A DNA stretch of 64,000 nucleotides, taken from the NCBI GenBank assembly GCA_965226025.1, contig CBDDCD010000003.1:985227-1049226 (forward strand), in the 5' to 3' direction. Shown one piece after another: positions 1 to 64,000 of the stretch. Position 1 is the first letter of the stretch, and each line of letters begins with the position of its first letter. The DNA is from Candidatus Moanibacter sp. (GTDB lineage: Bacteria; Verrucomicrobiota; Verrucomicrobiia; Opitutales; UBA2987). The notes below the pieces were generated by a model, which did no database searches, had not been told where the DNA came from, and saw nothing but the letters and a program-made list of their open reading frames with translations. The translations under genes were made by a program, and so were the position numbers.

Positions 1-397
1 CGAATCGGTGGCTCATGGTCACCCCCATCTTGACGCCGCTCTTTCTCACCTTCTTGGCGATGCGTACCGATCCGGACATCGTATCCGCGATCGGCTTTTC
101 CGAGAGTATGTGCATCCCATGAGCGAGACTCACATCCACCACATTCTCATGGAATTCCGGGGGAACGACTACTGTGCAGAAATCAGCCGTGTTCTCATCG
201 AAGGCGCGGTCGATATCGGTGTAGCATCTGTCCTCGCTCAGTCCGAGATCCTCTCGAGCGTTAGAGAGGACTTCAGGGTTCAAATCCACTGCCGCGACGA
301 CTTCGATGAGTCCGTCTTCTATATTGGGCGGCAGGATCCGGCTGGTCCAGGCTTTACCCCGACCGCCGGTGCCTACTTGGATTACTTTGTATGGCAT
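1..397 (-). CDS. Gfo/Idh/MocA-family NAD(P)-dependent oxidoreductase, N-terminal part (gene runs off the left edge)
   Basis: Not in the ORF track because there is no stop in the window. Reverse complement from ATG at 397..395 reads MPYKVIQVGTGGRGKAWTSRILPP...VAAVDLNPEVL...VVVPPEFHENVVDVSLAHGMHILSEKPIADT. This shows a Rossmann GxGxxG and the family EKP motif. The + strand ORF 8..478 is its antisense shadow. Confidence 0.8.
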   Translation of the reverse strand, partial: MPYKVIQVGTGGRGKAWTSRILPPNIEDGLIEVVAAVDLNPEVLSNAREDLGLSEDRCYTDIDRAFDENTADFCTVVVPPEFHENVVDVSLAHGMHILSEKPIADTMSGSVRIAKKVRKSGVKMGVTMSHRF

Positions 398-465
398 AGG
401 TATCTGTCGGAATATCACATTCCACTGCTGCGCAAGAACCAGAACCCTTCCGACAGCCTCCTCGC
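397..465 (+). repeat. Dispersed inverted-repeat element, short form, copy 1
   Basis: TAGGTATCTGTCGGAATATCACATTCCACTGCTGCGCAAGAACCAGAACCCTTCCGACAGCCTCCTCGC. Termini TCTGTCGGA / TCCGACAG are reverse complements, and the core ..CTGCTGCGCAAG.. is shared with other copies. The left end touches the oxidoreductase start codon (395..397). Confidence 0.85.
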
Positions 466-548
466 AATAAGAAAATGAAAATGGTTTCTTTGGGAGTTGG
501 TCTCCACACTTCGTCGAATACACTTGGTCCTTACCGAACATAGTATTC

Positions 549-605
549 TACTAAGTGTGGGTGACTAAGCGTGGGGGACTAAGAGTAGCGACTAAGTGTG
601 CTGGG
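549..605. repeat. Four degenerate ~14-bp direct repeats, (G/T)ACTAAGnGTG...
   Basis: tactaagtgtgggt / gactaagcgtgggg / gactaagagtagc / gactaagtgtgctggg read directly. Lies between the end of the Sel1-TonB gene and the oxidoreductase start. Confidence 0.6.
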
Positions 606-639
606 TCCGAAGTAAACTACCCGAATCTGAATCTCACCA

Positions 640-1563
640 TCAGTTCAGTTTGAACGAAATCGGCTGAACTCGACGCACTTTGACGGGTTTTCCGTCTTTA
701 ATTCCTGGCTCGAATTTCCATTCCAGAACCGCCCTGATGGCCGGTTTAGTGAAATCTCGATGGGTTGCTTTTGGGGCCCTAGCATCGATTACGATACTTT
801 TCTCGTCTATTATAATGACCAGGCGGACCCATCCTTCGATGCTTTCACGTTTGAACTGATATGGGTATACAGGACGAGCGGCGTATATCCGTTTAGGGGC
901 TTTAAAGTTGCCGTCCATAGAATTCTTAGAGGGAAGCTCATGAGCCGTTGCGGTTTCGCCATCGCTTTCGGGTTTCGATCTTTCGAAGCATCCTTTTCGC
1001 ATCTCAGTCCAGCCTTCATGTTCATTTTCACGATACAATAATTCGAGGTCTTGCATGGATATTCCGATTCCCTGAGCTACAGCCTTGGAATACCATCGTC
1101 GTGCTTCCTCTAGGTTTTGGAATTCCGGTTGGCCGCATTCATAAAGTAGCGCGAGTCTGTTCTGCGCATCCTGGTTTCCAGATTCAGCCTCTGGCCGAGT
1201 ATACAATTCGGCCGCGAATTGATCCTCGATTAATTCGCCACCCCACCTAGGGTAGTACCTTCTACGAGAGTCATGACGACTAGGGTTTTCCTGTTCGGAC
1301 GCTTTCCCCAACAAAGAATCTGCATCGGTGTCGTCTTGGCCAACTCCCTTGCCAGATGAGTACCGTTCCCCAAGAGGGAATTGAGCATCGGCGTCTCCCT
1401 TCTCAGCGAGGTCGCGAATTTCCGGCAGCAGCTGAAAGGCTTCGATTGCCTTTCTTTCGGAGACACAGCCGATCGAGATGGCGAGGCAAATTGAAATGCT
1501 AAGAACCGAGAACCACGGTCCCAGATGTTGAATCGAGCAAATCCTCTTTTCAAATTGGGTCAA
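640..1563 (-). CDS. Sel1-repeat protein fused to a TonB C-terminal domain (signal/lipoprotein-like N-terminus)
   Basis: 307-aa ORF. N-terminal hydrophobic segment ...LAISIGC. Sel1-like repeats (AEKGDADAQFPLGERYSSGKGVGQD, GNQDAQNRLALLYECGQ...EEARRWYSKAVAQG). The last ~86 aa (RIYAARPVYPYQFKRESIEGWVRLVIIIDEK...KVRRVQPISFKLN) are about 2/3 identical by eye to the C-terminus of the TonB gene at 26958..27620. Confidence 0.75.
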   Translation of the reverse strand: MTQFEKRICSIQHLGPWFSVLSISICLAISIGCVSERKAIEAFQLLPEIRDLAEKGDADAQFPLGERYSSGKGVGQDDTDADSLLGKASEQENPSRHDSRRRYYPRWGGELIEDQFAAELYTRPEAESGNQDAQNRLALLYECGQPEFQNLEEARRWYSKAVAQGIGISMQDLELLYRENEHEGWTEMRKGCFERSKPESDGETATAHELPSKNSMDGNFKAPKRIYAARPVYPYQFKRESIEGWVRLVIIIDEKSIVIDARAPKATHRDFTKPAIRAVLEWKFEPGIKDGKPVKVRRVQPISFKLN

Positions 1564-1576
1564 GGCAGTGATACTA

Positions 1577-3415
1577 CTGGTAAACTAGAGGCTGTCCCAA
1601 ATCCGAGAGGATTTGGGTGGAAGCCTGATACCGATATCAATCTTCGTCACGTTATGTAGACCACGACATGCCTTCCGTCCTCGGTAGCTTACCTTTTATC
1701 CGTTATGCACCTTTCCAGCACCCTTCCTCTCGCTTTGAGTCGATAGTTCTCCCAAGGAAGCGCCTCTGACTCGATTCTTGGATCCCTATGCCGCCTGCGT
1801 TGCCTCTTTCTCATGTTCTTGCGCAAGTCTCTGCGCGATTTTCCATAGATTGTGGGACAGAACCGACCAGGCCACGCTAAGGTTACGGTTGTCAAAGCCT
1901 TTGCTGCGTATCTTGCCCCCGTGCCATCGGTTCTTGAGCACTCCGATCCGGCCTTCGGTGCTCCCTCGTCGTCGCTGCAACCGGACAAAGCGCGGCTCCT
2001 CCATCCGCTCCTTGAGCTCTTGTGGATTGCGGGGCGTAAGGGCGTCAAAAATCCCCTCTGCCTGGAGCCGCTTGCTGGCCGCCTTCGAGGCATAGCCCCG
2101 ATCCCCACTGATCGCTTCGATCTTCTCCTCTAAAGCGAAGCCCTTTTGCCTCTCCAGACTTTCCCAAAGCTGCTTCAATTCGCTCGGGGCCTGCCCCCCA
2201 TACAGTTTCCAGTCCAACAGATATCCCTCTGCGCTCTCGCATAAATAAAGGGTGTTGCCAAACTCCACCTCCCGATCTGCCTTGCCTCGCACGATGACGT
2301 CAATCTCAGGTTCGTAGGCGCTCAGGATCTTCTCCTCATTCTTCACCTGCCGCCCCCCTATGATCCGTTCGTGCGCCTGTTTCATGACCTGCGGTATCTG
2401 CTCTAACATACCATCCATTCGCTCGATGATTCGGCTCGCCTTCTTCTCGGTGTAATCGCTTTGCATCCACATAGCTTCCAATAAGTCACGGTGGCGAAGG
2501 GCATGGCCCTCAATCTTCTTGAGCAATAGCTTCATCCGCCGCAGGATCCCTTTACGCGCTTTGCCCGCCTCCCGGCGCCGACGCGCATGCGTCATCTCCA
2601 GGCACCGTTTGTTCATCTCCCGAGCCAATCCCTTTGCTCCCTGGGGCATGCGCTGTTTCATTCCCGCCTGCCGGATCAGACTGATCGCCTTGAGCAGCGT
2701 TGCTCCCACATCCTTGAGCAAGACCCAGTCCACGGGCCAGTGGATGTTCGCTTCCAGGCAAGTGGCGTCGATCAGGCATTCCCTCGTATCGATCGGCTTC
2801 TCTAATCCTGCCTCACCACAATGTTCAGCATTGCCCACCACCTCGGTCATCCTTGCATGCAGCTGTCTCAGATACGCTTCGTCGAAGAATTTCGAATCCC
2901 GTTCCAGACTGCTCTTCGATATTTTCCGGATCCCGTCTACCTCACGCACCCGGCAAAAATTAGCCAGAAGCTCACTGCGTGCCAACTCCTGCGACAGACA
3001 ACGAAAGGATATCCCTCCGAGTAAATGACGCACCACCTCCACCCGCAGCGCTTTTATCGCTCTTAGAGCGCGTCGCTCCCGATCCTTCCCTCCCGCTTCA
3101 TCCCATCCTTCCAAGGCTTTTACGATCGCCTCCCTTTCCAGCGAGGAGTCGATCAAAACCCGGTCAATCCGCTCCATTGTTTCCAGAAACACGGTGTAGT
3201 CTTTGCATCGAATGACTGGAGTTAGGGCTGGACGCAGGAAGCTTTGTACGGCAATATTTTTCATGAGAAGGGCGTGCTTTGTATTTGACTAACGCAAGCA
3301 TAAGCGCCCTTTTTCGCCGGATCGAGCTTTTTGCAGCTCTATCCGGCCTTTTTTTTGCCCATAACTCATTAAAAATCAATTGTTTCCACCACTGGGACGG
3401 GCTCTAAACTACCAG
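1577..3415 (-). mobile_element. IS5/IS1182-superfamily insertion sequence (~1.84 kb) with imperfect 23-bp terminal inverted repeats
   Basis: Left end CTGGTAAACTAGAGGCTGTCCCA (1577..1599). Reverse complement of right end (3393..3415) is CTGGTAGTTTAGAGCCCGTCCCA, 18/23 identical. Encloses a single DDE transposase ORF. No clear target-site duplication seen. Confidence 0.65.
1786..3264 (-). CDS. DDE transposase, IS4/IS5/IS1182-like
   Basis: 492-aa ORF with candidate catalytic triad contexts LIDATCLEANIHWPVD (D), AISGDRGYASK (D), RRRGSTEGRIGVLKNRW (E). Basic helical mid-region typical of these transposases. Confidence 0.85.
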   Translation of the reverse strand: MKNIAVQSFLRPALTPVIRCKDYTVFLETMERIDRVLIDSSLEREAIVKALEGWDEAGGKDRERRALRAIKALRVEVVRHLLGGISFRCLSQELARSELLANFCRVREVDGIRKISKSSLERDSKFFDEAYLRQLHARMTEVVGNAEHCGEAGLEKPIDTRECLIDATCLEANIHWPVDWVLLKDVGATLLKAISLIRQAGMKQRMPQGAKGLAREMNKRCLEMTHARRRREAGKARKGILRRMKLLLKKIEGHALRHRDLLEAMWMQSDYTEKKASRIIERMDGMLEQIPQVMKQAHERIIGGRQVKNEEKILSAYEPEIDVIVRGKADREVEFGNTLYLCESAEGYLLDWKLYGGQAPSELKQLWESLERQKGFALEEKIEAISGDRGYASKAASKRLQAEGIFDALTPRNPQELKERMEEPRFVRLQRRRGSTEGRIGVLKNRWHGGKIRSKGFDNRNLSVAWSVLSHNLWKIAQRLAQEHEKEATQAA

Positions 3416-3571
3416 CCTGTCGATTTCAAAAACCGGCAGGAGGTGGTCCGTGTCCTTTCCTCTTCGCCAACGCTACGCCGAGATGTACCGGGCGCGGAAC
3501 AGGCTTGATTCAATCTCAGAGGCTTCTGCCGTGTCCGGAGGCCCCGGCCCACCTTCATCGCTCATTCCAGG

Positions 3572-4549
3572 TTAGCGCCGGCCGCAAGCTATGTGGGCAA
3601 TCGGTTCGGGTGCCATCCAGGCGACAGTCCAATTAGCACCTCCATCCTCGCACAGGTAGAGATTGGTATCCACCGCCGCCCAAGCGCGACCCACCTGATC
3701 AAAGGCGATCTGGAAGGTGTCGATATTTCCCTCTGCAGAATTGGGAAAGCCATTGGTGACATGCGTCCAGGAACGGCCGCCGTCGGTTGACCGGCGGAGA
3801 GTGCCGCCGGAGTCGTCGCCCGGACCCCGGCTGACGGTAGCGAGTAGGCATTCCGGGTCTTCCGGATGAACAGCAATGGCACGGCCGTAGCGTTCCGGCA
3901 GACCGGCGGACCGATGGTTCCAAGTACGGCCTCGATCCCCACTCGTGTATACGGCGTTTGCGGTGTTGGCGAATACGAGATCATCGTCCGCCGGGCAGGT
4001 TGCGACCTGGTGGACATCCTCATGGAGGTCGGGTGTGACCATTTCCCAACCGATGCCTCCGTCCTCCGATCGAGCGATACTGCCGACGTGGATATCCGCA
4101 TAGACCATCCCATCGGAAGTTCGGGCGAAACTTCGGACTGACGCCGGGCCTCCCCACGGTGTGTACCATTCGGACCTCGCCTCGAGATTGGCAAAGGACT
4201 CGATTCGGGTAAGTCCGCTGACGCTGTACTCGAAGATATGGGGCCCCTCGGTTCCGATCAGAAAAGAGAGATCTGGACCATCTGATAGCATGAGGCACTC
4301 GATCGAGCCACTCTCCGTTTTCGCGATTGTTTTTCCGGTTTCGAGATCGATGATTTCTTCCTCGGTAGTAGCAACCGCGGTAGACTCGCCCTCCGCGATC
4401 GCGGTCGTGGCAACATCTTTCAGCATGAGGTCGGGCGAGTTCACCTCATCGTCCCATCGATAGACAGAGCTGGTTGTAGAAATGAGCATTGTTGCTTGAG
4501 TGACTGCCAGGTTCGAATTTAGGGACCATTGATTATCCCGTAAAGACAA
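3572..4549 (-). CDS. BNR/Asp-box repeat beta-propeller protein (sialidase/Ycf48-like fold family)
   Basis: 325-aa ORF with four SxDxGxxW Asp-boxes: SEDGGIGW, SGDRGRTW, STDGGRSW, CEDGGANW. Start uncertain (alternative Met 21 at 4489). Confidence 0.7.
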   Translation of the reverse strand: MSLRDNQWSLNSNLAVTQATMLISTTSSVYRWDDEVNSPDLMLKDVATTAIAEGESTAVATTEEEIIDLETGKTIAKTESGSIECLMLSDGPDLSFLIGTEGPHIFEYSVSGLTRIESFANLEARSEWYTPWGGPASVRSFARTSDGMVYADIHVGSIARSEDGGIGWEMVTPDLHEDVHQVATCPADDDLVFANTANAVYTSGDRGRTWNHRSAGLPERYGRAIAVHPEDPECLLATVSRGPGDDSGGTLRRSTDGGRSWTHVTNGFPNSAEGNIDTFQIAFDQVGRAWAAVDTNLYLCEDGGANWTVAWMAPEPIAHIACGRR

Positions 4550-4552
4550 ACT

Positions 4553-5212
4553 ATGAGTTTTGAAGGTGAAGGACCGATGGGGGAGAGTGCCTCGGAGGTC
4601 GAAGCTTCCCCTTGGAGGAATACGGCGATCTTCGTGATCGCGATTGTAGCGGCGCTGTTCTTCGCGGCAAAGTATACGGGTTGGCGGACCTTTTCACCGG
4701 ATGAAGGTGGCTTCGGTGTCCAGTTTCCAGAGAGTCCGTTGGAAGAAGATGGAAGCACGCGTATTTCGGCGAGGGTCAAGATAGGTGAGAATTACGAGAG
4801 GAGGAGATTCGGCGATGATGGGAAAGTGCCTTTTGTCGGATACAAGGCGGAACCGGCACGGGAGTCTTTCTTTGTGGGCAACAACCTCCTGCCTGACGAT
4901 CTGTTGGCCACGATGAAGGACGATGCGATTCTCGAGGAGGTTCTTGAAGGCAGCCACCTGGTGGGACAGATTGGCGTTAGGCATAAGCCAAAGGAGATTG
5001 AATCCCAATTCCCGCCAGCAGAAGTGAAATTCGGAGCCAGGGCCATGGGAGCAGATTACTTCGTAACTAAACGCGCCTATCTTTGTCGGGAACTGAAACG
5101 AGCCTATGTCGTCGAAAACGCCGTACACACTTCGGAATATAAGAAGAAGAAATACGTGAAGCGCCGGGATCGATTCTTCGATTCGTTCGAGATAAGACCG
5201 ACAGAGGACTAG
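4553..5212 (+). CDS. Hypothetical membrane-anchored protein
   Basis: 219-aa ORF with one N-terminal TM segment (AIFVIAIVAALFFAA). No recognisable motif. Start uncertain because it lies 3 nt from the divergent upstream ORF. Confidence 0.4.
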   Translation: MSFEGEGPMGESASEVEASPWRNTAIFVIAIVAALFFAAKYTGWRTFSPDEGGFGVQFPESPLEEDGSTRISARVKIGENYERRRFGDDGKVPFVGYKAEPARESFFVGNNLLPDDLLATMKDDAILEEVLEGSHLVGQIGVRHKPKEIESQFPPAEVKFGARAMGADYFVTKRAYLCRELKRAYVVENAVHTSEYKKKKYVKRRDRFFDSFEIRPTED

Positions 5213-5408
5213 CCTGAAGATCTTGCAACTTTCTCCGGGAAAACTCTTTCAGGCTCAGTCTTGGTTTCTAACCCGAGGGGAGCTTCGCGTCGACGCAGTT
5301 CCCCAGTATAATGAGGATGCCGGTGGGTGTGGAGCCTTCGGGTTAAAGCTGTGAACCTCATTTCCTAGCATCCTCCAGCGGACGAAAGAGCTGAGTAGCC
5401 AGTCCCAA

Positions 5409-5456
5409 CTACTGCAACTAAAAGTGATCCGATCGGATCACTTTTAGTTGCAGTAG
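5409..5456. repeat. Perfect 48-bp palindrome
   Basis: CTACTGCAACTAAAAGTGATCCGA|TCGGATCACTTTTAGTTGCAGTAG. The two 24-nt arms are exact reverse complements with no spacer. Lies ~100 bp upstream of the sugar-binding protein gene. Confidence 0.9.
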
Positions 5457-5557
5457 CTTTGGCTCAATGAACGTATACTCGGGGACCTGGGGCTCTGGTT
5501 GTGTAGAATTCCGAATTCGCGTTGCAAAAATCAGCCATCTGATCAGGGTGCGCATAG

Positions 5558-6559
5558 GTGAAAGCTTGTATGATTCCCTCTCTCCTGATCATCGGGATTG
5601 TGACGCTGATTTTCTCCCCTTGTGGCACTGCCGAGAATCTGGTTTTCGCACTGGTTCCGAAGGCAATGAACAACCCGTTCTTCGATTTGGCGAGGGATGG
5701 GTGCAAAAAGGCGGAGGCGGAAATCTCTGGGGTTGAATGCCTCTACATCGGCCCCGGTGAGCATACCGAGCAGGAGCAGATCCAGATCGTTCTGGACCTG
5801 ATCAGTCGGCGAGTAGGAGGTATCGCGGTCGCCCCATCCAATGCGCCGGCAATGGGAAAAGCGCTCAAGCGCGCCAAGAGGGCCGGGATTCCGGTCATCA
5901 CTTGGGATTCGGATCTTTTGGAGCGCGATAGGGGACTGCGTTCGACCTACGTCGGGACCAATAACTACGACATAGGAAAGAACCTGGCCAAAATCACTAT
6001 GGCACTCAGACCGTCGGGAGGCATAATCTGCATCCAGTCAGGGGGAGCAGCCGCGGCCAATCACAACGAACGGATGCAGGGGATCCGTGATACCCTGGGA
6101 GGCATGGAGAGCGACCATCCGCCCGGCGAGCGATTGACGGGACAGAATGGCTGGACGGAAGTGGCCGGCTGCCCACTCTACACGAATGACGACTTTCCTC
6201 TCTCCGTGCAGCAGATGGCGGATATCCTCGTAAAATATCGGAATCTGAATGCCTTTGTGGCCACGGGTGGTTTTCCCCAGTTCGTTGACAACGCTTACCG
6301 GCGAATCGTTCTAAAACATGAGAATCGGGTTCGTTCAAATGAGACCCTTTTGGTCATTGCCGATACTCTGCCTTTTCAGATGGCTATCCTCGGCGACGGC
6401 CTGAGTCACGGGCAAGTCGGACAGCGGCCTTTCGAGATGGGCTATCGGTCAATGTTCGTCCTCAAGGATCTGGTCGACGGAAAAGAGGTTCCTGACCCGA
6501 TTTTCACGGGACTGGATGTGTGCACCGAGGCGAATTATGTGACATGCTTGGGGGAGTGA
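5558..6559 (+). CDS. Periplasmic sugar-binding protein (ABC-type, RbsB/LacI-fold family), no adjacent permease/ATPase
   Basis: 333-aa ORF. Signal peptide, then LVFALVPKAMNNPFFDLARDGCKKAE...GGIAVAPSNA...AGIPVITWDSD...YVGTNNYDIG, typical of Peripla_BP_4-type sugar binders. Confidence 0.8.
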   Translation: MKACMIPSLLIIGIVTLIFSPCGTAENLVFALVPKAMNNPFFDLARDGCKKAEAEISGVECLYIGPGEHTEQEQIQIVLDLISRRVGGIAVAPSNAPAMGKALKRAKRAGIPVITWDSDLLERDRGLRSTYVGTNNYDIGKNLAKITMALRPSGGIICIQSGGAAAANHNERMQGIRDTLGGMESDHPPGERLTGQNGWTEVAGCPLYTNDDFPLSVQQMADILVKYRNLNAFVATGGFPQFVDNAYRRIVLKHENRVRSNETLLVIADTLPFQMAILGDGLSHGQVGQRPFEMGYRSMFVLKDLVDGKEVPDPIFTGLDVCTEANYVTCLGE

Positions 6560-6674
6560 TCTGAGGGACCCGGAGATGGGGAGACGGGGGGAGCGAGTTT
6601 CGAGTTTCGAGTTCGAGTTGCGCGAATAGGCTTTTCTACGAGCGTGACGCATCGACCCAGCGTCTGAACCAACA

Positions 6675-6758
6675 CCTTGAACCTTGAACCTTGAACCTTG
6701 AACCTTGAACCTTGAACCTTGAACCTTGAACCTTGAACCTTGAACCTTGAACCCTGAA
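6675..6758. repeat. Heptanucleotide microsatellite (CCTTGAA)x11 perfect plus one degenerate unit
   Basis: Read directly. 6675..6751 is 11 exact CCTTGAA units, followed by CCCTGAA. A second short repeat GAGTTTC GAGTTTC GAGTTC GAGTT lies at about 6594..6620. Both sit between two convergent gene ends. Confidence 0.95.
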
Positions 6759-6787
6759 CCCCGTGAGCTGGACAAGCACGCGAGCGA

Positions 6788-7669
6788 CTACCTCCCGACC
6801 AGATGCTTCAGCCAAATAGGCGGTCGGACCAGAGGCAGATCATGTTCCTCGCACCAGGGCCTCAGCGGAGACTCGCCACCGCTGGTTTGATATTCGTCCG
6901 TCTCTACCATCGGTTCACCGAGCAGGTACCGCTCGATCGGAGTGGCCTTATCGAGGAGCTCGTCCGGTTGCCTCTTGTAGTCGATGGGGGCCGTCCACCG
7001 ATAGCCGTAGCCGATCATCACCACCTTCCGCGTCCGATCCGAGAGATTGGCCCCTCCCGCATGCCAAGTTCGATTTTCGAAGAGCAGGCAGTCGCCTGGC
7101 TCGAGTTTAGGCTCGAGCGCACCTGCCGGGTCGCCCTCATCGGGAACCTCCAACACCTCGCGCAGCAGATTGCTTCCCGGAGCGACCAGGGTTTGACCTG
7201 AGTTTGATTCGGTCAGGTCCGTTAGGCAGTAAGCGCATTTAATCATGGCCCGGGGAACGGCGGCCTGACCTAGGTCGGCGGTCAAACGACCGTAGTCCCG
7301 ATGCCATGTTGGGTGCCTTCTGGCAGGGGGAGTGCCGGGAGGGTCCGGGTGTTTGAAGATGAGATGCGAAGTCAAGAGATGGAGGTAGGCGCCAAGAAAT
7401 TGCACGACCATGGGGAAGACGATTTCATTCAGTAATAGGGAGAGGAAGGTCTCATCCAGTGCCAGGCAGTTCCGAAACCCGTCGTAGTTGCCGCGGTCCC
7501 GAATCTGACGGCATGATTGCAGGTCGCTGTCAACGAGCCGATCCGCGGCCTCGGTGAGTCGATCGACCGCCTCACGATCGAGGGCGTGGCGGACAATGGC
7601 GTAGCCCTCTTCGTCAAATTTGCGGATCGTCTTCTTGGGGATTGTCTGCCAGGTCGTATTCGAGTTCAT
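6788..7669 (-). CDS. Phytanoyl-CoA dioxygenase (PhyH) family Fe(II)/2-oxoglutarate oxygenase
   Basis: 293-aa ORF. EEGYAIVRHAL, TWHRDYG (HxD), LFENRTWHAGGAN (distal His), typical PhyH family layout. Confidence 0.8.
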   Translation of the reverse strand: MNSNTTWQTIPKKTIRKFDEEGYAIVRHALDREAVDRLTEAADRLVDSDLQSCRQIRDRGNYDGFRNCLALDETFLSLLLNEIVFPMVVQFLGAYLHLLTSHLIFKHPDPPGTPPARRHPTWHRDYGRLTADLGQAAVPRAMIKCAYCLTDLTESNSGQTLVAPGSNLLREVLEVPDEGDPAGALEPKLEPGDCLLFENRTWHAGGANLSDRTRKVVMIGYGYRWTAPIDYKRQPDELLDKATPIERYLLGEPMVETDEYQTSGGESPLRPWCEEHDLPLVRPPIWLKHLVGR

Positions 7670-7799
7670 TGGAAGTGAATTTCTAATGATGATTCTTCAG
7701 AGCGAAGCGAAGAGGACAAAGTTCGGGATGAGGTTCGAGATAAGGTTGCCAGGGAAGTAGGAGTAACGTTCAGAGTTCGTTCAAGATTACTTTCGCAAC

Positions 7800-8927
7800 C
7801 TAGTTTCGTTCCAAAAGTAAGGCACCTGCCATGGCGCCGGCGGCGCAGATACTGACGAGGCCGTAATGAGCGTTCCTTCTCTTCATCTCGTAGGCCAGAG
7901 TCGTGACAATGCGCCCGCCGGTAGCTGACCAGGGATGGCCGACGGCGATGGAACTGCCGCCTACGTTGACGCGGTCCCAGTCGATGGGCCCGGTCGGCGC
8001 GCCCTTCCAGCCTTGTTCCCAGGCTTTTGCATTAGCGAGGGGAACGGCACCGAATGCCTCGTGGATTTCAATAAGATCGATGTCCGGCAACTTGAGTCCA
8101 GTGCATTCCACGAGACGCGGAACTGTAATTGCGGGTGCCATGAGAAGCCCTTCGCTGGGATGCAGGGCGCCGTATTCCATGGCGCGGATGAAGGCCAGAG
8201 GATTTCGGCTCTCTGAAACTGCCTTTGCTTCGCTCATCAGAAGAACGGCAGTGGCGCCGTCGGTAACTGGGGAAGAGTTTCCCGCGGTGAGGGTTCCTTC
8301 CTCTCCGAAGGCGGGCTGAAGTGCCGCCAGCGCTTCGAGGGAGGTGTCTGTCCTAGGTCCGGAATCGTGTTCTTCTCCGAGGAGAGGAAAGATCTGCTCG
8401 GAAAGGTGGTCCTGAGACGCGATCGCATTACGGTGGCTGGCGAGCGCGACTTTGTCCTGGTCGAGTCGCGAGACTTCCCAATCCTTAATCGTGAGTTCCA
8501 TGTGTTCTCCCATCAGGAGTCCCGTGCTCGGTTCTCTGAAGTGATTGATGTCCGCTTGAGAAAGTGATTCTGTGCCCGAGGCGATACCGGCATCGATTCT
8601 TCCGGCCGCGATGGCGTCGGCAATGATGGTGATCGATCGCAGTCCGGAGATGCAGTAAGAGGAGACCGTTTGTGCCTCAATCGCAGGGGGCAGGCCGGTC
8701 TCCAGCACCACCTCGCGGGCAATATTGGGTTTTCCGGCTTCCGGTACCACCGTACCCACTGCGATCGCCCCGATTCCGGAAGGGTCCACCTGATGCCTTT
8801 CCATCAAGCCCGCGACGGCGTGTTTAGCCAATGCCAGAGGGCCAAGGTCTTTGAAAGCCTTGCCGGACTTGACGAAGGGAGTTCGGCCTCCCGCTACGAT
8901 GGCTACGCGTCGTTGGTTCATTCCCAA
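7800..8927 (-). CDS. Thiolase (acetyl-CoA C-acyl/acetyltransferase family)
   Basis: 375-aa ORF. VAIVAGGRTPF, nucleophile context VSSYCISGL, C-terminal NVGGSSIAVGHPWSATG and SICAAGAMAGA. Confidence 0.9.
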   Translation of the reverse strand: MGMNQRRVAIVAGGRTPFVKSGKAFKDLGPLALAKHAVAGLMERHQVDPSGIGAIAVGTVVPEAGKPNIAREVVLETGLPPAIEAQTVSSYCISGLRSITIIADAIAAGRIDAGIASGTESLSQADINHFREPSTGLLMGEHMELTIKDWEVSRLDQDKVALASHRNAIASQDHLSEQIFPLLGEEHDSGPRTDTSLEALAALQPAFGEEGTLTAGNSSPVTDGATAVLLMSEAKAVSESRNPLAFIRAMEYGALHPSEGLLMAPAITVPRLVECTGLKLPDIDLIEIHEAFGAVPLANAKAWEQGWKGAPTGPIDWDRVNVGGSSIAVGHPWSATGGRIVTTLAYEMKRRNAHYGLVSICAAGAMAGALLLERN

Positions 8928-8951
8928 TACTTTTCGTAAATCCCCAGATTC

Positions 8952-10934
8952 CTATGCCGAATACTTCTCCCGGAGTTCGCGCCGCATCATCTTATTCGAC
9001 GCGGTGCGCGGCAGACTTTCTACTGTGATCAGATCGTGGATTCTGAATAGCGGGTTTAATCGTTTTCCAATCAAGGTCTGAAGTTCATTCAACAGACTGG
9101 CACGATCTGTTTCTCCTGTGAGGACGGCAAACACGACCAACGCTTCCGCTCCCTCTCCCTCCGGCTGCACTGCGACAGCGGCACTCTCATAGACTTCGTC
9201 ATGGGTATCGAGTATGCGCTCGAGTTCAAGGGAACTTACTTTGATACCGCTCAGGTTCATGGTATCGTCGGACCGCCCTTGGGCTCGGTAGAAACCGTTC
9301 GGCAATCGGGCAATAGTATCACCGTGGCGCCTTAGGACCTCACTGTTTGGTCCAGCCGGGCATCCTGTGTAGTATTCCTCTTCATGGTCCTTGTTCAGTA
9401 GGGTTTGGGACAGTCCGATGGATGGCGGGATGAGATAGAGCTCTCCCATTTCTCCCTCATCGACCGGCTGTCCATCTTCATCGAGGATAAGAAAATCGAG
9501 TCCGAGCGCGGGTGTAGTGAAGGTGGCGGGAGAAGCCGGTTGAACGATCGTTCCGGTGATATGGCCCCCACCGATCTCGGTGCCGCCGAGGTATTCAATT
9601 ACGGGCGCGCGGTATCCGGTCCTGCTCATCAACCAGAGGTAATCTTCGCGATTGGAGGGTTCCCCGGTTGAGCCAAAGAGTCGAATGCCGGTCAAGTCCA
9701 CGCCCTGCCTGGCGCCTGCCGCCCGCCAAGTGCGGACGAGTGAAGGAACCACTCCCAGAAAAGAGACCCCTGCCTTCTCAACGAAGCGGGTGAAGTCGGG
9801 CCCCAAAGGCGCACCCTCGTAGAGGGCCATGGCGGCACTATTCAACAGCGTAGCGTAAATCAGCCAGGGGCCCATCATCCAGCCGATGTTGGTCGGCCAG
9901 GCAGCGATGTCATCGGGACGGATGTCTCCATGGAAGTGACCGTCCATGGCACACTTGAGGGGTGTCAGATGGGTCCACGGAATCGCCTTGGGTGTTCCAG
10001 TTGTGCCGGAGGAAAAGAGGATATTCGAGGGCTCGTAGGGATCTCCCGTTACTGATGTGAAGGAATCTTCTGTGGCAAGAAATTCATCCCAACGAATATC
10101 GTTCTGTCTGAGTTTCTCTCCTTCCTCCGCCGCGATAACGATGGCTCGTTCGATCCCGGCCTCTTTCACCTTATCGTAGAGCCGGACATTTCGCCCCGCC
10201 CGGATATACTGATAAACCGTTAGGATTACCTTTGATCCGGCAATCTCCATCCGCGTCTTGACCTCGTCGGGTGAAAAACTGTCCGCGATCGAAACAACCC
10301 GGCATCCGGCGCGGACGATTCCCAGATAGGCGGCGACACAGGGCATCGTCATCGGCATGTAGATACCGATGGCATCGCCCCGTTCGATTCCGGATTCACC
10401 GAGACCGTTAGCGAATCGATTGGCAAGGGCTTCGAGTTGGCCGTAGGTCGTGATGGTCAAGGCTGAGGTGCCTTCCTTGCAGGAAAGGATAGCTGTCTTG
10501 TCGGCAGGGGCTTGGAAACAGCTGTCCACGATATTCATCTCCGCGCCTGGTAGCCAGCGAGGATTGCTCACGCCGTTGGTCAGATCGAGGATATGATTCG
10601 GTGGCCGAGCGAAGATGATGCCGAGTTTATCGACTACGTACTGCCAGAAGGCGGGCCGGTTTTCGACAGACCAGGCGTGGAGGTCGGCGTAATTGTCGAT
10701 GCCGAGATCCGACATCATTCGGCCGAGGTTGGATGCGGGGATTTCCTCTTTCTTGGGACGCCAGGCTGGGAGAGGGCCGGCGGAAGGGTTTCTCTCCCCA
10801 AAGATACGTTGGAATTCCGCCCAGTGTTGGTCGAACGGGATCGAGCGGTCCTCCCTGGCTTGGGCGATGAATTCAGTCCATTGGGCTTCGATGCCGTCAG
10901 GTGGAAGTAGGTATCCTATGGTGGCGTTGGGCAT
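8952..10934 (-). CDS. AMP-forming acyl-CoA synthetase (acetyl-/acetoacetyl-CoA synthetase-like)
   Basis: ORF 8952..10979. Most plausible start is Met16 (ATG at 10934, MPNATIGY). AMP-binding motif FSSGTTGTPKAIPWTH, plus GWMMGPW, YRAQGRSDDTMNLSGIKV, and C-terminal LPRTASNKMMRR. Confidence 0.85.
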   Translation of the reverse strand: MPNATIGYLLPPDGIEAQWTEFIAQAREDRSIPFDQHWAEFQRIFGERNPSAGPLPAWRPKKEEIPASNLGRMMSDLGIDNYADLHAWSVENRPAFWQYVVDKLGIIFARPPNHILDLTNGVSNPRWLPGAEMNIVDSCFQAPADKTAILSCKEGTSALTITTYGQLEALANRFANGLGESGIERGDAIGIYMPMTMPCVAAYLGIVRAGCRVVSIADSFSPDEVKTRMEIAGSKVILTVYQYIRAGRNVRLYDKVKEAGIERAIVIAAEEGEKLRQNDIRWDEFLATEDSFTSVTGDPYEPSNILFSSGTTGTPKAIPWTHLTPLKCAMDGHFHGDIRPDDIAAWPTNIGWMMGPWLIYATLLNSAAMALYEGAPLGPDFTRFVEKAGVSFLGVVPSLVRTWRAAGARQGVDLTGIRLFGSTGEPSNREDYLWLMSRTGYRAPVIEYLGGTEIGGGHITGTIVQPASPATFTTPALGLDFLILDEDGQPVDEGEMGELYLIPPSIGLSQTLLNKDHEEEYYTGCPAGPNSEVLRRHGDTIARLPNGFYRAQGRSDDTMNLSGIKVSSLELERILDTHDEVYESAAVAVQPEGEGAEALVVFAVLTGETDRASLLNELQTLIGKRLNPLFRIHDLITVESLPRTASNKMMRRELREKYSA

Positions 10935-11099
10935 GGGTGGACGGCAACGAATGAAAGCACGGCAGCGAATAGGGAGCAAGACAAGCGATTCGTAGTTCGA
11001 TTTTGGCTGAGAGGGCGGAGCCTCTGCTTCGATATGGTCCCGCCAATGAGAACTGTGTCACCGAGAAGGAGCTCTCCCTGGTTGATTATTTGGTTCTCG

Positions 11100-11145
11100 G
11101 AACGTCACATCCAGATGTGCGGCCGCACATCTGGATGTGACGTTC
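11100..11145. promoter_or_regulatory. Perfect 46-bp palindrome with nested 14-bp half-palindromes (candidate dual operator or 5' hairpin)
   Basis: GAACGTCACATCCAGATGTGCGG|CCGCACATCTGGATGTGACGTTC. Each arm itself contains CACATC-nn-GATGTG. Sits in the divergent region between the acyl-CoA synthetase and the TIM-barrel gene, ending 7 nt before the ATG at 11153. Confidence 0.6.
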
Positions 11146-11152
11146 TTGAAGA

Positions 11153-12163
11153 ATGGAGCTTCTAGAGATACTCCGTCTTCTTGCGAAGACGGCTACACTA
11201 CGAATGCGGTGGATAATCGGACGGCGAAGAGGGCCATGTCTTGACTTACGAAGGAATCTGAAATTCAACCTACTTGCTAGTCTCCTTAACCCAGGTACCT
11301 TCGTGAAAAGGAAATCAAAACCGAAGCCGAAGCTCATACTTACAGGCCCCACCTGGCCGCTGACGGGCTATCCGAATGCGAAGCGGGAGTGGACGATCGA
11401 TCGCAAGGTGCGCGAACTGAAAGCGGCCGGATTCGCGGCGTTCGGTGGGCGACTTACGGTTCCAGGAATAAAGGCGGCGAGCAAGACCCATGGGATGCCG
11501 ATTTTGGCCTATGAGGATATTGGGAGCATCAAGGAGATTCGCCCGAAAATGGAGGCGATTGCCAAGGCCGGGTCCCCCATGATCAACATCCAGCCGGGTG
11601 ATCACGACACGCCGACGGACCGGGCGGTACGAATCGTGGTTGCGGTGATGAGGGAAAGCAGGAAGTTGGGGATCAATTCGCACATTGAAGTCCACCGGGA
11701 CACCGCCACGGAAACGCCGGAGAAATCCTTCGCTATCATCGATGGATACAAGAAAGAGACGGGCGAGGACCTGCCGGTTTGCTGGGATCATTCTCACTTT
11801 GCCGTCGTCAAACACCTCAGCCCAGGCAACTACGTGGAGCGGCTCGTCGTGCGCAAGCCTTTGATCCAGCTATCTCGACAGTTTCATATGCGACCCTTTA
11901 ACGGCCACCACTGCCAGGTGCCGGTGACGGATGGGAAGGGTAGGTTGAGCCCGGAGTTCAAGGACTGGATTCCCTACGTTGATGCGATGTTCGACTGCTG
12001 GTTGGCCGGTCCCCGGCCAGGGAATGCACTCTGGGTCGTTCCCGAACTGGGCCCTCCAATCGGCTACGGACTGAGCTGCTTTCCGGATGTGTTCGGGGAC
12101 CTGAAGGTGTGTCGACGGGAGGTGCTGAAGTCTTGGAATAGGGCCTTGAAGCGGGCGAGATAG
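11153..12163 (+). CDS. Xylose-isomerase-like TIM-barrel protein (sugar phosphate isomerase/epimerase family)
   Basis: 336-aa ORF. The conserved-looking part starts near KLILTGPTWPL, with IEVHRDTATETPE and CWDHSHF metal-ligand-like contexts. True start uncertain (ATG 11153, ATG 11204 or GTG 11303). Confidence 0.6.
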   Translation: MELLEILRLLAKTATLRMRWIIGRRRGPCLDLRRNLKFNLLASLLNPGTFVKRKSKPKPKLILTGPTWPLTGYPNAKREWTIDRKVRELKAAGFAAFGGRLTVPGIKAASKTHGMPILAYEDIGSIKEIRPKMEAIAKAGSPMINIQPGDHDTPTDRAVRIVVAVMRESRKLGINSHIEVHRDTATETPEKSFAIIDGYKKETGEDLPVCWDHSHFAVVKHLSPGNYVERLVVRKPLIQLSRQFHMRPFNGHHCQVPVTDGKGRLSPEFKDWIPYVDAMFDCWLAGPRPGNALWVVPELGPPIGYGLSCFPDVFGDLKVCRREVLKSWNRALKRAR

Positions 12164-12400
12164 TCGAGCCTAGGGGAGAATAGACCGGAAGATTCCTAGA
12201 GCGGCGTAGCCGCAACCAATGGACAAGGTTCGAGACGAGGTTCGGGACCCGTCGTCGCTGTTCTTTGCCGAGGCAGGCGAGGTTTGCTGCGCTGGATTCT
12301 GAGCGGATCGACTGTTAGTACCTTCCTGATTGAAGCCAAAAGGCAACTCCGCATTCCCTGGTAACCTTGTCTCGGCACTTGGTCGCCACATTATTACACC

Positions 12401-13177
12401 ATGAAAATCCTCCTGACCAACGACGATGGGCCTGATTCGCCCTTGCTGAGGACGGCGATCCGGTGTGTTCGGTGCTGGGGAGAATTGACCGTGGTTGTGC
12501 CGAGCGAGGAGCAGAGTTGGATGGGGAAGAGGATGACTCGCCTGGGCGAGCTTCGCAGGAGGTCGGTCGAGATTGAAGGTGAGGAGGTCCATTGTTTCAG
12601 TGGAAGTCCGGCAGACTGCGCGAATTTCGGGATCTACCACCTCTTTGACAAGAAGCCGGATTTCGTCGTATCCGGAATCAACATCGGCAAGAACTCGGGT
12701 CTGGGTTATGTGCTTTCATCAGGCACCGTTGGAGCATGTCTGGAAGCCAACATCGCAGGCATACCTGGGATTGCCCTCTCCCAGGAACTGGCGAGAGAGA
12801 TTTTTCGGCATTGGAGCAAGCATCGGGAGTTTCCGGATATGGTGGGAGACCGTTTGGATTCCCGGTTGGAAGATTTTGTCCAGGGCGCCTATCAACTCCT
12901 GTCCGGCCGGTCGGATTTTCTGAATGATCCGGTTACCTGGAATTTCAACTTTCCCTACCAACCGGCGCCAGACTGCGAATTGAGACGGGCCTCCATCGGT
13001 CACACCTTTTACGGATCCTATTTTGATGGGAACGACGGTGTCTTTTCACATACGCGGCAGCTTGATCAACCGGCCTTTGACCGGCGGGAGACCGCTGACG
13101 GCCACCTGCTCGAACAAGGACACGCCAGCGTGACCAGGATCGATATCCGGGAGTTTGGGCAGGACACAGATTGGTGA
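12401..13177 (+). CDS. surE: 5'/3'-nucleotidase SurE
   Basis: 258-aa ORF starting MKILLTNDDGPDSP (SurE signature), plus VVSGINIGKNSG and SGTVGACLEA. Confidence 0.9.
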   Translation: MKILLTNDDGPDSPLLRTAIRCVRCWGELTVVVPSEEQSWMGKRMTRLGELRRRSVEIEGEEVHCFSGSPADCANFGIYHLFDKKPDFVVSGINIGKNSGLGYVLSSGTVGACLEANIAGIPGIALSQELAREIFRHWSKHREFPDMVGDRLDSRLEDFVQGAYQLLSGRSDFLNDPVTWNFNFPYQPAPDCELRRASIGHTFYGSYFDGNDGVFSHTRQLDQPAFDRRETADGHLLEQGHASVTRIDIREFGQDTDW

Positions 13178-13309
13178 GAATTCGTTCGCTCGCTTTTCAC
13201 GGCACAAGGCCGGGGGAGCCTCAGAAACGCTAAACAAGTGCACAAAGGGTCGGGCGGTCGAATTCTTCACTTGGCAAACGCGCGGTAGCTGTAACAATCG
13301 CCACCCGAT

Positions 13310-13645
13310 ATGTCTGAAACCAAGGACCTGGAAAACCGGGACTCAGGCGAGGCCGAAATCCTGATGCGCTACTGGCGCACGAACGTTTTCATTATGGCGG
13401 TGCTGTTGTTGATTTGGGCATTTCTCAGTCTCGGTTGCAGCATTCTGTTCGCCGACAGTCTGAATCGATTCTCGCTCTTCGGTAGCGGCTATCCCCTCGG
13501 TTTCTGGTTCGCCCAGCAAGGGAGCATTCTCGGTTTTGTGGTCATCATCCTTGTCTATGCGCTCTTCATGAATCGAACCGACACCAAACATCACCGAGAG
13601 CTGGTATCTGTGAGAAAAGCGGACCAGGAATCTGTCGGCCTTTGA
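13310..13645 (+). CDS. DUF4212 small membrane subunit of a solute:sodium symporter
   Basis: 111-aa ORF. YWRTNVFIMAVLLLIWAFLS...GYPLGFWFAQQGSILGFVVIILVYALFMNR matches the DUF4212 pattern, which always precedes a VC_2705-type SSS permease. Confidence 0.8.
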   Translation: MSETKDLENRDSGEAEILMRYWRTNVFIMAVLLLIWAFLSLGCSILFADSLNRFSLFGSGYPLGFWFAQQGSILGFVVIILVYALFMNRTDTKHHRELVSVRKADQESVGL

Positions 13646-13730
13646 ATCTTCGAACCTGTGCTGAGCTTGAGATCGACGGATGAAGGAAGTAGGTCTCGAT
13701 AAAGTTCATACCGACAGATTCCTTTTATTT

Positions 13731-13797
13731 GGAGTCTGTCGGACGAGCTCTGTCGCCTGCAAAGCAATCGAACCTCAGAGTCCGACAGAATCCTAGG
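13731..13797 (-). repeat. Dispersed inverted-repeat element, short form (preceded by a partial extra end at about 13700..13724)
   Basis: GGAGTCTGTCGGACGAGCTCTGTCGCCTGCAAAGCAATCGAACCTCAGAGTCCGACAGAATCCTAGG. Its reverse complement aligns with the other copies. Ends 1 nt before the symporter ATG (13799). An additional AAAGTTCATACCGACAGATTCC half-end lies at 13701..13722. Confidence 0.85.
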
Positions 13798-13798
13798 C

Positions 13799-15688
13799 AT
13801 GACAGTTCAGGCTTGGACTTACCTGTTTGTAGCCCTGACTTTTGGCCTCTACCTCGGTATCGCCTGGTGGAGCCGGGTGCGGGACACGATGGGCTTTTAT
13901 GTCGCGGGTCGCGGGGTACCGGCGGTGGCCAACGGTATGGCAACGGCCGCCGATTGGATGAGCGCCGCCTCATTCATTTCCATGGCCGGGTTAATCTCCA
14001 CCATGGGTTATGCCGGAGGGGTCTATCTGATGGGATGGACGGGGGGCTTTGTCTTACTTACCCTGTTGATCGCGCCCTATCTGCGGAAATTCGGCCACTA
14101 CACGGTGCCCGATTTTGTCGGTGATCGATTTCCCGCGGCGGGTGCGGTCGTTGAAGATTCGGCAGCCGTCACCACATCCGTATTGAGGCGGTTAAGCCGG
14201 AATCCTGCCCGGTTGGTCGCGGTGCTATGTGCGGTCTTTATCAGTTTCACCTATGTTGCCGGTCAAATGCGCGGAGTGGGGGTTGTTTTCTCTCGATTTC
14301 TCGAGGTCGACATCAAGATCGGCGTGATGATCGGGATGTCGATCGTCTTCATTTACGCCACCTTGGGTGGGATGAAGGGCATTACGTGGACTCAGGTGGC
14401 GCAGTATTGGGTCTTGATCACTGCCTTTCTCATTCCCGCCTTTGCCATATCGTTCAAATTGACCGGAACCCATTTGCCGCAGGCTGGGCTGGGAGGGACT
14501 CTCCTCGAAAACGGGGCCTTCTTGCTGGATAAACTCGATGCGGTTCAGCAGGACTTGGGATTCTCCAGCTACACGGAAGCCTTCACCGGAGGATGGACCA
14601 AAGCGAATGTTTTGCTGGTCACGTTTGCCTTGATGGCGGGAACGGCAGGCTTGCCTCACGTTATCGTTCGCTTCTACACGGTACGGTCGCCGAGAGCGGC
14701 GCGATGGAGCGGGTTCTGGGCCCTATTCTTCATTGCCTGCCTCTACCTCACCGCGCCTGCCATCGCCGGGTTTGCCCGAACCTACATGCTGCAAACGCTT
14801 AATGAGGCCACCGCCGGGAATCTCCCTCGATGGTTTCAGAGCTGGGAAAAGACGGGACTCATACTCTGGTTGGATGACGGCGACGGCCGTATCAAGTATT
14901 CGGCAGGTGACGAGAATGAGATATTTCGGCGCGGCGCCCTCGGAGAATCCGAATTCATCGAGGTTATCCGTCAGCATCTGCTCTGGATCGACACTGAAGG
15001 AGATCAAGGCGAGGATGGTCGGGCTGTCCTCAGATCTCGGGGGCTGAGTGGTCCCGATCGTGATATCATCGTTCTTGCGACGCCCGAGATGGCGGAACTC
15101 TCCAACTGGATAATTGCCTTTGTCGCTGCCGGCGGGCTGGCCGCCGCTCTTTCCACGGCGAGTGGTCTGCTCCTGGTCATCTCATCGTCCGTGGCGCACG
15201 ATCTCTACTACCGGGTCATTCGGCCCGACGCCAGCGAAAGGATGCGGCTCGGCGTTGGGCGAGGTGTCATTGGCGTGGCCGTAATCATAGCCGGAGTCTT
15301 CGGAATATACCCTCCCGGCTTCGTAAGCCAGGTGGTGGCCTTCGCCTTCGGCCTGGCGGCGGCCAGCTTCTTTCCCGTTATCGTACTCGGTATTTTCAGC
15401 AAGCGTGTCGGCACTTTGCCCGCGGTGTGCGGAATGCTGGTGGGGATCTCTTTCACCGCCTTCTATATTCTGGGCACGGTCTTCTTTGGAATGGAACGTT
15501 GGACCTTCGGGATATTTTCTCAAGGAATCAATCCGCAGGGCATCGGAACCATCGGAATGATCCTCAATTTTGCCGTCACTATCGCGGCCACGCAATTTAC
15601 CGCGCCGCCCAGTAAGGAAGTTCAAGCCATGGTCGACACGATTCGCGAACCCGAGGGCCTCCCACCCGCGGTCGATATCGATCACTAG
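13799..15688 (+). CDS. Sodium:solute symporter family permease (ActP / VC_2705-like large subunit)
   Basis: 629-aa polytopic ORF. GFYVAGRGVPAVANGMATAADWMSAASFISMAG is the SSF signature region. Follows the DUF4212 gene. Confidence 0.9.
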   Translation: MTVQAWTYLFVALTFGLYLGIAWWSRVRDTMGFYVAGRGVPAVANGMATAADWMSAASFISMAGLISTMGYAGGVYLMGWTGGFVLLTLLIAPYLRKFGHYTVPDFVGDRFPAAGAVVEDSAAVTTSVLRRLSRNPARLVAVLCAVFISFTYVAGQMRGVGVVFSRFLEVDIKIGVMIGMSIVFIYATLGGMKGITWTQVAQYWVLITAFLIPAFAISFKLTGTHLPQAGLGGTLLENGAFLLDKLDAVQQDLGFSSYTEAFTGGWTKANVLLVTFALMAGTAGLPHVIVRFYTVRSPRAARWSGFWALFFIACLYLTAPAIAGFARTYMLQTLNEATAGNLPRWFQSWEKTGLILWLDDGDGRIKYSAGDENEIFRRGALGESEFIEVIRQHLLWIDTEGDQGEDGRAVLRSRGLSGPDRDIIVLATPEMAELSNWIIAFVAAGGLAAALSTASGLLLVISSSVAHDLYYRVIRPDASERMRLGVGRGVIGVAVIIAGVFGIYPPGFVSQVVAFAFGLAAASFFPVIVLGIFSKRVGTLPAVCGMLVGISFTAFYILGTVFFGMERWTFGIFSQGINPQGIGTIGMILNFAVTIAATQFTAPPSKEVQAMVDTIREPEGLPPAVDIDH

Positions 15689-15788
15689 GAATCTGTCGGA
15701 CTTTGAATATCGCAACATCGCGGAGGTTCGGATTCAACGGTGAAGGGTGCAAATCTGACCAAGTCCGTGCCGACAGATTCCTGCTAGG
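15685..15788 (+). repeat. Dispersed inverted-repeat element, long (~104 nt) form
   Basis: CTAGGAATCTGTCGGACTTTGAATATCGCAAC...GTGAAGGGTGCAAATCTGACCAAGTCCGTGCCGACAGATTCCTGCTAGG. Its TAG (15686..15688) is the symporter stop codon. Confidence 0.85.
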
Positions 15789-15950
15789 TTCAGAGTGTCG
15801 CCCGAAGTGTGACAGAGAGTGAGACAGTATGTCAGAAATGGCGCATCAGAGTCAGCCTCCATCTAGTCGATTCAGATTCTTAAGATTTTGGTCTCAAGCG
15901 ACTTGTGGGGGTTGTGTCTCACCTGGCACGCTCTCTGCTTAACGCTGGGC

Positions 15951-17912
15951 GTGAGTAAAGTAATCGGAATCGACCTGGGAACCACCAATTCGTGCATGGC
16001 CGTAATGGAAGGGGGGGAACCGGTCGTGATTCCCAATTCGGAAGGGGCGAGAACGACCCCTTCGGTGGTGGCGTTCGGAAAGAACGGCGAACGTCTCGTC
16101 GGGCAGTCTGCAAAGAGGCAGGCCGTCACTAATCCGGAGAATACCATTTTTTCGGCAAAGCGGTTGATTGGAAGAAAGCACGAAGAGGTGCAGGAGGAGG
16201 CGAAGCATCTCCCTTACAAGATCGGGAAAGGGAAGAATGGCGACGCCTGTATTGAATGTGAGGCCGAGGGCAAGACCGAACAATATACGCCGGAGCAGAT
16301 CTCGTCAATGATATTGGCGAAACTGAAGGCGGATGCGGAGACTTATCTGGGCGAAAAAGTGACCGAGGCCGTGATCACGGTTCCAGCCTATTTCAACGAC
16401 GCTCAGCGCCAGGCCACCAAAGACGCGGGCACCATTGCCGGTCTCGACGTCAAAAGGATCATCAATGAACCCACCGCCGCCTCGCTCGCCTATGGCTTGG
16501 ACAAAAAGAGCGATGAGGTAATCGCGGTCTACGATCTCGGCGGCGGCACCTACGATATTTCCATTCTCGAAATTGGTGACGGCGTCTTTGAAGTCAAAGC
16601 GACCCATGGGGATACCCATTTGGGGGGAGATAACTGGGATGCCACCATAATCGATTGGCTGGTCGAGGAATTTAAGGGTGACAGCGGGATCGATCTGAAG
16701 CAGGACCCGATGGCTCTGCAGCGTCTTAAAGAAGAGGCCGAAAAGGCCAAGATCGCCCTCTCTTCGACGCAGCAAACAGATATCAATCTGCCCTTTATCA
16801 CGGCCGATGCGAGCGGGCCTAAGCATCTAAATGTGAATCTGACTCGGGCAAAGCTGGAGCAACTCTGTGATCGTCTCTTTGAGCGTACTGTGGCTCCATT
16901 TCGAACCTGTCTCGAAGATGCGGAGTTGAGTGCGGGAGATATTCACGAGCTCGTCATGGTGGGAGGGATGACCCGCAGTCCGAAGATCCATGATGTCGCC
17001 AAAGGGCTGGCAGGAAAAGAACCTCACAAGGGAGTGAATCCCGACGAAGTGGTTGCGGTGGGCGCCGCCATTCAGGGTGCCGTCTTACAGGGCGACGTGG
17101 ACTCCGTCCTGCTTCTCGATGTCACGCCGCTCACCCTGAGCATTGAGACCGAAGGGGGCATCTCGAATCCTATGATCGAACGGAACACGACCATTCCAAC
17201 GAAAAAGGCGCAGATCTACTCCACCGCCTCGGACAGCCAACCCAGCGTGGACATTCGCATCCTCCAGGGAGAGCGTCCCATGGCCAGAGATAACAAGGTG
17301 CTGGGTAACTTTCGCCTCGACGGAATCTCGCCGGCTCCGCGGGGTGTGCCTCAGATCGAGGTGACCTATGATATTGACGCCAACGGAATACTTCAGGTCA
17401 CGGCCAAAGACATGGGGACGGGACGCGATCAAAAGATCTCCATTACAGGTTCATCGGGGTTGAGCCAGGAAGAGATTGACAAGATGCGCGAAGAGGCCGA
17501 ATCGCATGCCGCCGAAGACAGCAAGCTGAAGGGGGAAGTCGAGACTCGCAACAAACTGGACACCCTCATCTACCAGACCGAAAAGCTGATTAAAGAGAAC
17601 GGGGATAAGATTCCTGACGACAAAAAGAGCGCTATCGAGGAGTTGATCACGGAGGCCCGTAAAGCGGTCGAATCGAATAATGTTGAACAGATGAATGCGG
17701 CCTTGGAGAAACTCCAGAACGACAAGACGCTCCAGGAAGCGGTAACGGAGATGTATGCCCAGGCCCAGGCAGAGGCCGGCGCTCCACCCGAGGAGGCTGC
17801 ATCCGGTTCCACACCTCCTCCCGAAACGGCTACCGGCTCGAGTGGAAATGCAGCCGACGAAAGTGTGGTCGATGCCGATTTTGAAATGGTCGACGACGAG
17901 AAAGAGAAGTGA
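15951..17912 (+). CDS. dnaK: Molecular chaperone DnaK (Hsp70)
   Basis: ORF 15888..17912. The canonical N-terminus (M)[13 protein letters not shown] starts at GTG 15951. Also shows [20 protein letters not shown] and an acidic C-terminal tail. Confidence 0.95.
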
Positions 17913-17992
17913 ATTTATCTCGGAGGCGAGGCCGCTTGTGCGGTGAAACTCTCCCCGGGAAAGTGATTACCCAAATTGAACGAATCTCACAA

Positions 17993-18059
17993 GAAATCTG
18001 TCGGAGAAGCTTTGGCACTTGTAGAGCAATCGAATGACAAAGTTCGACAGACTCCTAGC
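17993..18059 (-). repeat. Dispersed inverted-repeat element, short form
   Basis: GAAATCTGTCGGAGAAGCTTTGGCACTTGTAGAGCAATCGAATGACAAAGTTCGACAGACTCCTAGC. Lies between dnaK and groES. Confidence 0.85.
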
Positions 18060-18096
18060 TTGAGATAGATTAACCCAAAAAAAGGAAGAAGCACGT

Positions 18097-18390
18097 ATGA
18101 AACCTAAGATCAAACCTCTCGGAGACCGCGTTTTGATATCGGCGGTCGAAGAAGATGAGCAAGTTAAGGGCGGAATCATCATTCCCGATACGGCCAAGGA
18201 AAAGCCTCAAGAAGCTGAGGTTATTGCTTTGGGAACGGGAAAGACAGATGACAATGGAAAGGTCATCAAATTCGCCGTAAAAGTTGGAGATCGAGTGATC
18301 GTCAGCAAGTATGGAGGTACCGAAGTCAAATTTGACGATCGGGAATACTCTCTGGTACGCGAGGACGATATCCTCGGAATAATCGGTTAA
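18097..18390 (+). CDS. groES: Co-chaperonin GroES
   Basis: 97-aa [13 protein letters not shown]...[22 protein letters not shown]...[14 protein letters not shown]. Confidence 0.95.
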
Positions 18391-20055
<1,665 letters not shown>

Positions 20056-20088
20056 GCCCCGAATCCAATCTTTAACGATTAACGCAAG

Positions 20089-20123
20089 AACGCTTCCCTC
20101 AAAAGGGGAAGCGTTTTGCTTTT
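20089..20123 (+). terminator. Rho-independent terminator after groEL
   Basis: Stem AACGCTTCCC / GGGAAGCGTT (20089..20098 and 20106..20115) with a 7-nt loop, followed by TTGCTTTT. Confidence 0.75.
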
Positions 20124-20145
20124 GAGGACTAGTACAATGTCCCGT

Positions 20146-20958
20146 CTAAATATTCGGATATAGTTTCTTGAGTTTGATCCTTGCATCATCGGTCGTAAAG
20201 CGCGAATCAATCTTGGACTGGCGTCCGTTGCGATCCCTTTCCCATGCTGAGATTTCTCTGCACATGCTAGCCACGTCCGGAATTCTTCGGTCCAGGCACT
20301 GGCTATTCAGGGCACTGAGTTCGATCTCTGCGATATTGAGCCAACTACCGTGTTTGGGGGTATAATGGATCTCCAATCGCTCGGCCAATGCTCTGGCTTC
20401 GGGGGCCGCAAAGGTCTCGTAGAGAGAGGTAATTGAATGGGTATTGAGATTGTCCATCACAAGAATCACCTTTGCGGCCTCGGGATAGTGCACAATCAAC
20501 AGTTCCCTGATCTGCAGGGCCCAGTCTTTGCGGGTTCTTCTTGCGGTGACGCTGACGTGGCGCCAGCCTCCCAACGGTTCAACGAACAAGAAGATTTCAG
20601 CGACCCCCTTTCGGGCGTATTCATGGTCGTAGCGCATTGGCTTTCCGGGGGCCGTTGGAATAGGCACCTTGACCTCATCGACGAGCTGCTTGCACGATTC
20701 ATCCATGCATATTTGAGGATACATCGGATCGTAGGGAAGATGATATACCGCCAAGATGTCTTCCATGCACGCGACAAAAGCCGCACTCTGTTTTGGCGGA
20801 ATTTTCCAGCACTTCCTCAGGTGAGGCTTAAGTTCGTTGTTTTTAATGCCTTCTGCACTGATGACTTTGAGATCTGCTCGAAGATATCCAAACGCACCAG
20901 TTCTTCGGCCAGAAGCCGCACTGTCCATCGTTTGCGCCCCGGCGGTGGCGAGGAACAA
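20146..20958 (-). CDS. IS630 transposase OrfB (DDE catalytic part, expressed by -1 frameshift from OrfA)
   Basis: Contains ICMDESCKQ (D), VILVMDNLNTHS (D), HGSWLNIAEIE (E). A -1 slip on TTAAAAAC (complement of 20839..20846) joins ...VQKALK to NNELKPHLRKCWKIPP, the usual IS630 junction. Confidence 0.8.
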   Translation of the reverse strand: MFLATAGAQTMDSAASGRRTGAFGYLRADLKVISAEGIKNNELKPHLRKCWKIPPKQSAAFVACMEDILAVYHLPYDPMYPQICMDESCKQLVDEVKVPIPTAPGKPMRYDHEYARKGVAEIFLFVEPLGGWRHVSVTARRTRKDWALQIRELLIVHYPEAAKVILVMDNLNTHSITSLYETFAAPEARALAERLEIHYTPKHGSWLNIAEIELSALNSQCLDRRIPDVASMCREISAWERDRNGRQSKIDSRFTTDDARIKLKKLYPNI

Positions 20959-21278
20959 GCCAAGGCCAGCAACCTTGCCTCTTTTTCACCGTCGAAGATC
21001 GACGGCACCGGGGGCGTTTCCCGTTTCTTGCGGTCCAGCGCCGCTGTCATCCCGCCTTCGACGAAACGCCGTTTCGTATTCTCTACCGTGCGCGACGTTA
21101 CCCCGAGTGCTTGGGCAATGCGGGCACTCGTCCACGCTGGACCCTCATGACCACTGTCACACAACAGCAATGTTCGTGCGCGAACGAATTTCTTCGCTCC
21201 GACTCTGTCCCTCCTGGTCAACAATTCGAGCTCAAACCGTTCTTCGGCGATAAGCTCAATCCGATATCGCTTTGCCAT
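20817..21278 (-). CDS. IS630 transposase OrfA (HTH DNA-binding part)
   Basis: Starts MAKRYRIELIAEER at ATG 21278, preceded by AAGGAGG. Winged-helix / HTH-like sequence. Ends just after the A-run frameshift site. Confidence 0.8.
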   Translation of the reverse strand: MAKRYRIELIAEERFELELLTRRDRVGAKKFVRARTLLLCDSGHEGPAWTSARIAQALGVTSRTVENTKRRFVEGGMTAALDRKKRETPPVPSIFDGEKEARLLALACSSPPPGRKRWTVRLLAEELVRLDIFEQISKSSVQKALKTTNLSLT

Positions 21279-21401
21279 GGCAACCTCCTTTCCTAAGAGT
21301 TGCCAATAATACAATACGAATATTTAATGCGGACAATGTACTAGGTAAGAATCTATCGTTGAGGCTTGCGACAAGGGAGGGATCGGTAGTTTGGTTGCCC
21401 A

Positions 21402-23030
21402 ATGACTACCCCCAAAGTTCGCGTTTATCTCGCCTGGCTTCTCTGGGGTTCCGGTTTTGTCGTCGCCGGAACAGACTACGCGGTGCGGGCAATATGGCCG
21501 AGCCTTGTCGCCCTTGGTGTAGTCCTGCTGATCCGTCGCGTCTTAACCGGTTTGATGGCGGGAGGATCAGCCGGAGTGATCATTCTCGAAGAAGGGAATC
21601 CCTTTTCCGCGTTCACTGCTTTCTTTTCTGAACACCTGGTTCCGTCACTTCAGGATAGTTGGAAAGTCGGTGCTCTCATCTTCACGCTCTTACTTGGAGG
21701 TTTCGTTTCCCTGGTTGAGAGAGGAGGTGGGTTCCATGGGCTGGTTACGGGATTTCTCCTCCGTGGGAAGCGTCCGGCGAGTAGGCTTCAATGGTCTACC
21801 ATGGCAGTCGGTCTGGTCCTCTTCTTCGACGGTCTGGCCAACAGTATGCTGGTGGGAAGGATGATGCGAAGTCTGGCCGATCGTTGTGGAGTTTCGAGGG
21901 TCAAGCTGGCCTATCTGGTCGATTCAACGAGTTCCACCGTGGCTTGTATCGCTTTTGTATCCACCTGGATCGCGACCCAGCTGGCAATGATTCGGGAGGG
22001 GTATGTGATGGCGGGAAGATCCGAAGAGGCGGCACCCTACGCCCTTTTCTTCGAATCAATACCCTACAACTTTTATTGCCTCTTCACTCTCATCCTGCTG
22101 GCTGTTGCGATCGGGAGAAACTTCAACCCCGGCTCGATGGGTGACTTCGAAAATCCCGGAGCGGCAGATAATAATGAGGTGCTCGGGCGGCGTCGGGTTT
22201 CGTTGGGAGAAGACGGCGACATCGCTCTGGGCGAAGTTCGAGCGTCCCACTGGATTCGAGCCCTATTGCCGATCGGCGTTCTGGTCTGTTCGCTCTTGGC
22301 GGGGGTCTACCTGTCGGGCCCGGAGAGGGCCTGGCCGATCACGGCGGAGAAGATCGTGGCCGCTTTCGGGGGTAATCAGGTCGTCGATGTGTTGCTCTGG
22401 TCCAGCGCCTTCGCTTCGTTGGTCGCATTTTCGCTTTTTCCACGAGGTGAGGATCGGGAATCGCCCTCGGTTGTTTTCCTGGAGGGGGTTCAATCCCTCT
22501 TTATCCCCATCCTGATCCTGGTGGGCGCATGGATCCTCAGCAGTACGCTCGACCAGCTTCAGGCCGCGGAAGTGATCTCCGGTCTCTTGCGAGGGCATCT
22601 CCCCATTTATGCTATTCCCGCTTCCGTTTTCGTTCTTGGGGCCTTCATCTCCTTCTCCACCGGTTCCGCTTGGGGAACGATGATCATTCTCATGCCGCTA
22701 GCGATTACGGTTCTCTTTGGGTTGAGTGTGGAATCGGGCTTCGATCCGGACCGCGAAATTCTCGCCGCAGTTGTCGGAGCCGTGTTCAGTGGGGCTGTCT
22801 TTGGGGATCATTGCTCTCCCATCAGCGATACGACCATCGTCTCCTCAATCTCCTGTGACGTAGAGCCACACGACCATATCCGGACTCAATTGCCCTACGC
22901 ATTGATTGCAGCGATGGCCGCCCTGGTATTGGGCTTTCTACCCGCTGGTTTCGGACTCAGCCCGTGGATTTCTCTGGCGATTGGCCTGACTATCCTTTGG
23001 TGTGCGCCTAACTTCCTTCGGCGTCTCTGA
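21402..23030 (+). CDS. nhaC: Na+/H+ antiporter, NhaC family
   Basis: 542-aa polytopic ORF. GALIFTLLLGGFVSLVERGGG and SGAVFGDHCSPISDTTIVSS are typical NhaC-family motifs. Confidence 0.8.
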   Translation: MTTPKVRVYLAWLLWGSGFVVAGTDYAVRAIWPSLVALGVVLLIRRVLTGLMAGGSAGVIILEEGNPFSAFTAFFSEHLVPSLQDSWKVGALIFTLLLGGFVSLVERGGGFHGLVTGFLLRGKRPASRLQWSTMAVGLVLFFDGLANSMLVGRMMRSLADRCGVSRVKLAYLVDSTSSTVACIAFVSTWIATQLAMIREGYVMAGRSEEAAPYALFFESIPYNFYCLFTLILLAVAIGRNFNPGSMGDFENPGAADNNEVLGRRRVSLGEDGDIALGEVRASHWIRALLPIGVLVCSLLAGVYLSGPERAWPITAEKIVAAFGGNQVVDVLLWSSAFASLVAFSLFPRGEDRESPSVVFLEGVQSLFIPILILVGAWILSSTLDQLQAAEVISGLLRGHLPIYAIPASVFVLGAFISFSTGSAWGTMIILMPLAITVLFGLSVESGFDPDREILAAVVGAVFSGAVFGDHCSPISDTTIVSSISCDVEPHDHIRTQLPYALIAAMAALVLGFLPAGFGLSPWISLAIGLTILWCAPNFLRRL

Positions 23031-23258
23031 CGGCCCGAACATTTCACAGATCTTCTACTACGATCCCGGCAGGCCGGGACGACCTCAGAGGGTCTTAACT
23101 CTCTTTCACCCGCTGCGCTGCGGAAAGGCGTTGGCACGTAGCGATTCCCGGCGTGCCGGGATCTCGCGACGAAGCAATGTCCGGGCCGCGGGTGGCCTTT
23201 TTACAGGACGAAACACTTGTCTTTCAGGTGGGTTCGCGGCGTGCTTCGACCGCAGTCC

Positions 23259-23420
23259 ACGATTGAGTGAACGACGGGAGTGGAGGCATCAGTAAGGTCG
23301 CCGAAGTCGTTCACTGAGTCGTGCCCTAAAGTCGATTCGGAGTTCTCGATTACAGTGGACGATTGGGTGGACGACGGGAGGAGATACCGGAAGGGATGTC
23401 GCTGTCGTTCACTGAATCGT
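23259..23420 (+). ncRNA. Candidate structured RNA: two tandem 17-bp hairpins exactly 100 nt apart
   Basis: Unit A pairs ACGATTGAGTGAACGAC (23259..23275) with GTCGTTCACTGAGTCGT (23306..23322). Unit B pairs ACGATTGGGTGGACGAC (23359..23375) with GTCGTTCACTGAATCGT (23404..23420). Arm differences are tolerated as G-U pairs only if the + strand is transcribed. Both loops start GGGAG. Confidence 0.3.
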
Positions 23421-23535
23421 GCACTGCGATCGGATTCGTCTAATCTCGGAAGATTCAGGAGAGTGTGTGAAATATCCGGTCTAAGGAATACGTTGACATG
23501 CAGAAAAGGGCAGTCCATTAATCCGTTTTTTGAGG

Positions 23536-23605
23536 CTAGGAGTCTGTCGGACTTTGTGAATCGATTTCTGTGCAAGAATCAGAGCTCGTCCGACAGACTC
23601 CGAGC
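23536..23605 (+). repeat. Dispersed inverted-repeat element, short form
   Basis: CTAGGAGTCTGTCGGACTTTGTGAATCGATTTCTGTGCAAGAATCAGAGCTCGTCCGACAGACTCCGAGC. Confidence 0.85.
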
Positions 23606-23623
23606 CTCATGCAAACAGAGTGC

Positions 23624-23651
23624 TTGACCACAACGGGGACAGATTTACATT
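23624..23651 (+). promoter_or_regulatory. Possible sigma70-type promoter of the TonB cluster
   Basis: TTGACC (23624..23629), 16-nt spacer, TACATT (23646..23651), ~80 nt upstream of the first gene. This is pattern match only. Confidence 0.25.
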
Positions 23652-23731
23652 AACCGCCTCGTGAGCAATAAAGGTAGAGTCTGGTATCTCTTCCTCAATG
23701 TAGGGGGCTTTATTCTGGATCGTAATTGAAG

Positions 23732-24505
23732 ATGGTTATACGTTGTCTTTTTCTTAAGTTTGGACTGTTGGGTTTAGGGATAGCTGTATTCCTCCCTGGA
23801 CTATCGGGCCAGTCAAAATTCGAGGATACTCGCGCAACGCTACTGAAATGGATCGAAACGGAAGGTGAGATCGCCAAGGCGAATAACGAGTGGACGGAGG
23901 AAAAGGAGACTCTCGACGATATCCTCAGTGTTCTCGAATCTGAAAAAGGGATGCTTCAGGAGGCCCTCGACAAGAGTGAGGAAGAGATTTCTCAGGTCGA
24001 TGCTAAGAGAGCTAAACTCGGCGCCAAGAGAGATGGTCTGAAGGAGGCTTCGGGCGTCATTAGCCAGGTTATCGGGGGCCTGGAGAAAAAGCTCCATGAG
24101 CTCCATCCCTATTTCCCGGGGCCACTGCAGAACACGATCGCTCCTCTTTACTCGAGGGTTCCGGAGGCCGGGGAGGATACAAACGCCTCGCTTTCAGCGC
24201 GAATGCAAAACGTAGTCGGCATTTTGACGCAGGTGGACAAGTTTAATGGTGGAATCACTCTGCACAGCAGCCCCAAGAAACTCGACAGCGGGAAGACGGT
24301 TCAAATTAAGACACTCTACCTCGGGCTCGGATGCGCCTTTTTTATCGACAAGGTTGGTTCCTATGCCGGTCTCGGAGTTCCGGGACCTGATGGTTGGGAT
24401 TGGAAGGAACGTGCCGATCTAGCTCCTGTGATCGCGGAAGTCATCGATGTATACGAAGACCCGCAAAAGGCTAGCTTCGTCCAGCTGCCGATCAGTGTAA
24501 AGTGA
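23732..24505 (+). CDS. DUF3450-type periplasmic coiled-coil protein (TtpB-like, first gene of TonB2-type clusters)
   Basis: Signal peptide, then coiled-coil (TLLKWIETEGEIAKANNEWTEEKETL...) and C-terminal TLYLGLGCAFFIDKVGSYAG. ATG at 23732 (the track starts at TTG 23726). Confidence 0.7.
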   Translation: MVIRCLFLKFGLLGLGIAVFLPGLSGQSKFEDTRATLLKWIETEGEIAKANNEWTEEKETLDDILSVLESEKGMLQEALDKSEEEISQVDAKRAKLGAKRDGLKEASGVISQVIGGLEKKLHELHPYFPGPLQNTIAPLYSRVPEAGEDTNASLSARMQNVVGILTQVDKFNGGITLHSSPKKLDSGKTVQIKTLYLGLGCAFFIDKVGSYAGLGVPGPDGWDWKERADLAPVIAEVIDVYEDPQKASFVQLPISVK

Positions 24506-24519
24506 CTTTGGATTGTTAA

Positions 24520-25908
24520 ATGAAAAAGCTAATCATCTTTCTTCTCGTTTCCTGCGCCGTCCCTGCCTTCGGCCAGAACTATCAGCGTGCCGCATCTTCC
24601 GCCAAGAGAGATCTCACCCAAGCTTTGAAGCGCGTCGAGACGGCCAGGCAAGAGATCGTCGACGCCAAAATCCCGATTTCGCAGGAGCGGACCCGGTTGA
24701 TCGGTGAAGTGATCAAAAAACGCCGTCAGGTGGAGGAATCGCTGCGAACCCGGGACAATCGAACGGTCGATCTCCAATCCATCGAGAAGGAGATCAAGAA
24801 AAGAGAGGATGAGGTAACCTATCTGGCGAGTTTGCTGGGTGACTATGTGCAGCGATTCGAGAGCCAGATCCACATCGGTGAAGTACAGCTCTATGAAGAG
24901 ATATTGAATGAAGCTAAACACTTGCAAGAGAATCAAACCATCAGCGAAAGGGAGAAGCTTATTCGGCAGGTCAAGGTCGTGGAGCTGGGCCTTGACCGTA
25001 TCAAAAGATTGGCCGGTGGCGACTCGTTTGAGGGTTTCGCCCTTTCACCTGCGGATGTTCGGGAAGAGGGAACCTACGTCATGATGGGACCGGTCACTCT
25101 TTTCGCAAGCAAGGTAAGTAACACGGCCGGGTTGGTCGTTGTCGAGACCGGATCGGCGCTTCCATCGGTGGTCGAAATCGATGATATCGCCTCGGTTGCG
25201 ATCAGGGAAGTGGCGGCAAAGGGAGAGGGGACGGTTCCGGTCGACGCAACCTTGGGCAATGCTACAAAGGTCATCGATGCGAAGGACACACTTGTAGAAC
25301 ACGTAAAAAAGGGACAGATCGTCGGCTATTTCATTCTTGGTTTGGCCGCCTTGTGCCTACTCATAGCGCTCTACAAATGGATCGAAATTTCGGGAGTGAG
25401 GCGGGCCCGACCGCAGGATCTTCAAGAGATTCTTCGACTCCTGCGAGACGGTAAGAGGGATGAGGCGCTTAACAAAGCGAAGGGAATCAAGGGTCCGGTT
25501 GGGCTTCTTTTGACGGATGGCGTTGAACATTCGGAAGACAGTAAGGACCTTCTCGAGGAAGTGCTTTACGAACGGCTGATTCAGACTCAGCCCCAACTCG
25601 AACGTATGATTCCTTTTATCGCGGTCGTTGCCGCGACCGCTCCTCTGATGGGTCTGCTCGGCACCGTCACCGGGATGATCAAGACCTTTAAATTGATAAC
25701 CGTCTTCGGGACGGGTGATGCAAGGTCGTTGTCGAGTGGCATTTCCGAGGCCCTGGTCACGACCGAGTTCGGACTCTGTGTTGCGATTCCTGCTCTCATA
25801 ATCCATGCCCTCCTCCTGCGCAGGACAAAAGGCGTTCTCGCGAGTATGGAACAAACCGCGGTTGCCTTTAAGAACGGTTTGGAAACGGAGGCGGAGGCAG
25901 GAACGTGA
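24520..25908 (+). CDS. Long MotA/TolQ/ExbB-family protein with large periplasmic N-domain (TtpC-like)
   Basis: 462-aa ORF. N-terminal signal plus coiled-coil. C-terminal third has the proton-channel motif APLMGLLGTVTGMIKTF...GISEALVTTEFGLCVAIPALI. Confidence 0.8.
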   Translation: MKKLIIFLLVSCAVPAFGQNYQRAASSAKRDLTQALKRVETARQEIVDAKIPISQERTRLIGEVIKKRRQVEESLRTRDNRTVDLQSIEKEIKKREDEVTYLASLLGDYVQRFESQIHIGEVQLYEEILNEAKHLQENQTISEREKLIRQVKVVELGLDRIKRLAGGDSFEGFALSPADVREEGTYVMMGPVTLFASKVSNTAGLVVVETGSALPSVVEIDDIASVAIREVAAKGEGTVPVDATLGNATKVIDAKDTLVEHVKKGQIVGYFILGLAALCLLIALYKWIEISGVRRARPQDLQEILRLLRDGKRDEALNKAKGIKGPVGLLLTDGVEHSEDSKDLLEEVLYERLIQTQPQLERMIPFIAVVAATAPLMGLLGTVTGMIKTFKLITVFGTGDARSLSSGISEALVTTEFGLCVAIPALIIHALLLRRTKGVLASMEQTAVAFKNGLETEAEAGT

Positions 25909-26516
25909 TTCCCGTCGCAACCCTGTGGGACGACATCTGGGAGGTGTGGGGCGCCGGTGGGATGCTCATGGTGCCCTTGTTTCTTCTCGCCTTGATGATC
26001 TATTTCTACGCCCTGCAGTTGCTTTTCTTTTTTCGAAAGTCTGATTACAACACTGTCGAAGAGTCGAAATGGACACGTTGGATTGAAGAGCCCAGTGAGA
26101 GCAGCGGAAACATCGGTGAGATGATTCGGTACAGCCAGGACGGCGTCAAAACGGTCCGGGATGTTCAGAGTCGCTTTGATGAAATCAAAGCTGCCAATAT
26201 TCCTCCCATCGAGAGCAGGATTATCTTTCTCAGCATACTGGTGACTGTTGCGCCCCTGATGGGTCTCCTCGGTACGGTGATGGGGATGCTGACCACGTTT
26301 AGGGGATTGGCTCTGAGTTCCGGCCAGATTATCGATGTCGTGGCGAAGGGAATATCGGAGGCTCTCATCACTACCCAGACGGGACTGATCATCGCCATTC
26401 CGGGTTACATTCTGGTCTATATGCTCAACCGGAGACGCCAGGAGATGGCCGCCTTTCTCGGGCGATTGGAGAGCAGTAGCCTCCAGCATTTCACGGTCAA
26501 ACTGGCAACGGCCTAA
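25905..26516 (+). CDS. exbB: ExbB (MotA/TolQ/ExbB proton channel)
   Basis: 203-aa ORF. GTG start overlaps the upstream stop (GTGA). APLMGLLGTVMGMLTTF...GISEALITTQTGLIIAIPGY. Confidence 0.85.
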   Translation: MIPVATLWDDIWEVWGAGGMLMVPLFLLALMIYFYALQLLFFFRKSDYNTVEESKWTRWIEEPSESSGNIGEMIRYSQDGVKTVRDVQSRFDEIKAANIPPIESRIIFLSILVTVAPLMGLLGTVMGMLTTFRGLALSSGQIIDVVAKGISEALITTQTGLIIAIPGYILVYMLNRRRQEMAAFLGRLESSSLQHFTVKLATA

Positions 26517-26530
26517 GGCGAATTGAAAGC

Positions 26531-26938
26531 ATGAGCGCAGCCCACAGAAGACTTTCCGGGGAGAGTGATCGAGTCGAGATCAACATCTCGCCGATGATCG
26601 ATTGCGTGTTCATTTTGCTGATCTTTTTTATCGTGACCACGGTTTTCGTGGAGGAGGAGGGATTGAATGTGAACAAACCCCAACCCGCCGCGACCCAGAG
26701 TCTCGACAAAGACCTGATCACCATCAAGATCACGCAAAAGGGCCAGATCTTCCATGAGGGAAGAAGCATCGGATTGAGTGGCGTTCGGCGGGAAGTCCGC
26801 AATAAGCTCTCCCGCGAAAAACTCCCGGTCGTGCTCCAGGTGGAGAATGATGCCCCGGCCGGAATCCTCGTTCGTGTCATGGATGAGGCGAAACTGGGAG
26901 GGGCGGAGGAGATCAGCATAAACTCGGCCGGAAGTTGA
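26531..26938 (+). CDS. exbD: ExbD/TolR biopolymer transport protein
   Basis: 135-aa ORF. INISPMIDCVFILLIFFIVTT followed by a periplasmic domain. Confidence 0.9.
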   Translation: MSAAHRRLSGESDRVEINISPMIDCVFILLIFFIVTTVFVEEEGLNVNKPQPAATQSLDKDLITIKITQKGQIFHEGRSIGLSGVRREVRNKLSREKLPVVLQVENDAPAGILVRVMDEAKLGGAEEISINSAGS

Positions 26939-26957
26939 AACACTCTAAACTCGAATC

Positions 26958-27620
26958 ATGAGCAAGAACGTATACCTCCCACCTCGATTTGACAGGATTC
27001 CGATCGGACCAGTTGCCGGCGCCGGCGTGCTCGCCGTCCTCATTTTTCTCGCCCTTCCTTTGACCCAGCTGCTTTCGAATCTGCAGAAGGATGATAAGCT
27101 CATACGAGTCGCGGACGTCAATATCCCGCCGCCTGATGCTCCGCCCCCGGAGCCGCCTCCCCCTGAAGAGGAAGAGGTAGAGGAGGAGAAGCCGGAATTA
27201 GAGGAAGAGATGCAGCCGCTCGACATCTTCCAGCTTGACGCGGCGCTCAATCCCGGATTCGGCGACGCCCTCAATGTCGGCCAGGCGGTGTGGGGTTTCG
27301 GGATAACTCCGGATACCATCGCGCAGATGGATATCTTCGAGCTGAAGGATCTCGATAATAATCCAAGGAGGATTTTTGCTGCACGGCCCGTCTACCCTTT
27401 CCAGTTCAAACGCGAGGGCATCGAGGGGTCGGTACGATTGATCATCATTATTGATGAGAAGGGAAACGTAATCGACGCTAAGACCCAGAGGGCGTCTGAC
27501 AAGGAATTTATCAAGCCGGCGGTTGATGCCATTCTGCAGTGGAAGTTCGAGCCGGGCACGAAGAATGGAAGGGCCGTCAAGGTTCGGCGGATTCAGCCTA
27601 TCTCATTCAAGCTCAATTAA
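26958..27620 (+). CDS. tonB: TonB energy transducer
   Basis: 220-aa ORF. N-terminal TM anchor, Pro/Glu-rich spacer (PPPDAPPPEPPPPEEEEVEEEKPELEEE), and a C-terminal TonB domain ending KVRRIQPISFKLN. Confidence 0.85.
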   Translation: MSKNVYLPPRFDRIPIGPVAGAGVLAVLIFLALPLTQLLSNLQKDDKLIRVADVNIPPPDAPPPEPPPPEEEEVEEEKPELEEEMQPLDIFQLDAALNPGFGDALNVGQAVWGFGITPDTIAQMDIFELKDLDNNPRRIFAARPVYPFQFKREGIEGSVRLIIIIDEKGNVIDAKTQRASDKEFIKPAVDAILQWKFEPGTKNGRAVKVRRIQPISFKLN

Positions 27621-27645
27621 CAGGCAGCAACCGGGATTCAAGTTT

Positions 27646-29043
27646 ATGAAGTTACAGGTTAGATCAGGTTTGGTTTACTTTTCACTCGCCCTCATTCTGA
27701 GTTGCCCGGGAATGGCTGCGGCTCAGGAGTCCAGCTGGATATCGATTCCATTACGCGATACTTTCTTTGAAGATCCGGATTTCCAGAAACGCTTTCTCTA
27801 TTCCTACTCTCCCGACCTGAAGACGGAACCCACCATCACTTCCGAGGAGAAAGAGCTCTTCGACATATTGATCGAGCAGATCAAGCAGGATCAAAGACTC
27901 GCCATCGAAACGCTTCGGGCCACGATCACGCCCGAGTCGAGCGCTGCCCTCGACTTCACCCTCGGGAATCTCTACTTCGAGCAGAACCAACATGCGGCCG
28001 CGATTCGGAGTTACAAGACCGCCATCGGTAAATTCGCAAACTTTAAGAGGGCTCATAACTTGATGGGAAACATTCACGTCCGCACTGGAAAATACGAAAC
28101 TGCGATCGAACACTTCGTGAAGACCATCGAATTGGGAGATGCTTCCGGGGACCTTTTCGGATTGCTGGGCGTGTGCTACTTGAACCTCGGTAAAATTGAT
28201 GCCGCTTTGGCCGCCTATCAGCAGGCCCTGATGTTCTCGCCGGACAGCAAGGACTGGAAAATCGGCAAGGTTCAGTGCCTCCTCAACCTCCAGAAGTGGG
28301 ACGAAACGATCGTGCTTTTTGAGGAACTTCTGAAGGAAGATCCTGATAAGCACGAATTCTGGTTACTTCAGGCCAATGCTTTTCTCGGTTTGGGGCGGAC
28401 CATGCAAGCGGCGGCAAACTACGAGATCTTGCGGAGGTTGGGAAAGGCGCCGCCGGACAGTCTCTTCTCGCTTGGTGACATCTATATTAACGAAGATCTT
28501 TCGGACCTCGCCTACCGGGTCTACTTGGAGGGATTGAAAGCGAAAGAGAAGGTCGATGTCCGGCGGCCCATCCGTGTCGCCGGCATTCTCGCTTCACGGG
28601 CGTCGTGGGAAGAAGCGACGAGGTACATCGCCTCCATCCGTCGGGCCTACGGGAGCAAATTGAAAGATGATAATGAGCTCGAACTCCTCTCCCTGGAATC
28701 GGAGATCGCATTGGCCACCGGAGATACGGAAAATGCGGTGAGGATCTTGAAACAAATCATCAAAAGGGATCCTCTCAATTGTAAATCACTTCTGCTCCTC
28801 GCCGGATTTCAAGGGAAGAGCGATGAAGTGGAAGAAGCCATCTTTAACTATGAGGCGGCTCAGGAAATTGACGATTGCAGGTATCGCGCCTTAGTAGAGC
28901 AGGCCCAGATGCACGTATCCAGAGCCGAATTCTGCGATGGCGTTTCCCTATTGAAGGATGCGTTATACATCGATAGTACCGAAAACGTCGAAAAGTACAC
29001 CGAGGCGGTTAATCGGGCATGTATTTCCTCGTCTATCGAGTAG
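27646..29043 (+). CDS. Secreted TPR-repeat protein (TtpD-like last gene of TonB2-type clusters)
   Basis: Start at ATG 27646 (MKLQVRSGLVYFSLALILSCPGMAAAQE signal peptide). Multiple TPR-like repeats (LGNLYFEQNQHAAAIRSYKTAI, LGVCYLNLGKIDAALAAYQQAL...). Confidence 0.8.
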   Translation: MKLQVRSGLVYFSLALILSCPGMAAAQESSWISIPLRDTFFEDPDFQKRFLYSYSPDLKTEPTITSEEKELFDILIEQIKQDQRLAIETLRATITPESSAALDFTLGNLYFEQNQHAAAIRSYKTAIGKFANFKRAHNLMGNIHVRTGKYETAIEHFVKTIELGDASGDLFGLLGVCYLNLGKIDAALAAYQQALMFSPDSKDWKIGKVQCLLNLQKWDETIVLFEELLKEDPDKHEFWLLQANAFLGLGRTMQAAANYEILRRLGKAPPDSLFSLGDIYINEDLSDLAYRVYLEGLKAKEKVDVRRPIRVAGILASRASWEEATRYIASIRRAYGSKLKDDNELELLSLESEIALATGDTENAVRILKQIIKRDPLNCKSLLLLAGFQGKSDEVEEAIFNYEAAQEIDDCRYRALVEQAQMHVSRAEFCDGVSLLKDALYIDSTENVEKYTEAVNRACISSSIE

Positions 29044-29074
29044 CCCCCATCATTTTAGAAACAACGGGGATCAG

Positions 29075-31687
29075 TTAGAAATTGTAGGTCAAAGTCGCTT
29101 TCCACTCCGCCCCGGGAGCCTTCGTAACGATCGCATTGGAAGCGAAACTATCAGAGGGGTAGAAGTAGTCTTCTCCAAATAGATTCGTTCCCGACAGAGC
29201 CATTTCCCATTCTCCTGACGAAAAGGAGACCCTACCGTTCCAGACCAAAGAGCTGGGGAGGCGTACGGTTCGGTCGGCATTCAGGAATTGGCTGCCGATA
29301 AAGACGGGCCCGATACCGAAAGTGAGTCCATTTTGTGTTCTAACGCGCACATAGAAGTTGCCCGTCCATTCCGGAATCGAATGCCGTGGTCCGTCGCCTG
29401 CGATTCCGTCTTTCCCCCTCCATTCCTGGAGACCAAAATCCAGGTAAGTGGCGCCGGCAAACATAACCATTTGGTCCGGACTTAAGGGGACAAAACCTCC
29501 GATCAGTTTCCTGGTGCGGAAAAAGTGTTCCTGCCAGGAAAGGGCGCCGGAGAGAGACAGCCACTCGTTTGGCTCCCAGACAAAGTCGCACTCAACTCCG
29601 CGTCCGCGCTGATCGGTGGCGAATCCGCCACGATCGTCGAATTCCTGCAGGTCGATGTGATAGATATTAAGGCTTCCGTATAGATTCAGCTCCTGGGAAA
29701 CTACTTTGAGGCCCAACTCCGCGAGCGCGTTCTCCATGAAATTGGTTTGGCCCAGGTTGTTCGCAATCCCGCCCGAGACGTAGTAGCCTTGGAAGGAGGT
29801 GCCGCGATGATAGGAAACATAGCCTGAAAACGTATCCGAAAATCTCCTGACTCCGCTGACACTCCAATTGAAGTAGGATTTGCCACCGTTCCCTTCGTCG
29901 CCGTCGCCTTGACTGCCGATCACATCGCCCGGTTTGGGAGTGAAGGGATTGTAACTGATATCGTTGGGACGCCTGCGGTCGAACCAGCTAGCGTGGTCAA
30001 AGCGCCCGTTGAAGATGAGGCTGACGCGGTCGGTCGGCTTCAGGTCCGCCGTGACAAAGATTCCGTAGGTAATCATCTTTGTCCGGTTGGAACCGAACGG
30101 ATCCCAGAAAGTGAGTCCATTGAGATTGCGATCTCCGCCGGCCGGAAGGATTGTGTTGGGATCCTCCGGTTTCGTTATGTCGCGCCGGCTGAATGGTTCG
30201 GCCGTGAAATCGGTCCTCGCGAAGGCGTCTTCAAAACGTATGGAAGTCCCGTAGATGAGGGAATCGACCATAGGCCTATCGGGCATCGCGTGCTCGACGA
30301 TTGTCTTGTTTTCGATCGTGGTGTTCTCCCCGTCCTCGGCGTAGCCGTAGGTTGAATGTTTGCTTCGGCTGTATGACTCGAAGTAGAGCTTATTGGTGAT
30401 GACGAATGCGTCTGAACCTTTGAGAAGGGTGTCCCAGAAAAAAAGGAAATTGTCGGTATCGGCGAAGTCATCGAGACTCGAGAGGTTTTGCTTTCCTGAG
30501 ATCTTGACTGTTTCGATTGAGTCGGAGGTGCAACCACTCTCCGGCATCTGATGGAAGAAGGGATTGCCGCAATTCCTCAGTCCTCCGACGAAGGCATAGA
30601 ATTTCACCGCATCTTCGGATAGGTCATTCGGGTTGAACTTGGTCCGGCGGTTGAAGTTTCCCAGTATGCCTCCAAACGGTGCGGTGGATTCGACCGCCTC
30701 ACGGCTGACCCGGCCCGGCGTTCCATTGGTAACCATCTGGGTGCCTCCGAAGGCGCTGGGCATTTCGATCATCTCTCCCGTTAGATCATTCAGCGGGTTG
30801 CCCACGATGTAGTTGCCGTTGTCGATTAGATCCTGGGTGACGCGGTTCCAACCGACTCTCTCGTCTCCTCGGTATAGATAGTACTCCCCACCAAAGAAGA
30901 GGGAGATCTTGTCGGTCAGTTTCACTTTGGCGGAAGCGTAGGCCGACAGGTAGTCGTTCCTAATTCGATCGTAGTAGGTTTCAGAGTCTTGGTAGGTAAG
31001 GGACATGCGCCAGGCGGAGGGATTCCCAAAGAGAAGGGTGGGTCCTCCGAGGTCCACTTGGGAATTGAAGTGTTGGTAAGAGCCGTAGGTAAACTTGATC
31101 GAGCCTCGAAACTCATTGAAGTAGGGAGACTTCGGGACGAAGTTTACATAACCGCCGGGAGAGGACGCACTGTAGAGAGCTGGGGTTGGACCCTTGACGT
31201 AGTCGAGTGACTCGAGGGAACCGAAGGACGTCGGATACCCGTTTCGATTCCAGACTCTCTGCATGCCGTTGAAGTAATTCGAGGTGTAGAGCCCCCGGGT
31301 GTGGGGAATGCCGGCAATCCCGTAAAAGTTTACCACCGTCGCCCCTGCTACCCGTTCCGCCAGTTCGTAAACGTTATCGAGGTCGTGCTCTTTCAGAGCC
31401 TCGGGGTTGATCACGGTAACGGATCGAGGAGTCTCCAGAAGTGACCGGGCCGAGCCGTAAATCGAGCTCACCTCCCGTTCCGTTGGCAGAAGGGTCTCTG
31501 TCTCTTCGAGGGACGTCTCCTCGGCGATAAATACGTCGAGTTCGACTAGGCTGTCACCTTCCTCCGCTCTTGACAGCGGGACCGTGGCCAGGACAGCGAG
31601 TGCCAAGATTAGAATGTGTGTTTTGGATCTCAATGCAGCGAGTTCGGGTGAAGATTCATCCATTCTCTTCTTGGCAACCCGTAGCAT
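29075..31687 (-). CDS. TonB-dependent outer-membrane receptor
   Basis: 870-aa ORF. Signal peptide, plug region (RSVTVINPEALKEHDLDNVYELAERVAG), long beta-barrel, terminal aromatic ...TLTYNF. Confidence 0.9.
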   Translation of the reverse strand: MLRVAKKRMDESSPELAALRSKTHILILALAVLATVPLSRAEEGDSLVELDVFIAEETSLEETETLLPTEREVSSIYGSARSLLETPRSVTVINPEALKEHDLDNVYELAERVAGATVVNFYGIAGIPHTRGLYTSNYFNGMQRVWNRNGYPTSFGSLESLDYVKGPTPALYSASSPGGYVNFVPKSPYFNEFRGSIKFTYGSYQHFNSQVDLGGPTLLFGNPSAWRMSLTYQDSETYYDRIRNDYLSAYASAKVKLTDKISLFFGGEYYLYRGDERVGWNRVTQDLIDNGNYIVGNPLNDLTGEMIEMPSAFGGTQMVTNGTPGRVSREAVESTAPFGGILGNFNRRTKFNPNDLSEDAVKFYAFVGGLRNCGNPFFHQMPESGCTSDSIETVKISGKQNLSSLDDFADTDNFLFFWDTLLKGSDAFVITNKLYFESYSRSKHSTYGYAEDGENTTIENKTIVEHAMPDRPMVDSLIYGTSIRFEDAFARTDFTAEPFSRRDITKPEDPNTILPAGGDRNLNGLTFWDPFGSNRTKMITYGIFVTADLKPTDRVSLIFNGRFDHASWFDRRRPNDISYNPFTPKPGDVIGSQGDGDEGNGGKSYFNWSVSGVRRFSDTFSGYVSYHRGTSFQGYYVSGGIANNLGQTNFMENALAELGLKVVSQELNLYGSLNIYHIDLQEFDDRGGFATDQRGRGVECDFVWEPNEWLSLSGALSWQEHFFRTRKLIGGFVPLSPDQMVMFAGATYLDFGLQEWRGKDGIAGDGPRHSIPEWTGNFYVRVRTQNGLTFGIGPVFIGSQFLNADRTVRLPSSLVWNGRVSFSSGEWEMALSGTNLFGEDYFYPSDSFASNAIVTKAPGAEWKATLTYNF

Positions 31688-31786
31688 AGGAAACAGGGCG
31701 TGTCTAGATATTCCCGTACCGACTTCCAGGCTGTCGGCCTTGCGCCGGCAGGACGCTAAAGGCGTACTCGGATTTTTTCCTACAAT

Positions 31787-33103
31787 CTAGAGGTCCAGCA
31801 CGAAGAAGAGCAAAAACACGATCGCGAGAGCGGTGGTCAAGAGGGAGACCTGTCTCCATCGACCGACCAGGAGCATGGTCCCGACGTAGACGAGAAAACC
31901 AACCGCGAGTCCGTCACTGATGCTGAATGCCAGCGGCATCACCATCATTGTGAGGACGGCCGGCGCGAGATGAGTGAGATCGCCAAAGTTGAGCTTGCTG
32001 ATTCCCTGCATCATGAAGATCCCGACCATGACGAGAGCGGGTGCGGTCGCCTCAGGAGGAATGATGATGATAACGGGACTGAAAAGCAGGGCCAGGAGGA
32101 AACAGGCGGCTACGGTGGTGGAAGTCAGTCCGGTTCTTCCTCCCGCCTGCACTCCGGCCGCCGATTCTATATAGGATGTTGTAGTGGACGTTCCGAGGCA
32201 TGCGCCCACTACCGTTGCACATGCGTCCGAGGTTAAAGCGCGGCCCATTTTGGGGAGGCTGTCTTGTTCGTCCACCAAGCCGGCTTGGCGAGACACCCCG
32301 ATCAGGGTTCCAATGGTGTCGAACAGGTCGACGAAAAGGAGTGCAAGAATTACTTTCCAAGCTTCCGCCAGATGGGTGAGTGGATAGAGAATGTCGAGAG
32401 CGAAGAATGTCTCTCCGATTCCCGAAGGTAGGCTCCAAAGAGAATCGGGAGCCGTAGTTACCATGCCTTCATTGTGGGGAACTCCCAGTCCGATCAGAGT
32501 GATGGCGAGGATCGAAATAATGATCCCACCGAGGACTTTTCTTTGCACCAGGGCGAAGGTGGCGATGACTCCGAAAAGAACGAGGAGGGCGGAGGGCTCG
32601 GAGAGGTCGCCGAGCCTCACGAATGTGACATTGTCTCTTACGATTATGCCTCCGTTCCGCAAACCGATGAAGGCGATGAATAATCCGATTCCACATTGGA
32701 CTCCGATCTTGAGGGCGGTCGGAATCGCCTCGGTGATCCTCGTTCGAAGACCTGTTATGGAGAGCAGAAGAAAGATGATCCCGTTCCAGAAAACCATCGC
32801 TAACGCACCCTGCCAAGGTACCCCGGCGGCGGCGCAGACCGTAAACGCGAAATAGGCGTTGAGGCCCATTCCCGGAGCCAGGGCGATCGGATAGTTTGTG
32901 AGGAAGGCCATCAGCAGAGTCCCGATCACGGCGGCCAGAGCTGTGACCGTTATCAGACCCTCTTTCCCCATACCCGAGGCAGACAAAATTTCCGGATTTA
33001 TCACGAGGATATAGGACATCGCGGCAAATGTGGTCAGTCCGGCGATAATCTCTCTCCGGGGATTCGTCTTATTTTCCGTGAGGTGGAATAGTTTCTCTAG
33101 CAT
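31787..33103 (-). CDS. NCS2-family purine (adenine/guanine/hypoxanthine, AzgA-like) permease
   Basis: Start at Met110 of the track ORF (ATG 33103): MLEKLFHLTENKTNPRREIIAGLTTFAAMSYILVINP, the typical N-terminus. The upstream 109 codons read through a repeat element and are not credible. Confidence 0.85.
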   Translation of the reverse strand: MLEKLFHLTENKTNPRREIIAGLTTFAAMSYILVINPEILSASGMGKEGLITVTALAAVIGTLLMAFLTNYPIALAPGMGLNAYFAFTVCAAAGVPWQGALAMVFWNGIIFLLLSITGLRTRITEAIPTALKIGVQCGIGLFIAFIGLRNGGIIVRDNVTFVRLGDLSEPSALLVLFGVIATFALVQRKVLGGIIISILAITLIGLGVPHNEGMVTTAPDSLWSLPSGIGETFFALDILYPLTHLAEAWKVILALLFVDLFDTIGTLIGVSRQAGLVDEQDSLPKMGRALTSDACATVVGACLGTSTTTSYIESAAGVQAGGRTGLTSTTVAACFLLALLFSPVIIIIPPEATAPALVMVGIFMMQGISKLNFGDLTHLAPAVLTMMVMPLAFSISDGLAVGFLVYVGTMLLVGRWRQVSLLTTALAIVFLLFFVLDL

Positions 33104-33106
33104 GGG

Positions 33107-33146
33107 GAATCGATTTACGAAGTTCAAAGTCCGACAGATTCCTAGG
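33107..33146 (-). repeat. Dispersed inverted-repeat element, truncated copy
   Basis: The minus strand reads CCTAGGAATCTGTCGGACTTTGAACTTCGTAAATCGATTCC. This is the left half only, and it ends 3 nt before the permease ATG. Confidence 0.75.
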
Positions 33147-33354
33147 CAACGAACTGAATTTCGGTTCAGGATCAGGTATTGAACAGATGCTTGGAGGATA
33201 AGTAGGTTCCTGCATTCCCATATGGCAATCCCAATTGAATTGCGGATTGCGTGGAGTTTGGTTCTTTTTTCGGAGAGTCGGCAGTTACGGAGTACAAGGA
33301 TGGCGCATCCTTGGCGATGGAGGGCAACAATCACGAGAAGGCAATAGGACAACG

Positions 33355-34128
33355 ATGACCCAAATCGCCAATATTGATAAGGACACCTTTTGGGGCCATC
33401 ACTCCTGGGTCGAATTTGCCGAACTTTCAAACAAGGAGAAACATTTGGCCATCGTGCCGATCTGCGGTTTTGCAGATTGGGGACTGGGGCATCCCCTCGA
33501 TATCGAGGAGACGGTCAGCATGGCCGTCTTGAGATTCGCGGTGGAACAGTCGAAAGACACGGTTCCGATAAGGGTGCTGCCTCTCCTGCGGTTTGTCCTC
33601 GGACCGTATCCGAACTGCTTTTTCTCGATCGATCCGGAGACCGCCTATCGCTTTTTCGAGGAAATCGTCCACTCGATACACCTTTCAGGTTTTAAAAGGG
33701 CCCTCCTATTCAACAGCAGTCCTTGGAATGAGGAGATCACTGAGAAGGCATGTGCCCGGGATCTGCGGATAAAATTCGGAATGCAGATATTTTGCATAAA
33801 CCTCAGCGCTCTCGGTCTCGATTTTCACCCTGAACGCAGCACTTCGCGCCGGGAGCTCCAGACTTTGGGGTCATTTCTGCTCGGCCGAGGACCGGACCTC
33901 GCGGGTAATCATTCAAAGCAAATTCCGGCGGATGGCCTGGCGCCGGGCGAAGTCGGAGCCGCACCCGCTCTCACCGAATGCGATTCACTCGCGGTGGCTC
34001 GGAATCTGGGCCCCCGGATTCTGAAAGAGTCCGGTCGGCATCTGGCGCGGCTCTTTCTCGAGATTTTTAGGCGGAAACCGCTGCCCCATGACGGTAGGAT
34101 CTTGCCCATGGAAAGCGGGCTGGTATGA
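33355..34128 (+). CDS. Creatininase-family paralogue lacking the metal-ligand motifs (probably non-catalytic)
   Basis: Start ATG 33355 (MTQIANID). Collinear with the next gene, but EQHGPHLP is replaced by ADWGLGHPLD and NTHGGN by FNSSPWN. Its stop overlaps the next ATG (ATGA). Confidence 0.5.
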   Translation: MTQIANIDKDTFWGHHSWVEFAELSNKEKHLAIVPICGFADWGLGHPLDIEETVSMAVLRFAVEQSKDTVPIRVLPLLRFVLGPYPNCFFSIDPETAYRFFEEIVHSIHLSGFKRALLFNSSPWNEEITEKACARDLRIKFGMQIFCINLSALGLDFHPERSTSRRELQTLGSFLLGRGPDLAGNHSKQIPADGLAPGEVGAAPALTECDSLAVARNLGPRILKESGRHLARLFLEIFRRKPLPHDGRILPMESGLV

Positions 34129-34898
34129 CAGATTACCGAAAGTTCTACCTACCGGCAAAGTCCCGAAACGAGATCGAGCGGATTCCCAACAAGGGGAGGG
34201 CGGTCGTGATTCTGCCGACCGGCGCCATTGAGCAACATGGGCCCCACCTTCCGGTGGGAGTCGATTCAATCTTGGGCCAGAGCTGGCTCAATTTTGCCCT
34301 TCCCCTGGTTTCCAGGGAAGTTCCTGTTTTCGTCGCCCCACCTCTCACAATTGGAAAGAGCGACGAACACAAGGGATTCCCAGGAACGCTTTCCATTTCT
34401 ACAATGACCTTTGGCAGGCTCTTACGGGCTATCGCGCAACAGGTGAATTCGTGGGATTTCCGCAATCTGGCCGTTCTTAACACCCATGGAGGAAATAGTT
34501 CTGTCATCCGCTACACCTTGAGAGAGATCCAGACCGAATTCGGTATGCGGACGTTTCTTCTCCGGTCGAGTTGGAGACCTCCATTGTCCATACAGGAGGA
34601 TACCTACGGTTTTCATGCCAATGAATTTGAGACCAGTTGTATGCTCGAGGTCACGGACGGTATGGTCGATATGTCAAAGGCGGTCTGCGAATACCCGTCT
34701 CATATCAGCGACCCCGGCGAGCTGCGTCCGGAAGATGCTCCTGCCACTTTCGCCTGGGCTACTCACGACCTCTCCCGAACTGGTGTAATCGGGGATGCCT
34801 CCGCCGCAACTCCGGAAAAAGGTAGGGAGTGGGTTGCGAAATACGCCGAAAGCCTCGCCCGCGAAATCGAAAAACTCTACTCTTCGCTGTCCAGCTAA
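34125..34898 (+). CDS. Creatininase / creatinine amidohydrolase family protein
   Basis: 257-aa ORF. ILPTGAIEQHGPHLPVGVDS, VLNTHGGNS, GFHANEFETS are the family metal- and substrate-binding motifs. Confidence 0.8.
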   Translation: MTDYRKFYLPAKSRNEIERIPNKGRAVVILPTGAIEQHGPHLPVGVDSILGQSWLNFALPLVSREVPVFVAPPLTIGKSDEHKGFPGTLSISTMTFGRLLRAIAQQVNSWDFRNLAVLNTHGGNSSVIRYTLREIQTEFGMRTFLLRSSWRPPLSIQEDTYGFHANEFETSCMLEVTDGMVDMSKAVCEYPSHISDPGELRPEDAPATFAWATHDLSRTGVIGDASAATPEKGREWVAKYAESLAREIEKLYSSLSS

Positions 34899-34906
34899 TT
34901 CACGCA

Positions 34907-35887
34907 CTAAAGGAGCTCTTGAACCAGGCTGCGCTCCTCCGCCAGCTCGGCAATACTGGCGTCGATCTTTTCGCGACTGAATTCGTTGATCGTGAGTCCC
35001 GGCACAACTTCCCAATCCTCTCCATCGCTCCTGGTGGGAAACGATGTAATGAGCCCTTCTTGGGTACCGTAGCTACCATCTGAACAGACTGCCACGCTGT
35101 GCCAATCGGATCCCTCGGTAGGCTCGTTGAGAGATCTCACTGTATCGATCACGGCATTGGCGGCGGAGGCCGCGGAGGAGAGTCCGCGTGCCTTGATCAC
35201 GGCCGCTCCGCGTTGTTGGACCGTGGCCAGAAAATCCGACTTGAGCCACGCTTCGTCGGAGATCACTTCCGGCGCCGGGACCCGGTTGACTTGTGCATTG
35301 TAAAAGTCCGGATATTGAGTAGCTGAATGGTTCCCCCAAATCGTGACGTTGGAGACCGATGTGATAGGCACCCCCGCTTTCCAGGCGAGTTGATACTTGG
35401 CCCGGTTCTCATCAAGTCTGGTCATGGCGAACCAACGATTAGAAGGGACCGCCCTGGCGTGATTCATCGCGATGAGGCAATTGGTATTACACGGGTTCCC
35501 CACCACGAGTATGCGAACGTCTCCCGCCGCATTACCCGCGATGGCTTCGCCCTGCTCGATGAATATCTTGCCGTTGATTCCAAGTAGATCGCTCCTCTCC
35601 ATTCCCGCCTTGCGGGGAACGCTGCCCACCAGCAGGGCCCAGTTCGCATCCTTGAATCCCTCGTTGATGTCTGAGGTCGGAATCGTTTCCTGGAGAAGAG
35701 GAAAAGCGCAGTCATTCAGCTCCATGATGACCCCGTCCAGGGCCTCCATCATCGGTGGAATCTCTATCAGTCTGAGCTGGACCGGCTGGTCTGGTCCGAG
35801 CAAGGCGCCGGAGGCGATGCGAAAGGCCAGGGCGTAGCCAATTTGACCTGTCGCTCCGGTTAATGCTATTCGAATTGGTTCTTTCAT
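34907..35887 (-). CDS. mdh: Malate dehydrogenase (LDH-unlike, Thermus/cytosolic-type)
   Basis: 326-aa [43 protein letters not shown]. Confidence 0.95.
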
Positions 35888-35888
35888 G

Positions 35889-35958
35889 CTATGAGTCTGT
35901 CGGAATTTGTAATTCGATTGCTGTGCAAGTGTAAGAGCAAGACCGATCGACTCCTAGC
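35889..35958 (+). repeat. Dispersed inverted-repeat element, short form
   Basis: CTATGAGTCTGTCGGAATTTGTAATTCGATTGCTGTGCAAGTGTAAGAGCAAGACCGATCGACTCCTAGC. Starts 1 nt from the mdh start codon (35885..35887). Confidence 0.85.
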
Positions 35959-36106
35959 AAAAAGAAAATGAAACTGGGTTTTGTGGAAAAGAGCATTTCT
36001 TACTCCTCAGGTGTCCGGTGTCAGTCTACAGAATCTCATTGCAAAATTTCACGATTGGATAGCTCGGTTTGTTTCAGTTTCCACGGGCACCACTTCCACC
36101 TCGGTT

Positions 36107-37189
36107 TTACAAACTCGCTTCGGCGAAACGAGGCTCCAGCTTTTCGTAGGCGTTTAGAATCAGAGTCTCCGTTTCCTCCCAGTCTATGCAGCTGTCGGTA
36201 ATGGATTGACCGTAGGTGAGAGCTTCTCTTGAGCCGGATACCGATTGACTGCCCGCCACCAAATTGCTCTCCAACATTATACCGAAGATCGAGTCGCGTC
36301 CCTCCAGAATTTGACAGAGTACGCTATTGAAAACACTAGGTTGGCGGCGGTGGTCTTTTTCGCTGTTTCCATGGCTGCAGTCCACCAGAATTCTCGCCGC
36401 CAGGCCGTGATTCTCAAGCTTCGTTTCAGTGGCTTCGACTTTGTCGGTTGTGTAGTTCGGTCCATCTTCTCCACCTCTTAGAACGATGTGGCAGTTCGGA
36501 TTGCCCCGAGTCGTCACCACGGATGCTAATCCCTGCTGACTCACCCCGAGGAATGTCTGTGGTTGCATGGCCGCCTCTATCGCGTTTACCGCCGAACTAA
36601 TGTCTCCCGAAGTGCCATTCTTGATTTCCAATGGCATGGATAAACCCGAGGCCATTTGGCGATGCGTCTGAGACTCTGCCGTCCTTGCTCCGATTGCTGA
36701 CCAGCAGATCAGATCGGAGATGTATTGGGGGGTGATCGGATCCAGGAGCTCAGTTGCGGTGGGCAGTTCGAGATCAACAACGTCTCGCAGAAAACGGCGT
36801 GCCAATTTGAGACCCTTTGGGATGTCATAGCTTCCGTCGAGTTGCGGATCCATGATCAAGCCCTTCCATCCCACCGTGGTGCGCGGTTTTTCGAAATAGA
36901 CTCGCATTGCCAGAACCAGCCGATCCTCCACTCTTCGATAGAGTGCGGACAGCCTCTCTGCGTATTCTCGTCCCGATTTGATATCGTGGATTGAACAGGG
37001 ACCGGAGGGACCGGATATAACTAGAATGCGCCGATCGTTTCCGAAAATGATGTCGCTTATCTGTTCCCTCGATCGGATGACAAAGTCGGCTTGTCCTTCA
37101 CTGCGCACTACCTGTCGGCAGAGGTACTCCGGGGCCGGTAATACCGCATTGTCGACGATGTTGACGTCAGTTACCCGGCGCATCTTCAT
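36107..37189 (-). CDS. 3-deoxy-7-phosphoheptulonate (DAHP) synthase, class I (AroF/G/H type)
   Basis: 360-aa ORF. RILVISGPSGPCSIHD, VYFEKPRTTVGWKGL, WSAIGARTAESQTHRQMASGLSMP, VDCSHGNS. Confidence 0.9.
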   Translation of the reverse strand: MKMRRVTDVNIVDNAVLPAPEYLCRQVVRSEGQADFVIRSREQISDIIFGNDRRILVISGPSGPCSIHDIKSGREYAERLSALYRRVEDRLVLAMRVYFEKPRTTVGWKGLIMDPQLDGSYDIPKGLKLARRFLRDVVDLELPTATELLDPITPQYISDLICWSAIGARTAESQTHRQMASGLSMPLEIKNGTSGDISSAVNAIEAAMQPQTFLGVSQQGLASVVTTRGNPNCHIVLRGGEDGPNYTTDKVEATETKLENHGLAARILVDCSHGNSEKDHRRQPSVFNSVLCQILEGRDSIFGIMLESNLVAGSQSVSGSREALTYGQSITDSCIDWEETETLILNAYEKLEPRFAEASL

Positions 37190-37279
37190 TCCTGTAGATT
37201 GTTGGTGCCGAAAGAGCGAATTTCTGGTTCAATCTGTGACGATTGTAAATTTGATTCTGCACTTTGCGTCGAGAATTTG

Positions 37280-38227
37280 ATGAACAGCGCTGCTTTCTAC
37301 AAAACCAGCCCGGCGGTATCTGTGTTTGCAAAGGGAGGGGACGCCTTCCAATTTCTGCAGAGCCAATTCAGCAACGATCTGCCTGCCGCGAATCCAGGTT
37401 CGGTAACCTATGGGCTCTGGTTGGACCGTCGAGGAAAAGTCGCGGCGGATAGTTTCGTTCTGCAAGAGGACCCCGATCAATTCCTCATTCACAGCTATTT
37501 CTGTCCGGCATCTGAGATTATCCGAAAGCTCGATGAGAATATTATTGCTGACGACGTCGAGCTGATAGACCAATCCAGTGGCTTCACCGCATTTTCTTGC
37601 TGGGGTTTGAACAATTTGGAGCCATTGGCCTTTGCCGGATTGGATGAGCCGGAAACGGGCTCTTTTAAAGAACAAGGGGGGCTCTTCTGGTGGGAGGGTA
37701 GGCGTTCCCGATCGAGGGCCTTTGACTTCCTCGCGCAGGGAGAAACCGCGGGAGACCTGGAAGGGAAAATTGAAAGATTCATCGTTGCATCCGGTGGCCG
37801 GTGGGTCTCCGAGGCTGAAATGCACGTCGAACGTATCGTTTCGGGCATCCCCTGGATTCCCGTCGAAATCGGACCGAACGACCTGCCCCAAGAGGGTGGT
37901 TTGGAGGAGGACGCGGTGTCATTCTCCAAGGGTTGCTATCTCGGTCAGGAAGTGATGGCGCGGATTTTTTCCCGCGGTAACGTGAAGCGGGGGCTCTATC
38001 GCGTGGCTGTTGATGCTTGGGATGATGAGTTGGATATCCCATGCGAACTGTACCAGGAAGAAGCACCCGTAGGCCAATTACGTAGCATCGTTCAAGCTGG
38101 AGGCGAGACTTTTGGGCATGCCCTACTAAGGTACGGCGCGGTCGAGAATCAGGCCTCTTTTTCTCTTCGTCCTGCTGGTGAGTCCGTCGTCAGAATCATG
38201 GGTCCTCGATTGGGGGCCACCTCATAG
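37280..38227 (+). CDS. ygfZ: YgfZ/GcvT-like folate-binding protein
   Basis: Start ATG 37280 (MNSAAFYK). GDAFQFLQSQFSNDL and the YgfZ signature KGCYLGQEVMARI. Confidence 0.75.
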   Translation: MNSAAFYKTSPAVSVFAKGGDAFQFLQSQFSNDLPAANPGSVTYGLWLDRRGKVAADSFVLQEDPDQFLIHSYFCPASEIIRKLDENIIADDVELIDQSSGFTAFSCWGLNNLEPLAFAGLDEPETGSFKEQGGLFWWEGRRSRSRAFDFLAQGETAGDLEGKIERFIVASGGRWVSEAEMHVERIVSGIPWIPVEIGPNDLPQEGGLEEDAVSFSKGCYLGQEVMARIFSRGNVKRGLYRVAVDAWDDELDIPCELYQEEAPVGQLRSIVQAGGETFGHALLRYGAVENQASFSLRPAGESVVRIMGPRLGATS

Positions 38228-38397
38228 ACTGCGAAGAGGAGGGTCCAGAATCGGGAATTTTGAGTGGATAAAAGGGTGTGTTTTTTTATTCTCAGAGAAC
38301 GTATTATTTGGTTGACGGGATTTCTCCTAGCCAGTTCTTATCTCTCTGTTGGTTTCTCAACACTTCGTCGAATATTACCACACATAAAGGAGACTCA

Positions 38398-38673
38398 ATG
38401 AACAAGGCCGAATTAGTGACTGTAGTGCAGAATTCAATTGGAGGTGAAATAACAAAATCCTGCGCGGAGAAAGCAGTGGAAGCTGTCCTCGATGGTATAA
38501 AAAGTGGTGTCAGTAATGATAAGTCTGTCCAGCTTGCCGGGTTTGGATCTTTTTCCGTTACCCAACGCGCCGCAAGGATGGGAGTGAATCCACGGACGGG
38601 CGAGAAAATCCAAATTGCGGAATCTCGATCTGTGAAGTTTAAGCCCGCGGCCGCTTTCAAGAATCTCGTCTGA
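38398..38673 (+). CDS. HU family DNA-binding protein
   Basis: Start ATG 38398, preceded by AAAGGAG. MNKAELVTVV...VQLAGFGSFSVTQRAARMGVNPRTGEKIQI. Confidence 0.9.
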   Translation: MNKAELVTVVQNSIGGEITKSCAEKAVEAVLDGIKSGVSNDKSVQLAGFGSFSVTQRAARMGVNPRTGEKIQIAESRSVKFKPAAAFKNLV

Positions 38674-38693
38674 GTACTCTTTCTACCCCAATC

Positions 38694-38723
38694 TCCGCAG
38701 GCTTCGGCCTGCGGATTTTTTTT
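38694..38723 (+). terminator. Rho-independent terminator after the HU gene
   Basis: TCCGCAGGC TTCG GCCTGCGGA followed by TTTTTTTT. Confidence 0.85.
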
Positions 38724-38738
38724 GGAACAGCCGAAGTC

Positions 38739-41051
38739 ATGTCCAGTTCAGCGGCCGAGTATCAACCCAACGCGGTCCTCTCAAGCGTCGAGTATCGTGT
38801 CGTAGGAAAACGCCCCGTGCGCCACGACGGGGGTGACAAGGTCACGGGCAAAGCTCGCTACGGGGCTGATACCGTCCTCCCTGGAATGCTTTACGGTGCG
38901 ATCCTCCGCAGCCCTCATGCCCACGCGCAGATCCGTCGACTGGACACCAGTCGGGCGGAGGCGGCGCTCTCCGTGAGGGCGGTTGTGACCGCGGCTGATT
39001 TCTCCGACCCAGGACCGCCTCCGGACAGCTTTCAGCTGCTCAACTTGATGGCCCGGGATAAGGTGCATTACAAAGGGCACGCGGTCGCCGCGGTGGCGGC
39101 TTTCAATCAGCATGAGGCACAGGAGGCATTGGATCTGATTGAAGTGGAATATGAACCGCTGCCCGCTGTGTTCCAGGCCGAGGACGCAATGGCCGACGAT
39201 GCGCCGACCTTGTTCGACGATCTCCAGGCTACGATGGATCCGGACAGCGTCGAGTTGGAAACCTGGCCGCCTAATGTGGCCAACCACTTCGAGCATGAGC
39301 TCGGCGATATCGAAGAGGGATTCGCGCGGGCCGAGATCATTGTAGAGAGGCGCACCGATACGTCCGCCGTGCACCAGGGATATTTGGAGCCGCACGCCGG
39401 GACCGCCATGTGGAACGAGGATGGGAGACTTACCATCTGGAGCAGTGGTCAGGGACATTTTTCGGTTCGAGAGTTGACGGCCAAAGTGTGTGCCGTGCCG
39501 GTTTCTCGGGTGTTGGCGGTACCCCTCGAGATCGGCGGTGGATTCGGGGCCAAGCTCCGTGCTTATGTTGAGCCAGTTGCAGCTCTCTTGGCGAGGAAGG
39601 CCAGAGCACCGGTTAAGATCGCGATGACGCGGAAAGGAGTGTTCGAAGGCACTGGGCCGACCTCGGGTACTCACGTCGATATCAAACTCGGTGCCACAGG
39701 GGACGGGCGGCTGATCGCGGCAAAGGCACGTTTGGTCTACGAAGCAGGCGGTTTTCCAGGATCCTCTGTGGGGGGAGGGGCACGCTGCATGTTCTCACCC
39801 TACGACATCCCCAATGCATTGATCGAGGGGTTCGATGTTGTCGTGAACCGCCCCAAAACATCCGCCTATCGAGCGCCTGGTACTCCCGCAGCGGCCTACG
39901 CTATGGAGACAGCCATCGACGAACTGGCCGAGAGACTCCAGGTAGATCCGCTCGAGTTGCGTATGAAGAACTGCGCTCGCGAAGGAACACGGCTCGTCTC
40001 CGGGGTGACTCTGCCCAAAGTCGGATTCCTCGAGGTCCTTCAAGCTGCCCGGTCCCACCCACATTATTCTTCGCCATCGAAAGGAGGCTGGCGCGGTCGT
40101 GGAGTGGCAAGCGGGTATTGGGGAAACGGCAGCGGCCCCTCCTGTGCCGTTGCCGTGGTCCATCCAGACGGGACCGTCCACCTTTCCGAGGGTTCGCCTG
40201 ATATCGGCGGCACACGTACCGCTGTGGCCCAACAATTCGCCGAGACTCTAGGTATTGAGATCGACGCCGTTCATCCCGACGTGGTGGACACCGATTCAAT
40301 CGGAGTCACATCAAATACCGGTGGCAGCGGAGTGGCTTTCAAGACCGGTTTCGCCGCAATCGCGGCAGCGGAGGACGTAAAAAGGCAACTTATCAAACGG
40401 GCCGCCGTCCTCTGGGAATGTGGTGCCGACCAGGTTGAATTCTCTAATGGCATTCTGCGTCACTTGGATGACGACGATCGGCAGTTTACGATTGCAGAGA
40501 TTGCCAAGCGGGCAGCCAAGACCGGCGGAGCTATCGTCGGCCGTGCCGGAGTCAATCCCTCAGGTGCGGGTCCCGCCCTGGCAACCCACATCGTTGACGT
40601 CGAAGTCGATCCTGAAACCGGCAAAGTGACTGTCTTGCGCTATACTGCGGTGCAGGATGCCGGCAAAGCCATCCATCCCAGTTACGTGGAGGGGCAGATT
40701 CAGGGCGCGGTTGCTCAAGGTGTGGGCTGGGCCTTGAATGAGGAGTATTTCACTAACGACCTCGGTGTGATGGAGAACTCTACCTACCTCGACTACCGCA
40801 TGCCCACCAGCCTGGACCTCCCAATGATCGATACCGTCATCGTTGAGGTGGCCAATCCCCTTCACCCCTTTGGCATTCGGGGCGTCGGTGAAGTGCCTAT
40901 CGTTCCTCCTCTTGCTGCCATGGCCAACGCTATATATGCCGCAATCGGTGTGCGAATGAACGAGCTGCCCATGAAACCCAATGTAGTTCTTGCCGCCATC
41001 GCAAATCACCGGCCTGCTCATACCACCGAAGCTGCCGGTGGCGCTGGTTGA
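38739..41051 (+). CDS. Xanthine dehydrogenase / aldehyde oxidase / CO-dehydrogenase-family molybdopterin-binding large subunit
   Basis: 770-aa ORF. N-terminal a/b-hammerhead region (VGKRPVRHDGGDKVTGKARYGADTVLPGMLYGAILRSPHAHAQI), GGGFG, C-terminal FGIRGVGEVPIVP. No FeS or FAD subunit genes are adjacent. Confidence 0.9.
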   Translation: MSSSAAEYQPNAVLSSVEYRVVGKRPVRHDGGDKVTGKARYGADTVLPGMLYGAILRSPHAHAQIRRLDTSRAEAALSVRAVVTAADFSDPGPPPDSFQLLNLMARDKVHYKGHAVAAVAAFNQHEAQEALDLIEVEYEPLPAVFQAEDAMADDAPTLFDDLQATMDPDSVELETWPPNVANHFEHELGDIEEGFARAEIIVERRTDTSAVHQGYLEPHAGTAMWNEDGRLTIWSSGQGHFSVRELTAKVCAVPVSRVLAVPLEIGGGFGAKLRAYVEPVAALLARKARAPVKIAMTRKGVFEGTGPTSGTHVDIKLGATGDGRLIAAKARLVYEAGGFPGSSVGGGARCMFSPYDIPNALIEGFDVVVNRPKTSAYRAPGTPAAAYAMETAIDELAERLQVDPLELRMKNCAREGTRLVSGVTLPKVGFLEVLQAARSHPHYSSPSKGGWRGRGVASGYWGNGSGPSCAVAVVHPDGTVHLSEGSPDIGGTRTAVAQQFAETLGIEIDAVHPDVVDTDSIGVTSNTGGSGVAFKTGFAAIAAAEDVKRQLIKRAAVLWECGADQVEFSNGILRHLDDDDRQFTIAEIAKRAAKTGGAIVGRAGVNPSGAGPALATHIVDVEVDPETGKVTVLRYTAVQDAGKAIHPSYVEGQIQGAVAQGVGWALNEEYFTNDLGVMENSTYLDYRMPTSLDLPMIDTVIVEVANPLHPFGIRGVGEVPIVPPLAAMANAIYAAIGVRMNELPMKPNVVLAAIANHRPAHTTEAAGGAG

Positions 41052-41056
41052 AAATT

Positions 41057-41326
41057 ATGGCTCAAGTCTGGATCCCTCGCCGACTTCAATCCCTCACCGG
41101 CGGCCGCAAAATGGTGGAAGTCACCGGTTCCACGGTGCGACGCTTGATCGACAGTCTGGAGAACCAATATCCCGGACTCAAAGCCAGACTCTATGACGCT
41201 GAACGCGACAGTCTCGCCCCCGGTATCGCCGTCACCATTGATGGCGTAGTCCGCGAGATGGGCCTCCTCGAGAAGGTCCAAGAAGAAAGCGAAGTCCACT
41301 TTCTCCCCGCCATTTCCGGCGGCTGA
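41057..41326 (+). CDS. MoaD/ThiS-family ubiquitin-like sulfur-carrier protein (C-terminal GG)
   Basis: ~89 aa from ATG 41057 (the track uses TTG 41048, overlapping the upstream stop). Ends ...EVHFLPAISGG, the beta-grasp family hallmark. Confidence 0.65.
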   Translation: MAQVWIPRRLQSLTGGRKMVEVTGSTVRRLIDSLENQYPGLKARLYDAERDSLAPGIAVTIDGVVREMGLLEKVQEESEVHFLPAISGG

Positions 41327-41401
41327 ACCCTGCTTCGAGTATAATGGGGACAGAAAAAAAGACGTTGACAATTGTTTTGTATGGAGAAAGCGTAGGAGAA
41401 G

Positions 41402-42409
41402 ATGAGAAGGGCGAGATTAAAGATACGGGGTCGGAGGGCGGTGTATCATTGTATATCGAGGACAGTAAATCGGGAGAAGCTGATGGATGGGGTAGCGAAG
41501 GAGGTGCTTAGGAAGCAGCTTTGGCAGATTGCCGATTTCTCGGGAGTGGAAGTGATCACCTACTGTCTGATGAGCAACCATTTCCATCTGCTGATAAGAG
41601 TTCCGGACAAGGAGAAAATTGAGGTGAAGGACGAGGAGTTGATGCGTCGGTACCGGGTTCTCTATCCAAGGAGGACTGAGCACGCACCAGCCGATCCTAG
41701 GGTATTGGAGGAAAAGCTGAAGGAGGGAGGAGAGGAAGGGGAGGCTATCAGAAAGCAGTTGTTGGCAAGAATGCATGATATTTCTGAGTTCATGAAGAGT
41801 CTGAAGCAGAGGTATACGATCTGGTATAACCGAACGCGAGGCCGGGTGGGGACGTTGTGGTCGGAGCGGTACAAGAGTGTGCTGGTTGAGGGGCGCGAGG
41901 CGGCGCTCCGAGTAACAGCGGCCTACATTGAACTGAACCCGGTTCGGGCTGGGTTGGTGGAGGATCCGAAAGAATATCGATGGAGCGGCTACGGGGAGGC
42001 GGTAGGGGGCAGTGAGCAGTCGCGAAGGGGGATCATCGATGCGGTGCAGGGGATTCAGATGGGGAGCTTGAGCTGGATCAGAGCGGCACGGGAGTATCGA
42101 ATACTGTTGTATTGTAAGGGCTCGGGCGTAAGGCCGGCATCGGAACGTGAGGGTAGCTTTCCGAGGGAGGAGTGGGTAGGAGTGATGGAAGCCGGGGGCA
42201 GGATTCCGGTGGCGGAAGCGCTGAGGTGTCGGGTGCGGTATTTCACGGATGGGGCAGTACTTGGATCCCAGACTTATGTTGAAGAGTTTTTCGAGGAGCA
42301 TCGAGATCAATTTGGAAAGAAGCGGAGGAGTGGCTCACGGAAAATGAAGGGGTGCGATTGGGAGGGATTGAGAGTGCTGAGAGATCTGAGGAGGGAAATT
42401 TTCACGTAG
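41402..42409 (+). CDS. REP-associated tyrosine transposase (RAYT, IS200-like HUH/Y1 family) with C-terminal extension
   Basis: 335-aa ORF. YHCISRTVN, HUH motif LMSNHFHLLI, catalytic-Tyr region AAYIELNPVRAGLVEDPKEYRWSGY. Confidence 0.8.
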   Translation: MRRARLKIRGRRAVYHCISRTVNREKLMDGVAKEVLRKQLWQIADFSGVEVITYCLMSNHFHLLIRVPDKEKIEVKDEELMRRYRVLYPRRTEHAPADPRVLEEKLKEGGEEGEAIRKQLLARMHDISEFMKSLKQRYTIWYNRTRGRVGTLWSERYKSVLVEGREAALRVTAAYIELNPVRAGLVEDPKEYRWSGYGEAVGGSEQSRRGIIDAVQGIQMGSLSWIRAAREYRILLYCKGSGVRPASEREGSFPREEWVGVMEAGGRIPVAEALRCRVRYFTDGAVLGSQTYVEEFFEEHRDQFGKKRRSGSRKMKGCDWEGLRVLRDLRREIFT

Positions 42410-42553
42410 CCCGAATTTCCAAGAAGATTCCAGCCAACCTTAGGTGGCAATATCTATCTACCTTAGCATTGTTGCTCCGCGGCCAAGAAAAGCTGGGTAA
42501 TGGCTCGGCCTTTCGAGGCCAGTTCGGAGTAGACGGAGAGGTTGCGAGGGTGA

Positions 42554-43075
42554 TTACCTTTTGTACTTCAGCAAGAGGGTATCCTTGCTGAGGTGGCTGA
42601 CCGATATCAATGCGAGGGTTCGGTTCCAACTTCCCGGGCTGAGAGGTAAGCCGGATCCAAATACGACTGGTTCCACTGTAATCCACCATTCGTTGATCAG
42701 GTCGTGGGCCAGAAAGAGGGTATTTATCTGGCTACCGCCCAGCAAAGCACATTGTTGGTAGCCGCGAGCCTCAAGTCCCTCTACCAAAGAGCGAGGATCT
42801 TGGTCAGTGAACTCGAGTCGTTCTTGACAGGCCTCCTGTGAAAATTTCCCTGCATTCCTCGTCAGGACCACCCGAAGGCGTTGGGCGTCGATTCCTGCCA
42901 AGATCTGTTCGCGTGACTGGCGGTAGGTGTTCGCCCCGAGAATGCTGCAGTCGAATTCAAGGAGAGTCCGGCGAAAATAGTCCTGGTCCGCATGGGATGC
43001 GAAGGAAGTGCCGGGAAACTGATGGCGAGTAATAAAACCGTCGACGGAGACCACGGCAATCAAAGTCACCTTCAT
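42554..43075 (-). CDS. RibD C-terminal-domain / dihydrofolate-reductase-like protein
   Basis: 173-aa ORF. MKVTLIAVVSVDGFITR...ILGANTY...LLGGSQINTLFL...WWITVEPVVFGSG. Confidence 0.75.
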   Translation of the reverse strand: MKVTLIAVVSVDGFITRHQFPGTSFASHADQDYFRRTLLEFDCSILGANTYRQSREQILAGIDAQRLRVVLTRNAGKFSQEACQERLEFTDQDPRSLVEGLEARGYQQCALLGGSQINTLFLAHDLINEWWITVEPVVFGSGLPLSPGSWNRTLALISVSHLSKDTLLLKYKR

Positions 43076-43499
43076 TTGATATGGAGGAGCTGATCGATCG
43101 GGAAGAGTGCTTGAGCTCTGTTCATTTCCTAGGAGTTCCAGTCCAATAGATTACTCTGCTAGTCTTGTACAGATCTGATTCGGTCGAGCCGAAGTCTTTC
43201 ACGGTCATCGAAGAGTCGTCTCCCGGTTAACGAAATTGCGATTATCATGCCGAGGCCGACGATAAGCAGCTGGAGGGCCATGCGAAAGGAATTTACCAAT
43301 AGAGGCCTCGATCGAATGGCTGGGGATCCCGTCGAGCAAGACTTTGCCGGAATGTGGATCCACCAGAGGGGAATCTTTCTCAAACGCAGAGCGTTTGCAA
43401 TGACCGACGCGGAGCTTTCGAGGCAGAGGAAGACGAAGAGAAAGAGGAAGATCGATTCGTATCCGATGATACGATTCTATCTCCGGTCGATCGGTTGTC

Positions 43500-45260
43500 T
43501 TAGGGATCGGACGTCTCCCATTCATTGGAGGAGAGATTGGAGAACCAGCGAGGGTTAGTCGAATCCACTAAATAGAAAAGCCAGGCGCCGTCGGAGTGTC
43601 GATAGAGGCTTGGGTAGAGAGAAGAACTGGTCCAGAGCCAGCCCATATCGAGGGCGTAGAACCAGATATTGTCGATGCTTACGGCAGAGGTGAAGAGCCA
43701 GCCGTGCTGGAGGTGAAATATCCAGGGATCGAATTTTACATTGAATAGGCCGAGCCAGTCTGACTGGCGCCAACCTTGACCGAGGTCGAGGGCTGATACC
43801 CAGAAGCTGTCGGCTACGGTGAGGACAGCGTCCTCGCTGACGGCCGATCCGCCGTTGTTTACAATTGAGACCGAATAGGTGCCGGAGTCGGAAAATTGTA
43901 GATTTGTCAGACTGAGGGAGGAGGTAGTTTCTCCGGAAAGCGGAGTAACATCCTTAAACCATTGAAAGGAGAGAGGTTGATATCCAAGGACGTCAACTTC
44001 CAGGGTAACGGAGCTGCCCACCGGGCGAGTGAGCGATTGTGGTTGAGTGGCTACTACAGGCGGATCGGGGAGCACATCCATTCCAGAATTCATCGGGTCT
44101 CTCTTAAACTTGGGCCAAGCGCTGTTAGCCAAAGGAATCCCGGCATAAACTGCGTAGAGGTTACCATCGAATCCTCCCAGGTAGAGGACTCCATCGTTGC
44201 TTATGGAAGGAGAAGAATCAATCGAGGTAGAGAGGTCGAGTTGCCAGCGAGTGTTGCCCGACGAATCGAGGCTGAAGAGGCGACTGAGCCCTCCGCCGGC
44301 GGAAGAAGCGACATAGGCATTGCTCTCATTATCAATCGCAGGCGAACTGAAGAAAACGGTCCCAATCTCGACTGCCCACTGCTCCACTCCGTTTTCGTCA
44401 AGAGAGTAGAGAAATCCATCGCGCGATGCGATATAGATGGTTCCTTCCGGACCGATGATCGGTGATGAGTCAATCTTATCGCCGGTTTCGAAAGACCAAT
44501 TGAGAAGACCTGTCGGACTGAGCGAGATGATACTTCGATTGTGGGAGCTGAAGAGGATGTTCCCCTCGGAATCGATCGCAGGTGAGGAAGTGATCTGATT
44601 CTCCCCGTCGGCTCCCGCGGCGGCTACATACTCCCAACGCAAGGTGCCGTCCGGGTTGAGGGCGTGAAGCCTGCCGTCACCCGATCCGAAGTAAATCACA
44701 CCATTGAGATCGATGGCAGGAGATGAATCGATTACGTCGGTAGTAGGAAAGACCCATTTTCGAGTCCCGTTCGAATCGAGGGCATAAAAGAAGCCGGCGA
44801 AGGAGCCGAAATAGATGTCGCCGTCTTTATCGACGGACGGGGAGGCGAAAATCAGGCTGCCGGTTTCGAATTTCCAATTTTGAATGCCTGTGACAGAATC
44901 GATGGAGTAGAGATTGTTGTCGAACGAACCGACATAGAGAGTGCCGTCGGGTCCGATTGTTGGAGACGAGTCAATCCAATCTGCAGCCGCGAATTCCCAT
45001 TTTATGGTTCCGTCGGGGTTTACGGCGTAGATTCGACCTCCGGGGTTCTCACCGTTGAGGCCGACGCGAGAACCGAAGTATATCGTACCATTATCACCCA
45101 CGGAAGGAGAGGAGATAATCTTCCCCGCTGATTCGAATCGCCATCGTTCGTCACCCGGCTCTTCGGCCGAAAGACCGATCGCTACGGTGAGCAGCAAGAG
45201 GGCTGAGACGGAATAGAGAATCAGAGGATGTCGTTCCGTTGCCATCCGCCTAAATAACAA
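43500..45260 (-). CDS. Secreted PQQ-like beta-propeller protein with Ig-like domain and Trp-rich C-terminal repeats
   Basis: 586-aa ORF. Signal peptide, then at least 8 repeats of the type SSPxxxxDGTIYFGSxDGxLYALxxxGxxxW. An I-set-like Ig domain (SVTLEVDVLGYQPLSFQWFKD...SGTYSVSIVN). C-terminus with HGWLFTS / MGWLWTS / GAWLFYL. Confidence 0.75.
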   Translation of the reverse strand: MLFRRMATERHPLILYSVSALLLLTVAIGLSAEEPGDERWRFESAGKIISSPSVGDNGTIYFGSRVGLNGENPGGRIYAVNPDGTIKWEFAAADWIDSSPTIGPDGTLYVGSFDNNLYSIDSVTGIQNWKFETGSLIFASPSVDKDGDIYFGSFAGFFYALDSNGTRKWVFPTTDVIDSSPAIDLNGVIYFGSGDGRLHALNPDGTLRWEYVAAAGADGENQITSSPAIDSEGNILFSSHNRSIISLSPTGLLNWSFETGDKIDSSPIIGPEGTIYIASRDGFLYSLDENGVEQWAVEIGTVFFSSPAIDNESNAYVASSAGGGLSRLFSLDSSGNTRWQLDLSTSIDSSPSISNDGVLYLGGFDGNLYAVYAGIPLANSAWPKFKRDPMNSGMDVLPDPPVVATQPQSLTRPVGSSVTLEVDVLGYQPLSFQWFKDVTPLSGETTSSLSLTNLQFSDSGTYSVSIVNNGGSAVSEDAVLTVADSFWVSALDLGQGWRQSDWLGLFNVKFDPWIFHLQHGWLFTSAVSIDNIWFYALDMGWLWTSSSLYPSLYRHSDGAWLFYLVDSTNPRWFSNLSSNEWETSDP

Positions 45261-45308
45261 GCTCCGCTCTGGGATGCGCGGTCGTTCGTCTTTATTCCTT
45301 GATCGGCG

Positions 45309-45348
45309 AAAAAAAAAGCAGGCAACCTTGGCGCGGTTGCCTGCTTTT
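45309..45348 (-). terminator. Rho-independent terminator (minus-strand reading; A-run/T-run on both sides)
   Basis: AAAAAAAAA GCAGGCAACC ttggcgc GGTTGCCTGC TTTT. On the minus strand the hairpin is followed by T9. Lies downstream of the 45382..45999 gene. Confidence 0.75.
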
Positions 45349-45381
45349 CTAAAATGGATCTTTTCTCAAGAGGAATTGCCA

Positions 45382-45999
45382 TCAACCAGCGGCTTCGTCT
45401 GCTCCCTCGTGCGCCTCTCGTACTGCATCGTGGAGCTGCCTCCGGAGGTCCTTGAGTTCGTTGTGATCTATTGCATGATCCTGGTGGAATTGCTCGATCA
45501 GAGCAGCTTTTCCCTCGTCCGACAGACCGTCGAGTTGATCGCGGAGGGTTCTGCGAGCCTGAGCGAGGTCAGACCTCTTGTCGCGCAGAGTGTCGCGAAG
45601 ATTGACCACGGCGGGATCGTCCGAGATGGGGCCGTGGCGAGGACGATCGTTCTTGAGATTATGGAGAGCGTGACGGATGTGCCTCGCGGCCTGATGGTGC
45701 TCCTGGATGAGATCCAGGTTGTCGGAACGAAACTGCACCCTCACTGCCCGAATTTCGTCCACAGTCGGATTGTCAAGATTGTGGAGCAAATCGCGTAGCG
45801 CAGACCGCAACTCTTGCTGTGTGGCACGGTAGTCTTGGATCCTGTCTCGGAGGGCCTCCGGTATGTTGTGATCGGGCCGATCGAAGGCGGGACGATCGCC
45901 GGCAGGACGGTTCGGAGCGTCGGACTCCGCGTGAGACTTCACTCCAAGGTAGAATGTACCTACCGCGATGATGAATGCTATTTTGAAAAGTCTGTTCAT
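45382..45999 (-). CDS. Secreted helical His/Arg/Asp-rich protein (possibly Spy/CpxP-like), hypothetical
   Basis: Start at Met100 of the track ORF (ATG 45999): MNRLFKIAFIIAVGTFYLGVKSHA signal peptide. Repetitive helical sequence (RDRIQDYRATQQELRSALRDLLHNL...). Family assignment is tentative. Confidence 0.45.
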   Translation of the reverse strand: MNRLFKIAFIIAVGTFYLGVKSHAESDAPNRPAGDRPAFDRPDHNIPEALRDRIQDYRATQQELRSALRDLLHNLDNPTVDEIRAVRVQFRSDNLDLIQEHHQAARHIRHALHNLKNDRPRHGPISDDPAVVNLRDTLRDKRSDLAQARRTLRDQLDGLSDEGKAALIEQFHQDHAIDHNELKDLRRQLHDAVREAHEGADEAAG

Positions 46000-46294
46000 T
46001 GTTCTTCCTTCTATTCTTGTAGTTTTCGGTTTCGGATTTGTTTCACATATAGCAAATCGATTGCCAATTGCTAGTATCGTTGTTAACGCTTTGTTAATTA
46101 ACAGGTTGCGATTAGAATGCAATCTCAGAGAGCTCTTCGAAGACCTCGTGTCAGGGGAATATTCCCCATCGATAGCGATTGCTTTTGAAGTCGTTGGGGA
46201 ATATTTCGCATACAGGCTCAAACAATGATAGGGCCAAAAAGTTTCACCAATTGACATCGAATTCGCGGTCGCCCGACTAGAGCAGAAAATAGAC

Positions 46295-46993
46295 ATGGGA
46301 ATCGACTACAGTCAATTTGAAGAACGAGTTGGCGACGTGAAGTCGCGAATCAAGGCGGCTTGTAAAGTTTGTGGGCGCGATCCTAAGGAAGTTGAAATCC
46401 TGGCAGTGACAAAGTCGCACACCACGGAAGCGATTGAGTATGCCGCCCGTTATGGGCTGAAAAGAATCGGTGAGAATCGTGTTCAGGAAGCGGCCTGGAA
46501 GTCAAGGGAAACGAATGCTCGGGTCGATTGGGAACTGATTGGTCATCTGCAGACCAACAAAGTCCGGTTGGCCGTTTCTCTATTCGACCGTATTCAATCG
46601 GTCGATCGAACAAAGTTGGTGGGAGCGCTCGATCGTTGTTGCGAGGAAGCGGGTAGGTCGCTTCCCGTGCTTCTCCAGGTAAACTCGGGAGAGGATCCGA
46701 GAAAGTTTGGAGTGAGCTGCGAGAAAGCCCCGGGATTGTTGGAGGCAGCGCAGGAGGCCCAGCATCTCAGAGTGGAGGGACTGATGACGATCGCCCCTTT
46801 GAGCTCAGATAAAGATGTGGCCAGATCGGCATTTGATCGGCTGCACGAATTGCGACTTCTGCTCGCTGAGAGATCCGGTCTTCCTCTAAGCGTTTTGTCC
46901 ATGGGCATGACGGAAGACATGGAGGCGGCAATTCAAGCAGGAAGCACGTGCATCCGTGTGGGAACAGCTCTTTTCGGGAGCCGCGCGGGCTAG
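46295..46993 (+). CDS. yggS: YggS-family pyridoxal-phosphate homeostasis protein
   Basis: 232-aa ORF. ILAVTKSH (PLP Lys), IGENRVQEA, IGHLQTNKV, SMGMTEDMEAAI, IRVGTALFG. Confidence 0.9.
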   Translation: MGIDYSQFEERVGDVKSRIKAACKVCGRDPKEVEILAVTKSHTTEAIEYAARYGLKRIGENRVQEAAWKSRETNARVDWELIGHLQTNKVRLAVSLFDRIQSVDRTKLVGALDRCCEEAGRSLPVLLQVNSGEDPRKFGVSCEKAPGLLEAAQEAQHLRVEGLMTIAPLSSDKDVARSAFDRLHELRLLLAERSGLPLSVLSMGMTEDMEAAIQAGSTCIRVGTALFGSRAG

Positions 46994-47053
46994 GAATTTC
47001 CCGGGTTGAATTTTGAGAAATTGGGGATTGCGCAGGAGGAGGAATTGGATTCA

Positions 47054-47935
47054 ATGGAAACCGCAGTGGCAGAAGGAGGTATGGGTTCACTGAGGGAGCG
47101 TTCGCTCATCCGGTTGATCGACGACGAATCACCTGTCGTTCAGGCAGCGGTTCGCGATGAACTGAAGCGACAGGGAGATAAAGGGATTGCTTTCCTGAAA
47201 AGATTGAGCCAGCGACGCAACAGAATTCTCGCCTCACACGCCCGTCAATTTCTCGAGGAGTTGGAAGGACCGGATCCGGTTGCGAGTTTCATCCAGTTCA
47301 TACGGTCGCTCCAGTTTGAACTTGAGACTGGATGCCTTTTGCTCGATCGAACCGTGTATCCCGAGTTGGACACATCCGAATGCTGTATGTTGCTCGATGC
47401 GATCGGCGCCCGATGCCGCGAACTAATGGTCTTGCCGAGTACGCCTTGGGAAAAGTGCAAGGTTCTCAACCGCGTAATCTTTCACGAGTATGGTTTTCGG
47501 GGAAACGTAGAGAACTACGACGATCCGTTGAATAGCTTTATCGGCCATGTTCTTCGTCGACGGAAGGGGCTGCCGATTACCCTTTGCATCGTCTACATCC
47601 TTGCGGCTCAGCGCTGCGGATTGGACCTGGAACCGGTCGGGATGCCCTTCCATTTTCTAGTTGGCTGTTTCTTGGATAAGACTCCCTTTTACATCGATGC
47701 CTTCGAACGGGGAAAATTTCGCACTACGGAAGAGCTCAAGGCAGTCTTGGAGAGGAAGAACATCGAGCCCTTGACGGAATACCTCGCACCATCACCAGTT
47801 TCGGATGTACTGCGTCGATGCTGTGAGAATCTGGTGGACGACTACAGGCACGAAGGTGACCCGGAGCGGGCTCGCCTCTTCGAGAGATTCGTTTTTGAGT
47901 TCGAGGGCACCTATCGTCGGCACGCCAATCCTTAG
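47054..47935 (+). CDS. SirB1/transglutaminase-like-fold protein with C-terminal helical repeats
   Basis: YDDPLNSFIGHVLRRRKGLPITLCIVYILAAQRCGLDLEPVGMPFHFLV matches the SirB1 / Transglut_core2 pattern. Start uncertain (ATG 47054 or TTG 47006). Confidence 0.6.
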   Translation: METAVAEGGMGSLRERSLIRLIDDESPVVQAAVRDELKRQGDKGIAFLKRLSQRRNRILASHARQFLEELEGPDPVASFIQFIRSLQFELETGCLLLDRTVYPELDTSECCMLLDAIGARCRELMVLPSTPWEKCKVLNRVIFHEYGFRGNVENYDDPLNSFIGHVLRRRKGLPITLCIVYILAAQRCGLDLEPVGMPFHFLVGCFLDKTPFYIDAFERGKFRTTEELKAVLERKNIEPLTEYLAPSPVSDVLRRCCENLVDDYRHEGDPERARLFERFVFEFEGTYRRHANP

Positions 47936-48001
47936 GAATCTGTCGGACTTTGACGTTCGATTGCTTCGCAAGTGACCGGGTTCGTCCGACAGCCTCCTAG
48001 C
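47932..48001 (+). repeat. Dispersed inverted-repeat element, short form
   Basis: TTAGGAATCTGTCGGACTTTGACGTTCGATTGCTTCGCAAGTGACCGGGTTCGTCCGACAGCCTCCTAGC. Its TAG (47933..47935) is the stop codon of the upstream gene. Confidence 0.9.
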
Positions 48002-48051
48002 GATAGAATTGGCTCGAAGGGGGGGCATAGTTCCAGGGTAAAGAATCAGCG

Positions 48052-48954
48052 ATGGCTACTTTCTCTCTTACTGAGTTGAAGCGGTGGCGTTTTGAGGCCA
48101 CTGCTTTGGCTGTTATCGGTCATCCGATTGAGCATTCAATCAGTCCCGAAATGCACAATGCCGCTCTCACTGCGATGGCAAAAAAAGATGGCGCTTTTGA
48201 GAGTTGGGAATATTTCCGATTTGATATTCCACCCGAACTGCTGCCTGACGCGATTCCACTATTTCACCGCCACCGCTTTAGAGGAATCAATCTGACCCTG
48301 CCCCACAAAGTGCAGGTGATGGACCTGCTGGAAAAGATCGACCCGGTAGCTCGTAGCATGGGAGCGGTCAATACTCTCCTTTGGAGTCCGGAGGGATACC
48401 ATGGATACAATTCAGACGGCTATGGACTGAAACGTGCGCTTGAGGTGGACCTTGACGCGAGTCTACAAGGAGCAGACGTCATCCTCCTTGGGGCGGGAGG
48501 CGCTGCTCGCGCCGCGGCTGTTCAGTGTTTGGAGAGTGGTTGTAAGGAATTGTGGATTGGTAATCGAACGGCGTCTCGCCTTGAGGCTATGCTTGCAGGA
48601 TTGAGAAAATGTAAAGATGCGAATCGGGTTACGGGTTTCAGTTTGTCGGAAATCCCTCGGGAACTCCCGAGGTCGGGAGTTCTTATCAATGCGACATCGC
48701 TCGGCCTGAGGGAGGATGATCCAGCTCCGATCGATACGGCAAGATTCGACCGTTCGCTGAGGATTTTTGATATGGTCTATACCCCGCCAAGGACGACTCT
48801 CATGAAATCCGCTGAAGAGCGAGGTATGCGGACCGCCAACGGACTCTCCATGTTAGTCTGGCAGGGTGTCCGATCCCTGGAGATCTGGAGCCAAGCAGAG
48901 GTTCCGGACGAGACTATGTTCGGGGCCGTAAGAAAGGCGATGTCAGAATCCTAG
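48052..48954 (+). CDS. aroE: Shikimate dehydrogenase
   Basis: 300-aa ORF. VIGHPIEHSISPEMHNAAL, INLTLPHK, GAVNTL, GYNSDGYG, LLGAGGAARA. Confidence 0.9.
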   Translation: MATFSLTELKRWRFEATALAVIGHPIEHSISPEMHNAALTAMAKKDGAFESWEYFRFDIPPELLPDAIPLFHRHRFRGINLTLPHKVQVMDLLEKIDPVARSMGAVNTLLWSPEGYHGYNSDGYGLKRALEVDLDASLQGADVILLGAGGAARAAAVQCLESGCKELWIGNRTASRLEAMLAGLRKCKDANRVTGFSLSEIPRELPRSGVLINATSLGLREDDPAPIDTARFDRSLRIFDMVYTPPRTTLMKSAEERGMRTANGLSMLVWQGVRSLEIWSQAEVPDETMFGAVRKAMSES

Positions 48955-49052
48955 GAATCTGTCGGAATGAACCTTATTGCAATTTAGGCCCTTCAACTTC
49001 CGATGTAACGTCCACGCCGGTTGCGAAGCTCAAAGTCCGACAGATTCCTAGG
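48951..49052 (-). repeat. Dispersed inverted-repeat element, long (~102 nt) form
   Basis: CTAGGAATCTGTCGGAATGAACC...GGTTGCGAAGCTCAAAGTCCGACAGATTCCTAGG. The reverse complement of its interior (TTTGAGCTTCGCAAC...TTGAAGGGCCTAAAT...) aligns with the long copy at 15685. Its TAG (48952..48954) is the aroE stop. Confidence 0.85.
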
Positions 49053-49062
49053 ATTCCTCTAA

Positions 49063-49560
49063 TCATTCAAGCATGGGCTGGAAATCATCATCGGGTCTAG
49101 GTTTAAGTTTGCCGTGCTGAATGATTCGTACGCAGGTGTTCCATCGTAGGATCGCTTCGTCGTTTTCTTCAGGACGAATCGCTTCCGCCTTTTCGTACCA
49201 TTCCATGGCCTGTCGCAGCCATTCGAAGGCGTCGAAGGAGGAGCCGGGCGAGGGTCTGTTGAGGTGAGTCCGGGCGCGCCGTTCGCAGACGATACCGCGA
49301 TAATAGCAGCGTTCGTATTGGTCGTCGAGACGATTGAGCAGCTGCTGTATTCTATTCTTACTAACGGTGTGTGCTTCACTGAATTGATCGGTGAGCGAGA
49401 GCAAGAGGGCGACCAGTGCTTCCTGGTTGTCGGGTTCGATTTCGAGGATATCCAGGCAAATGCTTTCAGCGGCACGGGATTCGTTGAGAAGCCGGTAGCG
49501 CATCGCTCTCTGGAGGGCGGCTGGAACGGCCTCTATGCGTAGGGGTTTGAGTTTAATCAT
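49063..49560 (-). CDS. Conserved-looking helical (TPR-like) hypothetical protein
   Basis: 165-aa ORF with no competing frame. No motif I can name. Confidence 0.45.
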   Translation of the reverse strand: MIKLKPLRIEAVPAALQRAMRYRLLNESRAAESICLDILEIEPDNQEALVALLLSLTDQFSEAHTVSKNRIQQLLNRLDDQYERCYYRGIVCERRARTHLNRPSPGSSFDAFEWLRQAMEWYEKAEAIRPEENDEAILRWNTCVRIIQHGKLKPRPDDDFQPMLE

Positions 49561-49629
49561 GGCCGCGACAGTTCGATTCTCTTTCTCAATCTAGAGTGGT
49601 GGCGTCGGAAGGCAAAGATCTTTTCCAAC

Positions 49630-50958
49630 CTAGAAGCGCTCCCAAAGATCTCGCGCTAATTCCCTCGCTCGCGCCGCGATTCGTTCTTCGTCGATCTCGA
49701 CGAGTTGGTGGTCCCGCATCAGGATACGTCCCTCTGCGATCGTGGTGCGAACGGAGGTGTGTGCGATTCCGAAGTAAACATGGCCATAGAACGTCTCCTC
49801 ATTGAAGGGAGTGGGTGGTGCGTAATCCAGAATCGCGAGATCGGCTTTGCATCCTGCGCCGATTTCCCCGATGCCTTCGTCCCAGTAGCGACTTGTGATC
49901 TTCCGGTTGTTGACGAAAAGCGCGTCCAATACTTCGTTGAAGGCGATGCTTGGGTTGCTCCCGCTAAGGTGCTGCGCCCAGAGAGCGACTCGGGCCTCCT
50001 CGAGCATATTGTTGGTCATGGAATCGGTCCCGAGGCCGTAGAGAATGCCCTTCTCACCTAACCGGACCAGGTCCGCCACTCCGACAGCGTTGTTCAAATT
50101 TGACTGGGGCAGATGGACGCCAATCGTATCGGTTTCGGCGAGAAGATCCATTTCTTTATCGTTCACATGAATGCAGTGGGCGCAGATCGTCTCTGGGCCG
50201 AGCACTCCGAATCGGTGCAATCTCTCAATCACCCGGATTCCGTGATTATCCATACTATGATTCTGGTCGGCCAGATCTTCCGCGCAGTGAATGTGAAACC
50301 CCGAATCGAGTTCCTTTCCCCTCTCTACCGCTTTTGTGAGTGTCTCGTCATTGATCGTAAATGCGGCATGGAGACCGAAGAGCGCCCTTACCCGGCTCGA
50401 TTCCATAGTTTTCTTTTCGGAGATAAACTCCGCATTTTCTTCGATGCCTTGATTGGCAATCTTGGTGCCTTCACGGTCGGTCACTTCGAAACAGAGAGAG
50501 GCCCTCAGCCCGGTCTCAATGACGGCCTTCTCTATTTCTCGAAGGGTGCCGCGCACATGCCCTTCGCTGGCATGGTGATCGATCAGAGTGGTGGTGCCGT
50601 GCTTGATCGCGTCGATGCAGCTCACCAAGGCGCTGTAATAGCAGTCTTCGGGGGTGAGCTGGCGATCCAGTCTCCACCAGAGATTTTCGAGGACTTCGAC
50701 AAAATTGCGCGAAGGAGGCACTTTGCCCAGACCACGGGAAAGAGCGCTGTAGAAGTGAGTATGGGCGTTGATGAAGCCGGGGAGAATCAACTGACCGGAT
50801 GCGTCGATTACGGTGTCCGCAGGGGTGGATTCCAAATCCACGGTGGGAGCTAAGCGACGGATGCTATCGCCCTCTATAAGAATCGAATGGTCGAGTAAGA
50901 GGCGATTGCGCTCCCCGAGAGTTGCAACGGTACCATGATTGATCAGGATGGTAGACAC
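49630..50958 (-). CDS. Amidohydrolase-superfamily aminohydrolase (SsnA / chlorohydrolase / nucleobase-deaminase-like)
   Basis: 442-aa ORF. LILPGFINAHTHFYSAL (HxH metal motif), GTTTLIDHHAS, GFHIHCAED, CAHCIHV, GLGTDS. Confidence 0.8.
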   Translation of the reverse strand: MSTILINHGTVATLGERNRLLLDHSILIEGDSIRRLAPTVDLESTPADTVIDASGQLILPGFINAHTHFYSALSRGLGKVPPSRNFVEVLENLWWRLDRQLTPEDCYYSALVSCIDAIKHGTTTLIDHHASEGHVRGTLREIEKAVIETGLRASLCFEVTDREGTKIANQGIEENAEFISEKKTMESSRVRALFGLHAAFTINDETLTKAVERGKELDSGFHIHCAEDLADQNHSMDNHGIRVIERLHRFGVLGPETICAHCIHVNDKEMDLLAETDTIGVHLPQSNLNNAVGVADLVRLGEKGILYGLGTDSMTNNMLEEARVALWAQHLSGSNPSIAFNEVLDALFVNNRKITSRYWDEGIGEIGAGCKADLAILDYAPPTPFNEETFYGHVYFGIAHTSVRTTIAEGRILMRDHQLVEIDEERIAARARELARDLWERF

Positions 50959-51330
50959 GGTTGAATCGAATCTAACGTCTCAAACGGCTTCACCAGGATG
51001 GAGGATCATCACTTCCCGGATTCTTGAACCAATGGAGTTGGTGAGCCTGAAACATACCTGGAACTGATCTTCTGCTACGACGACGGATCTCACCCCGTGC
51101 CAATCCCTCGTTAATCTTAGCTCGATTCGGACGTTTCAGTAAACTTGAAATCTGGGCAGATTGCGAGGTCCGAGATTGAACAGCTTTCATTCTTAATTGA
51201 AAAGTTTGATTGCCAAGCGTCTACCAATTGTGGTATGTAAACAATCGCAGGGAACCTTAGGGGATGGGAAGAGGAATCTGGCATTCACCCGTCCCTCGTC
51301 CGACGGCTACTTCATTAGATCGTTGAATCT

Positions 51331-52824
51331 ATGAAGTACGAATACTCACGAATGCCGGCGGCGAGTCGGCTGACAAAGGGCGTTCTATTTTCGTTTTGCA
51401 TAGGCGCCGCTTTTTTAAACGGGGGCCTGACTCCGGTGCTGGGGCAACAGCTGAATCTGGTTGTCCTGGCTGAGGTGTCGGGCGAAGTCTCGGTGGTGCA
51501 GGAAGACACCGGTGAAAGCTTTGCGGCGGAGAAAGGGCTCCAGATGTTTGAGGGCTACAGTGTGACCAGTGGAATCAACGGAAACGCGGTTCTTGTATTC
51601 TCGAATGGATCAACCGTGACGGTTCGCGAGAACACCCATCTTTTGATTTCGCAATTCTTCCAAGATCCCCATGAGGAGACTGAGCCGATCGACTCTTGGA
51701 CGCAGGAACCGGGGCGCTCGAATACGGTCCTGAATTTGGACTACGGGAAGATAGTTGGGAGCACGCGCAAGCTCTCGAGCCGCTCCATTTACAGGATCGA
51801 AACACCAGTGGGAATTGCTGGAATCCGCGGTACCGATTGGTTCATTGAAGTCGCAGTTATCACCGCTGATGTCCTGGACGGAGTCTTTGGCGTCACTCAG
51901 GGACTCATGGAGGTAACTCCTCTCGGCGCTCGTTTCACTACCATTGGAGGCAATCAACAGGTGATCGTAAATTTCAGGCAGAAGGACACGGGTATTCCCG
52001 AGGTTGATGTCACGGTCGAGAATGCCCTGACTACCGAGCAGAAGGAGAAAATCCTAGCCATCGTGCAGGCCGCCAATCGAGCCTTGAAGGAAGTGGCCAA
52101 GGAGATGCGCAAGGAGGAAGTCAAGTCCAGGAGAGACGATCGCCGAAGCACGGAAGAAGAGGAGGAAGAAGAAGAAGGCGAACCGAAAAAGATCGATGTG
52201 CAGAAGGAGGAAAAGCGGGATGAGCGGACGGAAGAACGGGATGCTCGTCGAGAAGGTGATGCTACGGCGCAGGAAGAGGGCGACAACAGGGGAGTGGAAG
52301 GTGACTCCGAAGGAGGGACTGAGCCCGTTGCAGCTTCATCCGATTCGCCGCAAGATACGGCGGGATCAGAGGGTGGAGATGATTCGGGCACAACCTCCGC
52401 CGAATCCCGTTTGGAGGCCGCCTTGGACGCCGAAAGTGAAACGCTTTCCAGCGATTCCAATCAGACGGAGACTTCGGGTGATACCTCCTCTGGCGATCAG
52501 ACGGGGGAATTGACGCGGGCCGAAATTGTCGCCGATCGGGTAGAGACCGTGATCGACGCTCAAGAACTGAGTCTTGTCGATGCCGATCGGGATAGACGGG
52601 AGACCATCGTGCGGCGGGCGCGCGAGCAGGAAGTGGGAACGACTGAGAGACTTCGAAGCGAACAGAGATCACAGGTCGGCGGTGCAGAGACGACTGTTAC
52701 TGTCGACCTGGGTCAGTTCGATCTGGAAAATGTCATCGACGCGGTCGGCGAACAGCTGCAAGACCCGACCGAGACGCTGGGCGCGAGAGCGGACGCCGAT
52801 TCGCGGCGGCCCAGGACGCCGTAG
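51331..52824 (+). CDS. FecR-domain protein with long hyper-acidic low-complexity C-terminal half
   Basis: 497-aa ORF. Signal-like N-terminus. FecR-like beta region (SGINGNAVLVFSNGSTVTVRENTHL...IETPVGIAGIRGTDWFIEV). Then EEEEEEEGEPKK... and D/E/S/T-rich sequence. Confidence 0.6.
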   Translation: MKYEYSRMPAASRLTKGVLFSFCIGAAFLNGGLTPVLGQQLNLVVLAEVSGEVSVVQEDTGESFAAEKGLQMFEGYSVTSGINGNAVLVFSNGSTVTVRENTHLLISQFFQDPHEETEPIDSWTQEPGRSNTVLNLDYGKIVGSTRKLSSRSIYRIETPVGIAGIRGTDWFIEVAVITADVLDGVFGVTQGLMEVTPLGARFTTIGGNQQVIVNFRQKDTGIPEVDVTVENALTTEQKEKILAIVQAANRALKEVAKEMRKEEVKSRRDDRRSTEEEEEEEEGEPKKIDVQKEEKRDERTEERDARREGDATAQEEGDNRGVEGDSEGGTEPVAASSDSPQDTAGSEGGDDSGTTSAESRLEAALDAESETLSSDSNQTETSGDTSSGDQTGELTRAEIVADRVETVIDAQELSLVDADRDRRETIVRRAREQEVGTTERLRSEQRSQVGGAETTVTVDLGQFDLENVIDAVGEQLQDPTETLGARADADSRRPRTP

Positions 52825-52879
52825 GAATCTGTCGGGTTTCGCTAATCGATTTCGCAGCGCTCTCGGATTATCTGGAAGC
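52821..52879 (+). repeat. Dispersed inverted-repeat element, short form with degenerate right end
   Basis: GTAGGAATCTGTCGGGTTTCGCTAATCGATTTCGCAGCGCTCTCGGATTATCTGGAAGC. Its TAG (52822..52824) is the stop codon of the FecR-domain gene. Confidence 0.7.
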
Positions 52880-53039
52880 ATGCGTGGATTGCGGCCGATC
52901 CCACCACCGACATCTTCCATATCGCTCTACCGAGCAAAGTTGGGGCTCAAGGTAATGGGGCGAGAAATCCGTTTCGGCAGCGGCGGCTCGGTATGAACGA
53001 CATTGACCCGCAGGGAGCGGTCGACAACCTTTCGAGGGG

Positions 53040-54194
53040 ATGGAAGACTCGACCGGCAAGTTTCTCAACCCGCTTCAGCGCAGGATCGTCGCCGCCTCCC
53101 TTACCCTCGTCGCTGTCGTTTTGATCATATGGCTGGTGATCCGAATCTTTGTCGCCTTTCAGAATCTCGTTGCTCTTTTCTCCGGAGTCATCTGGCCCCT
53201 CGCTATGGCGGGCATCTTGGCCTTGCTGCTGCGACCGCAGGTCCAACTGCTGGAGGGCAAGCTCCGACTCTCGCGGGTCAAAGCGATCGTCGTACTCTAC
53301 TCTTTGGTTGTTCTTCTTTTCGTCGGGCTCCTCTCCCTCATCCTACCCACCATTATCATCCAGTGTATGGAGCTCATCGAGTTCCTTTCCCAGACAGATT
53401 TTCAGGAGTCGATCGGCAAGTTGAGAGCAAAGATTCCGACCGCTCTTTACAATCTCATCGAGCAGATCACCGAAAATGAGAGACTTCAGGAGTACCTGAA
53501 TGGGTCGTTGGGGAGCCTGGATCAGGTGCTGGCGGCCTCTCTTCCAGCGATCAAAGGAACGGGTGCTTGGTTTATGGGACTCTTCGGGATGGCGGTAGCG
53601 GCTGCCATTATTCCGGTTTACCTTTTCTTTTTCCTGGAGACGGATGCAGATCTAACCAAGGAACTGAAGGAGCATCTCTCCTTCTTGAAACCTGTGCTCG
53701 TGGAAGATCTCCTCTTTCTCGTCCGCGAGTTCGCGAACATCATGGTTGCTTTCTTCCGAGGACAGCTACTGATCGGCCTGATCATGGGAATCTTGCTGGC
53801 AATGGGTTTTTCCCTGGTCGGTTTGAAATTCGCGCTCTTTCTCGGCCTTATGATGGGGTTGCTGAATATCATCCCATATCTCGGGACTATACTCGGTATC
53901 GCCTCAGTTCTACCGATCGCATACTTCGATCCCGACGATGGCGGTCTTATGCTGGTCGGTCTTTGCGGTCTCGTTATCGTTGTTGTTCAAATAGTCGAAG
54001 GTTATCTCTTGACACCGCGAATCATGGGCAAACAGACCGGGCTTCACCCGTTGACTGTCATCGTCTCCATTTTTTTCTGGGGGACCGCACTGGGGGGCCT
54101 GCTGGGAATGATTCTGGCTATTCCTCTGACGGCCTTTTTCATCATCGTCTGGCGTTTGCTCCGCAAGAAATACCTCGAACCGTTTTGGGCGTAG
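53040..54194 (+). CDS. AI-2E family transporter (PerM/YhhT, UPF0118)
   Basis: 384-aa polytopic ORF. LLNIIPYLGTILG and VVQIVEGYLLTPRIMGKQTGLHPLTVIVSI are family hallmarks. Confidence 0.85.
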   Translation: MEDSTGKFLNPLQRRIVAASLTLVAVVLIIWLVIRIFVAFQNLVALFSGVIWPLAMAGILALLLRPQVQLLEGKLRLSRVKAIVVLYSLVVLLFVGLLSLILPTIIIQCMELIEFLSQTDFQESIGKLRAKIPTALYNLIEQITENERLQEYLNGSLGSLDQVLAASLPAIKGTGAWFMGLFGMAVAAAIIPVYLFFFLETDADLTKELKEHLSFLKPVLVEDLLFLVREFANIMVAFFRGQLLIGLIMGILLAMGFSLVGLKFALFLGLMMGLLNIIPYLGTILGIASVLPIAYFDPDDGGLMLVGLCGLVIVVVQIVEGYLLTPRIMGKQTGLHPLTVIVSIFFWGTALGGLLGMILAIPLTAFFIIVWRLLRKKYLEPFWA

Positions 54195-54337
54195 CTGTTT
54201 GGAGTGACTGCCACAACGACGATCGTTCGTTTGCGCTTAGACGCCAGTGATGTTGCATTTGCCGGTCCATGGTGTATGTCTGGCGCAGTTGTTTTCGAAT
54301 CCATGCTGCTTCAAATCCGGAGAACAAAGGCATATTT

Positions 54338-55765
54338 ATGAGCACAGCTACGGACCAAGTAACTCCCGTCCAAAACTATCCTTCTTGCCCGCTGAATCTT
54401 GAAGGTTCCTCTTTGGTGGAGGCTTATTGTCGCAAAACGCGCGGATCTGCTGAGTTGGCGGAATGCGCGCGGCAGATCTTTCCTAGCGGCATCACCCATG
54501 ATGCCCGCTATATTGAACCGTACGGCATCTATGTAACCCGGGCCGAGGGCTCCAGGAAGTGGGATGTGGACGGCAACGAATATGTCGACTATTCAGGTGG
54601 GCACGGAGCCCTGCTCTTGGGGCACAACCATCCGGCCGTCGTCGAAGCGGTTCGCGAGCAACTGGCCAAGGGCACTCATTACGGCGCCGGTCATGAACTC
54701 GAAATCGAGTGGGGCCAGTTGATTCAGCAGATGGTCCCCTGTGCCCAAAGGGTGCGATTTACCAACTCTGGAACCGAGAGTACCATGCTTGCCCTCCGCC
54801 TCGCTCGCGCCTATACAGGACGCAGCAAGTTCCTGCGTTTTAAGGGTCACTTTCACGGTTGGCACGATTATGTAACGGGTGGCGTGGATTCCCATTTTGA
54901 CGGCTCTCCAATCTCCGGTGTGCCCAGCGGGACATCCTCGACGATGGTGATCGCCCCTCCCAACGATCTTCAAACGACAGCCGACATTCTGCGTGGTGAT
55001 GCGGACATTGCGGCCATAATCCTGGAACCAACGGGATCAACTTGGGGGCAGGTGCCGATCAGGACCTCGTTCCTCGTGGGTCTGCGCAAGTTGGCGGATG
55101 AATGCGGGGTGGTGTTGATTTTCGATGAAGTGGTGAGCGGATTCCGCTGCTCTCCGGGAGGCGCTCAGGAGGCGGTCGGCGTGACGCCCGACCTCACGAC
55201 GTTGGGCAAGATTGTCTCGGGCGGATTGCCCGGCGCGGCTCTGGTTGGGAGAAAAGAGATTCTCGACCTCCTCGATTTCCGTCAATCCCGTGCCGACGGC
55301 AGGGAAAAAATCTCTCACAAGGGGACTTTCAACGCCGCACCCGCCAGTAGTGTAGCCGGTATCGCAGCGTTGAAACTTGTGCGAACGGCTGGAGTATGCG
55401 ATCAGGCGATCGACTTTGGCGATCGATTAATTCGTGAGTTGAACGCTATGTTTTCCGTCGAGAGCCTGTGTTGGGTAGCCTACGGTACCTACGGGGGATA
55501 CCATGTCTTCCTCAATCCACAACAGGTTTCGACCGATCGTGAGCAAATTGAGTCCGGCGAATTCGGTTCTGAAAACCTCACCACACCCAACGATCCTTCG
55601 CTGGTTATGAAAGTGCGTGTCGGCGCCCTCCTTCACGGTGTGGATATTCAAGGCTGGCCTGGTGGGACGGTGTCCGCCGTTCATAATGATGAGGATCTGG
55701 AGCGAACGGTTGACGCGTTCCGGCAGACCATTCGGTTGTTACGCTCGGATGGAGATATTGAATAG
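54338..55765 (+). CDS. Class-III (PLP) aminotransferase, glutamate-1-semialdehyde aminomutase-like
   Basis: Start ATG 54338. GGHGALLLGHNHP, FTNSGTESTMLALRLARAYTG, IFDEVVSGFR, TTLGKIVSGGLP (PLP Lys). Confidence 0.85.
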   Translation: MSTATDQVTPVQNYPSCPLNLEGSSLVEAYCRKTRGSAELAECARQIFPSGITHDARYIEPYGIYVTRAEGSRKWDVDGNEYVDYSGGHGALLLGHNHPAVVEAVREQLAKGTHYGAGHELEIEWGQLIQQMVPCAQRVRFTNSGTESTMLALRLARAYTGRSKFLRFKGHFHGWHDYVTGGVDSHFDGSPISGVPSGTSSTMVIAPPNDLQTTADILRGDADIAAIILEPTGSTWGQVPIRTSFLVGLRKLADECGVVLIFDEVVSGFRCSPGGAQEAVGVTPDLTTLGKIVSGGLPGAALVGRKEILDLLDFRQSRADGREKISHKGTFNAAPASSVAGIAALKLVRTAGVCDQAIDFGDRLIRELNAMFSVESLCWVAYGTYGGYHVFLNPQQVSTDREQIESGEFGSENLTTPNDPSLVMKVRVGALLHGVDIQGWPGGTVSAVHNDEDLERTVDAFRQTIRLLRSDGDIE

Positions 55766-55826
55766 TCTTCTTGATATTCCTTCAGATTGAAAAAGTATCG
55801 ATGAACAGAGGCAAAAAGGGCGCAAG

Positions 55827-56678
55827 ATGCTGAAAACTAGAATAGGCGAATTCTCGATCGGCTTTCGCGAGTGCTTTGATGGTTCAGTTTTGTGGGCGAA
55901 AGAAAACGGATTCGGAGTCGTCGATCTCCAGGGCTTGGATGTTGAGAAAGTCCGCGAAACGAGATCGGAGGGCCTGCGAATTGGTTCTCTCGACTTGCCG
56001 GATTCTAAGGGAATAATCACGGCGGATAAGGAGAAGAGAGAGGCAATGATTAAAGAGAGCGCGGACTTCATTCGAGCTTCGAGCGAAGGAAACCCCACAA
56101 ACTACTTCGTCGTTGCGGTGCCTGAAGATCCCGAACTGGAAAGAAAAGAGAATTTCGAATTTATGGTCGAGGGTTACGGCGGCTTGGAGAGTGCATTGGC
56201 GGATTCCGGTTCTCATCTTGTCATTGAGGGTTGGCCGGGACCAGCTGTGGTATGCTCCACGCCCGAGGTCTTTCGAGCCTTTTTCGATCGGTGCTCGCAC
56301 GAATGTTTCGGGGTCAACTACGATCCCTCTCATTTGATTCGATTGGGAATCGATCCCTTGCGCTTTCTCCATGAATTCGTTGATCGCGTTCATCACGTCC
56401 ACGCCAAAGACACCGAGATTCAGACGGAAGGAGTTTACGAATACGGTTGGGAGTCGCCCGCGACCTTTGCAGAGAAAATCCCCTATGGTGGATTCACCTG
56501 GCGCTACACCATTCCCGGTCATGGAGAGATGCGCTGGTCGGATGGCTTTCGAATTCTAAGCGAATCGGGCTACAAGGGCGCCGTCTCCATCGAGATGGAG
56601 GACGCCAATTACTGCGAGACCACGGAGTTGATACAGGAAGGGCTGACTTTGGGTGGGCAGTACCTAACGGGGTGTTGA
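55827..56678 (+). CDS. Xylose-isomerase-like TIM-barrel protein (sugar phosphate isomerase/epimerase)
   Basis: 283-aa ORF. LVIEGWPG, GVNYDPSHLIRLGIDP, VHHVHAKD, VSIEMED. Confidence 0.8.
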   Translation: MLKTRIGEFSIGFRECFDGSVLWAKENGFGVVDLQGLDVEKVRETRSEGLRIGSLDLPDSKGIITADKEKREAMIKESADFIRASSEGNPTNYFVVAVPEDPELERKENFEFMVEGYGGLESALADSGSHLVIEGWPGPAVVCSTPEVFRAFFDRCSHECFGVNYDPSHLIRLGIDPLRFLHEFVDRVHHVHAKDTEIQTEGVYEYGWESPATFAEKIPYGGFTWRYTIPGHGEMRWSDGFRILSESGYKGAVSIEMEDANYCETTELIQEGLTLGGQYLTGC

Positions 56679-56849
56679 GATCGGGTTAGGGCTATGATGG
56701 TTACGGACCAATCCTGGTGAGTAGGGCGACCCGACCCTGGCCCCTCCCAGGAGGGGATCTAACAATACAGCACCGATTCTGGAACATCCCTTCCTTGGAG
56801 GGGTGCCCGGAGGGCGGGTGGGTTGTTCGAGTTTAGGAAACCGGCAGAA

Positions 56850-58334
56850 TCAGCGATCCGGAAGCGAGAATTCCCTATCGCCGTTGTTGTAGTAGACATG
56901 ATTGGAACCATCCGCACAGTTCAGCACGAGATCGGGAATACCATCCTCATCGATGTCGTCGATCCCAGCCGCCTGTATTCCGGAGGACGATCCCGCCAGC
57001 CGGTGGACGTCGTCTGCTGGAAATCGTGAACCGGCGTTAAAAAATACGGCTGCATCACTTCCGGTGGCGCCGATTAGAAGGTCCGTCAAGCCATCGAAAT
57101 CGAAGTCATAGGGATAGATGAAATCGGGTTTTCGACTCTCTTGAACCAGGCCCGTTTCGATCGGCGTCTCCGTTTCCAGAAATACGAGGTGTTGACCGGT
57201 TGTCCTTCCCCGGGCGTTAAGGAGGATTTTCAAAGAACCGTTGGGGTTGCCGTTGTAGAGAACGAGGTCGGGTTGGTTATCGGAATTGACATGGACAACG
57301 GCGACGAACCCGGACTCCCGCACTTGCTGACCGGGAAAAACATCGCGTGACAGAGGTTCTGGTGAAGAATTTAGTTGCATCGCGCTCAACGCCATTCCGT
57401 CGGAATCGGCCAGATTATTCTCGAAGGCCCACCACTGTGCCATCCCGTCAGGACGTCCAACCGCGACGATGAGATCGAGATCGCCATCCAAGTCGAGGTC
57501 CGAAGAAGTGATGTGATGCCAAGGCTGTCGCGTTGGATCCGGCCACGCCCTCTTTGGAAGTGCCTGAAAGATCGACGAAGAGACTTCCACACCCCCATCC
57601 TCAACATTTTCAGGGCCAACGGAGACGACCGCTGAGCCACGAAGTATCTCCTCCTTTTCTGGGATCTTAGCGATAGGACCGAGACTATTTCTCTGCGCCT
57701 GTTTCTTCGGGTAGAAAGAGGGAACCTGAGCGATGGAGGAAATAGAAAATTGCGGCGGGAGACTCTTCCGAGACGTTTCGGGCTTTGTGACGGTCGGAAC
57801 GATGATTCCGAATTCGATTCCCTCTTGGGCATGTTCGCCGCAGCCGAAATAGATCAGCCGATCAAAGTTCTCTTTGATCAAAATGGTAACGATGCGGGTG
57901 TTTCCGTAAAATGTCTTCGTAGTAAGGGCCTCCCGGTCAAAGAGACGATTTGAGAGGCGTTCGAGTTTGTGCTCGTTGGGCGGCAGTTCGAAATTGCGAT
58001 CTACTTCAACCCGTCGGCCGAGTTCCGATTCATCGGGTCGGGTGACATAGAAAAACACACTGTGGGTTCCCCCGGTCTGTCGGAACTCGATCGAATCGCC
58101 TTCAACGGCCGGGATACGTACCACTCCCCGGGACTCGCCTCGGCCCGAGTGTTTACCTCGATAGTGCCAGGTTTCATTCGATGCGGTAACTATGTGGCGA
58201 TGGGAAGTACCGGGTTGCGAAGTTTGGTTTGCGTTTAGGGAGAGAGGGATGAATTGAAGCAAAATCGTCAGGCATGAAATCAAACATCCAAGTTGGGATC
58301 GGCCTGCTCCCGAATTCTGAAACCAACTATGCAT
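56850..58334 (-). CDS. Secreted cupredoxin-like domain fused to FG-GAP/VCBS beta-propeller repeats
   Basis: 494-aa ORF. Signal peptide. N-domain (about 57795..58202) with candidate type-1 Cu ligands GGTH91SVFF and YFGC165GEH168AQEGI. C-half has four DxDxDGxxDL-type repeats (SSDLDLDGDLDLIVA, NSDNQPDLVLYN, DFDFDGLTDLLIG, DIDEDGIPDLVLN). Confidence 0.65.
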   Translation of the reverse strand: MHSWFQNSGAGRSQLGCLISCLTILLQFIPLSLNANQTSQPGTSHRHIVTASNETWHYRGKHSGRGESRGVVRIPAVEGDSIEFRQTGGTHSVFFYVTRPDESELGRRVEVDRNFELPPNEHKLERLSNRLFDREALTTKTFYGNTRIVTILIKENFDRLIYFGCGEHAQEGIEFGIIVPTVTKPETSRKSLPPQFSISSIAQVPSFYPKKQAQRNSLGPIAKIPEKEEILRGSAVVSVGPENVEDGGVEVSSSIFQALPKRAWPDPTRQPWHHITSSDLDLDGDLDLIVAVGRPDGMAQWWAFENNLADSDGMALSAMQLNSSPEPLSRDVFPGQQVRESGFVAVVHVNSDNQPDLVLYNGNPNGSLKILLNARGRTTGQHLVFLETETPIETGLVQESRKPDFIYPYDFDFDGLTDLLIGATGSDAAVFFNAGSRFPADDVHRLAGSSSGIQAAGIDDIDEDGIPDLVLNCADGSNHVYYNNGDREFSLPDR

Positions 58335-59614
58335 TATCTCGACGAAAGTGGAAGAATGCTGTCGTTTCCTTTAGGAAGAATAGAAAAGAGTCCCCACTCG
58401 CCGCCTTCGAGATGTTCTCCGACATGACAACCATAGAGGTATTGCTGTTCCGAATTCACATTCGGCTGGGGGCGCAATCGGAGGTTGAAAGTGGCGGTTG
58501 AGGCGAGAGCGATGGCCGAAATTCGGTTGGAGGACTCGCTTTGAAAATCGAAGGGCCATCTCTGGCCATCGATGAAAAAGGAATGCTCCGCGGCGGTGCC
58601 TTCTCCCACCGCATGGATGAGACGAATGAGGATGCGATCTTCCTCGAGGACCATTATTTTCGGAGTTGGCGGTTGATCTTTTTCGCCGGCGGCCGAGAAG
58701 AGGTTGATTGCATTCAGTCTCTGGTTTGACCACCCGGAGTGAGTAAAAATTGCGAACTCCCGGAAGGACTCTTTTGGATCGTCCTCTAAGAGGATGCGGG
58801 CCGACCATCCCGGCTGTGCGTCACTCTGGAGAGAGGAGGACTCGCTCGATTCAAATCGGGCCCCCGGAGGTTCTACGATTAGGGCGCCGAAGAGTCCAAA
58901 TCGTTGGTGAGTGGGGTCGGCCATATCCCTCAGGTAACAGGCGCCTAACTCCCGATTCACCGACCAGTGGTAGTCTCTCGAGTCACCTCTGAGAATGATC
59001 GATGGATCATTGAGTCCGATCGCCGCTCCATCTGAGGAGGTCACGTCATAACTGACGAGGCCGGCATGAATCGCCGTAGTCGATGTCCAGGACGTCCCAA
59101 AACGATCGGGATTGGGGTCGTTCAAAGGTATCTCAGGGAGGAGATTAGATAACCGAAGGCAGACCAGAACAGGTTTATTCGTACCATCGGTGGCTTTCTT
59201 ACCGGCAGCGACACGCAGGACGAGGGGATGCGGATCGGCTGCGAAGCGCGGCCGCAATTCGCCGAGTAGATCCCCAATCCTCAATTCGATTTCCTGACCC
59301 AAAAGGAACGCTTTCTCTGTTTCATTTCGACCGAGCGCCCTTCCTTTTTCCCTGGTCAGCTTCGTAATTTCGTTTGCCGCGGCCTGGTCCTGCCGGTTCT
59401 TGAGCTCAAGATAGACTAGGGCCGGAACATCGCCTACTGCGGAGGAGCGGGAGGGAACGGTGACCTCGAGGGCGGCGATGTGGAAGCAGACCACCTTCCC
59501 TTTTGGGCCGCTGCCGGCTGGGGGCGGGATGCAGACGCTTTTGCAGCCGCTGACGAGACCGAGCAGGGAGAGAAGGAGAGTGGCTCTCAGTGTCAGCTTT
59601 TCAATGGTCGTCAT
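58334..59614 (-). CDS. Lipoprotein, multicopper-oxidase-like paralogue of the C-terminal module of the upstream giant protein
   Basis: 426-aa ORF. Lipobox LVSGC24. AIHAGLVSYDVTSSDGAAIGLN and HQRFGLFGALIVEP align with GMHTHLVQYDVQSSDGAVAGLN and PHGLFAATIVEP of the giant protein. C-terminal YGCHVGEHLEGGEWGLFSI (58391..58432) is HCHxxxH-like. The stop shares one nt with the next ATG (TAATG). Confidence 0.65.
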   Translation of the reverse strand: MTTIEKLTLRATLLLSLLGLVSGCKSVCIPPPAGSGPKGKVVCFHIAALEVTVPSRSSAVGDVPALVYLELKNRQDQAAANEITKLTREKGRALGRNETEKAFLLGQEIELRIGDLLGELRPRFAADPHPLVLRVAAGKKATDGTNKPVLVCLRLSNLLPEIPLNDPNPDRFGTSWTSTTAIHAGLVSYDVTSSDGAAIGLNDPSIILRGDSRDYHWSVNRELGACYLRDMADPTHQRFGLFGALIVEPPGARFESSESSSLQSDAQPGWSARILLEDDPKESFREFAIFTHSGWSNQRLNAINLFSAAGEKDQPPTPKIMVLEEDRILIRLIHAVGEGTAAEHSFFIDGQRWPFDFQSESSNRISAIALASTATFNLRLRPQPNVNSEQQYLYGCHVGEHLEGGEWGLFSILPKGNDSILPLSSR

Positions 59615-62600
59615 TTTCCAGAAGTTGCTGTTTGAGTGATGTCCGTTGACTGCAAATCCTGCAGCGGTGTAAGACCTCCGACGAATCTCTCCTTACTTGC
59701 CATTTCAAGTATAGTCGGCTCATCACCGTCTTCGGTTTCAAATTCAATTCCATCAAGTTCGGTAGCAAAAAGCATGTTCGCGGGGATATTCCCCTGATCG
59801 CCTCGAATCTCCGCAACGAGAGGGATTTCAAAGAACAATGCAGGCGGATCAAATCGCCTCGCAACGTTGTTCTCTATTGTCTCCGAATCCACTGAAGTCG
59901 TCTCGCGGGTGAGAAATCGGACGCCGGAAGCGGAAGTGAAAAGATGACCCTTGGAGACGTTAACGTTGGAGGGCGCGTCGATGAATATTCGAATCGTGCC
60001 GTTTGCCCGGGAGTCGGCGTCGGTAGTGTCGGTTTCCGGTTGAATGCGCAACAGACCCCACTTCCCCCGTTCGATCAGATCGTCTTCGCTTGGATCGGAG
60101 TAGAGGTAGTCTCCCTCTGGCGCCCGGACCATGGGATCGGTCGTGAAGCTGAATGCTTCCGATACTCCCGCGAGCACGAAATCACGAAATGTAGAGTTTG
60201 GGTTGTTGTGTTCATAGCGCCAGCGATGTCCGTGCAGATTCAGGGTGTGAATCTCGTCGGGTCCACTACCCTCGACTCGAATTCTTATGGGATCACCCTC
60301 AAACGCTCGCCAGATCGGGGTTACAGGATCCCCGTGGAGTATCGAACTGAAGCGCATTTCGTTACCTCCAAGGATCTGTGGTCGCCCCGCTCTATCCCAC
60401 CTCACATCGAAAGGTGTAGTGCGAGCTTTGAGCGGTTTCTCCCGCCGGACGAGGGGCTCACTTCGCAGGTTGATCGATTTACGGTTTCTCCTGCCATCGT
60501 TGAAGAGCGGCACGACTTCGCGAAAAGAGGATTTACCGCCGCCATTCACCCCGATCCTAATGTCAGCCAAAGCCAGACCATTTCGACTTGAGGTCCTGCT
60601 GATAATATCCTCGGAGTTTCGAATGTAGAGCTGGCTGCCGGTTTGAGGATCGTGGTAGGTGGAGTCACGCGGTTCGACAATGGTAGCCGCAAAAAGCCCG
60701 TGGGGAAGGCTGTCTTTGAGTAGCGAATGATCATGCCAGTAGACAGTTCCCAATTCAACGTCGCACCACCAGCGATAGTGGACCTGCTCGTCATGGGTCT
60801 GCGCTTCGTCGATCGGAATAAAACGCTCTTCATTCCGGTCCCATCGCAAGGAAGGTCGAATCGATGTCTCGTAGTTCAACCCAGCGACCGCACCATCGGA
60901 TGATTGCACGTCGTACTGAACCAGGTGGGTGTGCATACCAACCTTGCTCAGAAATTCATTCTCGGTTGTATCAACCAGGGCGCTTGTCAAAGTGATATCT
61001 ACGACATCGCCCGTATTGGCGCGGATGACCAGCGGCTCCGCCCTCTTGCGACCGGCGAAAATGTCCTTTGCGTCATCGCGGAGCACGAAGATCTGGCCTC
61101 GCGGGTCGATGAAATCCGGCTCCGGGGCCCGGGGGGGCGGGCTGAGCGCCAGGCGGCCTCTCATCTGCACTCCGTCTCCGCCATGAACTTTGCAGAGGAA
61201 ATCGATCGATTCGGATTCAGAGATACCCACTTTGACGATGGCGCTGGCGAGAAGGGTCCCGGGCCCAAAACCGGTGGTGCCGAATGCACCGGTCCCGAAA
61301 CCACCAAAATTGGGGTCGTCTTCGAGGGGTTGACCGACTGCGGGGTCGAAATCGAGGATGCTTTCTGTAGTCGCTCGGTCGGAAAAGACCAATCCGTGAA
61401 AGCCTCCTTCCACTTTCCATGAGATCGAGTCACCGGGACGGATCACACTGTCGGTGGGATTGACGGCGGGTTCTTGAGGAACGCCGTCGACTCGGAGATG
61501 CCAGTTTTCTGTGTCGCTGGCGATGGCGAAGAATTCAAAGGAAGTTTCCGCATCCGGTTCGGTGGTGTCCAGAACCACCAGGCGGGCATTCATTCCGGCG
61601 GGGCCGTGGACGCGGCAAGTAAAGTCGACGATTCTTTGAGGGGTACCTAGAGGATCTGACTTGACCGAGGCACGGGCGAGGATGGTGGGCGCTGGAAAAC
61701 CGCCGGTGCCGAATGCTTCCGCTCCAAAGTTGCCGAAATTGGGAAGATCGTCGAGAGACTCGCCGACCGTCTGGTCGAATAAAAGGATGGATTCGGCTGT
61801 GGTCCGATTCGCAAAGACCAAGCCGTGAATATTCGCCTCGACCTTCCAGATAATTGTGTCTCCTGGAAGGACTGCAATTTCGTCCGTATTCTGCCCAATG
61901 CCATCAATTCGTATCTGCCACGCGTCCGTGTTCGGCCCTCCGATGATTTCAACGAGCCGGGGACCAGGCACCGGTCCCGGTGGGTCGGGCGAATCCGGCT
62001 GGTCTGGGAGTGTTCCAAAAGATCCTGAAATACGGGCGCCATTGTGAGTCGAGTAGTTGATCGGGAGTTCGACCGCGACGATGTCGTAGTGTCTCACCTT
62101 CGACGGTTCTGAATCGGCCTCTTCAGGAGCCAGACCGCTCCCGAAGGGAACGCCGAGTGGTTCCAGTTGAGGGCCGACGCGACCCGGATCGTTCCTCCCA
62201 AAGGTGGGACCCAGGTATGCTGTTCCTTGGACCTTCGCATCTTCCTGGAGAAGCCATTGCTCGTCGGTGCTGTTTGGAGGAGAGAGTCGGTGTTTGGGAG
62301 CAAATGGAGGGCGTCGTCCGGCATGGGGGAGGAGGAAGGGGTAGGCGAGGCGGCCGTCGATCGGATTGAAAAGAAGGCGAGGGGCTTCAAGTTCCTCTCT
62401 CTCCCCATCGACTTCAACGAAATCCATCCTGTTTGCCCCGACACCTTCACCGACGGTTGGGAACCCCAGACCGAAATCAACCAGACTGTGAGGAAGGGAA
62501 TCGGCGCCCGCGGCAGAAGGCTCGCCTAGGTAGAGCCGCCCTTCGGACAGATCGAGGGCATCCCACGGCCACAGGTCGGCACGATTGATCAGGGAATTGG

Positions 62601-64000
62601 CGGAAACCGGAGAACGGGAATCGAGTTCTTCGAGATCGGGATCCCCTCGGCGGGGCAGCTGAGAATCGATGAATGGATACAGTTCGTTTTCGATCTCCTC
62701 AAGACGCCTACCCGCGAAAGCTCCGGTAACCGGAATCGGTCCCTGGCCGCTTTCGACGAGCTGGGCAAGAGTGATAGAATCGACTGCCTGTGGGGGACGA
62801 AATCCAGCGCTGAGCCGATCGGGGAGGGGTGCGAGGCCGGGACGAAAAGAGGTTCGCGTCTGAAGGGTATTGAAAATCCGGGCATAGGTCCACATCCCGC
62901 GTACGACATGGTCGATGATGTGGCAGTGAAAGAGTACGTCGCCGACCGTGCGCTGTACTCCGCCCGCTCCGCCTTCCATGAAGACGTCGAAAGTCTCGGC
63001 CGGGCCGAGCGTTTGGGAGTCGACACGAGTCGAGATTGATTCGGTCAGATCGGGTTGGGCGGCAAATTCCGGGAGGCCGAGTTTCGACGGACGCGTCAGG
63101 TTCGCTTTTTCTTTTGGGGCGCCAGTCTCCGTGACTCCATTCTGGAAACGCCAGCGGTGGGCGTGATGGTGAAAAACATGAAACTGGTCACCGGTGCCTC
63201 CGTGGACGATGCGATACCGCATGGGATCTCCCACGTAGAATCTCGGATGAGGAGTGGATGAATCACCGTAGGTGTAGGCGCTGTAAGCCATCGAGTGGTC
63301 GTTGACGGCGAAGGGGCGCTTACCCTCGAGGCGGGGTCGTGTGTCGGCAATTTCCCGCTCGAGAATGTCCGCGAAGGGTTCGGTCCGGTAGTTGAGGGCC
63401 CTGGGATCAACTTCGATGAGTCCTTCGACTTTTCCCCCAAGGTCGTCGTGGAAGAAGATCACATATTCGCGGTAGGCAGGAATGTCGGGATCCTTGTTGT
63501 CGATGATCGCGCCCCATCCGCTTCGGATCGTTTTGTAACTCTCTTCGGCAATACGGTAATCGCCGAAGCCGTCGTCGTCTGAAATCTCGAAGGCTTCCGT
63601 ATCATAGTAGATCGAACCCTTCGGCTCGACGATGAGGGCGCCGAATAGCCCGTGTGCAATTTGGGTTCGAGTTCGCCTCAATCCATGGGCGGTGTCGCTC
63701 GGTAGAACCGGCTGACTGTGAAAGTAGTAGGTTCCTTCGCTTTCCGGATTCGCTCCGATGGTCAGGATGTAACGCAGATGGTAGTTAGAAGCATTCGGAT
63801 GAGGGAAGGGGGCGGATTCCTCGGTCCCATTGAGTGCGTGAAAATCATAGGGGACGCCGTGGAGAGTTAGATTCGCGCGATGGTCGGTTCCGTCTTCGCC
63901 CCCAGGAACCGTGAGTCGATTGGTGAAGTCGATGACGACTGTGTCCCCTACGTTGGCTCGGATCACCAGAGGTTCAGAGGTCAGAACCGGCACCCGTTTT
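59611..64000 (-). CDS. Giant multi-cupredoxin multicopper-oxidase-like protein (>1460 aa; N-terminus lies beyond the right edge)
   Basis: Frame is open to position 64000. Canonical MCO motifs HVFHHHAHRW (63151..63180) and HCHIIDHVVRGM (62893..62928). Two tandem plastocyanin-like domains with CRVHGPAGM (61591..61617) and CKVHGGDGVQM (61162..61194). A second MCO-like module with GMHTHLVQYD (HTH at 60925..60933), YWHDHS and HTLNLHGHRW. The stop overlaps the next ATG (ATGA at 59611..59614). Confidence 0.8.
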   Translation of the reverse strand, partial: KRVPVLTSEPLVIRANVGDTVVIDFTNRLTVPGGEDGTDHRANLTLHGVPYDFHALNGTEESAPFPHPNASNYHLRYILTIGANPESEGTYYFHSQPVLPSDTAHGLRRTRTQIAHGLFGALIVEPKGSIYYDTEAFEISDDDGFGDYRIAEESYKTIRSGWGAIIDNKDPDIPAYREYVIFFHDDLGGKVEGLIEVDPRALNYRTEPFADILEREIADTRPRLEGKRPFAVNDHSMAYSAYTYGDSSTPHPRFYVGDPMRYRIVHGGTGDQFHVFHHHAHRWRFQNGVTETGAPKEKANLTRPSKLGLPEFAAQPDLTESISTRVDSQTLGPAETFDVFMEGGAGGVQRTVGDVLFHCHIIDHVVRGMWTYARIFNTLQTRTSFRPGLAPLPDRLSAGFRPPQAVDSITLAQLVESGQGPIPVTGAFAGRRLEEIENELYPFIDSQLPRRGDPDLEELDSRSPVSANSLINRADLWPWDALDLSEGRLYLGEPSAAGADSLPHSLVDFGLGFPTVGEGVGANRMDFVEVDGEREELEAPRLLFNPIDGRLAYPFLLPHAGRRPPFAPKHRLSPPNSTDEQWLLQEDAKVQGTAYLGPTFGRNDPGRVGPQLEPLGVPFGSGLAPEEADSEPSKVRHYDIVAVELPINYSTHNGARISGSFGTLPDQPDSPDPPGPVPGPRLVEIIGGPNTDAWQIRIDGIGQNTDEIAVLPGDTIIWKVEANIHGLVFANRTTAESILLFDQTVGESLDDLPNFGNFGAEAFGTGGFPAPTILARASVKSDPLGTPQRIVDFTCRVHGPAGMNARLVVLDTTEPDAETSFEFFAIASDTENWHLRVDGVPQEPAVNPTDSVIRPGDSISWKVEGGFHGLVFSDRATTESILDFDPAVGQPLEDDPNFGGFGTGAFGTTGFGPGTLLASAIVKVGISESESIDFLCKVHGGDGVQMRGRLALSPPPRAPEPDFIDPRGQIFVLRDDAKDIFAGRKRAEPLVIRANTGDVVDITLTSALVDTTENEFLSKVGMHTHLVQYDVQSSDGAVAGLNYETSIRPSLRWDRNEERFIPIDEAQTHDEQVHYRWWCDVELGTVYWHDHSLLKDSLPHGLFAATIVEPRDSTYHDPQTGSQLYIRNSEDIISRTSSRNGLALADIRIGVNGGGKSSFREVVPLFNDGRRNRKSINLRSEPLVRREKPLKARTTPFDVRWDRAGRPQILGGNEMRFSSILHGDPVTPIWRAFEGDPIRIRVEGSGPDEIHTLNLHGHRWRYEHNNPNSTFRDFVLAGVSEAFSFTTDPMVRAPEGDYLYSDPSEDDLIERGKWGLLRIQPETDTTDADSRANGTIRIFIDAPSNVNVSKGHLFTSASGVRFLTRETTSVDSETIENNVARRFDPPALFFEIPLVAEIRGDQGNIPANMLFATELDGIEFETEDGDEPTILEMASKERFVGGLTPLQDLQSTDITQTATSGK

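Follow-up and report, generated by a model that had tools for sequence, protein, structure and literature searches.

Probable IS1182-type MITEs of two sizes at gene boundaries in Candidatus Moanibacter

The window analysed here, a 64-kb stretch of DNA (64,000 nucleotides) from Candidatus Moanibacter sp., an uncultured member of the Verrucomicrobiota (Opitutales/Puniceicoccaceae-like) with a metagenome-assembled genome, carries a dense family of short repeats that are, in all likelihood, MITEs, i.e., non-coding derivatives of an IS1182-type insertion sequence, which form two sub-families with cores of 61 nt and about 93 nt. They are assigned to this type because the same termini and the same CTAG bound elements encoding IS1182 transposases. 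Such elements are of an ordinary kind, already known and not new.

A 16-base pattern of the terminus, CTAGGARTCTGTCGGA, was matched 21 times in the 64-kb window when up to three mismatches were allowed, against a mean of 1.06 and a maximum of 4 in shuffled sequences. Eleven copies were delimited (seven short, three long and one truncated), and one is present at each place where the sequence-only reading had put a member of the dense family it described. The two size classes that it distinguished are recovered as well, the seven short copies having cores of exactly 61 nt (69 nt counting the CTAG flanks) and the three long ones cores of 92-94 nt. Both classes share a 13-nt terminal inverted repeat, GARTCTGTCGGAC, found at both ends in nine of the eleven copies, and arms that include the flanks reach 21-22 nt with 95-100% complementarity. 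The termini had been described as complementary over some 17 nt, which proves too long: over 17 nt the two ends of one copy agree at only 9-13 positions, and the shared inverted terminus spans about 13 nt. CTAG or a one-base variant lies beside most copy ends in the window. Copies are found in either orientation, also relative to adjoining genes, and alignments of the copies bear out the earlier statement on this point. They have no coding capacity, the sole called ORF being one of 35 aa over a short copy, S5. The copies are old, with a mean column identity of 76%.

Although 88.4% of the window is coding, all eleven copies lie in non-coding DNA or at its edge, nine of them at most 6 nt from a gene boundary; a TAG stop codon adjoins four copies, and for another four the distance to a start codon is 0-6 nt. 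In this genome CTAG is under-represented four-fold; the window contains 56 such sites, of which 27 are intragenic; none of these 27 carries an element. The location of copies at gene edges is probably due to insertion targeting CTAG. The assertion that copies are never found inside a credible CDS has to be qualified, as one long copy codes the end of a gene and four flanking (C)TAGs serve as stop codons of the upstream genes.

Among the short copies, S1 (400..460, + strand, flanks ATAG and CTCG, nhmmer E=1.3e-17) precedes the likely ATG (395-397, minus strand) of a GFO_IDH_MocA oxidoreductase gene by 2 nt. The gene caller's 408-aa CDS takes in S1; its called start is probably wrong because the Rossmann motif starts at the ATG 2 nt from the copy. 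S2 (13732..13792, - strand, flanks TTTG and CTAG, nhmmer E=1e-21) is inserted within a DUF4212-symporter gene pair, where it precedes the ATG of the cation/acetate symporter by 6 nt and is 10 nt away from the long copy L1. S3 (17994..18054, - strand, flanks CAAG and CTAG, nhmmer E=1.4e-20) occupies the dnaK-groES intergenic region. The best-preserved short copy, S4 (23540..23600, + strand, flanks CTAG and CGAG, nhmmer E=4e-23), whose 22-nt arms are 95% complementary, separates Na+/H+ antiporter and DUF3450 genes, while S5 (35893..35953, + strand, flanks CTAT and CTAG, nhmmer E=5.7e-20) lies 5 nt upstream of an Ldh/Mdh ATG (minus strand). The left-flank TAG of S6 (47936..47996, + strand, flanks TTAG and CTAG, nhmmer E=9e-22) is the stop codon of a Transglut_core2 gene. 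In the same way, the left-flank TAG of S7 (52825..52885, + strand, left flank GTAG, nhmmer E=2e-12) ends a FecR-like gene; a short copy is indeed present at the 52821-52879 given initially, with its left terminus and core intact, but its right terminus is decayed.

The long copy L1 (13628..13721, + strand, 94-nt core, flanks CCAG and CTTT, E=3.7e-25) shares 18 nt with the 3' end of the DUF4212 gene, its left end coding the last five codons of that gene (ESVGL) and the TGA stop. What had been taken for a truncated copy at about 13700-13724 is the right end of L1, a third complete long copy. The left-flank TAG of L2 (15689..15780, + strand, 92-nt core, flanks CTAG and CTGC(TAG), E=2.1e-25) terminates the symporter gene; the encoded protein is four residues shorter than those of relatives. 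The left-flank TAG of L3 (48955..49047, - strand, 93-nt core, CTAG on both sides, E=6.6e-25) is the stop codon of a shikimate dehydrogenase gene, and the arms of this copy, flanks included, are 100% complementary over 21 nt. The other truncated copy, reported at 33107-33146, is real: T1 (33104..33141, - strand, right flank CTAG, E=3.5e-6 with nhmmer and 4.4e-7), which adjoins the start codon called for a xanthine/uracil permease gene, has kept one terminus and about 25 nt and has lost the other terminus. A weak candidate for an internally deleted remnant, of no assigned strand, consists of 22 nt between two CTAGs (12174..12195; three mismatches), its right end, CCGGAAGATTC, being terminus-like. 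It belongs to a few possible remnants in the window.

The terminus, (CTAG)GAGYCTGTCGGA, is identical to that of elements of 1.5-1.9 kb which encode IS1182 transposases in many phyla. The exact terminal 16-mer was found in more than 114 genome stretches from many phyla, often as +/- pairs lying 1.5-1.9 kb or 29-266 nt apart, the closer pairs being many other small non-coding derivatives with the same termini and CTAG. An IS1182-type transposase lies beside the terminus in 18 of 114 loci; these transposases are mutually 38-64% identical and their 12-13-nt terminus is nearly invariant, CTAG preceding 153 of the 185 termini in those loci. For example, the 1.7-kb element of L001 codes for a protein of 530 aa, which reaches 374 bits with the NCBIfam model NF033551 (IS1182 family transposase, cutoff 270) and also matches Pfam DUF772 and DDE_Tnp_1. 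Furthermore, annotated IS1182-family elements on plasmids of Dietzia, Bradyrhizobium and Roseomonas have the ends CTAGGAGC..GTC. The search for a cognate IS1182 transposase in the window and in about 10 kb of further DNA from the same species found none. The sequence-only reading had not recognized the sequence as any named repeat or Rfam family; Rfam indeed gives no match, but the termini can now be assigned to IS1182-family insertion sequences.

A MAG of Ca. Moanabacter (Verrucomicrobiota) has both forms, of 61 nt and 92 nt; its short form shows 76-81% identity over 66-70 nt, and its long form aligns end to end. A central mini-palindrome, TTGC...GCAA, is kept between genera, as are the core lengths of 61 and 92 nt. 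A purely selfish model gives no account of such constant cores across genera. In L138, copies occur at the same stop codons while differing in form, state or orientation; for instance, the site orthologous to S6 is occupied by a copy of 61 nt for which the opposite orientation gives the better alignment. In the syntenic relative L120, none of the five copies is present over the 22 kb examined. At the L120 site corresponding to S3, there is no element and a single CTAA stands beside the conserved right flank. Presence/absence polymorphism was not seen among strains about 99.8% identical, every copy being common to all of them. No clean filled-versus-empty pair was found in close relatives, as strains share all copies and other species are too diverged, the nearest being only 72-80% identical even in genes and more diverged than can be used in intergenic DNA. 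A duplication of CTAG is therefore inferred; since CTAG is palindromic, it might just as well form the outer end of the inverted repeat itself.

An IS1182-type DDE transposase, whose gene lies in another part of the genome or used to be present, would bind both termini, excise or copy the element and insert it at a palindromic CTAG, so that CTAG would end up on both sides. The duplication could be of 4 bp or of the TA within CTAG, the sequence fitting either. Within the IS1182 family, ISPsy36 from Pseudomonas syringae pv. actinidiae is reported to generate a 4-bp duplication at the palindromic GGCC (PMC8027508), and a 4-bp direct repeat is known for the ISMac2 MITEs, in one of their two families (PMC3852290). 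Selection would then remove intragenic insertions, whereas a gene hit at a CTAG holding its TAG stop would keep this stop, regenerated by the duplication. As CTAG is also rare, the surviving copies would gather at gene boundaries, namely at stop codons, just before starts and occasionally in place of the last codons.

Three other transposases of the window could be considered as movers of these MITEs. The resident element at 1588-3404, which encodes a 492-aa DDE transposase, likewise lies at CTA(G)-type sites. It is an active element in the population, since strains L126 and L127 carry another copy of it, inserted at the CTAG of window position 41697. The element ends in GAGGCTGTCCCA and GAGCCCGTCCCA, termini that agree with the MITE terminus at 8-9 of 13 positions and are closely like the Roseomonas IS1182 terminus, GAGCCCGTCCC. 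However, positions 10-11 of its terminus are GG instead of CC, 12-13 of the 13 positions of the MITE terminus are matched by IS1182 elements of other phyla, and the 492-aa protein barely resembles the IS1182 transposases associated with that terminus (BLASTP E=0.059; no tblastn match), its best models, ISNCY_1 and IS5_1, both remaining below cutoff. Mobilization by this element instead of a canonical IS1182 transposase is thus unlikely. The IS630-family copy at 20133-21340 is a recent insertion, absent from strains L123-L125, and it sits in CTAG, which indicates that a CTAG-targeting transposase exists in the genome. If it moved the MITEs, these would be of the IS630/Tc1 type and would duplicate the TA within CTAG, a reading that their flanks fit equally well (C-TA-element-TA-G). 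This is nonetheless highly improbable: the termini of the IS630-family element, (G)TACAATGTCC..., have no likeness to GARTCTGTCGGAC, and an IS630 gene lies between MITE-type termini in none of the loci, while IS1182 genes are seen there. Equally hard to credit is a mobilization as REPINs or REP-like sequences by the window's RAYT-like tyrosine transposase, whose gene (41402-42409) is a Y1 transposase gene that matches Pfam Y1_Tnp and scores a sub-threshold 63.4 bits (cutoff 80) on the model of REP-associated tyrosine transposases. The elements are palindromic and mostly extragenic, which speaks for this reading; however, no copy and no matching inverted repeats flank the gene, as repeats would in a REPtron, the nearest copy being more than 5 kb away. 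REPs are defined as palindromes of 20-40 bp with a GTAG (or CGTC) tag on one side (PMC3733652), whereas the termini here read CTAG-GARTCTGTCGGAC without either tag. Furthermore, CTAG on both sides resembles a DDE target duplication, and 18 loci have IS1182 DDE transposase genes between termini identical to these.

Alternatively, the copies might be transposon-derived only in origin and be retained by selection chiefly for a function at the RNA or DNA level, for instance as terminators, hairpins that stabilise mRNA, modulators of translation at start codons or protein-binding sites. They do fold, as the sequence-only reading had proposed, into stable hairpins (-17 to -40 kcal/mol, z-scores from -1.5 to -5.7); moreover, core lengths and the TTGC...GCAA mini-palindrome are kept between genera, a gene boundary is no more than 6 nt away from nine of the eleven copies, and every copy is fixed among strains. 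However, no covariation was detected (RNAalifold covariation term +0.69): pairing cells amount to 89.8% against 88.6% in shuffles, 86 of 500 of which reach the observed value. Rfam covariance models at the gathering score give no match over the whole window, and a T tract follows none of the copies, nor was any of them flagged as terminator-like. The either-way orientation relative to adjoining genes, the decay or truncation of several copies and their absence from the corresponding positions in relatives also argue against this explanation, which is quite improbable. The hairpin follows from the inverted ends, whose conserved sequence fully explains the pairing, and nothing points to an RNA-level function.

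Among the known families of small repeats, the initial label "REPIN / MITE / Correia-like" survives in its middle term, the elements being short and non-coding, with inverted ends, tetranucleotide flanks and the termini of transposase-bearing elements. What the copies have in common with REPs and REPINs is that they are palindromic and extragenic and that the window also contains a RAYT-like gene; they differ by the missing GTAG/CGTC tag and RAYT association, by their CTAG flanks and by full-length relatives that carry a DDE, not a tyrosine, transposase, and REPIN identity is rejected on these grounds. Correia/NEMIS elements of Neisseria, RUP, ERIC, Nezha and Chunjie are, like the window copies, short and abundant repeats with inverted ends that lie mostly between genes and can form hairpins (PMC3184786, PMC10969869). 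Their termini and presumed transposase family are not known to be related to those of the window elements; with Correia elements, which are characterized by inverted repeats of their own and a TA duplication, the resemblance is the generic one of a bacterial MITE. Classical bacterial MITEs, which are sometimes co-transcribed with genes (PMC3184786, PMC10969869), measure about 100-435 bp (Chunjie having 21-bp inverted repeats and 9-bp duplications; PMC10969869), against 61-94 nt in the window, where the 61-nt core falls under the usually quoted MITE range of 70-300 bp (PMC3733652). IS1182 insertion sequences themselves are coding elements of 1.3-1.9 kb, in contrast to the non-coding copies of 61-94 nt described here. 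The reported target of ISPsy36 is GGCC instead of CTAG, both being palindromic tetranucleotides (PMC8027508). The MITEs of ISMac2 from Methanosarcina acetivorans are, like the window copies, non-autonomous IS1182-family derivatives with terminal inverted repeats (PMC3852290). This comparison is drawn from their description: the ISMac2 MITEs are archaeal and 160-169 bp long with inverted repeats of 25-26 bp (PMC3852290), whereas the window elements are bacterial (Verrucomicrobiota), with cores of 61 or about 93 nt and inverted repeats of 13 nt.

The palindromic-ended repeats of the window form a real family, as the sequence-only reading had claimed: its terminus, CTAGGARTCTGTCGGA, has 21 matches at 3 mismatches or fewer in the window, against a mean of 1.06 and a maximum of 4 in 100 shuffles. 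Sites were read, copies were aligned and the window was scanned with profile HMMs made from the alignments, a check proposed by that reading, which yields seven short, three long and one truncated copy. The short copies, all with a 61-nt core, lie at 400-460 (S1), 13732-13792 (S2), 17994-18054 (S3), 23540-23600 (S4), 35893-35953 (S5), 47936-47996 (S6) and 52825-52885 (S7, whose right end is decayed). The long copies, with cores of 92-94 nt as a class, are found at 13628-13721 (L1), 15689-15780 (L2) and 48955-49047 (L3), the truncated copy at 33104-33141 (T1) and a possible remnant at 12174-12195. The sequence initially described as a truncated copy at 13700-13724 is actually the right end of the complete copy L1. 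In the same way, the proposed 17-nt termini have to be shortened, the inverted repeat common to both ends being the 13-nt GARTCTGTCGGAC, beyond which the ends of one copy diverge. L3 carries arms of 21 nt that are perfectly complementary. CTAG, or a one-base variant of it, borders most core ends.

Several short stretches adjoining CTAG (43133-43158, 46994-47020, 31727-31745 and 43329-43407, the last with an nhmmer E-value of 0.011) weakly resemble the ends of these elements or the long form and may be decayed remnants. S1 and S5, which both lie immediately upstream of oxidoreductase start codons, are followed past their right ends by about 30 nt of similar sequence (GCAAWAAGAAAATGAAA...; 461-520 and 35954-36000). 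Two exact matches to the 14-mer CACTTCGTCGAATA, both intergenic, lie at 507-520 and 38361-38374; at 2 mismatches or fewer it has 7 matches versus 0.34 expected.

The origin of the family is indicated by its termini. A search of species-representative genomes found the exact 16-mer terminus in more than 114 stretches, which come from phyla that include Acidobacteriota, Spirochaetota, Verrucomicrobiota, Planctomycetota, Nitrospirota and many Proteobacteria. Facing pairs of termini in these loci are spaced by 1.5-1.9 kb in 11 cases and by 29-266 nt in about 40. For example, a 1.7-kb element (locus L001) encodes a 530-aa protein that matches the Pfam families DUF772, DDE_Tnp_1 and DDE_Tnp_1_6 and scores 374 bits on the NCBIfam model NF033551, "IS1182 family transposase" (cutoff 270). 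The transposases encoded within eight of the 11 long pairs are related to one another (38-64% identity); another of these pairs, in locus L056, is a chance pairing around gatB. A transposase gene of this type lies beside the terminus in 18 of 114 loci (tblastn), a count that takes in two loci whose longest ORF is a high-GC antisense artefact. CTAG precedes 153 of 185 termini. Hardly any variation is seen in CTAG and the terminal 12-13 nt, even though identity among the transposases has fallen to about 40%. Furthermore, annotated IS1182-family elements from plasmids of cultured Dietzia, Bradyrhizobium and Roseomonas have the ends CTAGGAGC..GTC, and the terminal motif is therefore a trait of this IS1182 branch. 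A full-length element from Verrucomicrobiia (L053) has 16 nt, GAGTCTGTCGGACTTT, in common with the short-form end.

IS1182-type ends, together with the lack of any IS1182 transposase in the window (tblastn), point to non-autonomous derivatives: judging from their sequence, the window copies are MITEs of an IS1182-type element. Another 530-aa transposase, encoded next to the DUF4212 gene in the relative L119, was considered as the parent, but it is unrelated to IS1182 transposases and its element has ends unlike the MITE termini. Scanning JGI metagenomes with the short-form left end and core gave three chance matches devoid of right ends, with neither a parent nor further copies.

Small elements bearing the same terminus fall into discrete lengths of 29, 61, 92 and 160-161 nt (loci L008-L114, from other phyla; e.g., L011, 101-258, and L032, 3474-3502). 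The 29-nt class is a hairpin made of the ends only and is identical in three Verrucomicrobiota loci. Both window forms have counterparts in a MAG of Ca. Moanabacter (Verrucomicrobiota): a 61-nt element, with 76-81% identity to the short copies over 66-70 nt, and 92-nt elements whose alignment with the long form spans the full length. The 160-161-nt class is very common in many Proteobacteria, Nitrospirota and others; its length is constant and its internal sequence highly variable between phyla. Many of the small elements are found less than about 100 nt from contig ends, as expected because multi-copy repeats break assemblies.

Gene calls were taken from identical contigs and checked against start and stop codons. 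With a coding fraction of 88.4%, all 11 copies lie within the non-coding 11.6% of the window or at its edges, for which random placement has a probability of about 1e-10 by our arithmetic. The earlier statement that copies never lie inside a credible CDS holds for this distribution but not for L1, which shares 18 nt with the DUF4212 gene and encodes the five C-terminal residues (ESVGL) of its product along with the stop codon. The gene upstream of L2, S6, L3 or S7 terminates in each case at the TAG contained in the left CTAG-type flank. A start codon is found 0-6 nt away from S1, S2, S5 and T1, leaving S3 and S4 as the only free-standing copies. Copies alter real gene ends: besides the element-encoded DUF4212 tail, the cation/acetate symporter ends in DIDH* versus DIDQSLGN* or DIEEALEH* in relatives and is 4 residues shorter. 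They also mislead gene callers, as illustrated by a spurious 35-aa ORF over S5 and by the start codon called over S1, which is probably wrong.

CTAG is scarce in the window (G+C 54-57%), with 56 sites versus 244 expected from base composition, a four-fold depletion, or 97 from a second-order estimate; GTAC and TATA are likewise depleted. None of the 27 intragenic CTAG sites holds an element; among the 29 others, 9 flank elements. More genes end in TAG (21 of 49) than in either other stop codon. In the simplest scenario, the transposase would target CTAG, insertions within genes would be lost, and a CTAG comprising a stop codon would have that stop regenerated upon insertion, making the event nearly neutral. 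Such targeting and regeneration would explain why copies sit exactly on stop codons.

Other elements of the window could have driven the family. The sequence-only reading offered the label REPIN, according to which the copies would be moved by the tyrosine transposase of a resident gene. The window does encode a 335-aa Y1 (IS200-like) transposase (41402-42409) with a sub-threshold match to the model of REP-associated tyrosine transposases (RAYTs), but this gene is flanked by neither copies nor matching repeats, and the copies carry neither GTAG nor CGTC, the tags by which REPs are defined (PMC3733652); the label is therefore not supported. An IS630-family copy (20133-21340) is another conceivable driver, being a recent insertion, also within CTAG; its ends, however, are unrelated to the MITE termini. 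The insertion is considered recent because it is absent from three assemblies of the same species (L123-L125). A resident element encoding a 492-aa DDE transposase (1588-3404) comes closer: it shows activity among strains, sits at CTA(G)-type sites and has ends, GAGGCTGTCCCA and GAGCCCGTCCCA, that agree with the MITE terminus at 8-9 of 13 positions. It is nevertheless a weaker candidate than an IS1182-type parent, because canonical IS1182 elements match this terminus at 12-13 of 13 positions and the resident transposase is only remotely related to those of IS1182.

These and other repeats of the window call for some description. The 1.2-kb IS630-family element, bounded by CTAG on both sides and by ends beginning TACAATGTCC..., encodes a 270-aa transposase (134 bits on NF033545) and lies between groEL and a Na+/H+ antiporter gene. 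The best NCBIfam scores of the 492-aa transposase (1786-3264), 205 bits for ISNCY_1 and 125 bits for IS5_1, are both below cutoff. In strains L126 and L127 (positions 1-520), a second copy of this DDE element is found within the RAYT-like gene, at the CTAG that corresponds to window position 41697; strain L126 also lacks 146 nt of this gene (41837-41982). Strain L127 has an extra 2.8 kb (its positions 15720-18525) that interrupts an FG-GAP gene at window position ~57039-57049 and encodes an IS1595-family transposase and two other ORFs. Two perfect intergenic palindromes, 5409-5456 (48 nt) and 11100-11145 (46 nt), have no sequence relationship with one another or with the MITE family. A unit of about 98-100 nt that contains an inverted repeat of its own (CAGTCCACGATTGAGTGAACGAC / GTCGTTCACTGAGTCGTGC) occurs twice in tandem at 23246-23440, a region about 100 nt shorter in strain L125.

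Several metagenome assemblies from ENA, NCBI and Logan contain identical versions of the window proteins, and the nearest named homologues of the symporter belong to Puniceicoccaceae bacterium 5H (77% identity), Ruficoccus sp. ZRK36 (75%) and Cerasicoccus arenae (69%), which points to an uncultured Verrucomicrobiota host of the Opitutales/Puniceicoccaceae type. Strains at 99.7-99.9% identity have every MITE copy in common, no presence/absence polymorphism being found among the compared strains at ~99.8% identity, while several other insertion sequences are polymorphic. The syntenic relative L120 (GCA_964542645.1; symporter protein 87% identical, genes 72-80% at the DNA level) carries no copy across 22 kb covering the sites of L1, S2, L2, S3 and S4. 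It has a single CTAA beside the conserved right flank CTTGAGATA at the S3 site, and its symporter gene ends AAC TAG, i.e., in CTAG, at the L2 site. In another relative, L138 (shikimate dehydrogenase 75% identical), a 61-nt copy lies exactly at the Transglut_core2 stop codon, as in the window, but aligns better in the opposite orientation (45/61 versus 41/61 identities). L138 also has decayed short-form-like sequences at the stop codons of Ala_racemase_N and shikimate dehydrogenase, where the window holds a possible remnant and the well-preserved L3, respectively. These two sites were set aside as filled and empty pairs, each "empty" partner holding a plausible decayed remnant. By our interpretation, the same CTAG stop codons have been hit or retained repeatedly, and the family is older than the split from L138; the perfect arms of L3 suggest more recent activity. 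As no clean pair of filled and empty sites was found among the compared strains, L120 and L138, we infer the duplication of CTAG on insertion from the flanks, in agreement with published cases of IS1182-family elements that duplicate 4 bp (PMC8027508; PMC3852290).

The expectation that copies form hairpins was borne out for single copies (-17 to -40 kcal/mol, z-scores -1.5 to -5.7) but not by covariation. The RNAalifold covariation term of the alignment is +0.69, changes on both sides are seen in one pair only, and 89.8% of cells pair in the consensus structure versus 88.6% in column-preserving shuffles, 86 of 500 of which reach the observed value. The observed pairing is therefore what conserved inverted ends yield by themselves. 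No T tract follows any copy, and scans flagged none as terminator-like. Promoter-like matches are as frequent as expected by chance, one of them (9 of 12) overlapping the right end of S3, and an Rfam scan of the whole window gave no match. Between genera, the two forms keep their precise lengths (61 and 92 nt) as well as a central mini-palindrome. These retained features, the 0-6 nt distances to codons, the fixation in strains and the reoccupied stops have led us to consider that both forms were co-opted as gene-boundary modules in this Verrucomicrobiota lineage, within an IS1182 clade (GAGYCTGTCGGAC/CTAG) that spawns length-quantised derivatives, a scenario that we regard as quite improbable. 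The copies may then act as hairpins or protein-binding sites for translation initiation, gene insulation or 3'-end protection, and derivatives of 29, 61, 92 and 160-161 nt would arise across phyla through an undescribed structural constraint.

These results document very small (61-nt) IS1182-type MITEs in Verrucomicrobiota, and a 13-nt terminus that, with CTAG, is common to transposase-bearing and miniature elements in many phyla. In a literature search of incomplete coverage, no paper was found on Verrucomicrobiota MITEs of this type or on a GARTCTGTCGGAC-type terminus, for which only unrelated primers were retrieved. The accepted view of how such elements work is unchanged by these copies, which are of the same kind as the bacterial MITEs Correia, RUP, Nezha and Chunjie (PMC3184786, PMC10969869). 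Chunjie, from Geobacter, was considered since Geobacteraceae loci carry the terminus, and was rejected on its 21-bp inverted repeats and 9-bp duplications. For the IS1182 family, MITEs are already on record from Methanosarcina (PMC3852290). The window copies stand out by their 61-nt core, which is below the 70-300 bp usually quoted for MITEs (PMC3733652), by their exact placement at stop and start codons and by the breadth of phyla that have one terminus.

Follow-up and report, generated by a model that had tools for sequence, protein, structure and literature searches.

An nhmmer search of the 64-kb window (the whole stretch of DNA that was analysed, from a verrucomicrobial genome) found exactly 11 copies of one inverted-repeat element, and these elements are probably non-autonomous mini-transposons (MITEs) that derive, without coding sequence of their own, from a DDE insertion sequence of the IS1182 family. 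Their coincidence with stop codons, observed for 4–5 of the 11 copies, matches the share that is predicted from targeting to CTAG together with the loss of intragenic insertions. Their adjacency to start codons was real, significant and lineage-specific, and it was only partly explained.

Six copies were ~67 bp long, three were ~100 bp and two were partial, with an overall range of 45–103 bp. None of the 11 copies had any coding capacity, and the arm motif was matched 18 times in the window, against 0.15 expected. The terminal repeat, (CTA)GGA(A/G)TCTGTCGGACT, was 15–20 bp long; it was almost always preceded by CTA, and thus CTAG was present at both ends. At the four copies on stop codons, the element started with TAGGAATCTGTCGG, the first three bases of which were TAG. 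The elements were short (less than ~300 bp), non-coding and dispersed in many copies, as is typical of MITEs. The sample of this genome behind the placement counts was one 64-kb window, and one additional 12.5-kb contig of this genome, reached via a multi-copy IS transposase, contained no copies. The copies and remnants in the window were as follows.

E1, 397..466, plus strand: short form; the TTTG-side end shares 1 nt with the start of the GFO_IDH_MocA gene (CAT 395-397, minus strand).
E2, 13625..13724, plus strand: long form; overlaps the 3′ end of the DUF4212 ORF 13310-13645.
E3, 13729..13797, minus strand: short form and tandem neighbour of E2; the symporter ATG (13799) follows 1 nt after its ...CCTAGG end.
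E4, 15686..15787, plus strand: long form; the left TAG (15686-88), inside the element, is the stop of the SSF symporter gene 13799-15688; a second CTAG (15784-87) lies at the right end.
E5, 17991..18059, minus strand: short form; in the spacer from the dnaK stop (17912) to the groES start (18097), off a gene boundary.
E6, 23535..23605, plus strand: short form; in the antiporter/DUF3450 spacer, off a boundary; flank palindrome TGAGGC-TA...TC-GCCTCA.
E7, 33104..33147, minus strand: partial; the truncated inner side adjoins the start of the Xan_ur permease gene (CAT 33101-03).
E8, 35889..35957, plus strand: short form; its TA and the mdh start (CAT 35885-87) are 2 nt apart.
E9, 47933..48001, plus strand: short form; its TAG (47933-35), inside the element, is the stop of the Transglut_core2/SirB1-like gene 47054-47935.
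E10, 48952..49052, minus strand: long form; its TAG (48952-54), inside the element, is the stop of aroE (48052-48954); 10 nt separate the far end from the stop of a convergent gene (49063-49560).
E11, 52822..52876, plus strand: right arm decayed; its TAG (52822-24), inside the element, ends the FecR-domain gene 51331-52824.
Arm remnant, 8935..8954, minus strand: TAG GAATCTGGGGATTTACG; on the TAG stop (8952-54) of the acetyl-CoA synthetase gene.
Possible arm remnant, 46991..47013, plus strand: TAG GAATTTCCCGGGTTGAATTT; on the TAG stop (46991-93) of the Ala_racemase_N (YggS-like) gene.
Right half of a copy, decayed, 5170..5212, plus strand: in the 3′-terminal part of ORF 4553-5212.

The stop of ORF 4553-5212 was the terminal TAG of the decayed arm (...AAGACCGACAGAGGAC TAG; arm-like ...CCGACAGAGGAC TAG). 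In the DUF4212 ORF, an in-frame CAG at 13625 occupied the position expected for the TAG of the element. This CAG and five further codons were read into E2, up to an element-internal TGA at 13643-45, so that the ORF was six codons longer. The DUF4212 read-in, the two remnants on stops at 8952-54 and 46991-93 and the arm end of ORF 4553-5212 were additional to the sequence-only reading of this DNA. The right-hand flanks of E1 and E8 also shared a 35-nt similarity, which recurred beside copies in a Candidatus Moanabacter MAG; within the window, this 35-nt sequence did not form a separate abundant repeat.

The sequence-only reading had claimed that the element supplied the TAG stops of four genes and that its placement was non-random. 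All four stops (at E4, E9, E10, and E11) were exact, and the boundary genes were supported by Pfam matches and by independent gene calls in other assemblies. Under a uniform intergenic null for the window, the probability that at least 4 of 11 copies fall exactly on a stop was ~1e-5. TAG was the commonest stop codon in the window (22 of 49 genes), and stop codons represented 26–38% of the CTAG or TAGG sites outside genes. The stop and intergenic sites in the window numbered 7 versus 14 for CTAG, 10 versus 28 for TAGG, and 5 versus 8 for CTAGG. Given the availability of CTAG, TAGG or CTAGG sites, the probability of at least 4 of 11 copies on stops was 0.3–0.65. If the target was TAG alone, the stop share was mildly high (P = 0.07 for 4/11 and 0.015 for 5/11). 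In other genomes, 15 of 80 element ends were stops, compared with 130 of 577 control TAGG sites, and the corresponding values in Verrucomicrobiota were 8 of 19 and 42 of 105; the control-site sets were built on an ORF-length heuristic. In the related Candidatus Moanabacter MAG, two of eight copies were located on an exact TAG stop and one was ATG-adjacent. Three explanations of the placement had been offered with the earlier claim. The first of them, insertion targeted at (C)TAG, was supported by the conservation of the CTAG end across phyla and in diverged IS1182 elements and by a stop share equal to that of the available sites, and the stop coincidence was thus accounted for quantitatively.

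More than 116 genome stretches, spread over many phyla, contained the same terminal repeat, and nearly all of these repeats were preceded by CTA. The flank logo showed C at 80%, T at 71% and A at 84% at positions −3 to −1, with no conservation further out. An identical terminal repeat was present on 1.6-kb IS1182-family elements and on ~160-bp MITEs of many phyla. Full-length elements with the same ends were found in two other genomes (L068, 1489-3085, and L060), and their transposases scored 291 and 270.9 bits, respectively, with the NF033551 IS1182 model (cut-off 270). The terminal repeats of the window copies were therefore identical to those of autonomous elements that were both located outside this organism. 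In comparison with full IS1182-family elements, the window copies were only 67–100 bp, non-coding, and had no transposase partner in the window; neither the window nor the loci of the species contained an autonomous IS1182 copy carrying the repeat. Diverged IS1182 elements of Komagataeibacter and P. putida were organized as CTAG, CAGCCTGTCGG... and CTAG, and such members on Komagataeibacter and Pseudomonas plasmids had the CTAG flank in common with the window copies. Since these diverged relatives kept CTAG and differed in the first bases of the repeat, CTAG appears to be the target or the duplicated site, outside the mobile unit. CTAG stood at both ends of the window copies and the site is palindromic, so a TA or a CTAG duplication is inseparable from the repeat itself. 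Longer flank palindromes were seen at E6, E8, E10 and L018, and they were not general among the copies.

Targets of this type are used by other families of DDE transposons. IS5 targets YTAR, usually CTAG, and generates a 4-bp duplication; IS630 targets CTAG and duplicates TA. Both therefore have TAG at each junction, as here, but they belong to other families and their terminal repeats differ from those of the window copies. IS630-like copies (L005; 20056-21401 in the window) and an ISNCY/IS5-like element (~1586-3405 in the window) were rejected as parents, because their ends were unrelated. Bacterial MITEs at or in gene ends include the Correia elements of Neisseria, ERIC/YPAL, RUP/BOX and the Rickettsia palindromic elements. 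These have short terminal inverted repeats and an AT-containing target, are co-transcribed, form hairpins in mRNA and sometimes alter ORF termini. They are unrelated in sequence to the window copies, and their parent transposase would be a different one. In contrast to Correia-type MITEs, the end of the present element carries TAG in a clade with TAG as its main stop, which makes overlap with stops unusually frequent. To our knowledge, start-codon abutment is undescribed for any of these families. A literature search found no paper with the repeat sequence and nothing specific on IS1182 together with CTAG.

Staphylococcal IS1272, a member of the IS1182 family, is directed to inverted-repeat structures that lie immediately after genes (PMC5678879). 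Several copies in the window were likewise directly downstream of genes, and some (E6, E8 and E10) were flanked by palindromes. IS1272 is reported to replace its target hairpins without duplication, whereas CTAG was found here at both ends; we infer a possible replacement from the differing copies at orthologous sites. The stop codon at E9 carried a short-form copy in the opposite orientation in two relatives (L123 and L124). At the E10 site, a decayed short-form copy was found in L123 in place of the long form in the window, and L124 had a decayed counterpart at the E7 site. In sister genera, the stops at E9 and E10 were re-occupied independently, by copies in the opposite orientation or of another subfamily. 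Other sites varied between presence and absence among related genomes: the E8 site was empty in L123 and L124, with a DAHP-mdh spacer of 17 nt, and E2–E5 were absent from the syntenic L142. No insertion polymorphism was found within the species, and all copies were fixed in 10 other assemblies. The single 99-nt indel near E6 among the assemblies was a tandem-repeat change.

The suggestion that the element remodels ORF ends held for a minority of genes. The symporter had lost four conserved C-terminal residues (xAPEH) from the element junction onward, and these residues were kept by the listed homologues with few exceptions. Beyond the right-end CTAG of E4, the DNA was homologous to the region that follows the TAG stop in the relative L142. 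Besides the symporter and the extended DUF4212 ORF, the C-terminal tail of aroE resembled an element arm. The suggestion did not hold for the stop positions of Transglut_core2 and aroE. Both proteins had the same terminal residue in distant relatives without the element; a metagenome scan with aroE, used for this C-terminal comparison, found relatives only at ≤56% identity. Judged by these residues, the two stop positions are ancestral.

In the mechanism that we propose, (C/T)TAG is the insertion target of the transposase, and TA or CTAG becomes duplicated. With such a duplication, insertion at a C-TAG stop would leave an intact TAG at the gene end, and insertions within genes would be removed by selection. 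TAG would be the commonest stop in the clade (~40–45%) and non-coding CTAG would be rare, so that about one third of the tolerated targets would be stop codons, which matches the observed share. Repeated hits on the same stops may indicate that an older CTAG-ended inverted-repeat copy is a preferred target. Side effects at the junction might now and then alter gene ends, as in the symporter (−4 residues) and DUF4212 (+6 codons).

Four copies had been reported 0–3 nt from an ATG, and those of the oxidoreductase, the symporter, the permease and mdh were all found at these distances. The permease case differed, since the adjoining copy E7 was partial and its inner, truncated side was at the ATG. 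The probability of at least 4 of 11 copies within 3 nt of a start was ~4e-5 under the uniform intergenic null for the window. Start adjacency (4/11) also exceeded the TAG-site null (P ~0.0003–0.01), and only 1 of 80 ends outside this lineage was start-adjacent. This excess and the restriction to the lineage indicated that targeting alone was insufficient to explain it. The E3 case was a 2-nt stop/start junction of an operon. The other cases may reflect tolerance of insertions in an organism that seldom uses Shine-Dalgarno sites, or adjacent deletions mediated by the transposase; Shine-Dalgarno motifs were scarce in the window (11 of 49 genes). The earlier count of six of eight boundary copies with the TTTG side toward the gene was correct (E1, E3, E4, E8, E9, and E11 versus E7 and E10), but the bias drawn from it was non-significant (two-sided P = 0.29), and it was contradicted by the opposite orientation of the copy that occupies the E9 site in relatives.

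Adjacent deletion by intramolecular transposition would work as a ratchet: an element end attacks a nearby (C)TAG, the DNA between them is deleted, and the end arrives at a start or at a stop replaceable by TAG. The loss of the symporter tail begins at the element junction and a CTAG of ancestral type now lies at the far end of that element, the truncation of E7 coincides exactly with the permease ATG, and the end of E1 overlaps an ATG. The scarcity of Shine-Dalgarno motifs suggests that the upstream leader may be dispensable, and the significant, lineage-specific start adjacency points the same way. However, no such event was seen directly, the mdh spacer was 200 nt longer than in relatives, the opposite of shortening, and the ends of Transglut_core2 and aroE were unchanged compared with distant homologues. 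We also know of no demonstration of adjacent deletion by IS1182-family transposases, and we regard this explanation as rather unlikely. Selection for a useful transcribed hairpin, which would stabilise the mRNA 3′ end or act as a terminator after stops and regulate initiation by starts, would set the placement without targeting. Selection for a hairpin at mRNA ends was among the three earlier explanations, and it received no positive support. All copies folded into strong RNA hairpins, with energies of −16 to −39 kcal/mol and z scores of −2.1 to −5.5, the arm cores (TCTGTCGGA) were more conserved than the interiors, the Transglut_core2 and aroE stops were occupied in three genera via independent events, and targeting leaves start adjacency unexplained. 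Against this, no U-tract followed the hairpins, an intrinsic terminator scan at E2/E3, E8, and E1 gave no terminator-like site, and a sigma-70 promoter scan at E1, E3, and E8 gave no match, which leaves an outward promoter of that type unsupported, other promoter types being outside the scan. The covariation term (+0.68) amounted to none, and arm mismatches were uncompensated in E1, E3, E5, and E9. Decay of copies was seen in L124, as well as at the aroE stop of L123, the close relatives L141 and L142 had no copies at the same genes, and an Rfam scan of the whole window gave no matches at the gathering score. With the stop share met by site availability alone, selection of this kind is distinctly unlikely to set the placement.

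REP/REPIN elements moved by a RAYT-like tyrosine transposase would also appear as short intergenic repeats that form hairpins, and the window does contain a Y1_Tnp gene (41483-42409; Pfam 1.8e-15). Its match to NCBIfam REP_Tyr_transpos was 63 bits, below the curated cut-off of 80, and no arm was found within kilobases of this gene. The single arms are not palindromes, and they and their CTAG flank agree at every base with the ends of the DDE IS1182 elements; this origin is therefore extremely improbable. A more elaborate reading would treat the copies as self-renewing gene-boundary modules. It would combine re-occupancy of stops by targeting and replacing inverted repeats, an adjacent-deletion ratchet to starts and stops, a TAG as a ready terminator codon, backed up by a TGA six codons further into the element, and a role in expression for a hairpin flush with starts that lack a Shine-Dalgarno site. 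This combination is unlikely.

The non-autonomous IS1182-type elements of this window are a quantitative example of how a transposon target and the stop-codon usage of a clade lead to a placement at gene boundaries that looks designed. They tie widespread and apparently undescribed MITEs, found in many phyla, to a single IS1182 clade whose end is flanked by CTAG. For annotation they are a warning that the last codons or the stop of a gene may be derived from a transposon, as for the symporter tail, DUF4212 and ORF 4553-5212. The abutment on start codons, in an organism where Shine-Dalgarno sites are scarce, could offer a way to learn how such organisms tolerate or use structure beside a start codon.

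The arm motif TAGGAATCTGTCGGA matched the window 18 times at up to two mismatches, against 0.15 matches expected, and profiles made from an alignment of the copies recovered exactly 11 copies of the inverted-repeat element (E1–E11), as follows.

Short copies (~67 bp, n = 6): E1, E3, E5, E6, E8 and E9
Long copies (~100 bp, n = 3): E2, E4 and E10
Partial copies (n = 2): E7 and E11

Every copy carried terminal inverted repeats of 14–21 bp, (C)TA-GGA(A/G)TCTGTCGGAC(TTTG), and a small inner hairpin (TTGC...GCAA) was conserved in the interior. In some copies the flanks extended the palindrome (E6, TGAGGC/TA..TC/GCCTCA; E10, GAATCC/TA..TA/GGATTC; E8, GC/TA..TA/GC). All 11 copies were fixed across the other assemblies of the species, whose protein neighbours placed the host in the Opitutales/Puniceicoccaceae group of Verrucomicrobiota. 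Both the short and long forms were also found in a 'Candidatus Moanabacter' MAG; the sample comprised one 64-kb window and ~60 kb of this related MAG.

A scan for GGARTCTGTCGGACT in one genome per species returned at least 116 stretches from many phyla. The chance expectation for a 15-mer in 596 Gb exceeds that number, but by their sequence context the matches were clearly not due to chance, because nearly all of those listed lay directly 3′ of CTA, with common subterminal motifs inward, and many formed inverted pairs ~95–270 bp apart (many of these ~160 bp). Others, in Verrucomicrobiota, were bare hairpins of 31–34 bp. Two inverted pairs 1.5–1.6 kb apart (in L068 and L060) each enclosed a transposase, scoring 291 and 270.9 bits against the NCBIfam IS1182 model (cut-off 270). 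The IS1182-family elements on Komagataeibacter and P. putida plasmids, whose transposases were 46–48% identical to that of L068, read CTAG-CAGCCTGTCGG...CCGACAGGCTG-CTAG. The CTAG is thus kept though the first repeat bases differ, which indicated that it is the target or duplicated site and lies outside the mobile unit. Among 126 distinct ends, C, T and A occupied positions −3 to −1 in 80, 71 and 84%, respectively, and no position beyond these was conserved. Judged from the ends shared with IS1182 elements and from the CTAG flank, the window copies are MITEs of an IS1182 clade. They make up a new family of MITEs, of a type already known, tied to a widespread clade with CTAG-flanked ends. No partner transposase was found in the window and species loci of this genome.

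Bare hairpins of 30–34 bp, with two arms and almost no interior (e.g., CTAGGAATCTGTCGGACTTTGTCCGACAGATTCCTC), were observed in L039, L063, L067, L012 and L065, which belong to other Verrucomicrobiota and one gammaproteobacterium; in L012, L063 and L067 the TAG was the stop of an ORF of >100 codons. The flank was CCAGG rather than CTAGG in ~15 of 132 ends of other phyla (L007, L009, L025, L026, L031, L042, L046, L070, L073, L076, L079, L091, L115 and L122), and in L007 it stood at both ends of one element in inverted rather than direct relation. The same T-to-C variant was seen in the window at the left end of E2 and the right end of E4.

Other mobile elements of the region were considered as sources, and Rfam gave 0 matches for the element.

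~1586–3405, ISNCY/IS5-like insertion sequence (transposase 1786–3264, minus strand)
20056–21401, IS630-type insertion of 1.35 kb between groEL and a Na/H antiporter gene (DDE_3 transposase, Pfam 1e-24)
41483–42409, RAYT-like Y1 (IS200-type) tyrosine transposase gene

The ISNCY/IS5-like element, with ends GAGGCTGTCCCA.../...TGGGACGGGCTC and TAAACTA flanking both sides, was rejected as parent since its ends are unrelated. Copies of its 492-residue transposase occupied differing places in strains L002–L004, so it was recently active. The ends of the IS630-like elements of this species were likewise unrelated; the insertion at 20056–21401 was missing from strains L126 and L127, and a related copy was polymorphic in L005 (about 3940–5110). 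The RAYT-like gene was rejected as mover because the arms are absent nearby, and no REP-like repeats of the E1–E11 family flanked it. This gene was intact here and in L003/L004, and in L001/L002 it was reduced to fragments of 46 and 97 residues adjoining a polymorphic IS insertion. A 98-nt strain difference in the antiporter/DUF3450 spacer (~23190–23390; missing in L126) was one tandem-repeat unit (GATTGAGTGAACGACGGGAG...GTCGTTCACTGAGTCGTGC), unrelated to the element.

The sequence-only reading held that the element supplies the TAG stop of four genes, and these stops were exact. All four genes have clear Pfam domains.

15686–15688, stop of the symporter gene (SSF), at E4
47933–47935, stop of the Transglut_core2 gene, at E9
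48952–48954, stop of aroE (shikimate dehydrogenase), at E10
52822–52824, stop of the FecR gene, at E11

A further TAG stop with an arm remnant 3′ of it was found in an acetyl-CoA synthetase gene and, less clearly, in a YggS-like gene, and ORF 4553–5212 terminated in arm-like ...CCGACAGAGGAC-TAG. Under uniform intergenic placement the stop pattern had P ~1e-5. TAG is normally the rarest stop in bacteria, and its share here was unusually high: it was the most used stop both in the window (22 of 49 curated genes) and in the relatives L123, L124 and L141–L143 (23 of 59 called genes).

Table. Candidate target sites in the window, stop codons : intergenic. The elements' own CTAGs are left out of the intergenic counts; the four element-borne TAG stops are kept in the stop counts.
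TAG, 22 : 127
CTAG, 7 : 14
TAGG, 10 : 28
CTAGG, 5 : 8

With CTAG or TAGG as the target, stop codons made up 26–38% of the tolerated sites, and four or five of 11 copies on stops were unremarkable (P = 0.13–0.65); with bare TAG the share was mildly high (P = 0.07 for four, 0.015 for five). In unrelated genomes, where stops were tallied by an ORF-length heuristic (ORFs ≥100 codons), 15 of 80 ends fell on stops vs. 130 of 577 control TAGG sites, and in the Verrucomicrobiota subset 8 of 19 vs. 42 of 105. The full-length IS in L068 abutted the TAG of a 486-residue ORF, and in L018 one MITE provided the TAG for both convergent neighbors. The stop coincidence is a general, expected by-product of CTAG targeting and the loss of intragenic insertions, amplified here by the TAG-rich stop usage of the clade. 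Of the causes put forward earlier, (C)TAG targeting was the right one and accounts fully for the stop codons, since the stop share matches site availability. The CTAGGA...TTTG end did face the gene in six of eight boundary cases (orientation read from the interiors), but this was not significant (P = 0.29).

Orthologous loci were compared in L123 and L124 (aroE 75 and 70% identical) and in L142 (symporter 87% identical), all syntenic with the window. The E8 site was empty in L123 and L124, with a 17-nt spacer from the DAHP synthase stop to the mdh ATG, and the E2–E5 sites were without copies in L142. The Transglut_core2 stop fell at the same residue in distant element-free homologues, as TAA or TGA, and for aroE three of five distant homologues had a TAG end at this position or close to it. 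These native stops pre-existed, a case that the sequence-only reading had foreseen, and this fits targeting rather than creation of the two stops. L123 and L124 likewise carried copies at both sites, but other ones: a short form opposite in orientation to the window copy at the Transglut_core2 stop, and a decayed short form, against the long form of the window, at the aroE stop. The same codon was thus a site of insertion or replacement more than once, in independent events. For the IS1182-family member IS1272, targeting and replacement of inverted repeats lying immediately 3′ of genes, with no duplication, has been reported (PMC5678879), and such behavior fits the repeated occupancy seen here. 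In the window as in L123 and L124, aroE closed with the 11 nt CAGA(A/T/C)TCC-TAG. These matched the end of an arm, and the tail may accordingly derive from an old arm or be a target resembling the repeat.

Remodelling of ORF ends, another proposed cause, was occasional: it was seen at the symporter and DUF4212 genes, and the stop positions of Transglut_core2 and aroE were ancestral. The symporter ended ...DIDH, four residues shorter than its closest homologues, which with few exceptions have the tail ...(D/E)xAPEH or one much like it. The gene in L142 ended ...GGA AAC TAG CAGAATGTG; in the window, E4 carried the homologous CTAG-GTTCAGAGTG on its right and the TAG now used as stop on its left, which puts the truncation at the junction. 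The loss may stem from an adjacent deletion or be older than the insertion. DUF4212, the symporter's small partner, had an in-frame CAG exactly at the expected TAG of E2, and its reading frame ran on through six codons of the element, as far as the TGA of ...CTTTGA. As to the remaining proposal, that copies function as transcribed hairpins, RNA folding was predicted to be strong (−16 to −39 kcal/mol). However, a U-tract was absent 3′ of the copies, covariation was nil (term +0.68) with uncompensated arm mismatches, and copies were decayed in relatives and absent from close lineages; the copies may have such a role, but nothing calls for it.

The four start abutments (E1, E3, E7 and E8) were as described, with 4 of 11 copies ≤3 nt from a start codon. 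A distance of ≤3 nt applies to just 1.9% of intergenic positions (P ~4e-5, uniform intergenic placement), and 5 of ~150 permissible TAG sites lie within 6 nt of a start (P ~3e-4 per copy, 0.004–0.012 per arm). Elsewhere one of 80 ends abutted a start, in the Moanabacter MAG, which held two further, weaker candidates; abutment was absent in other phyla. The N-termini of mdh and the oxidoreductase were typical for their families, and the permease start aligned with a GTG in the L124 orthologue; at the permease, the partial copy E7 meets the ATG with its truncated side. E2 and E3 jointly occupy what must once have been a 2-nt TAG-GC-ATG spacing that separated DUF4212 from the symporter, which explains the E3 case; the two genes overlap in L143. 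The mdh ATG is native, and only this lineage has E8 and, with it, ~150 nt of further sequence. These 150 nt, which reach from E8 to the stop of the DAHP synthase gene, contained arm-like pieces (GTCTACAGAATCTC; GGTGTCCGG; ~36007–36046), whose sequence suggests an older decayed copy, and the spacer may thus have accumulated several insertions.

A conserved flank of ~28 nt, AAGAAAATGAAAnTGnnTTTTG(G), adjoined the non-TTTG end, on its outer side, in E1, E8 and three Moanabacter MAG copies (two strong, one weak).

Window, 469–500 and 35962–35995
L021, ~3775–3808
L037, ~2700–2732 and 2836–2865

Across two genomes it stood beside short as well as long copies, in L037 on both sides and inverted. It may represent a repeat outside the element, a favored target or the context of a pseudo-start. 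No promoter consensus was found in the start-adjacent copies tested. A Shine-Dalgarno-like motif 4–18 nt upstream of the start was present in 11 of 49 curated genes; initiation is thus probably largely Shine-Dalgarno-independent, and genes may be able to do without the bases immediately 5′ of the ATG. The start adjacency is real and exceeds what targeting alone would give; the favored proposals are adjacent deletion and, in an organism with few Shine-Dalgarno motifs, tolerance of such insertions. The element is of moderate interest because it occasionally remodels gene ends, has settled more than once on particular stop codons and, in this lineage specifically, abuts start codons.

Follow-up and report, generated by a model that had tools for sequence, protein, structure and literature searches.

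An intact HUH/Y1 transposase gene

The window analyzed here, a 64,000-nt stretch of a Candidatus Moanibacter sp. contig, carries on its forward strand an ORF for a 335-aa protein preceded by a conserved box. The features considered below are the following, the two repeat copies being listed for context only and without strand.

35888..35958, nearest upstream copy of the hairpin repeat, right arm degenerate, 5.5 kb from the gene
41346..41353, + strand, GGGGACAG box, a family-wide conserved 5' boundary motif that starts 56 nt before the ATG and fits GGGGWSAS
41402..42409 (including the stop codon), + strand, Y1/HUH transposase-like ORF, 335 aa (TIRYT-like, class 2 TnpA-Y1), from the ORF listing, Pfam and the homolog alignment
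41579..41587, + strand, HUH motif codons H60-F61-H62 within NHFH; N59, H60, F61 and H62 are invariant in 35 homologs
41621..41770, + strand, helical insertion of ~50 aa after the HUH strand (residues ~74-123), which splits the Pfam Y1_Tnp match in two
41924..41941, + strand, catalytic tyrosine motif Y175-I-E-L-N-P180, the class 2 Y---NP signature (alignment; signature table of PMC6006769)
41999..42406, + strand, C-terminal extension (residues 200-335) without a Pfam domain (alignment, AF2 model, Pfam)
42221-42268, + strand, LRCRVRYFTDGAxLGS motif in the C-terminal extension, nearly invariant in the homolog alignment and similar by eye to the "..LGSxxF.." of TIRYT C-termini
47931..48001, nearest downstream copy of the hairpin repeat (63-nt form), 5.5 kb from the gene

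The ORF starts with an ATG that has a Shine-Dalgarno-like AGGAG 6 nt 5' of it, and the full-length start is backed by the N-terminal sequence MRxRRLK, conserved in 34 homologs; the database version, P0001, was called 27 codons too short. Both motifs singled out in a preliminary description of this DNA, the HUH motif SNHFHLLI (residues 58-65) and the tyrosine region YIELNPVRAGL (residues 175-185), are present and intact. Pfam Y1_Tnp (PF01797) matched the protein at 57.5 bits (cutoff 23), which places it in this superfamily, and the catalytic Y175 is, like H60 and H62, invariant in the 35 aligned homologs. An AF2 model (pLDDT 68; 80-93 in the core and low confidence in the C-terminal part) was matched by Foldseek to ISDra2/IS608 TnpA and to 4ER8 with a probability of 1.00. 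No C-terminal Pfam match to Bac_DnaA_C, HTH_23 or HTH_28 was found in 35 family members at E<=1. The ORF is thus confirmed as a real, intact HUH/Y1 "tyrosine transposase" gene, with its activity predicted from sequence.

Placement among class 2 TnpA-Y1 proteins

Class 2 TnpA-Y1 (TnpA-REP-like) proteins are defined by the motif Y---NP and class 1 proteins by Y---Q, and TIRYTs have mostly been assigned to subclass 2.1 (Quentin et al. 2018, PMC6006769), which equals Bertels RAYT group 1; the REP-associated Bertels groups are 2 and 3 only (PMC5581495). The tyrosine motif is YIELNP in the 335-aa protein and YIDLNP in the family consensus, as in class 2, and NHFH and YIELNP agree with the subclass 2.1 signatures NH[YF]H and YIELNP / Y[IV]HLNP. 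In BLASTP comparisons, the top matches were the TIRYTs psu_2716, sse_3670, pfs_148A, hch_1378, cps_4446 and tkm_1558 (69-77 bits), with 30-38 bits for RAYTs of Pseudomonas and Stenotrophomonas, 20 bits for E. coli eco_b228 and 19 bits for Opitutus terrae ote_2468; this placement reflects pairwise BLAST scores, not a full phylogeny. The NCBIfam models for RAYT (NF047646 equivalog) and IS200 scored 63.4 and 23 bits, below their cutoffs of 80 and 55, respectively. The "RAYT-type HUH/Y1" label of the preliminary description is therefore kept in part: a HUH/Y1 enzyme of RAYT-like class 2 with Y---NP, and not an IS200-type TnpA, is supported, but a REP-associated RAYT is not, the nearest references being TIRYTs rather than members of groups 2 and 3.

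TIRYTs, described as parts of "TIRtrons" (PMC3733652), share more with the present family than any other known system. In addition to the BLASTP scores, the likeness includes NH[YF]H, GTLW-x-x-R-[YF]-KS and YIELNPVRAG, a C-terminal "..LGSxxF.." motif common to the 335-aa protein and published TIRYTs (judged by eye), a GGGGWSAS box at a fixed upstream distance, the lack of REPs at the gene and several diverged copies per genome. The present protein differs in being ~100 aa longer, owing to a longer linker and to the ~50 aa inserted behind the HUH strand. It has no Bac_DnaA_C/HTH Pfam match, and two-sided terminal inverted repeats are lacking, the downstream inverted box being absent from the window and from most homologs. 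The family is also greatly expanded in Verrucomicrobiota, which PMC3733652 and PMC6006769 do not cover for subclass 2.1.

Some features recall subclass 2.3, which is found in Chromatiales and Alteromonadales and has NHYH, YVDLNP, a 10-aa beta1:alphaA insertion, a conserved 55-aa beta3:alphaC insertion and a distal C-terminal domain of its own (PMC6006769). Like these proteins, members of the present family are ~325-335 aa long, carry an insertion that separates the HUH strand from the core helix following it, have a long C-terminal tail and occur in several copies per genome without REPs. Membership of subclass 2.3 was ruled out by alignment with two Alteromonadales proteins carrying the 2.3 signature: identity is 23-26%, and the present protein has NHFH and YIELNP, no beta1:alphaA insertion and an unrelated distal C-terminus. 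The protein is thus probably nearest to subclass 2.1, with its insertion at the position seen in subclass 2.3.

Two further candidates were rejected. Canonical REP-associated RAYTs (E. coli YafM/TnpA-REP, PDB 4ER8; groups 2 and 3; O. terrae 2468) share the HUH/Y1 fold and Y---NP, but the present protein scores 19-20 bits against such references and below the NCBIfam cutoff, is about twice as long (335 versus ~150-190 aa) and is multi-copy, with no REP/REPIN flanking it. TnpA proteins of IS200/IS605 (IS608, ISDra2) share the fold and catalytic residues and gave the best PDB matches, but the present gene encodes Y---NP rather than Y---Q and has no subterminal hairpins in its flanks and no tnpB, and its copies within the genome are diverged rather than near-identical. 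On the evidence of motifs and scores, the protein is assigned to a long, multi-copy, TIRYT-like branch that is not known to move REP-type repeats.

Paralogs and homologs

Paralogs were read at eight loci (P0001-4, P0030, P0035, P0053 and the window gene), with 60-75% amino acid identity. The contig of P0002 is 99.9% identical to the window at dnaK-groEL, and the other paralogs lie either on contigs of the same samples with matching coverage or on contigs whose lengths recur among the hits; a single Verrucomicrobiota genome (Candidatus Moanabacter-like) appears to hold at least eight of them. Each paralog stands alone among unrelated housekeeping genes, nucleotide similarity among them is limited to the ORF, and the closest homologs, P0002 and P0003, lie in different neighborhoods, with no synteny to the window gene found. 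The dN/dS values between paralogs were 0.06-0.15 with saturated dS, and by these measures the paralogs are old, diverged and under purifying selection. The window gene is 100% identical in four strain contigs. More than 5,800 database homologs were found at E<=1e-5, and a plasmid collection yielded only distant relatives (<33% identity). When metagenomes were scanned with the 770-aa MoCoBD protein encoded upstream, relatives (82% and 77% identical) lacking a Y1 gene came up; no exact empty site for the Y1 gene could be defined from them because their downstream context differs.

A family of hairpin repeats bounded by TAG

The repeat family reported for the window is real, as TAGGAATCTGTCGGAC at <=3 mismatches gave 19 matches versus 0.61 expected. 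The elements are hairpins of 63 and ~95 nt with GGAATCTGTCGGAC inverted ends bounded by TA/TAG, and they fold into strong ssDNA hairpins (z-scores -3 to -7). The reported NTAG boundary was also seen, with C, T or A plus TAG on the left and mostly CTAG on the right. Inverted half-sites 1-2.4 kb apart enclose ordinary genes, and Rfam and tRNA scans of the window gave nothing. The TAG of the copy at 47931..48001 is the stop codon of the gene before it; among 22 strict cases, the element TAG is itself the stop codon in 11, and 10 of these 11 genes have no relation to Y1. Across the loci sampled, an element arm abuts the stop region in about one quarter of TAG-terminated genes.

REPs and REPINs consist of short palindromes tagged with GTAG/CGTC, set as inverted doublets and flanking their cognate RAYT. 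The present elements do form inverted hairpin doublets, but they carry TA/CTAG as the tag, neither arm is a palindrome by itself, and the search for a RAYT flanked by them found none. The elements thus appear to lack the GTAG-plus-short-palindrome anatomy of REPs.

An alternative source for the repeats, to which we give somewhat less than even odds, is an origin as MITEs that a DDE transposase mobilizes, perhaps one of the IS630/Tc1 type acting at TA within CTAG, with the Y1 gene an unrelated bystander. Terminal inverted repeats of 14-20 bp, the two size classes and the TA/TAG directly outside GGAATCTGTCGGAC at most ends are consistent with such elements, as is the finding that two different IS630-family ISs of the same species insert at CTAG and duplicate TA. 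The coincidence of the element TAG with stop codons would also be expected if TAG/CTAG were the insertion target. The autonomous partners tried, however, were rejected: neither the two IS630 copies nor an 1821-bp DDE_Tnp_1 IS have inverted repeats that match the element, save for a 9-mer, GAGGCTGTC, shared with one variant, and no autonomous copy bracketed by element ends was found in ~1 Mb of loci. In strain comparisons, the only differences lay in ISs and tandem repeats, every element being fixed while the ISs are polymorphic; no empty site was recovered, and a TA duplication at the elements is putative.

Association between the gene and the repeats

The preliminary description proposed that the enzyme mobilizes the repeats, while noting that the gene lacks directly flanking copies. 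The latter holds, the nearest copies being at 35890 and 47933, 5.5 kb upstream and downstream, and an element-flanked Y1 gene was found neither in the window nor in seven of the nine clade loci checked at 300 nt. The proposal itself fared poorly in the adjacency counts. Half-sites lie within 300 nt of 2/18 Y1 gene ends versus 45/241 other gene ends; at the stop region, the counts are 3/12 for Y1 genes, 21/136 for the remaining genes (p = 0.30) and 14/55 for genes with a TAG stop, so that Y1-element adjacency is at the chance level. Three paralogs (P0002, P0003 and P0035) do carry a half-site on or close to their stop codon, but we rejected these as a real link because the controls behave alike: the arrangement recurs at 15% of the other genes and at 25% of those with a TAG stop.

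Co-occurrence across genomes, which had been suggested as a check, also failed to connect the two. In 12 other genomes whose homologs share 40-51% identity, the 10-20 kb flanks of the homolog contain no element copy, nor, for the genome groups that were tested, any other abundant repeat. Furthermore, the gene is multi-copy, with eight paralog loci read from samples of this species, and has its own conserved 5' box, both of which speak against the link. Nothing in these comparisons ties the gene to the hairpin repeats of the window.

The upstream box and the box-to-stop unit

The GGGACAG heptamer of the GGGGACAG box starts at 41347, 55 nt before the ATG. Of 42 homolog loci, 33 have an exact GGGACAG in the 130 nt upstream, in most cases 50-62 nt from the ATG, compared to a chance expectation of ~0.008 per locus. 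GGGGACAG fits GGGGWSAS, the motif that Di Nocera et al. (2013, PMC3733652) reported beside TIRYT genes at a roughly constant spacing from the coding sequence, in agreement with the flank arrangement of subclass 2.1. A downstream inverted copy, which would make the box a true TIR, was found in only three of 31 homolog loci (L011, L040 and L041) and not within 1.2 kb downstream of the gene in the window, so that the role of the box may be limited to that of a promoter or operator. A TTGAC-like hexamer follows the box in many loci, and a sigma-70 promoter scan around the window gene found no site. Folding of the gene's own flanks as ssDNA revealed no significant hairpin (z-scores +0.5 to +1.0). 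The box and the inner arm of the repeat element have GACAGA(A/T)T in common, which may be chance.

One distant MAG contains copies with 88-91% nucleotide identity that extend from 5 nt upstream of the box to the stop codon. Moreover, 11/42 loci have short exact tandem duplications directly adjoining the box, versus 10/420 control windows. Other genomes contain tandem gene duplicates, copies with internal deletions or 5' truncations, and many matches that run up to a contig edge.

These observations bear on whether the gene is a fully domesticated, immobile host gene, serving for example in ssDNA processing or regulation, with the box as promoter or operator only. Strong purifying selection, the age of the paralogs and their lack of a conserved 3' end or inverted repeat, the identity of the gene across strains and the TTGAC-like hexamers all agree with domestication. 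We nevertheless regard it as unlikely, given the sharp box-to-stop boundaries of the 88-91% identical copies elsewhere, the truncated, deleted and tandem copies, the tandem duplications that accumulate at the box and a relative in which the 82%-identical upstream neighbor gene is present but no Y1 gene follows the ThiS gene.

Proposed model

Our best explanation, with a probability of about 0.62 for the whole, is that the gene encodes a TIRYT-like ssDNA nicking and joining enzyme represented by old paralogs and associated with a box-to-stop unit, and that the hairpin repeats are an independent family inserting with its terminal TAG at or over the stop codons of many genes. The conserved unit would consist of an A-rich stretch plus the GGGGWSAS box, ~50 nt and the ORF, ending at the stop codon. 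In the inferred mechanism, H60 and H62 would coordinate a divalent metal and Y175, in attacking ssDNA, would become joined to it through a 5'-phosphotyrosine bond. The enzyme's own cis site, either an end or an operator, would be the 5' boundary box, which probably overlaps the promoter. Spread of the family as this box-to-stop unit is shown only in the distant relative.

Two less conventional readings are improbable even when taken jointly. Either one lineage of these TIRYT-like paralogs acts in trans on the TAG-ended hairpins, so that the PVC superphylum would have a counterpart of the REPIN/RAYT system with an enzyme of the TIRYT branch, or the gene is part of a one-ended Y1 element, an undescribed "box + gene" element with the GGGGWSAS box as its left end. 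When active, such an element would give rise to short tandem duplications at the box and to 5'-truncated copies starting at an internal box-like site. Slightly less probable again is the proposal that the protein is a RAYT mobilizing the TAG-bounded hairpin doublets in trans from its unflanked locus as a REPIN/RAYT system: in its favor are the RAYT-like class 2 catalytic motifs, the strong ssDNA hairpins of the elements, the occurrence of the element and the closest paralogs together in the Moanabacter-like clade, the half-sites at three paralogs and the shared GACAGA(A/T)T, but against it stand the nearest relationship to TIRYTs (mostly subclass 2.1, Bertels group 1) rather than groups 2 and 3, the sub-cutoff NCBIfam RAYT score, the presence of at least eight paralogs rather than one or a few, the unflanked genes in the window and most clade loci, an adjacency equal to the background for any TAG-terminated gene, the element-free flanks of homologs in 12 other genomes and the apparent lack of REP anatomy.

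In sum, the pairing of a RAYT with nearby repeats is tempting but unsupported, and it is corrected here. The overlap between elements and stop codons may be of more practical interest, for annotation. The analysis places a very large Verrucomicrobiota family in the still uncharacterized TIRYT branch of HUH enzymes, and the family-wide 5' box, together with the unit boundaries in one distant MAG, provides concrete oligonucleotide substrates for a first TIRYT biochemistry.

A TIRYT-like transposase with an intact catalytic core

Analysis of the ORF that the preliminary description had called a RAYT-type transposase revealed an intact HUH/Y1 catalytic core. The gene and the GGGACAG-containing motif preceding it (the box) lie at:

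41346-41353, upstream of the gene: box, window copy GGGGACAG
41402-42409, plus strand: 335-aa HUH/Y1 transposase ORF, ATG start, AGGAG 6 nt 5' of the ATG (ORF listing)

Both motifs reported earlier were recovered, SNHFHLLI at residues 58-65 and YIELNPVRAGL at residues 175-185, and Pfam Y1_Tnp scored 57.5 bits (cutoff 23), an insertion of ~50 aa behind the HUH strand dividing its match into two parts. Among 35 aligned homologs, conservation spanned the whole length, with N59-H60-F61-H62 and Y175/L178-N179-P180 invariant; the N-terminal MRxRRLK was also conserved, indicating that the long start of the ORF is correct and that the 308-aa database version of the protein, P0001, lacks its first 27 codons. 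The C-terminal 135 aa contained no Pfam domain in any of the 35 aligned members. An AlphaFold model (pLDDT 68 overall, 80-93 in the core blocks, poor in the C-terminal third) matched ISDra2 TnpA, IS608 TnpA and E. coli TnpA-REP (4ER8) in Foldseek, with probability 1.00.

TnpA-Y1 proteins of class 1 (IS200) carry Y---Q and those of class 2 (TnpA-REP-like) Y---NP (Quentin et al. 2018, PMC6006769). Subclass 2.1 comprises long proteins with NH[YF]H and YIELNP, found without REPs and largely equivalent to the TIRYT tyrosine transposases of Di Nocera et al. 2013 (PMC3733652), and subclass 2.3 comprises multi-copy proteins of ~325 aa with a 55-aa insertion after beta3, also without REPs (PMC6006769); REP/REPIN association is limited to groups 2 and 3 (Bertels et al. 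2017, PMC5581495). The window protein fell below the cutoffs of both the NCBIfam RAYT equivalog model (63.4 bits, cutoff 80) and the IS200 model (23, cutoff 55). In BLASTP comparisons with 25 RAYT and TIRYT sequences rebuilt from Additional file 5 of Di Nocera et al. 2013, the TIRYTs psu_2716, sse_3670, pfs_148A, hch_1378, cps_4446 and tkm_1558 gave 69-77 bits (E 1e-17 to 1e-19), whereas E. coli RAYT b228 gave 20 bits, Opitutus terrae RAYT ote_2468 19 bits, and Pseudomonas and Stenotrophomonas RAYTs 30-38 bits. Two Alteromonadales proteins bearing the subclass-2.3 signature (NHYH/NHTH, FWEGRFKS, YVDLNP) were only 23-26% identical to the window protein and differed from it in the beta1 insertion and distal C-terminus. 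The high TIRYT scores, combined with low RAYT scores and low subclass-2.3 identity, point to a TIRYT-like class-2 enzyme. Published TIRYTs are shorter; the window protein owes its extra length to a longer linker and to the insertion that follows the HUH strand. Judged by sequence, it joins the known but uncharacterised TIRYT/subclass-2.1 group as a new, longer member from Verrucomicrobiota. The RAYT-type label holds only at the level of class and not for a canonical REP-associated RAYT.

The 5' box and the copied unit

An A-rich stretch followed by GGGACAG, typically AAGGGACAGGTTAAAAATAnTTGAC in Opitutaceae, preceded nearly every homolog. An exact GGGACAG was found no more than 130 nt 5' of the gene at 33 of 42 loci, usually 50-62 nt from the ATG, and one with a single mismatch at five more, compared to a chance expectation of ~0.008 per locus. 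The window copy fits GGGGWSAS, a motif published for the flanks of TIRYTs at about the same distance (Di Nocera et al. 2013). Within ~0.8 Mb of flanks the extended motif was rare away from Y1 gene starts, indicating a gene-specific signal and ruling out a dispersed repeat. An inverted downstream copy (a true TIR) was absent in the window and reached significance at just three of 31 loci (L011, L040, L041). Exact short tandem duplications with a period of 9-22 nt abutted the box in 11 of 42 loci versus 10 of 420 control windows, which suggests recurrent DNA processing at the box boundary.

Tandem duplications at or near GGGACAG were seen in L011, L012, L014, L015, L017, L026, L027, L033, L034 and L045, with five 22-nt copies in L033. 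Larger units were also found duplicated: L017 (10001-12171) holds two full-length family genes in tandem, each with its own box, and L031 (1040-2508) a partial duplication of the box and first 83 codons. On a Pseudoalteromonas plasmid (L119, 630-700), a ~37-nt unit with CCTGACACCC is duplicated in tandem 5' of a distantly related, subclass-2.3-like gene, with the inverse GGGTGTC 12 nt before the ATG; in that different subclass, this unit may correspond to the box.

Copies in the Kiruna bin, a MAG of a distant relative, shared 88-91% nucleotide identity from 5 nt before the box to the stop codon, and one internal-deletion and one 5'-truncated copy had a common breakpoint at GCAAGGGCACC (within 2 nt). 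Many other matches end at contig edges. Taken together, these observations establish that the repeated unit runs from box to stop and, in this relative, that the family was copied in that form. The two partial copies lie at L046 ~9971-10570 and L047 ~142-720; the deletion joins the box plus 25 nt to codon ~148, and the breakpoint resembles the box and is located in invariant G-T-L-W codons.

Diverged paralogs

The closest reference genome, a Candidatus Moanabacter sp. MAG, encodes five paralogs with 64-67% identity to the window protein. The contig of P0002 (75% identical) matched the window at 99.9% across dnaK-groEL and is thus from the same species; P0003, P0004, P0030, P0035 and P0053, on contigs from the same samples with matching coverage, probably belong to the same genome. 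In the hit table, P0031, P0032, P0034, P0046, P0054 and P0073 also fall on contigs whose lengths equal those of these contigs. Each of the eight paralogs whose loci were read directly (60-75% amino acid identity) was a lone gene amid unrelated housekeeping genes, no two were syntenic, and seven carried the box or a variant (GGGTCAGG for P0035, GGGTCGGG for P0030). A relative with an 82%-identical MoCoBD gene lacked a Y1 gene there, another gene directly following its ThiS gene.

We rejected the possibility that the paralogs are decaying IS copies, given a dN/dS of 0.06-0.15 with saturated dS, nucleotide similarity restricted to the ORF, and a window gene identical across four strain contigs. 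The paralogs are instead old and maintained by selection. In the region 5' of P0035 (L124 versus L125), one strain's similarity to the others ends ~127 nt before the Y1 gene, and rve/Mu-transposase-domain genes replace the malic-enzyme gene there.

The Y1 gene and the hairpin elements

The repeat family to which the preliminary description refers is also real: TAGGAATCTGTCGGAC had 19 matches in the window (≤3 mismatches) versus 0.61 expected, mostly as inverted doublets of 63 or ~95 nt whose single-stranded folding gave z-scores of -3 to -7 against shuffles. The nearest copies do lie ~5.5 kb either side of the Y1 gene, and the gene's own flanks showed no significant single-stranded structure. 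Features relevant to the elements are:

15686-15688, 47933-47935, 48952-48954, 52822-52824: element TAG forming a stop codon (also in L005, L008, L010, L064)
1586-3406, minus strand: DDE_Tnp_1 IS, 1821 bp, 99.8% identical copies at other sites in L001 and L005
20133-21340: IS630-family IS, 1208 bp, minus-strand DDE_3 and HTH ORFs, CTAG insertion, TA duplication

Elements were present in the window, other contigs of the species and the Moanabacter MAG, and absent from 10-20 kb flanks of homologs with 40-51% identity in 12 other genomes; 13-mer counts in the genome groups tested revealed no abundant dispersed repeat in homolog flanks besides the box, the repeated 13-mers of the Kiruna bin falling within the multi-copy Y1 gene itself. 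In the element-bearing clade, a half-site (one arm) lay within ≤300 nt of 2 of 18 Y1 gene ends versus 45 of 241 other gene ends. Half-sites begin at or just past the stop codons of P0002, P0003 and P0035, but local-alignment scoring of the -28 to +60 stop region found the same arrangement at control genes, with 3 of 12 Y1 genes compared to 21 of 136 other genes (Fisher p 0.30) and 14 of 55 TAG-ending genes (p 0.64), and we rejected it as a link. The element's terminal TAG was exactly the neighbouring gene's stop codon in 11 of 22 strict gene-end cases, ten of these genes being unrelated to Y1, so that adjacency is a property of the element and not of Y1 genes. With looser local-alignment scoring, ~25% of TAG-terminated genes in the loci sampled had an arm in the stop region, and in three cases the TAG is mutated and the ORF extends six codons into the element.

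Adjacency of Y1 genes to the repeats is thus at chance level. The earlier proposal that this protein mobilises them found no support, and three of the checks suggested with it went against it: phylogenetic placement, copy number together with distinct ends, and co-occurrence. The protein could possibly act on the elements in trans. Alternatively, the elements may be MITEs moved by a DDE transposase. Their inverted ends of 14-20 bp (GGAATCTGTCGGAC), two size classes and TA or TAG directly outside fit this explanation, as do two distinct ISs of the IS630 family that, in this species, insert into CTAG and duplicate TA, the second in L002. However, the ends of both, and of the 1821-bp IS, do not match the element ends, no autonomous copy was found in ~1 Mb of loci, and no empty site was recovered.

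The 1208-bp IS is absent from same-species contigs L060, L108 and L110, indicating recent insertion. The target duplications of the 1821-bp IS are TAGTTTA, TACCTA and TAAATA; GGGACAG occurs within its inverted repeats, which share the 9-mer GAGGCTGTC with one variant of the element end. In one strain (L111 1-686, window site 15783), another IS, whose 591-aa transposase matches DDE_Tnp_1_4 only faintly, terminates at the CTAG just right of a 94-nt element (15688-15781), and sequence to its left, element included, is replaced within the stretch covered. Strains also vary in a (CCTTGAA)n array (6660-6771), much shorter in L060 than in L061 and the window, and in a 98-nt tandem duplication (23282-23425) of the window and L061 that L060 lacks.

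Proposed activity

We propose that the window protein would cleave single-stranded DNA in a metal-dependent manner through Y175, forming a covalent 5'-phosphotyrosine intermediate. The box, present family-wide 5' of the genes for these TIRYT-like proteins, would be the enzyme's own cis site, as an end and/or an operator overlapping the promoter. The many diverged paralogs are under purifying selection, and present mobility in this genome is probably low or none.
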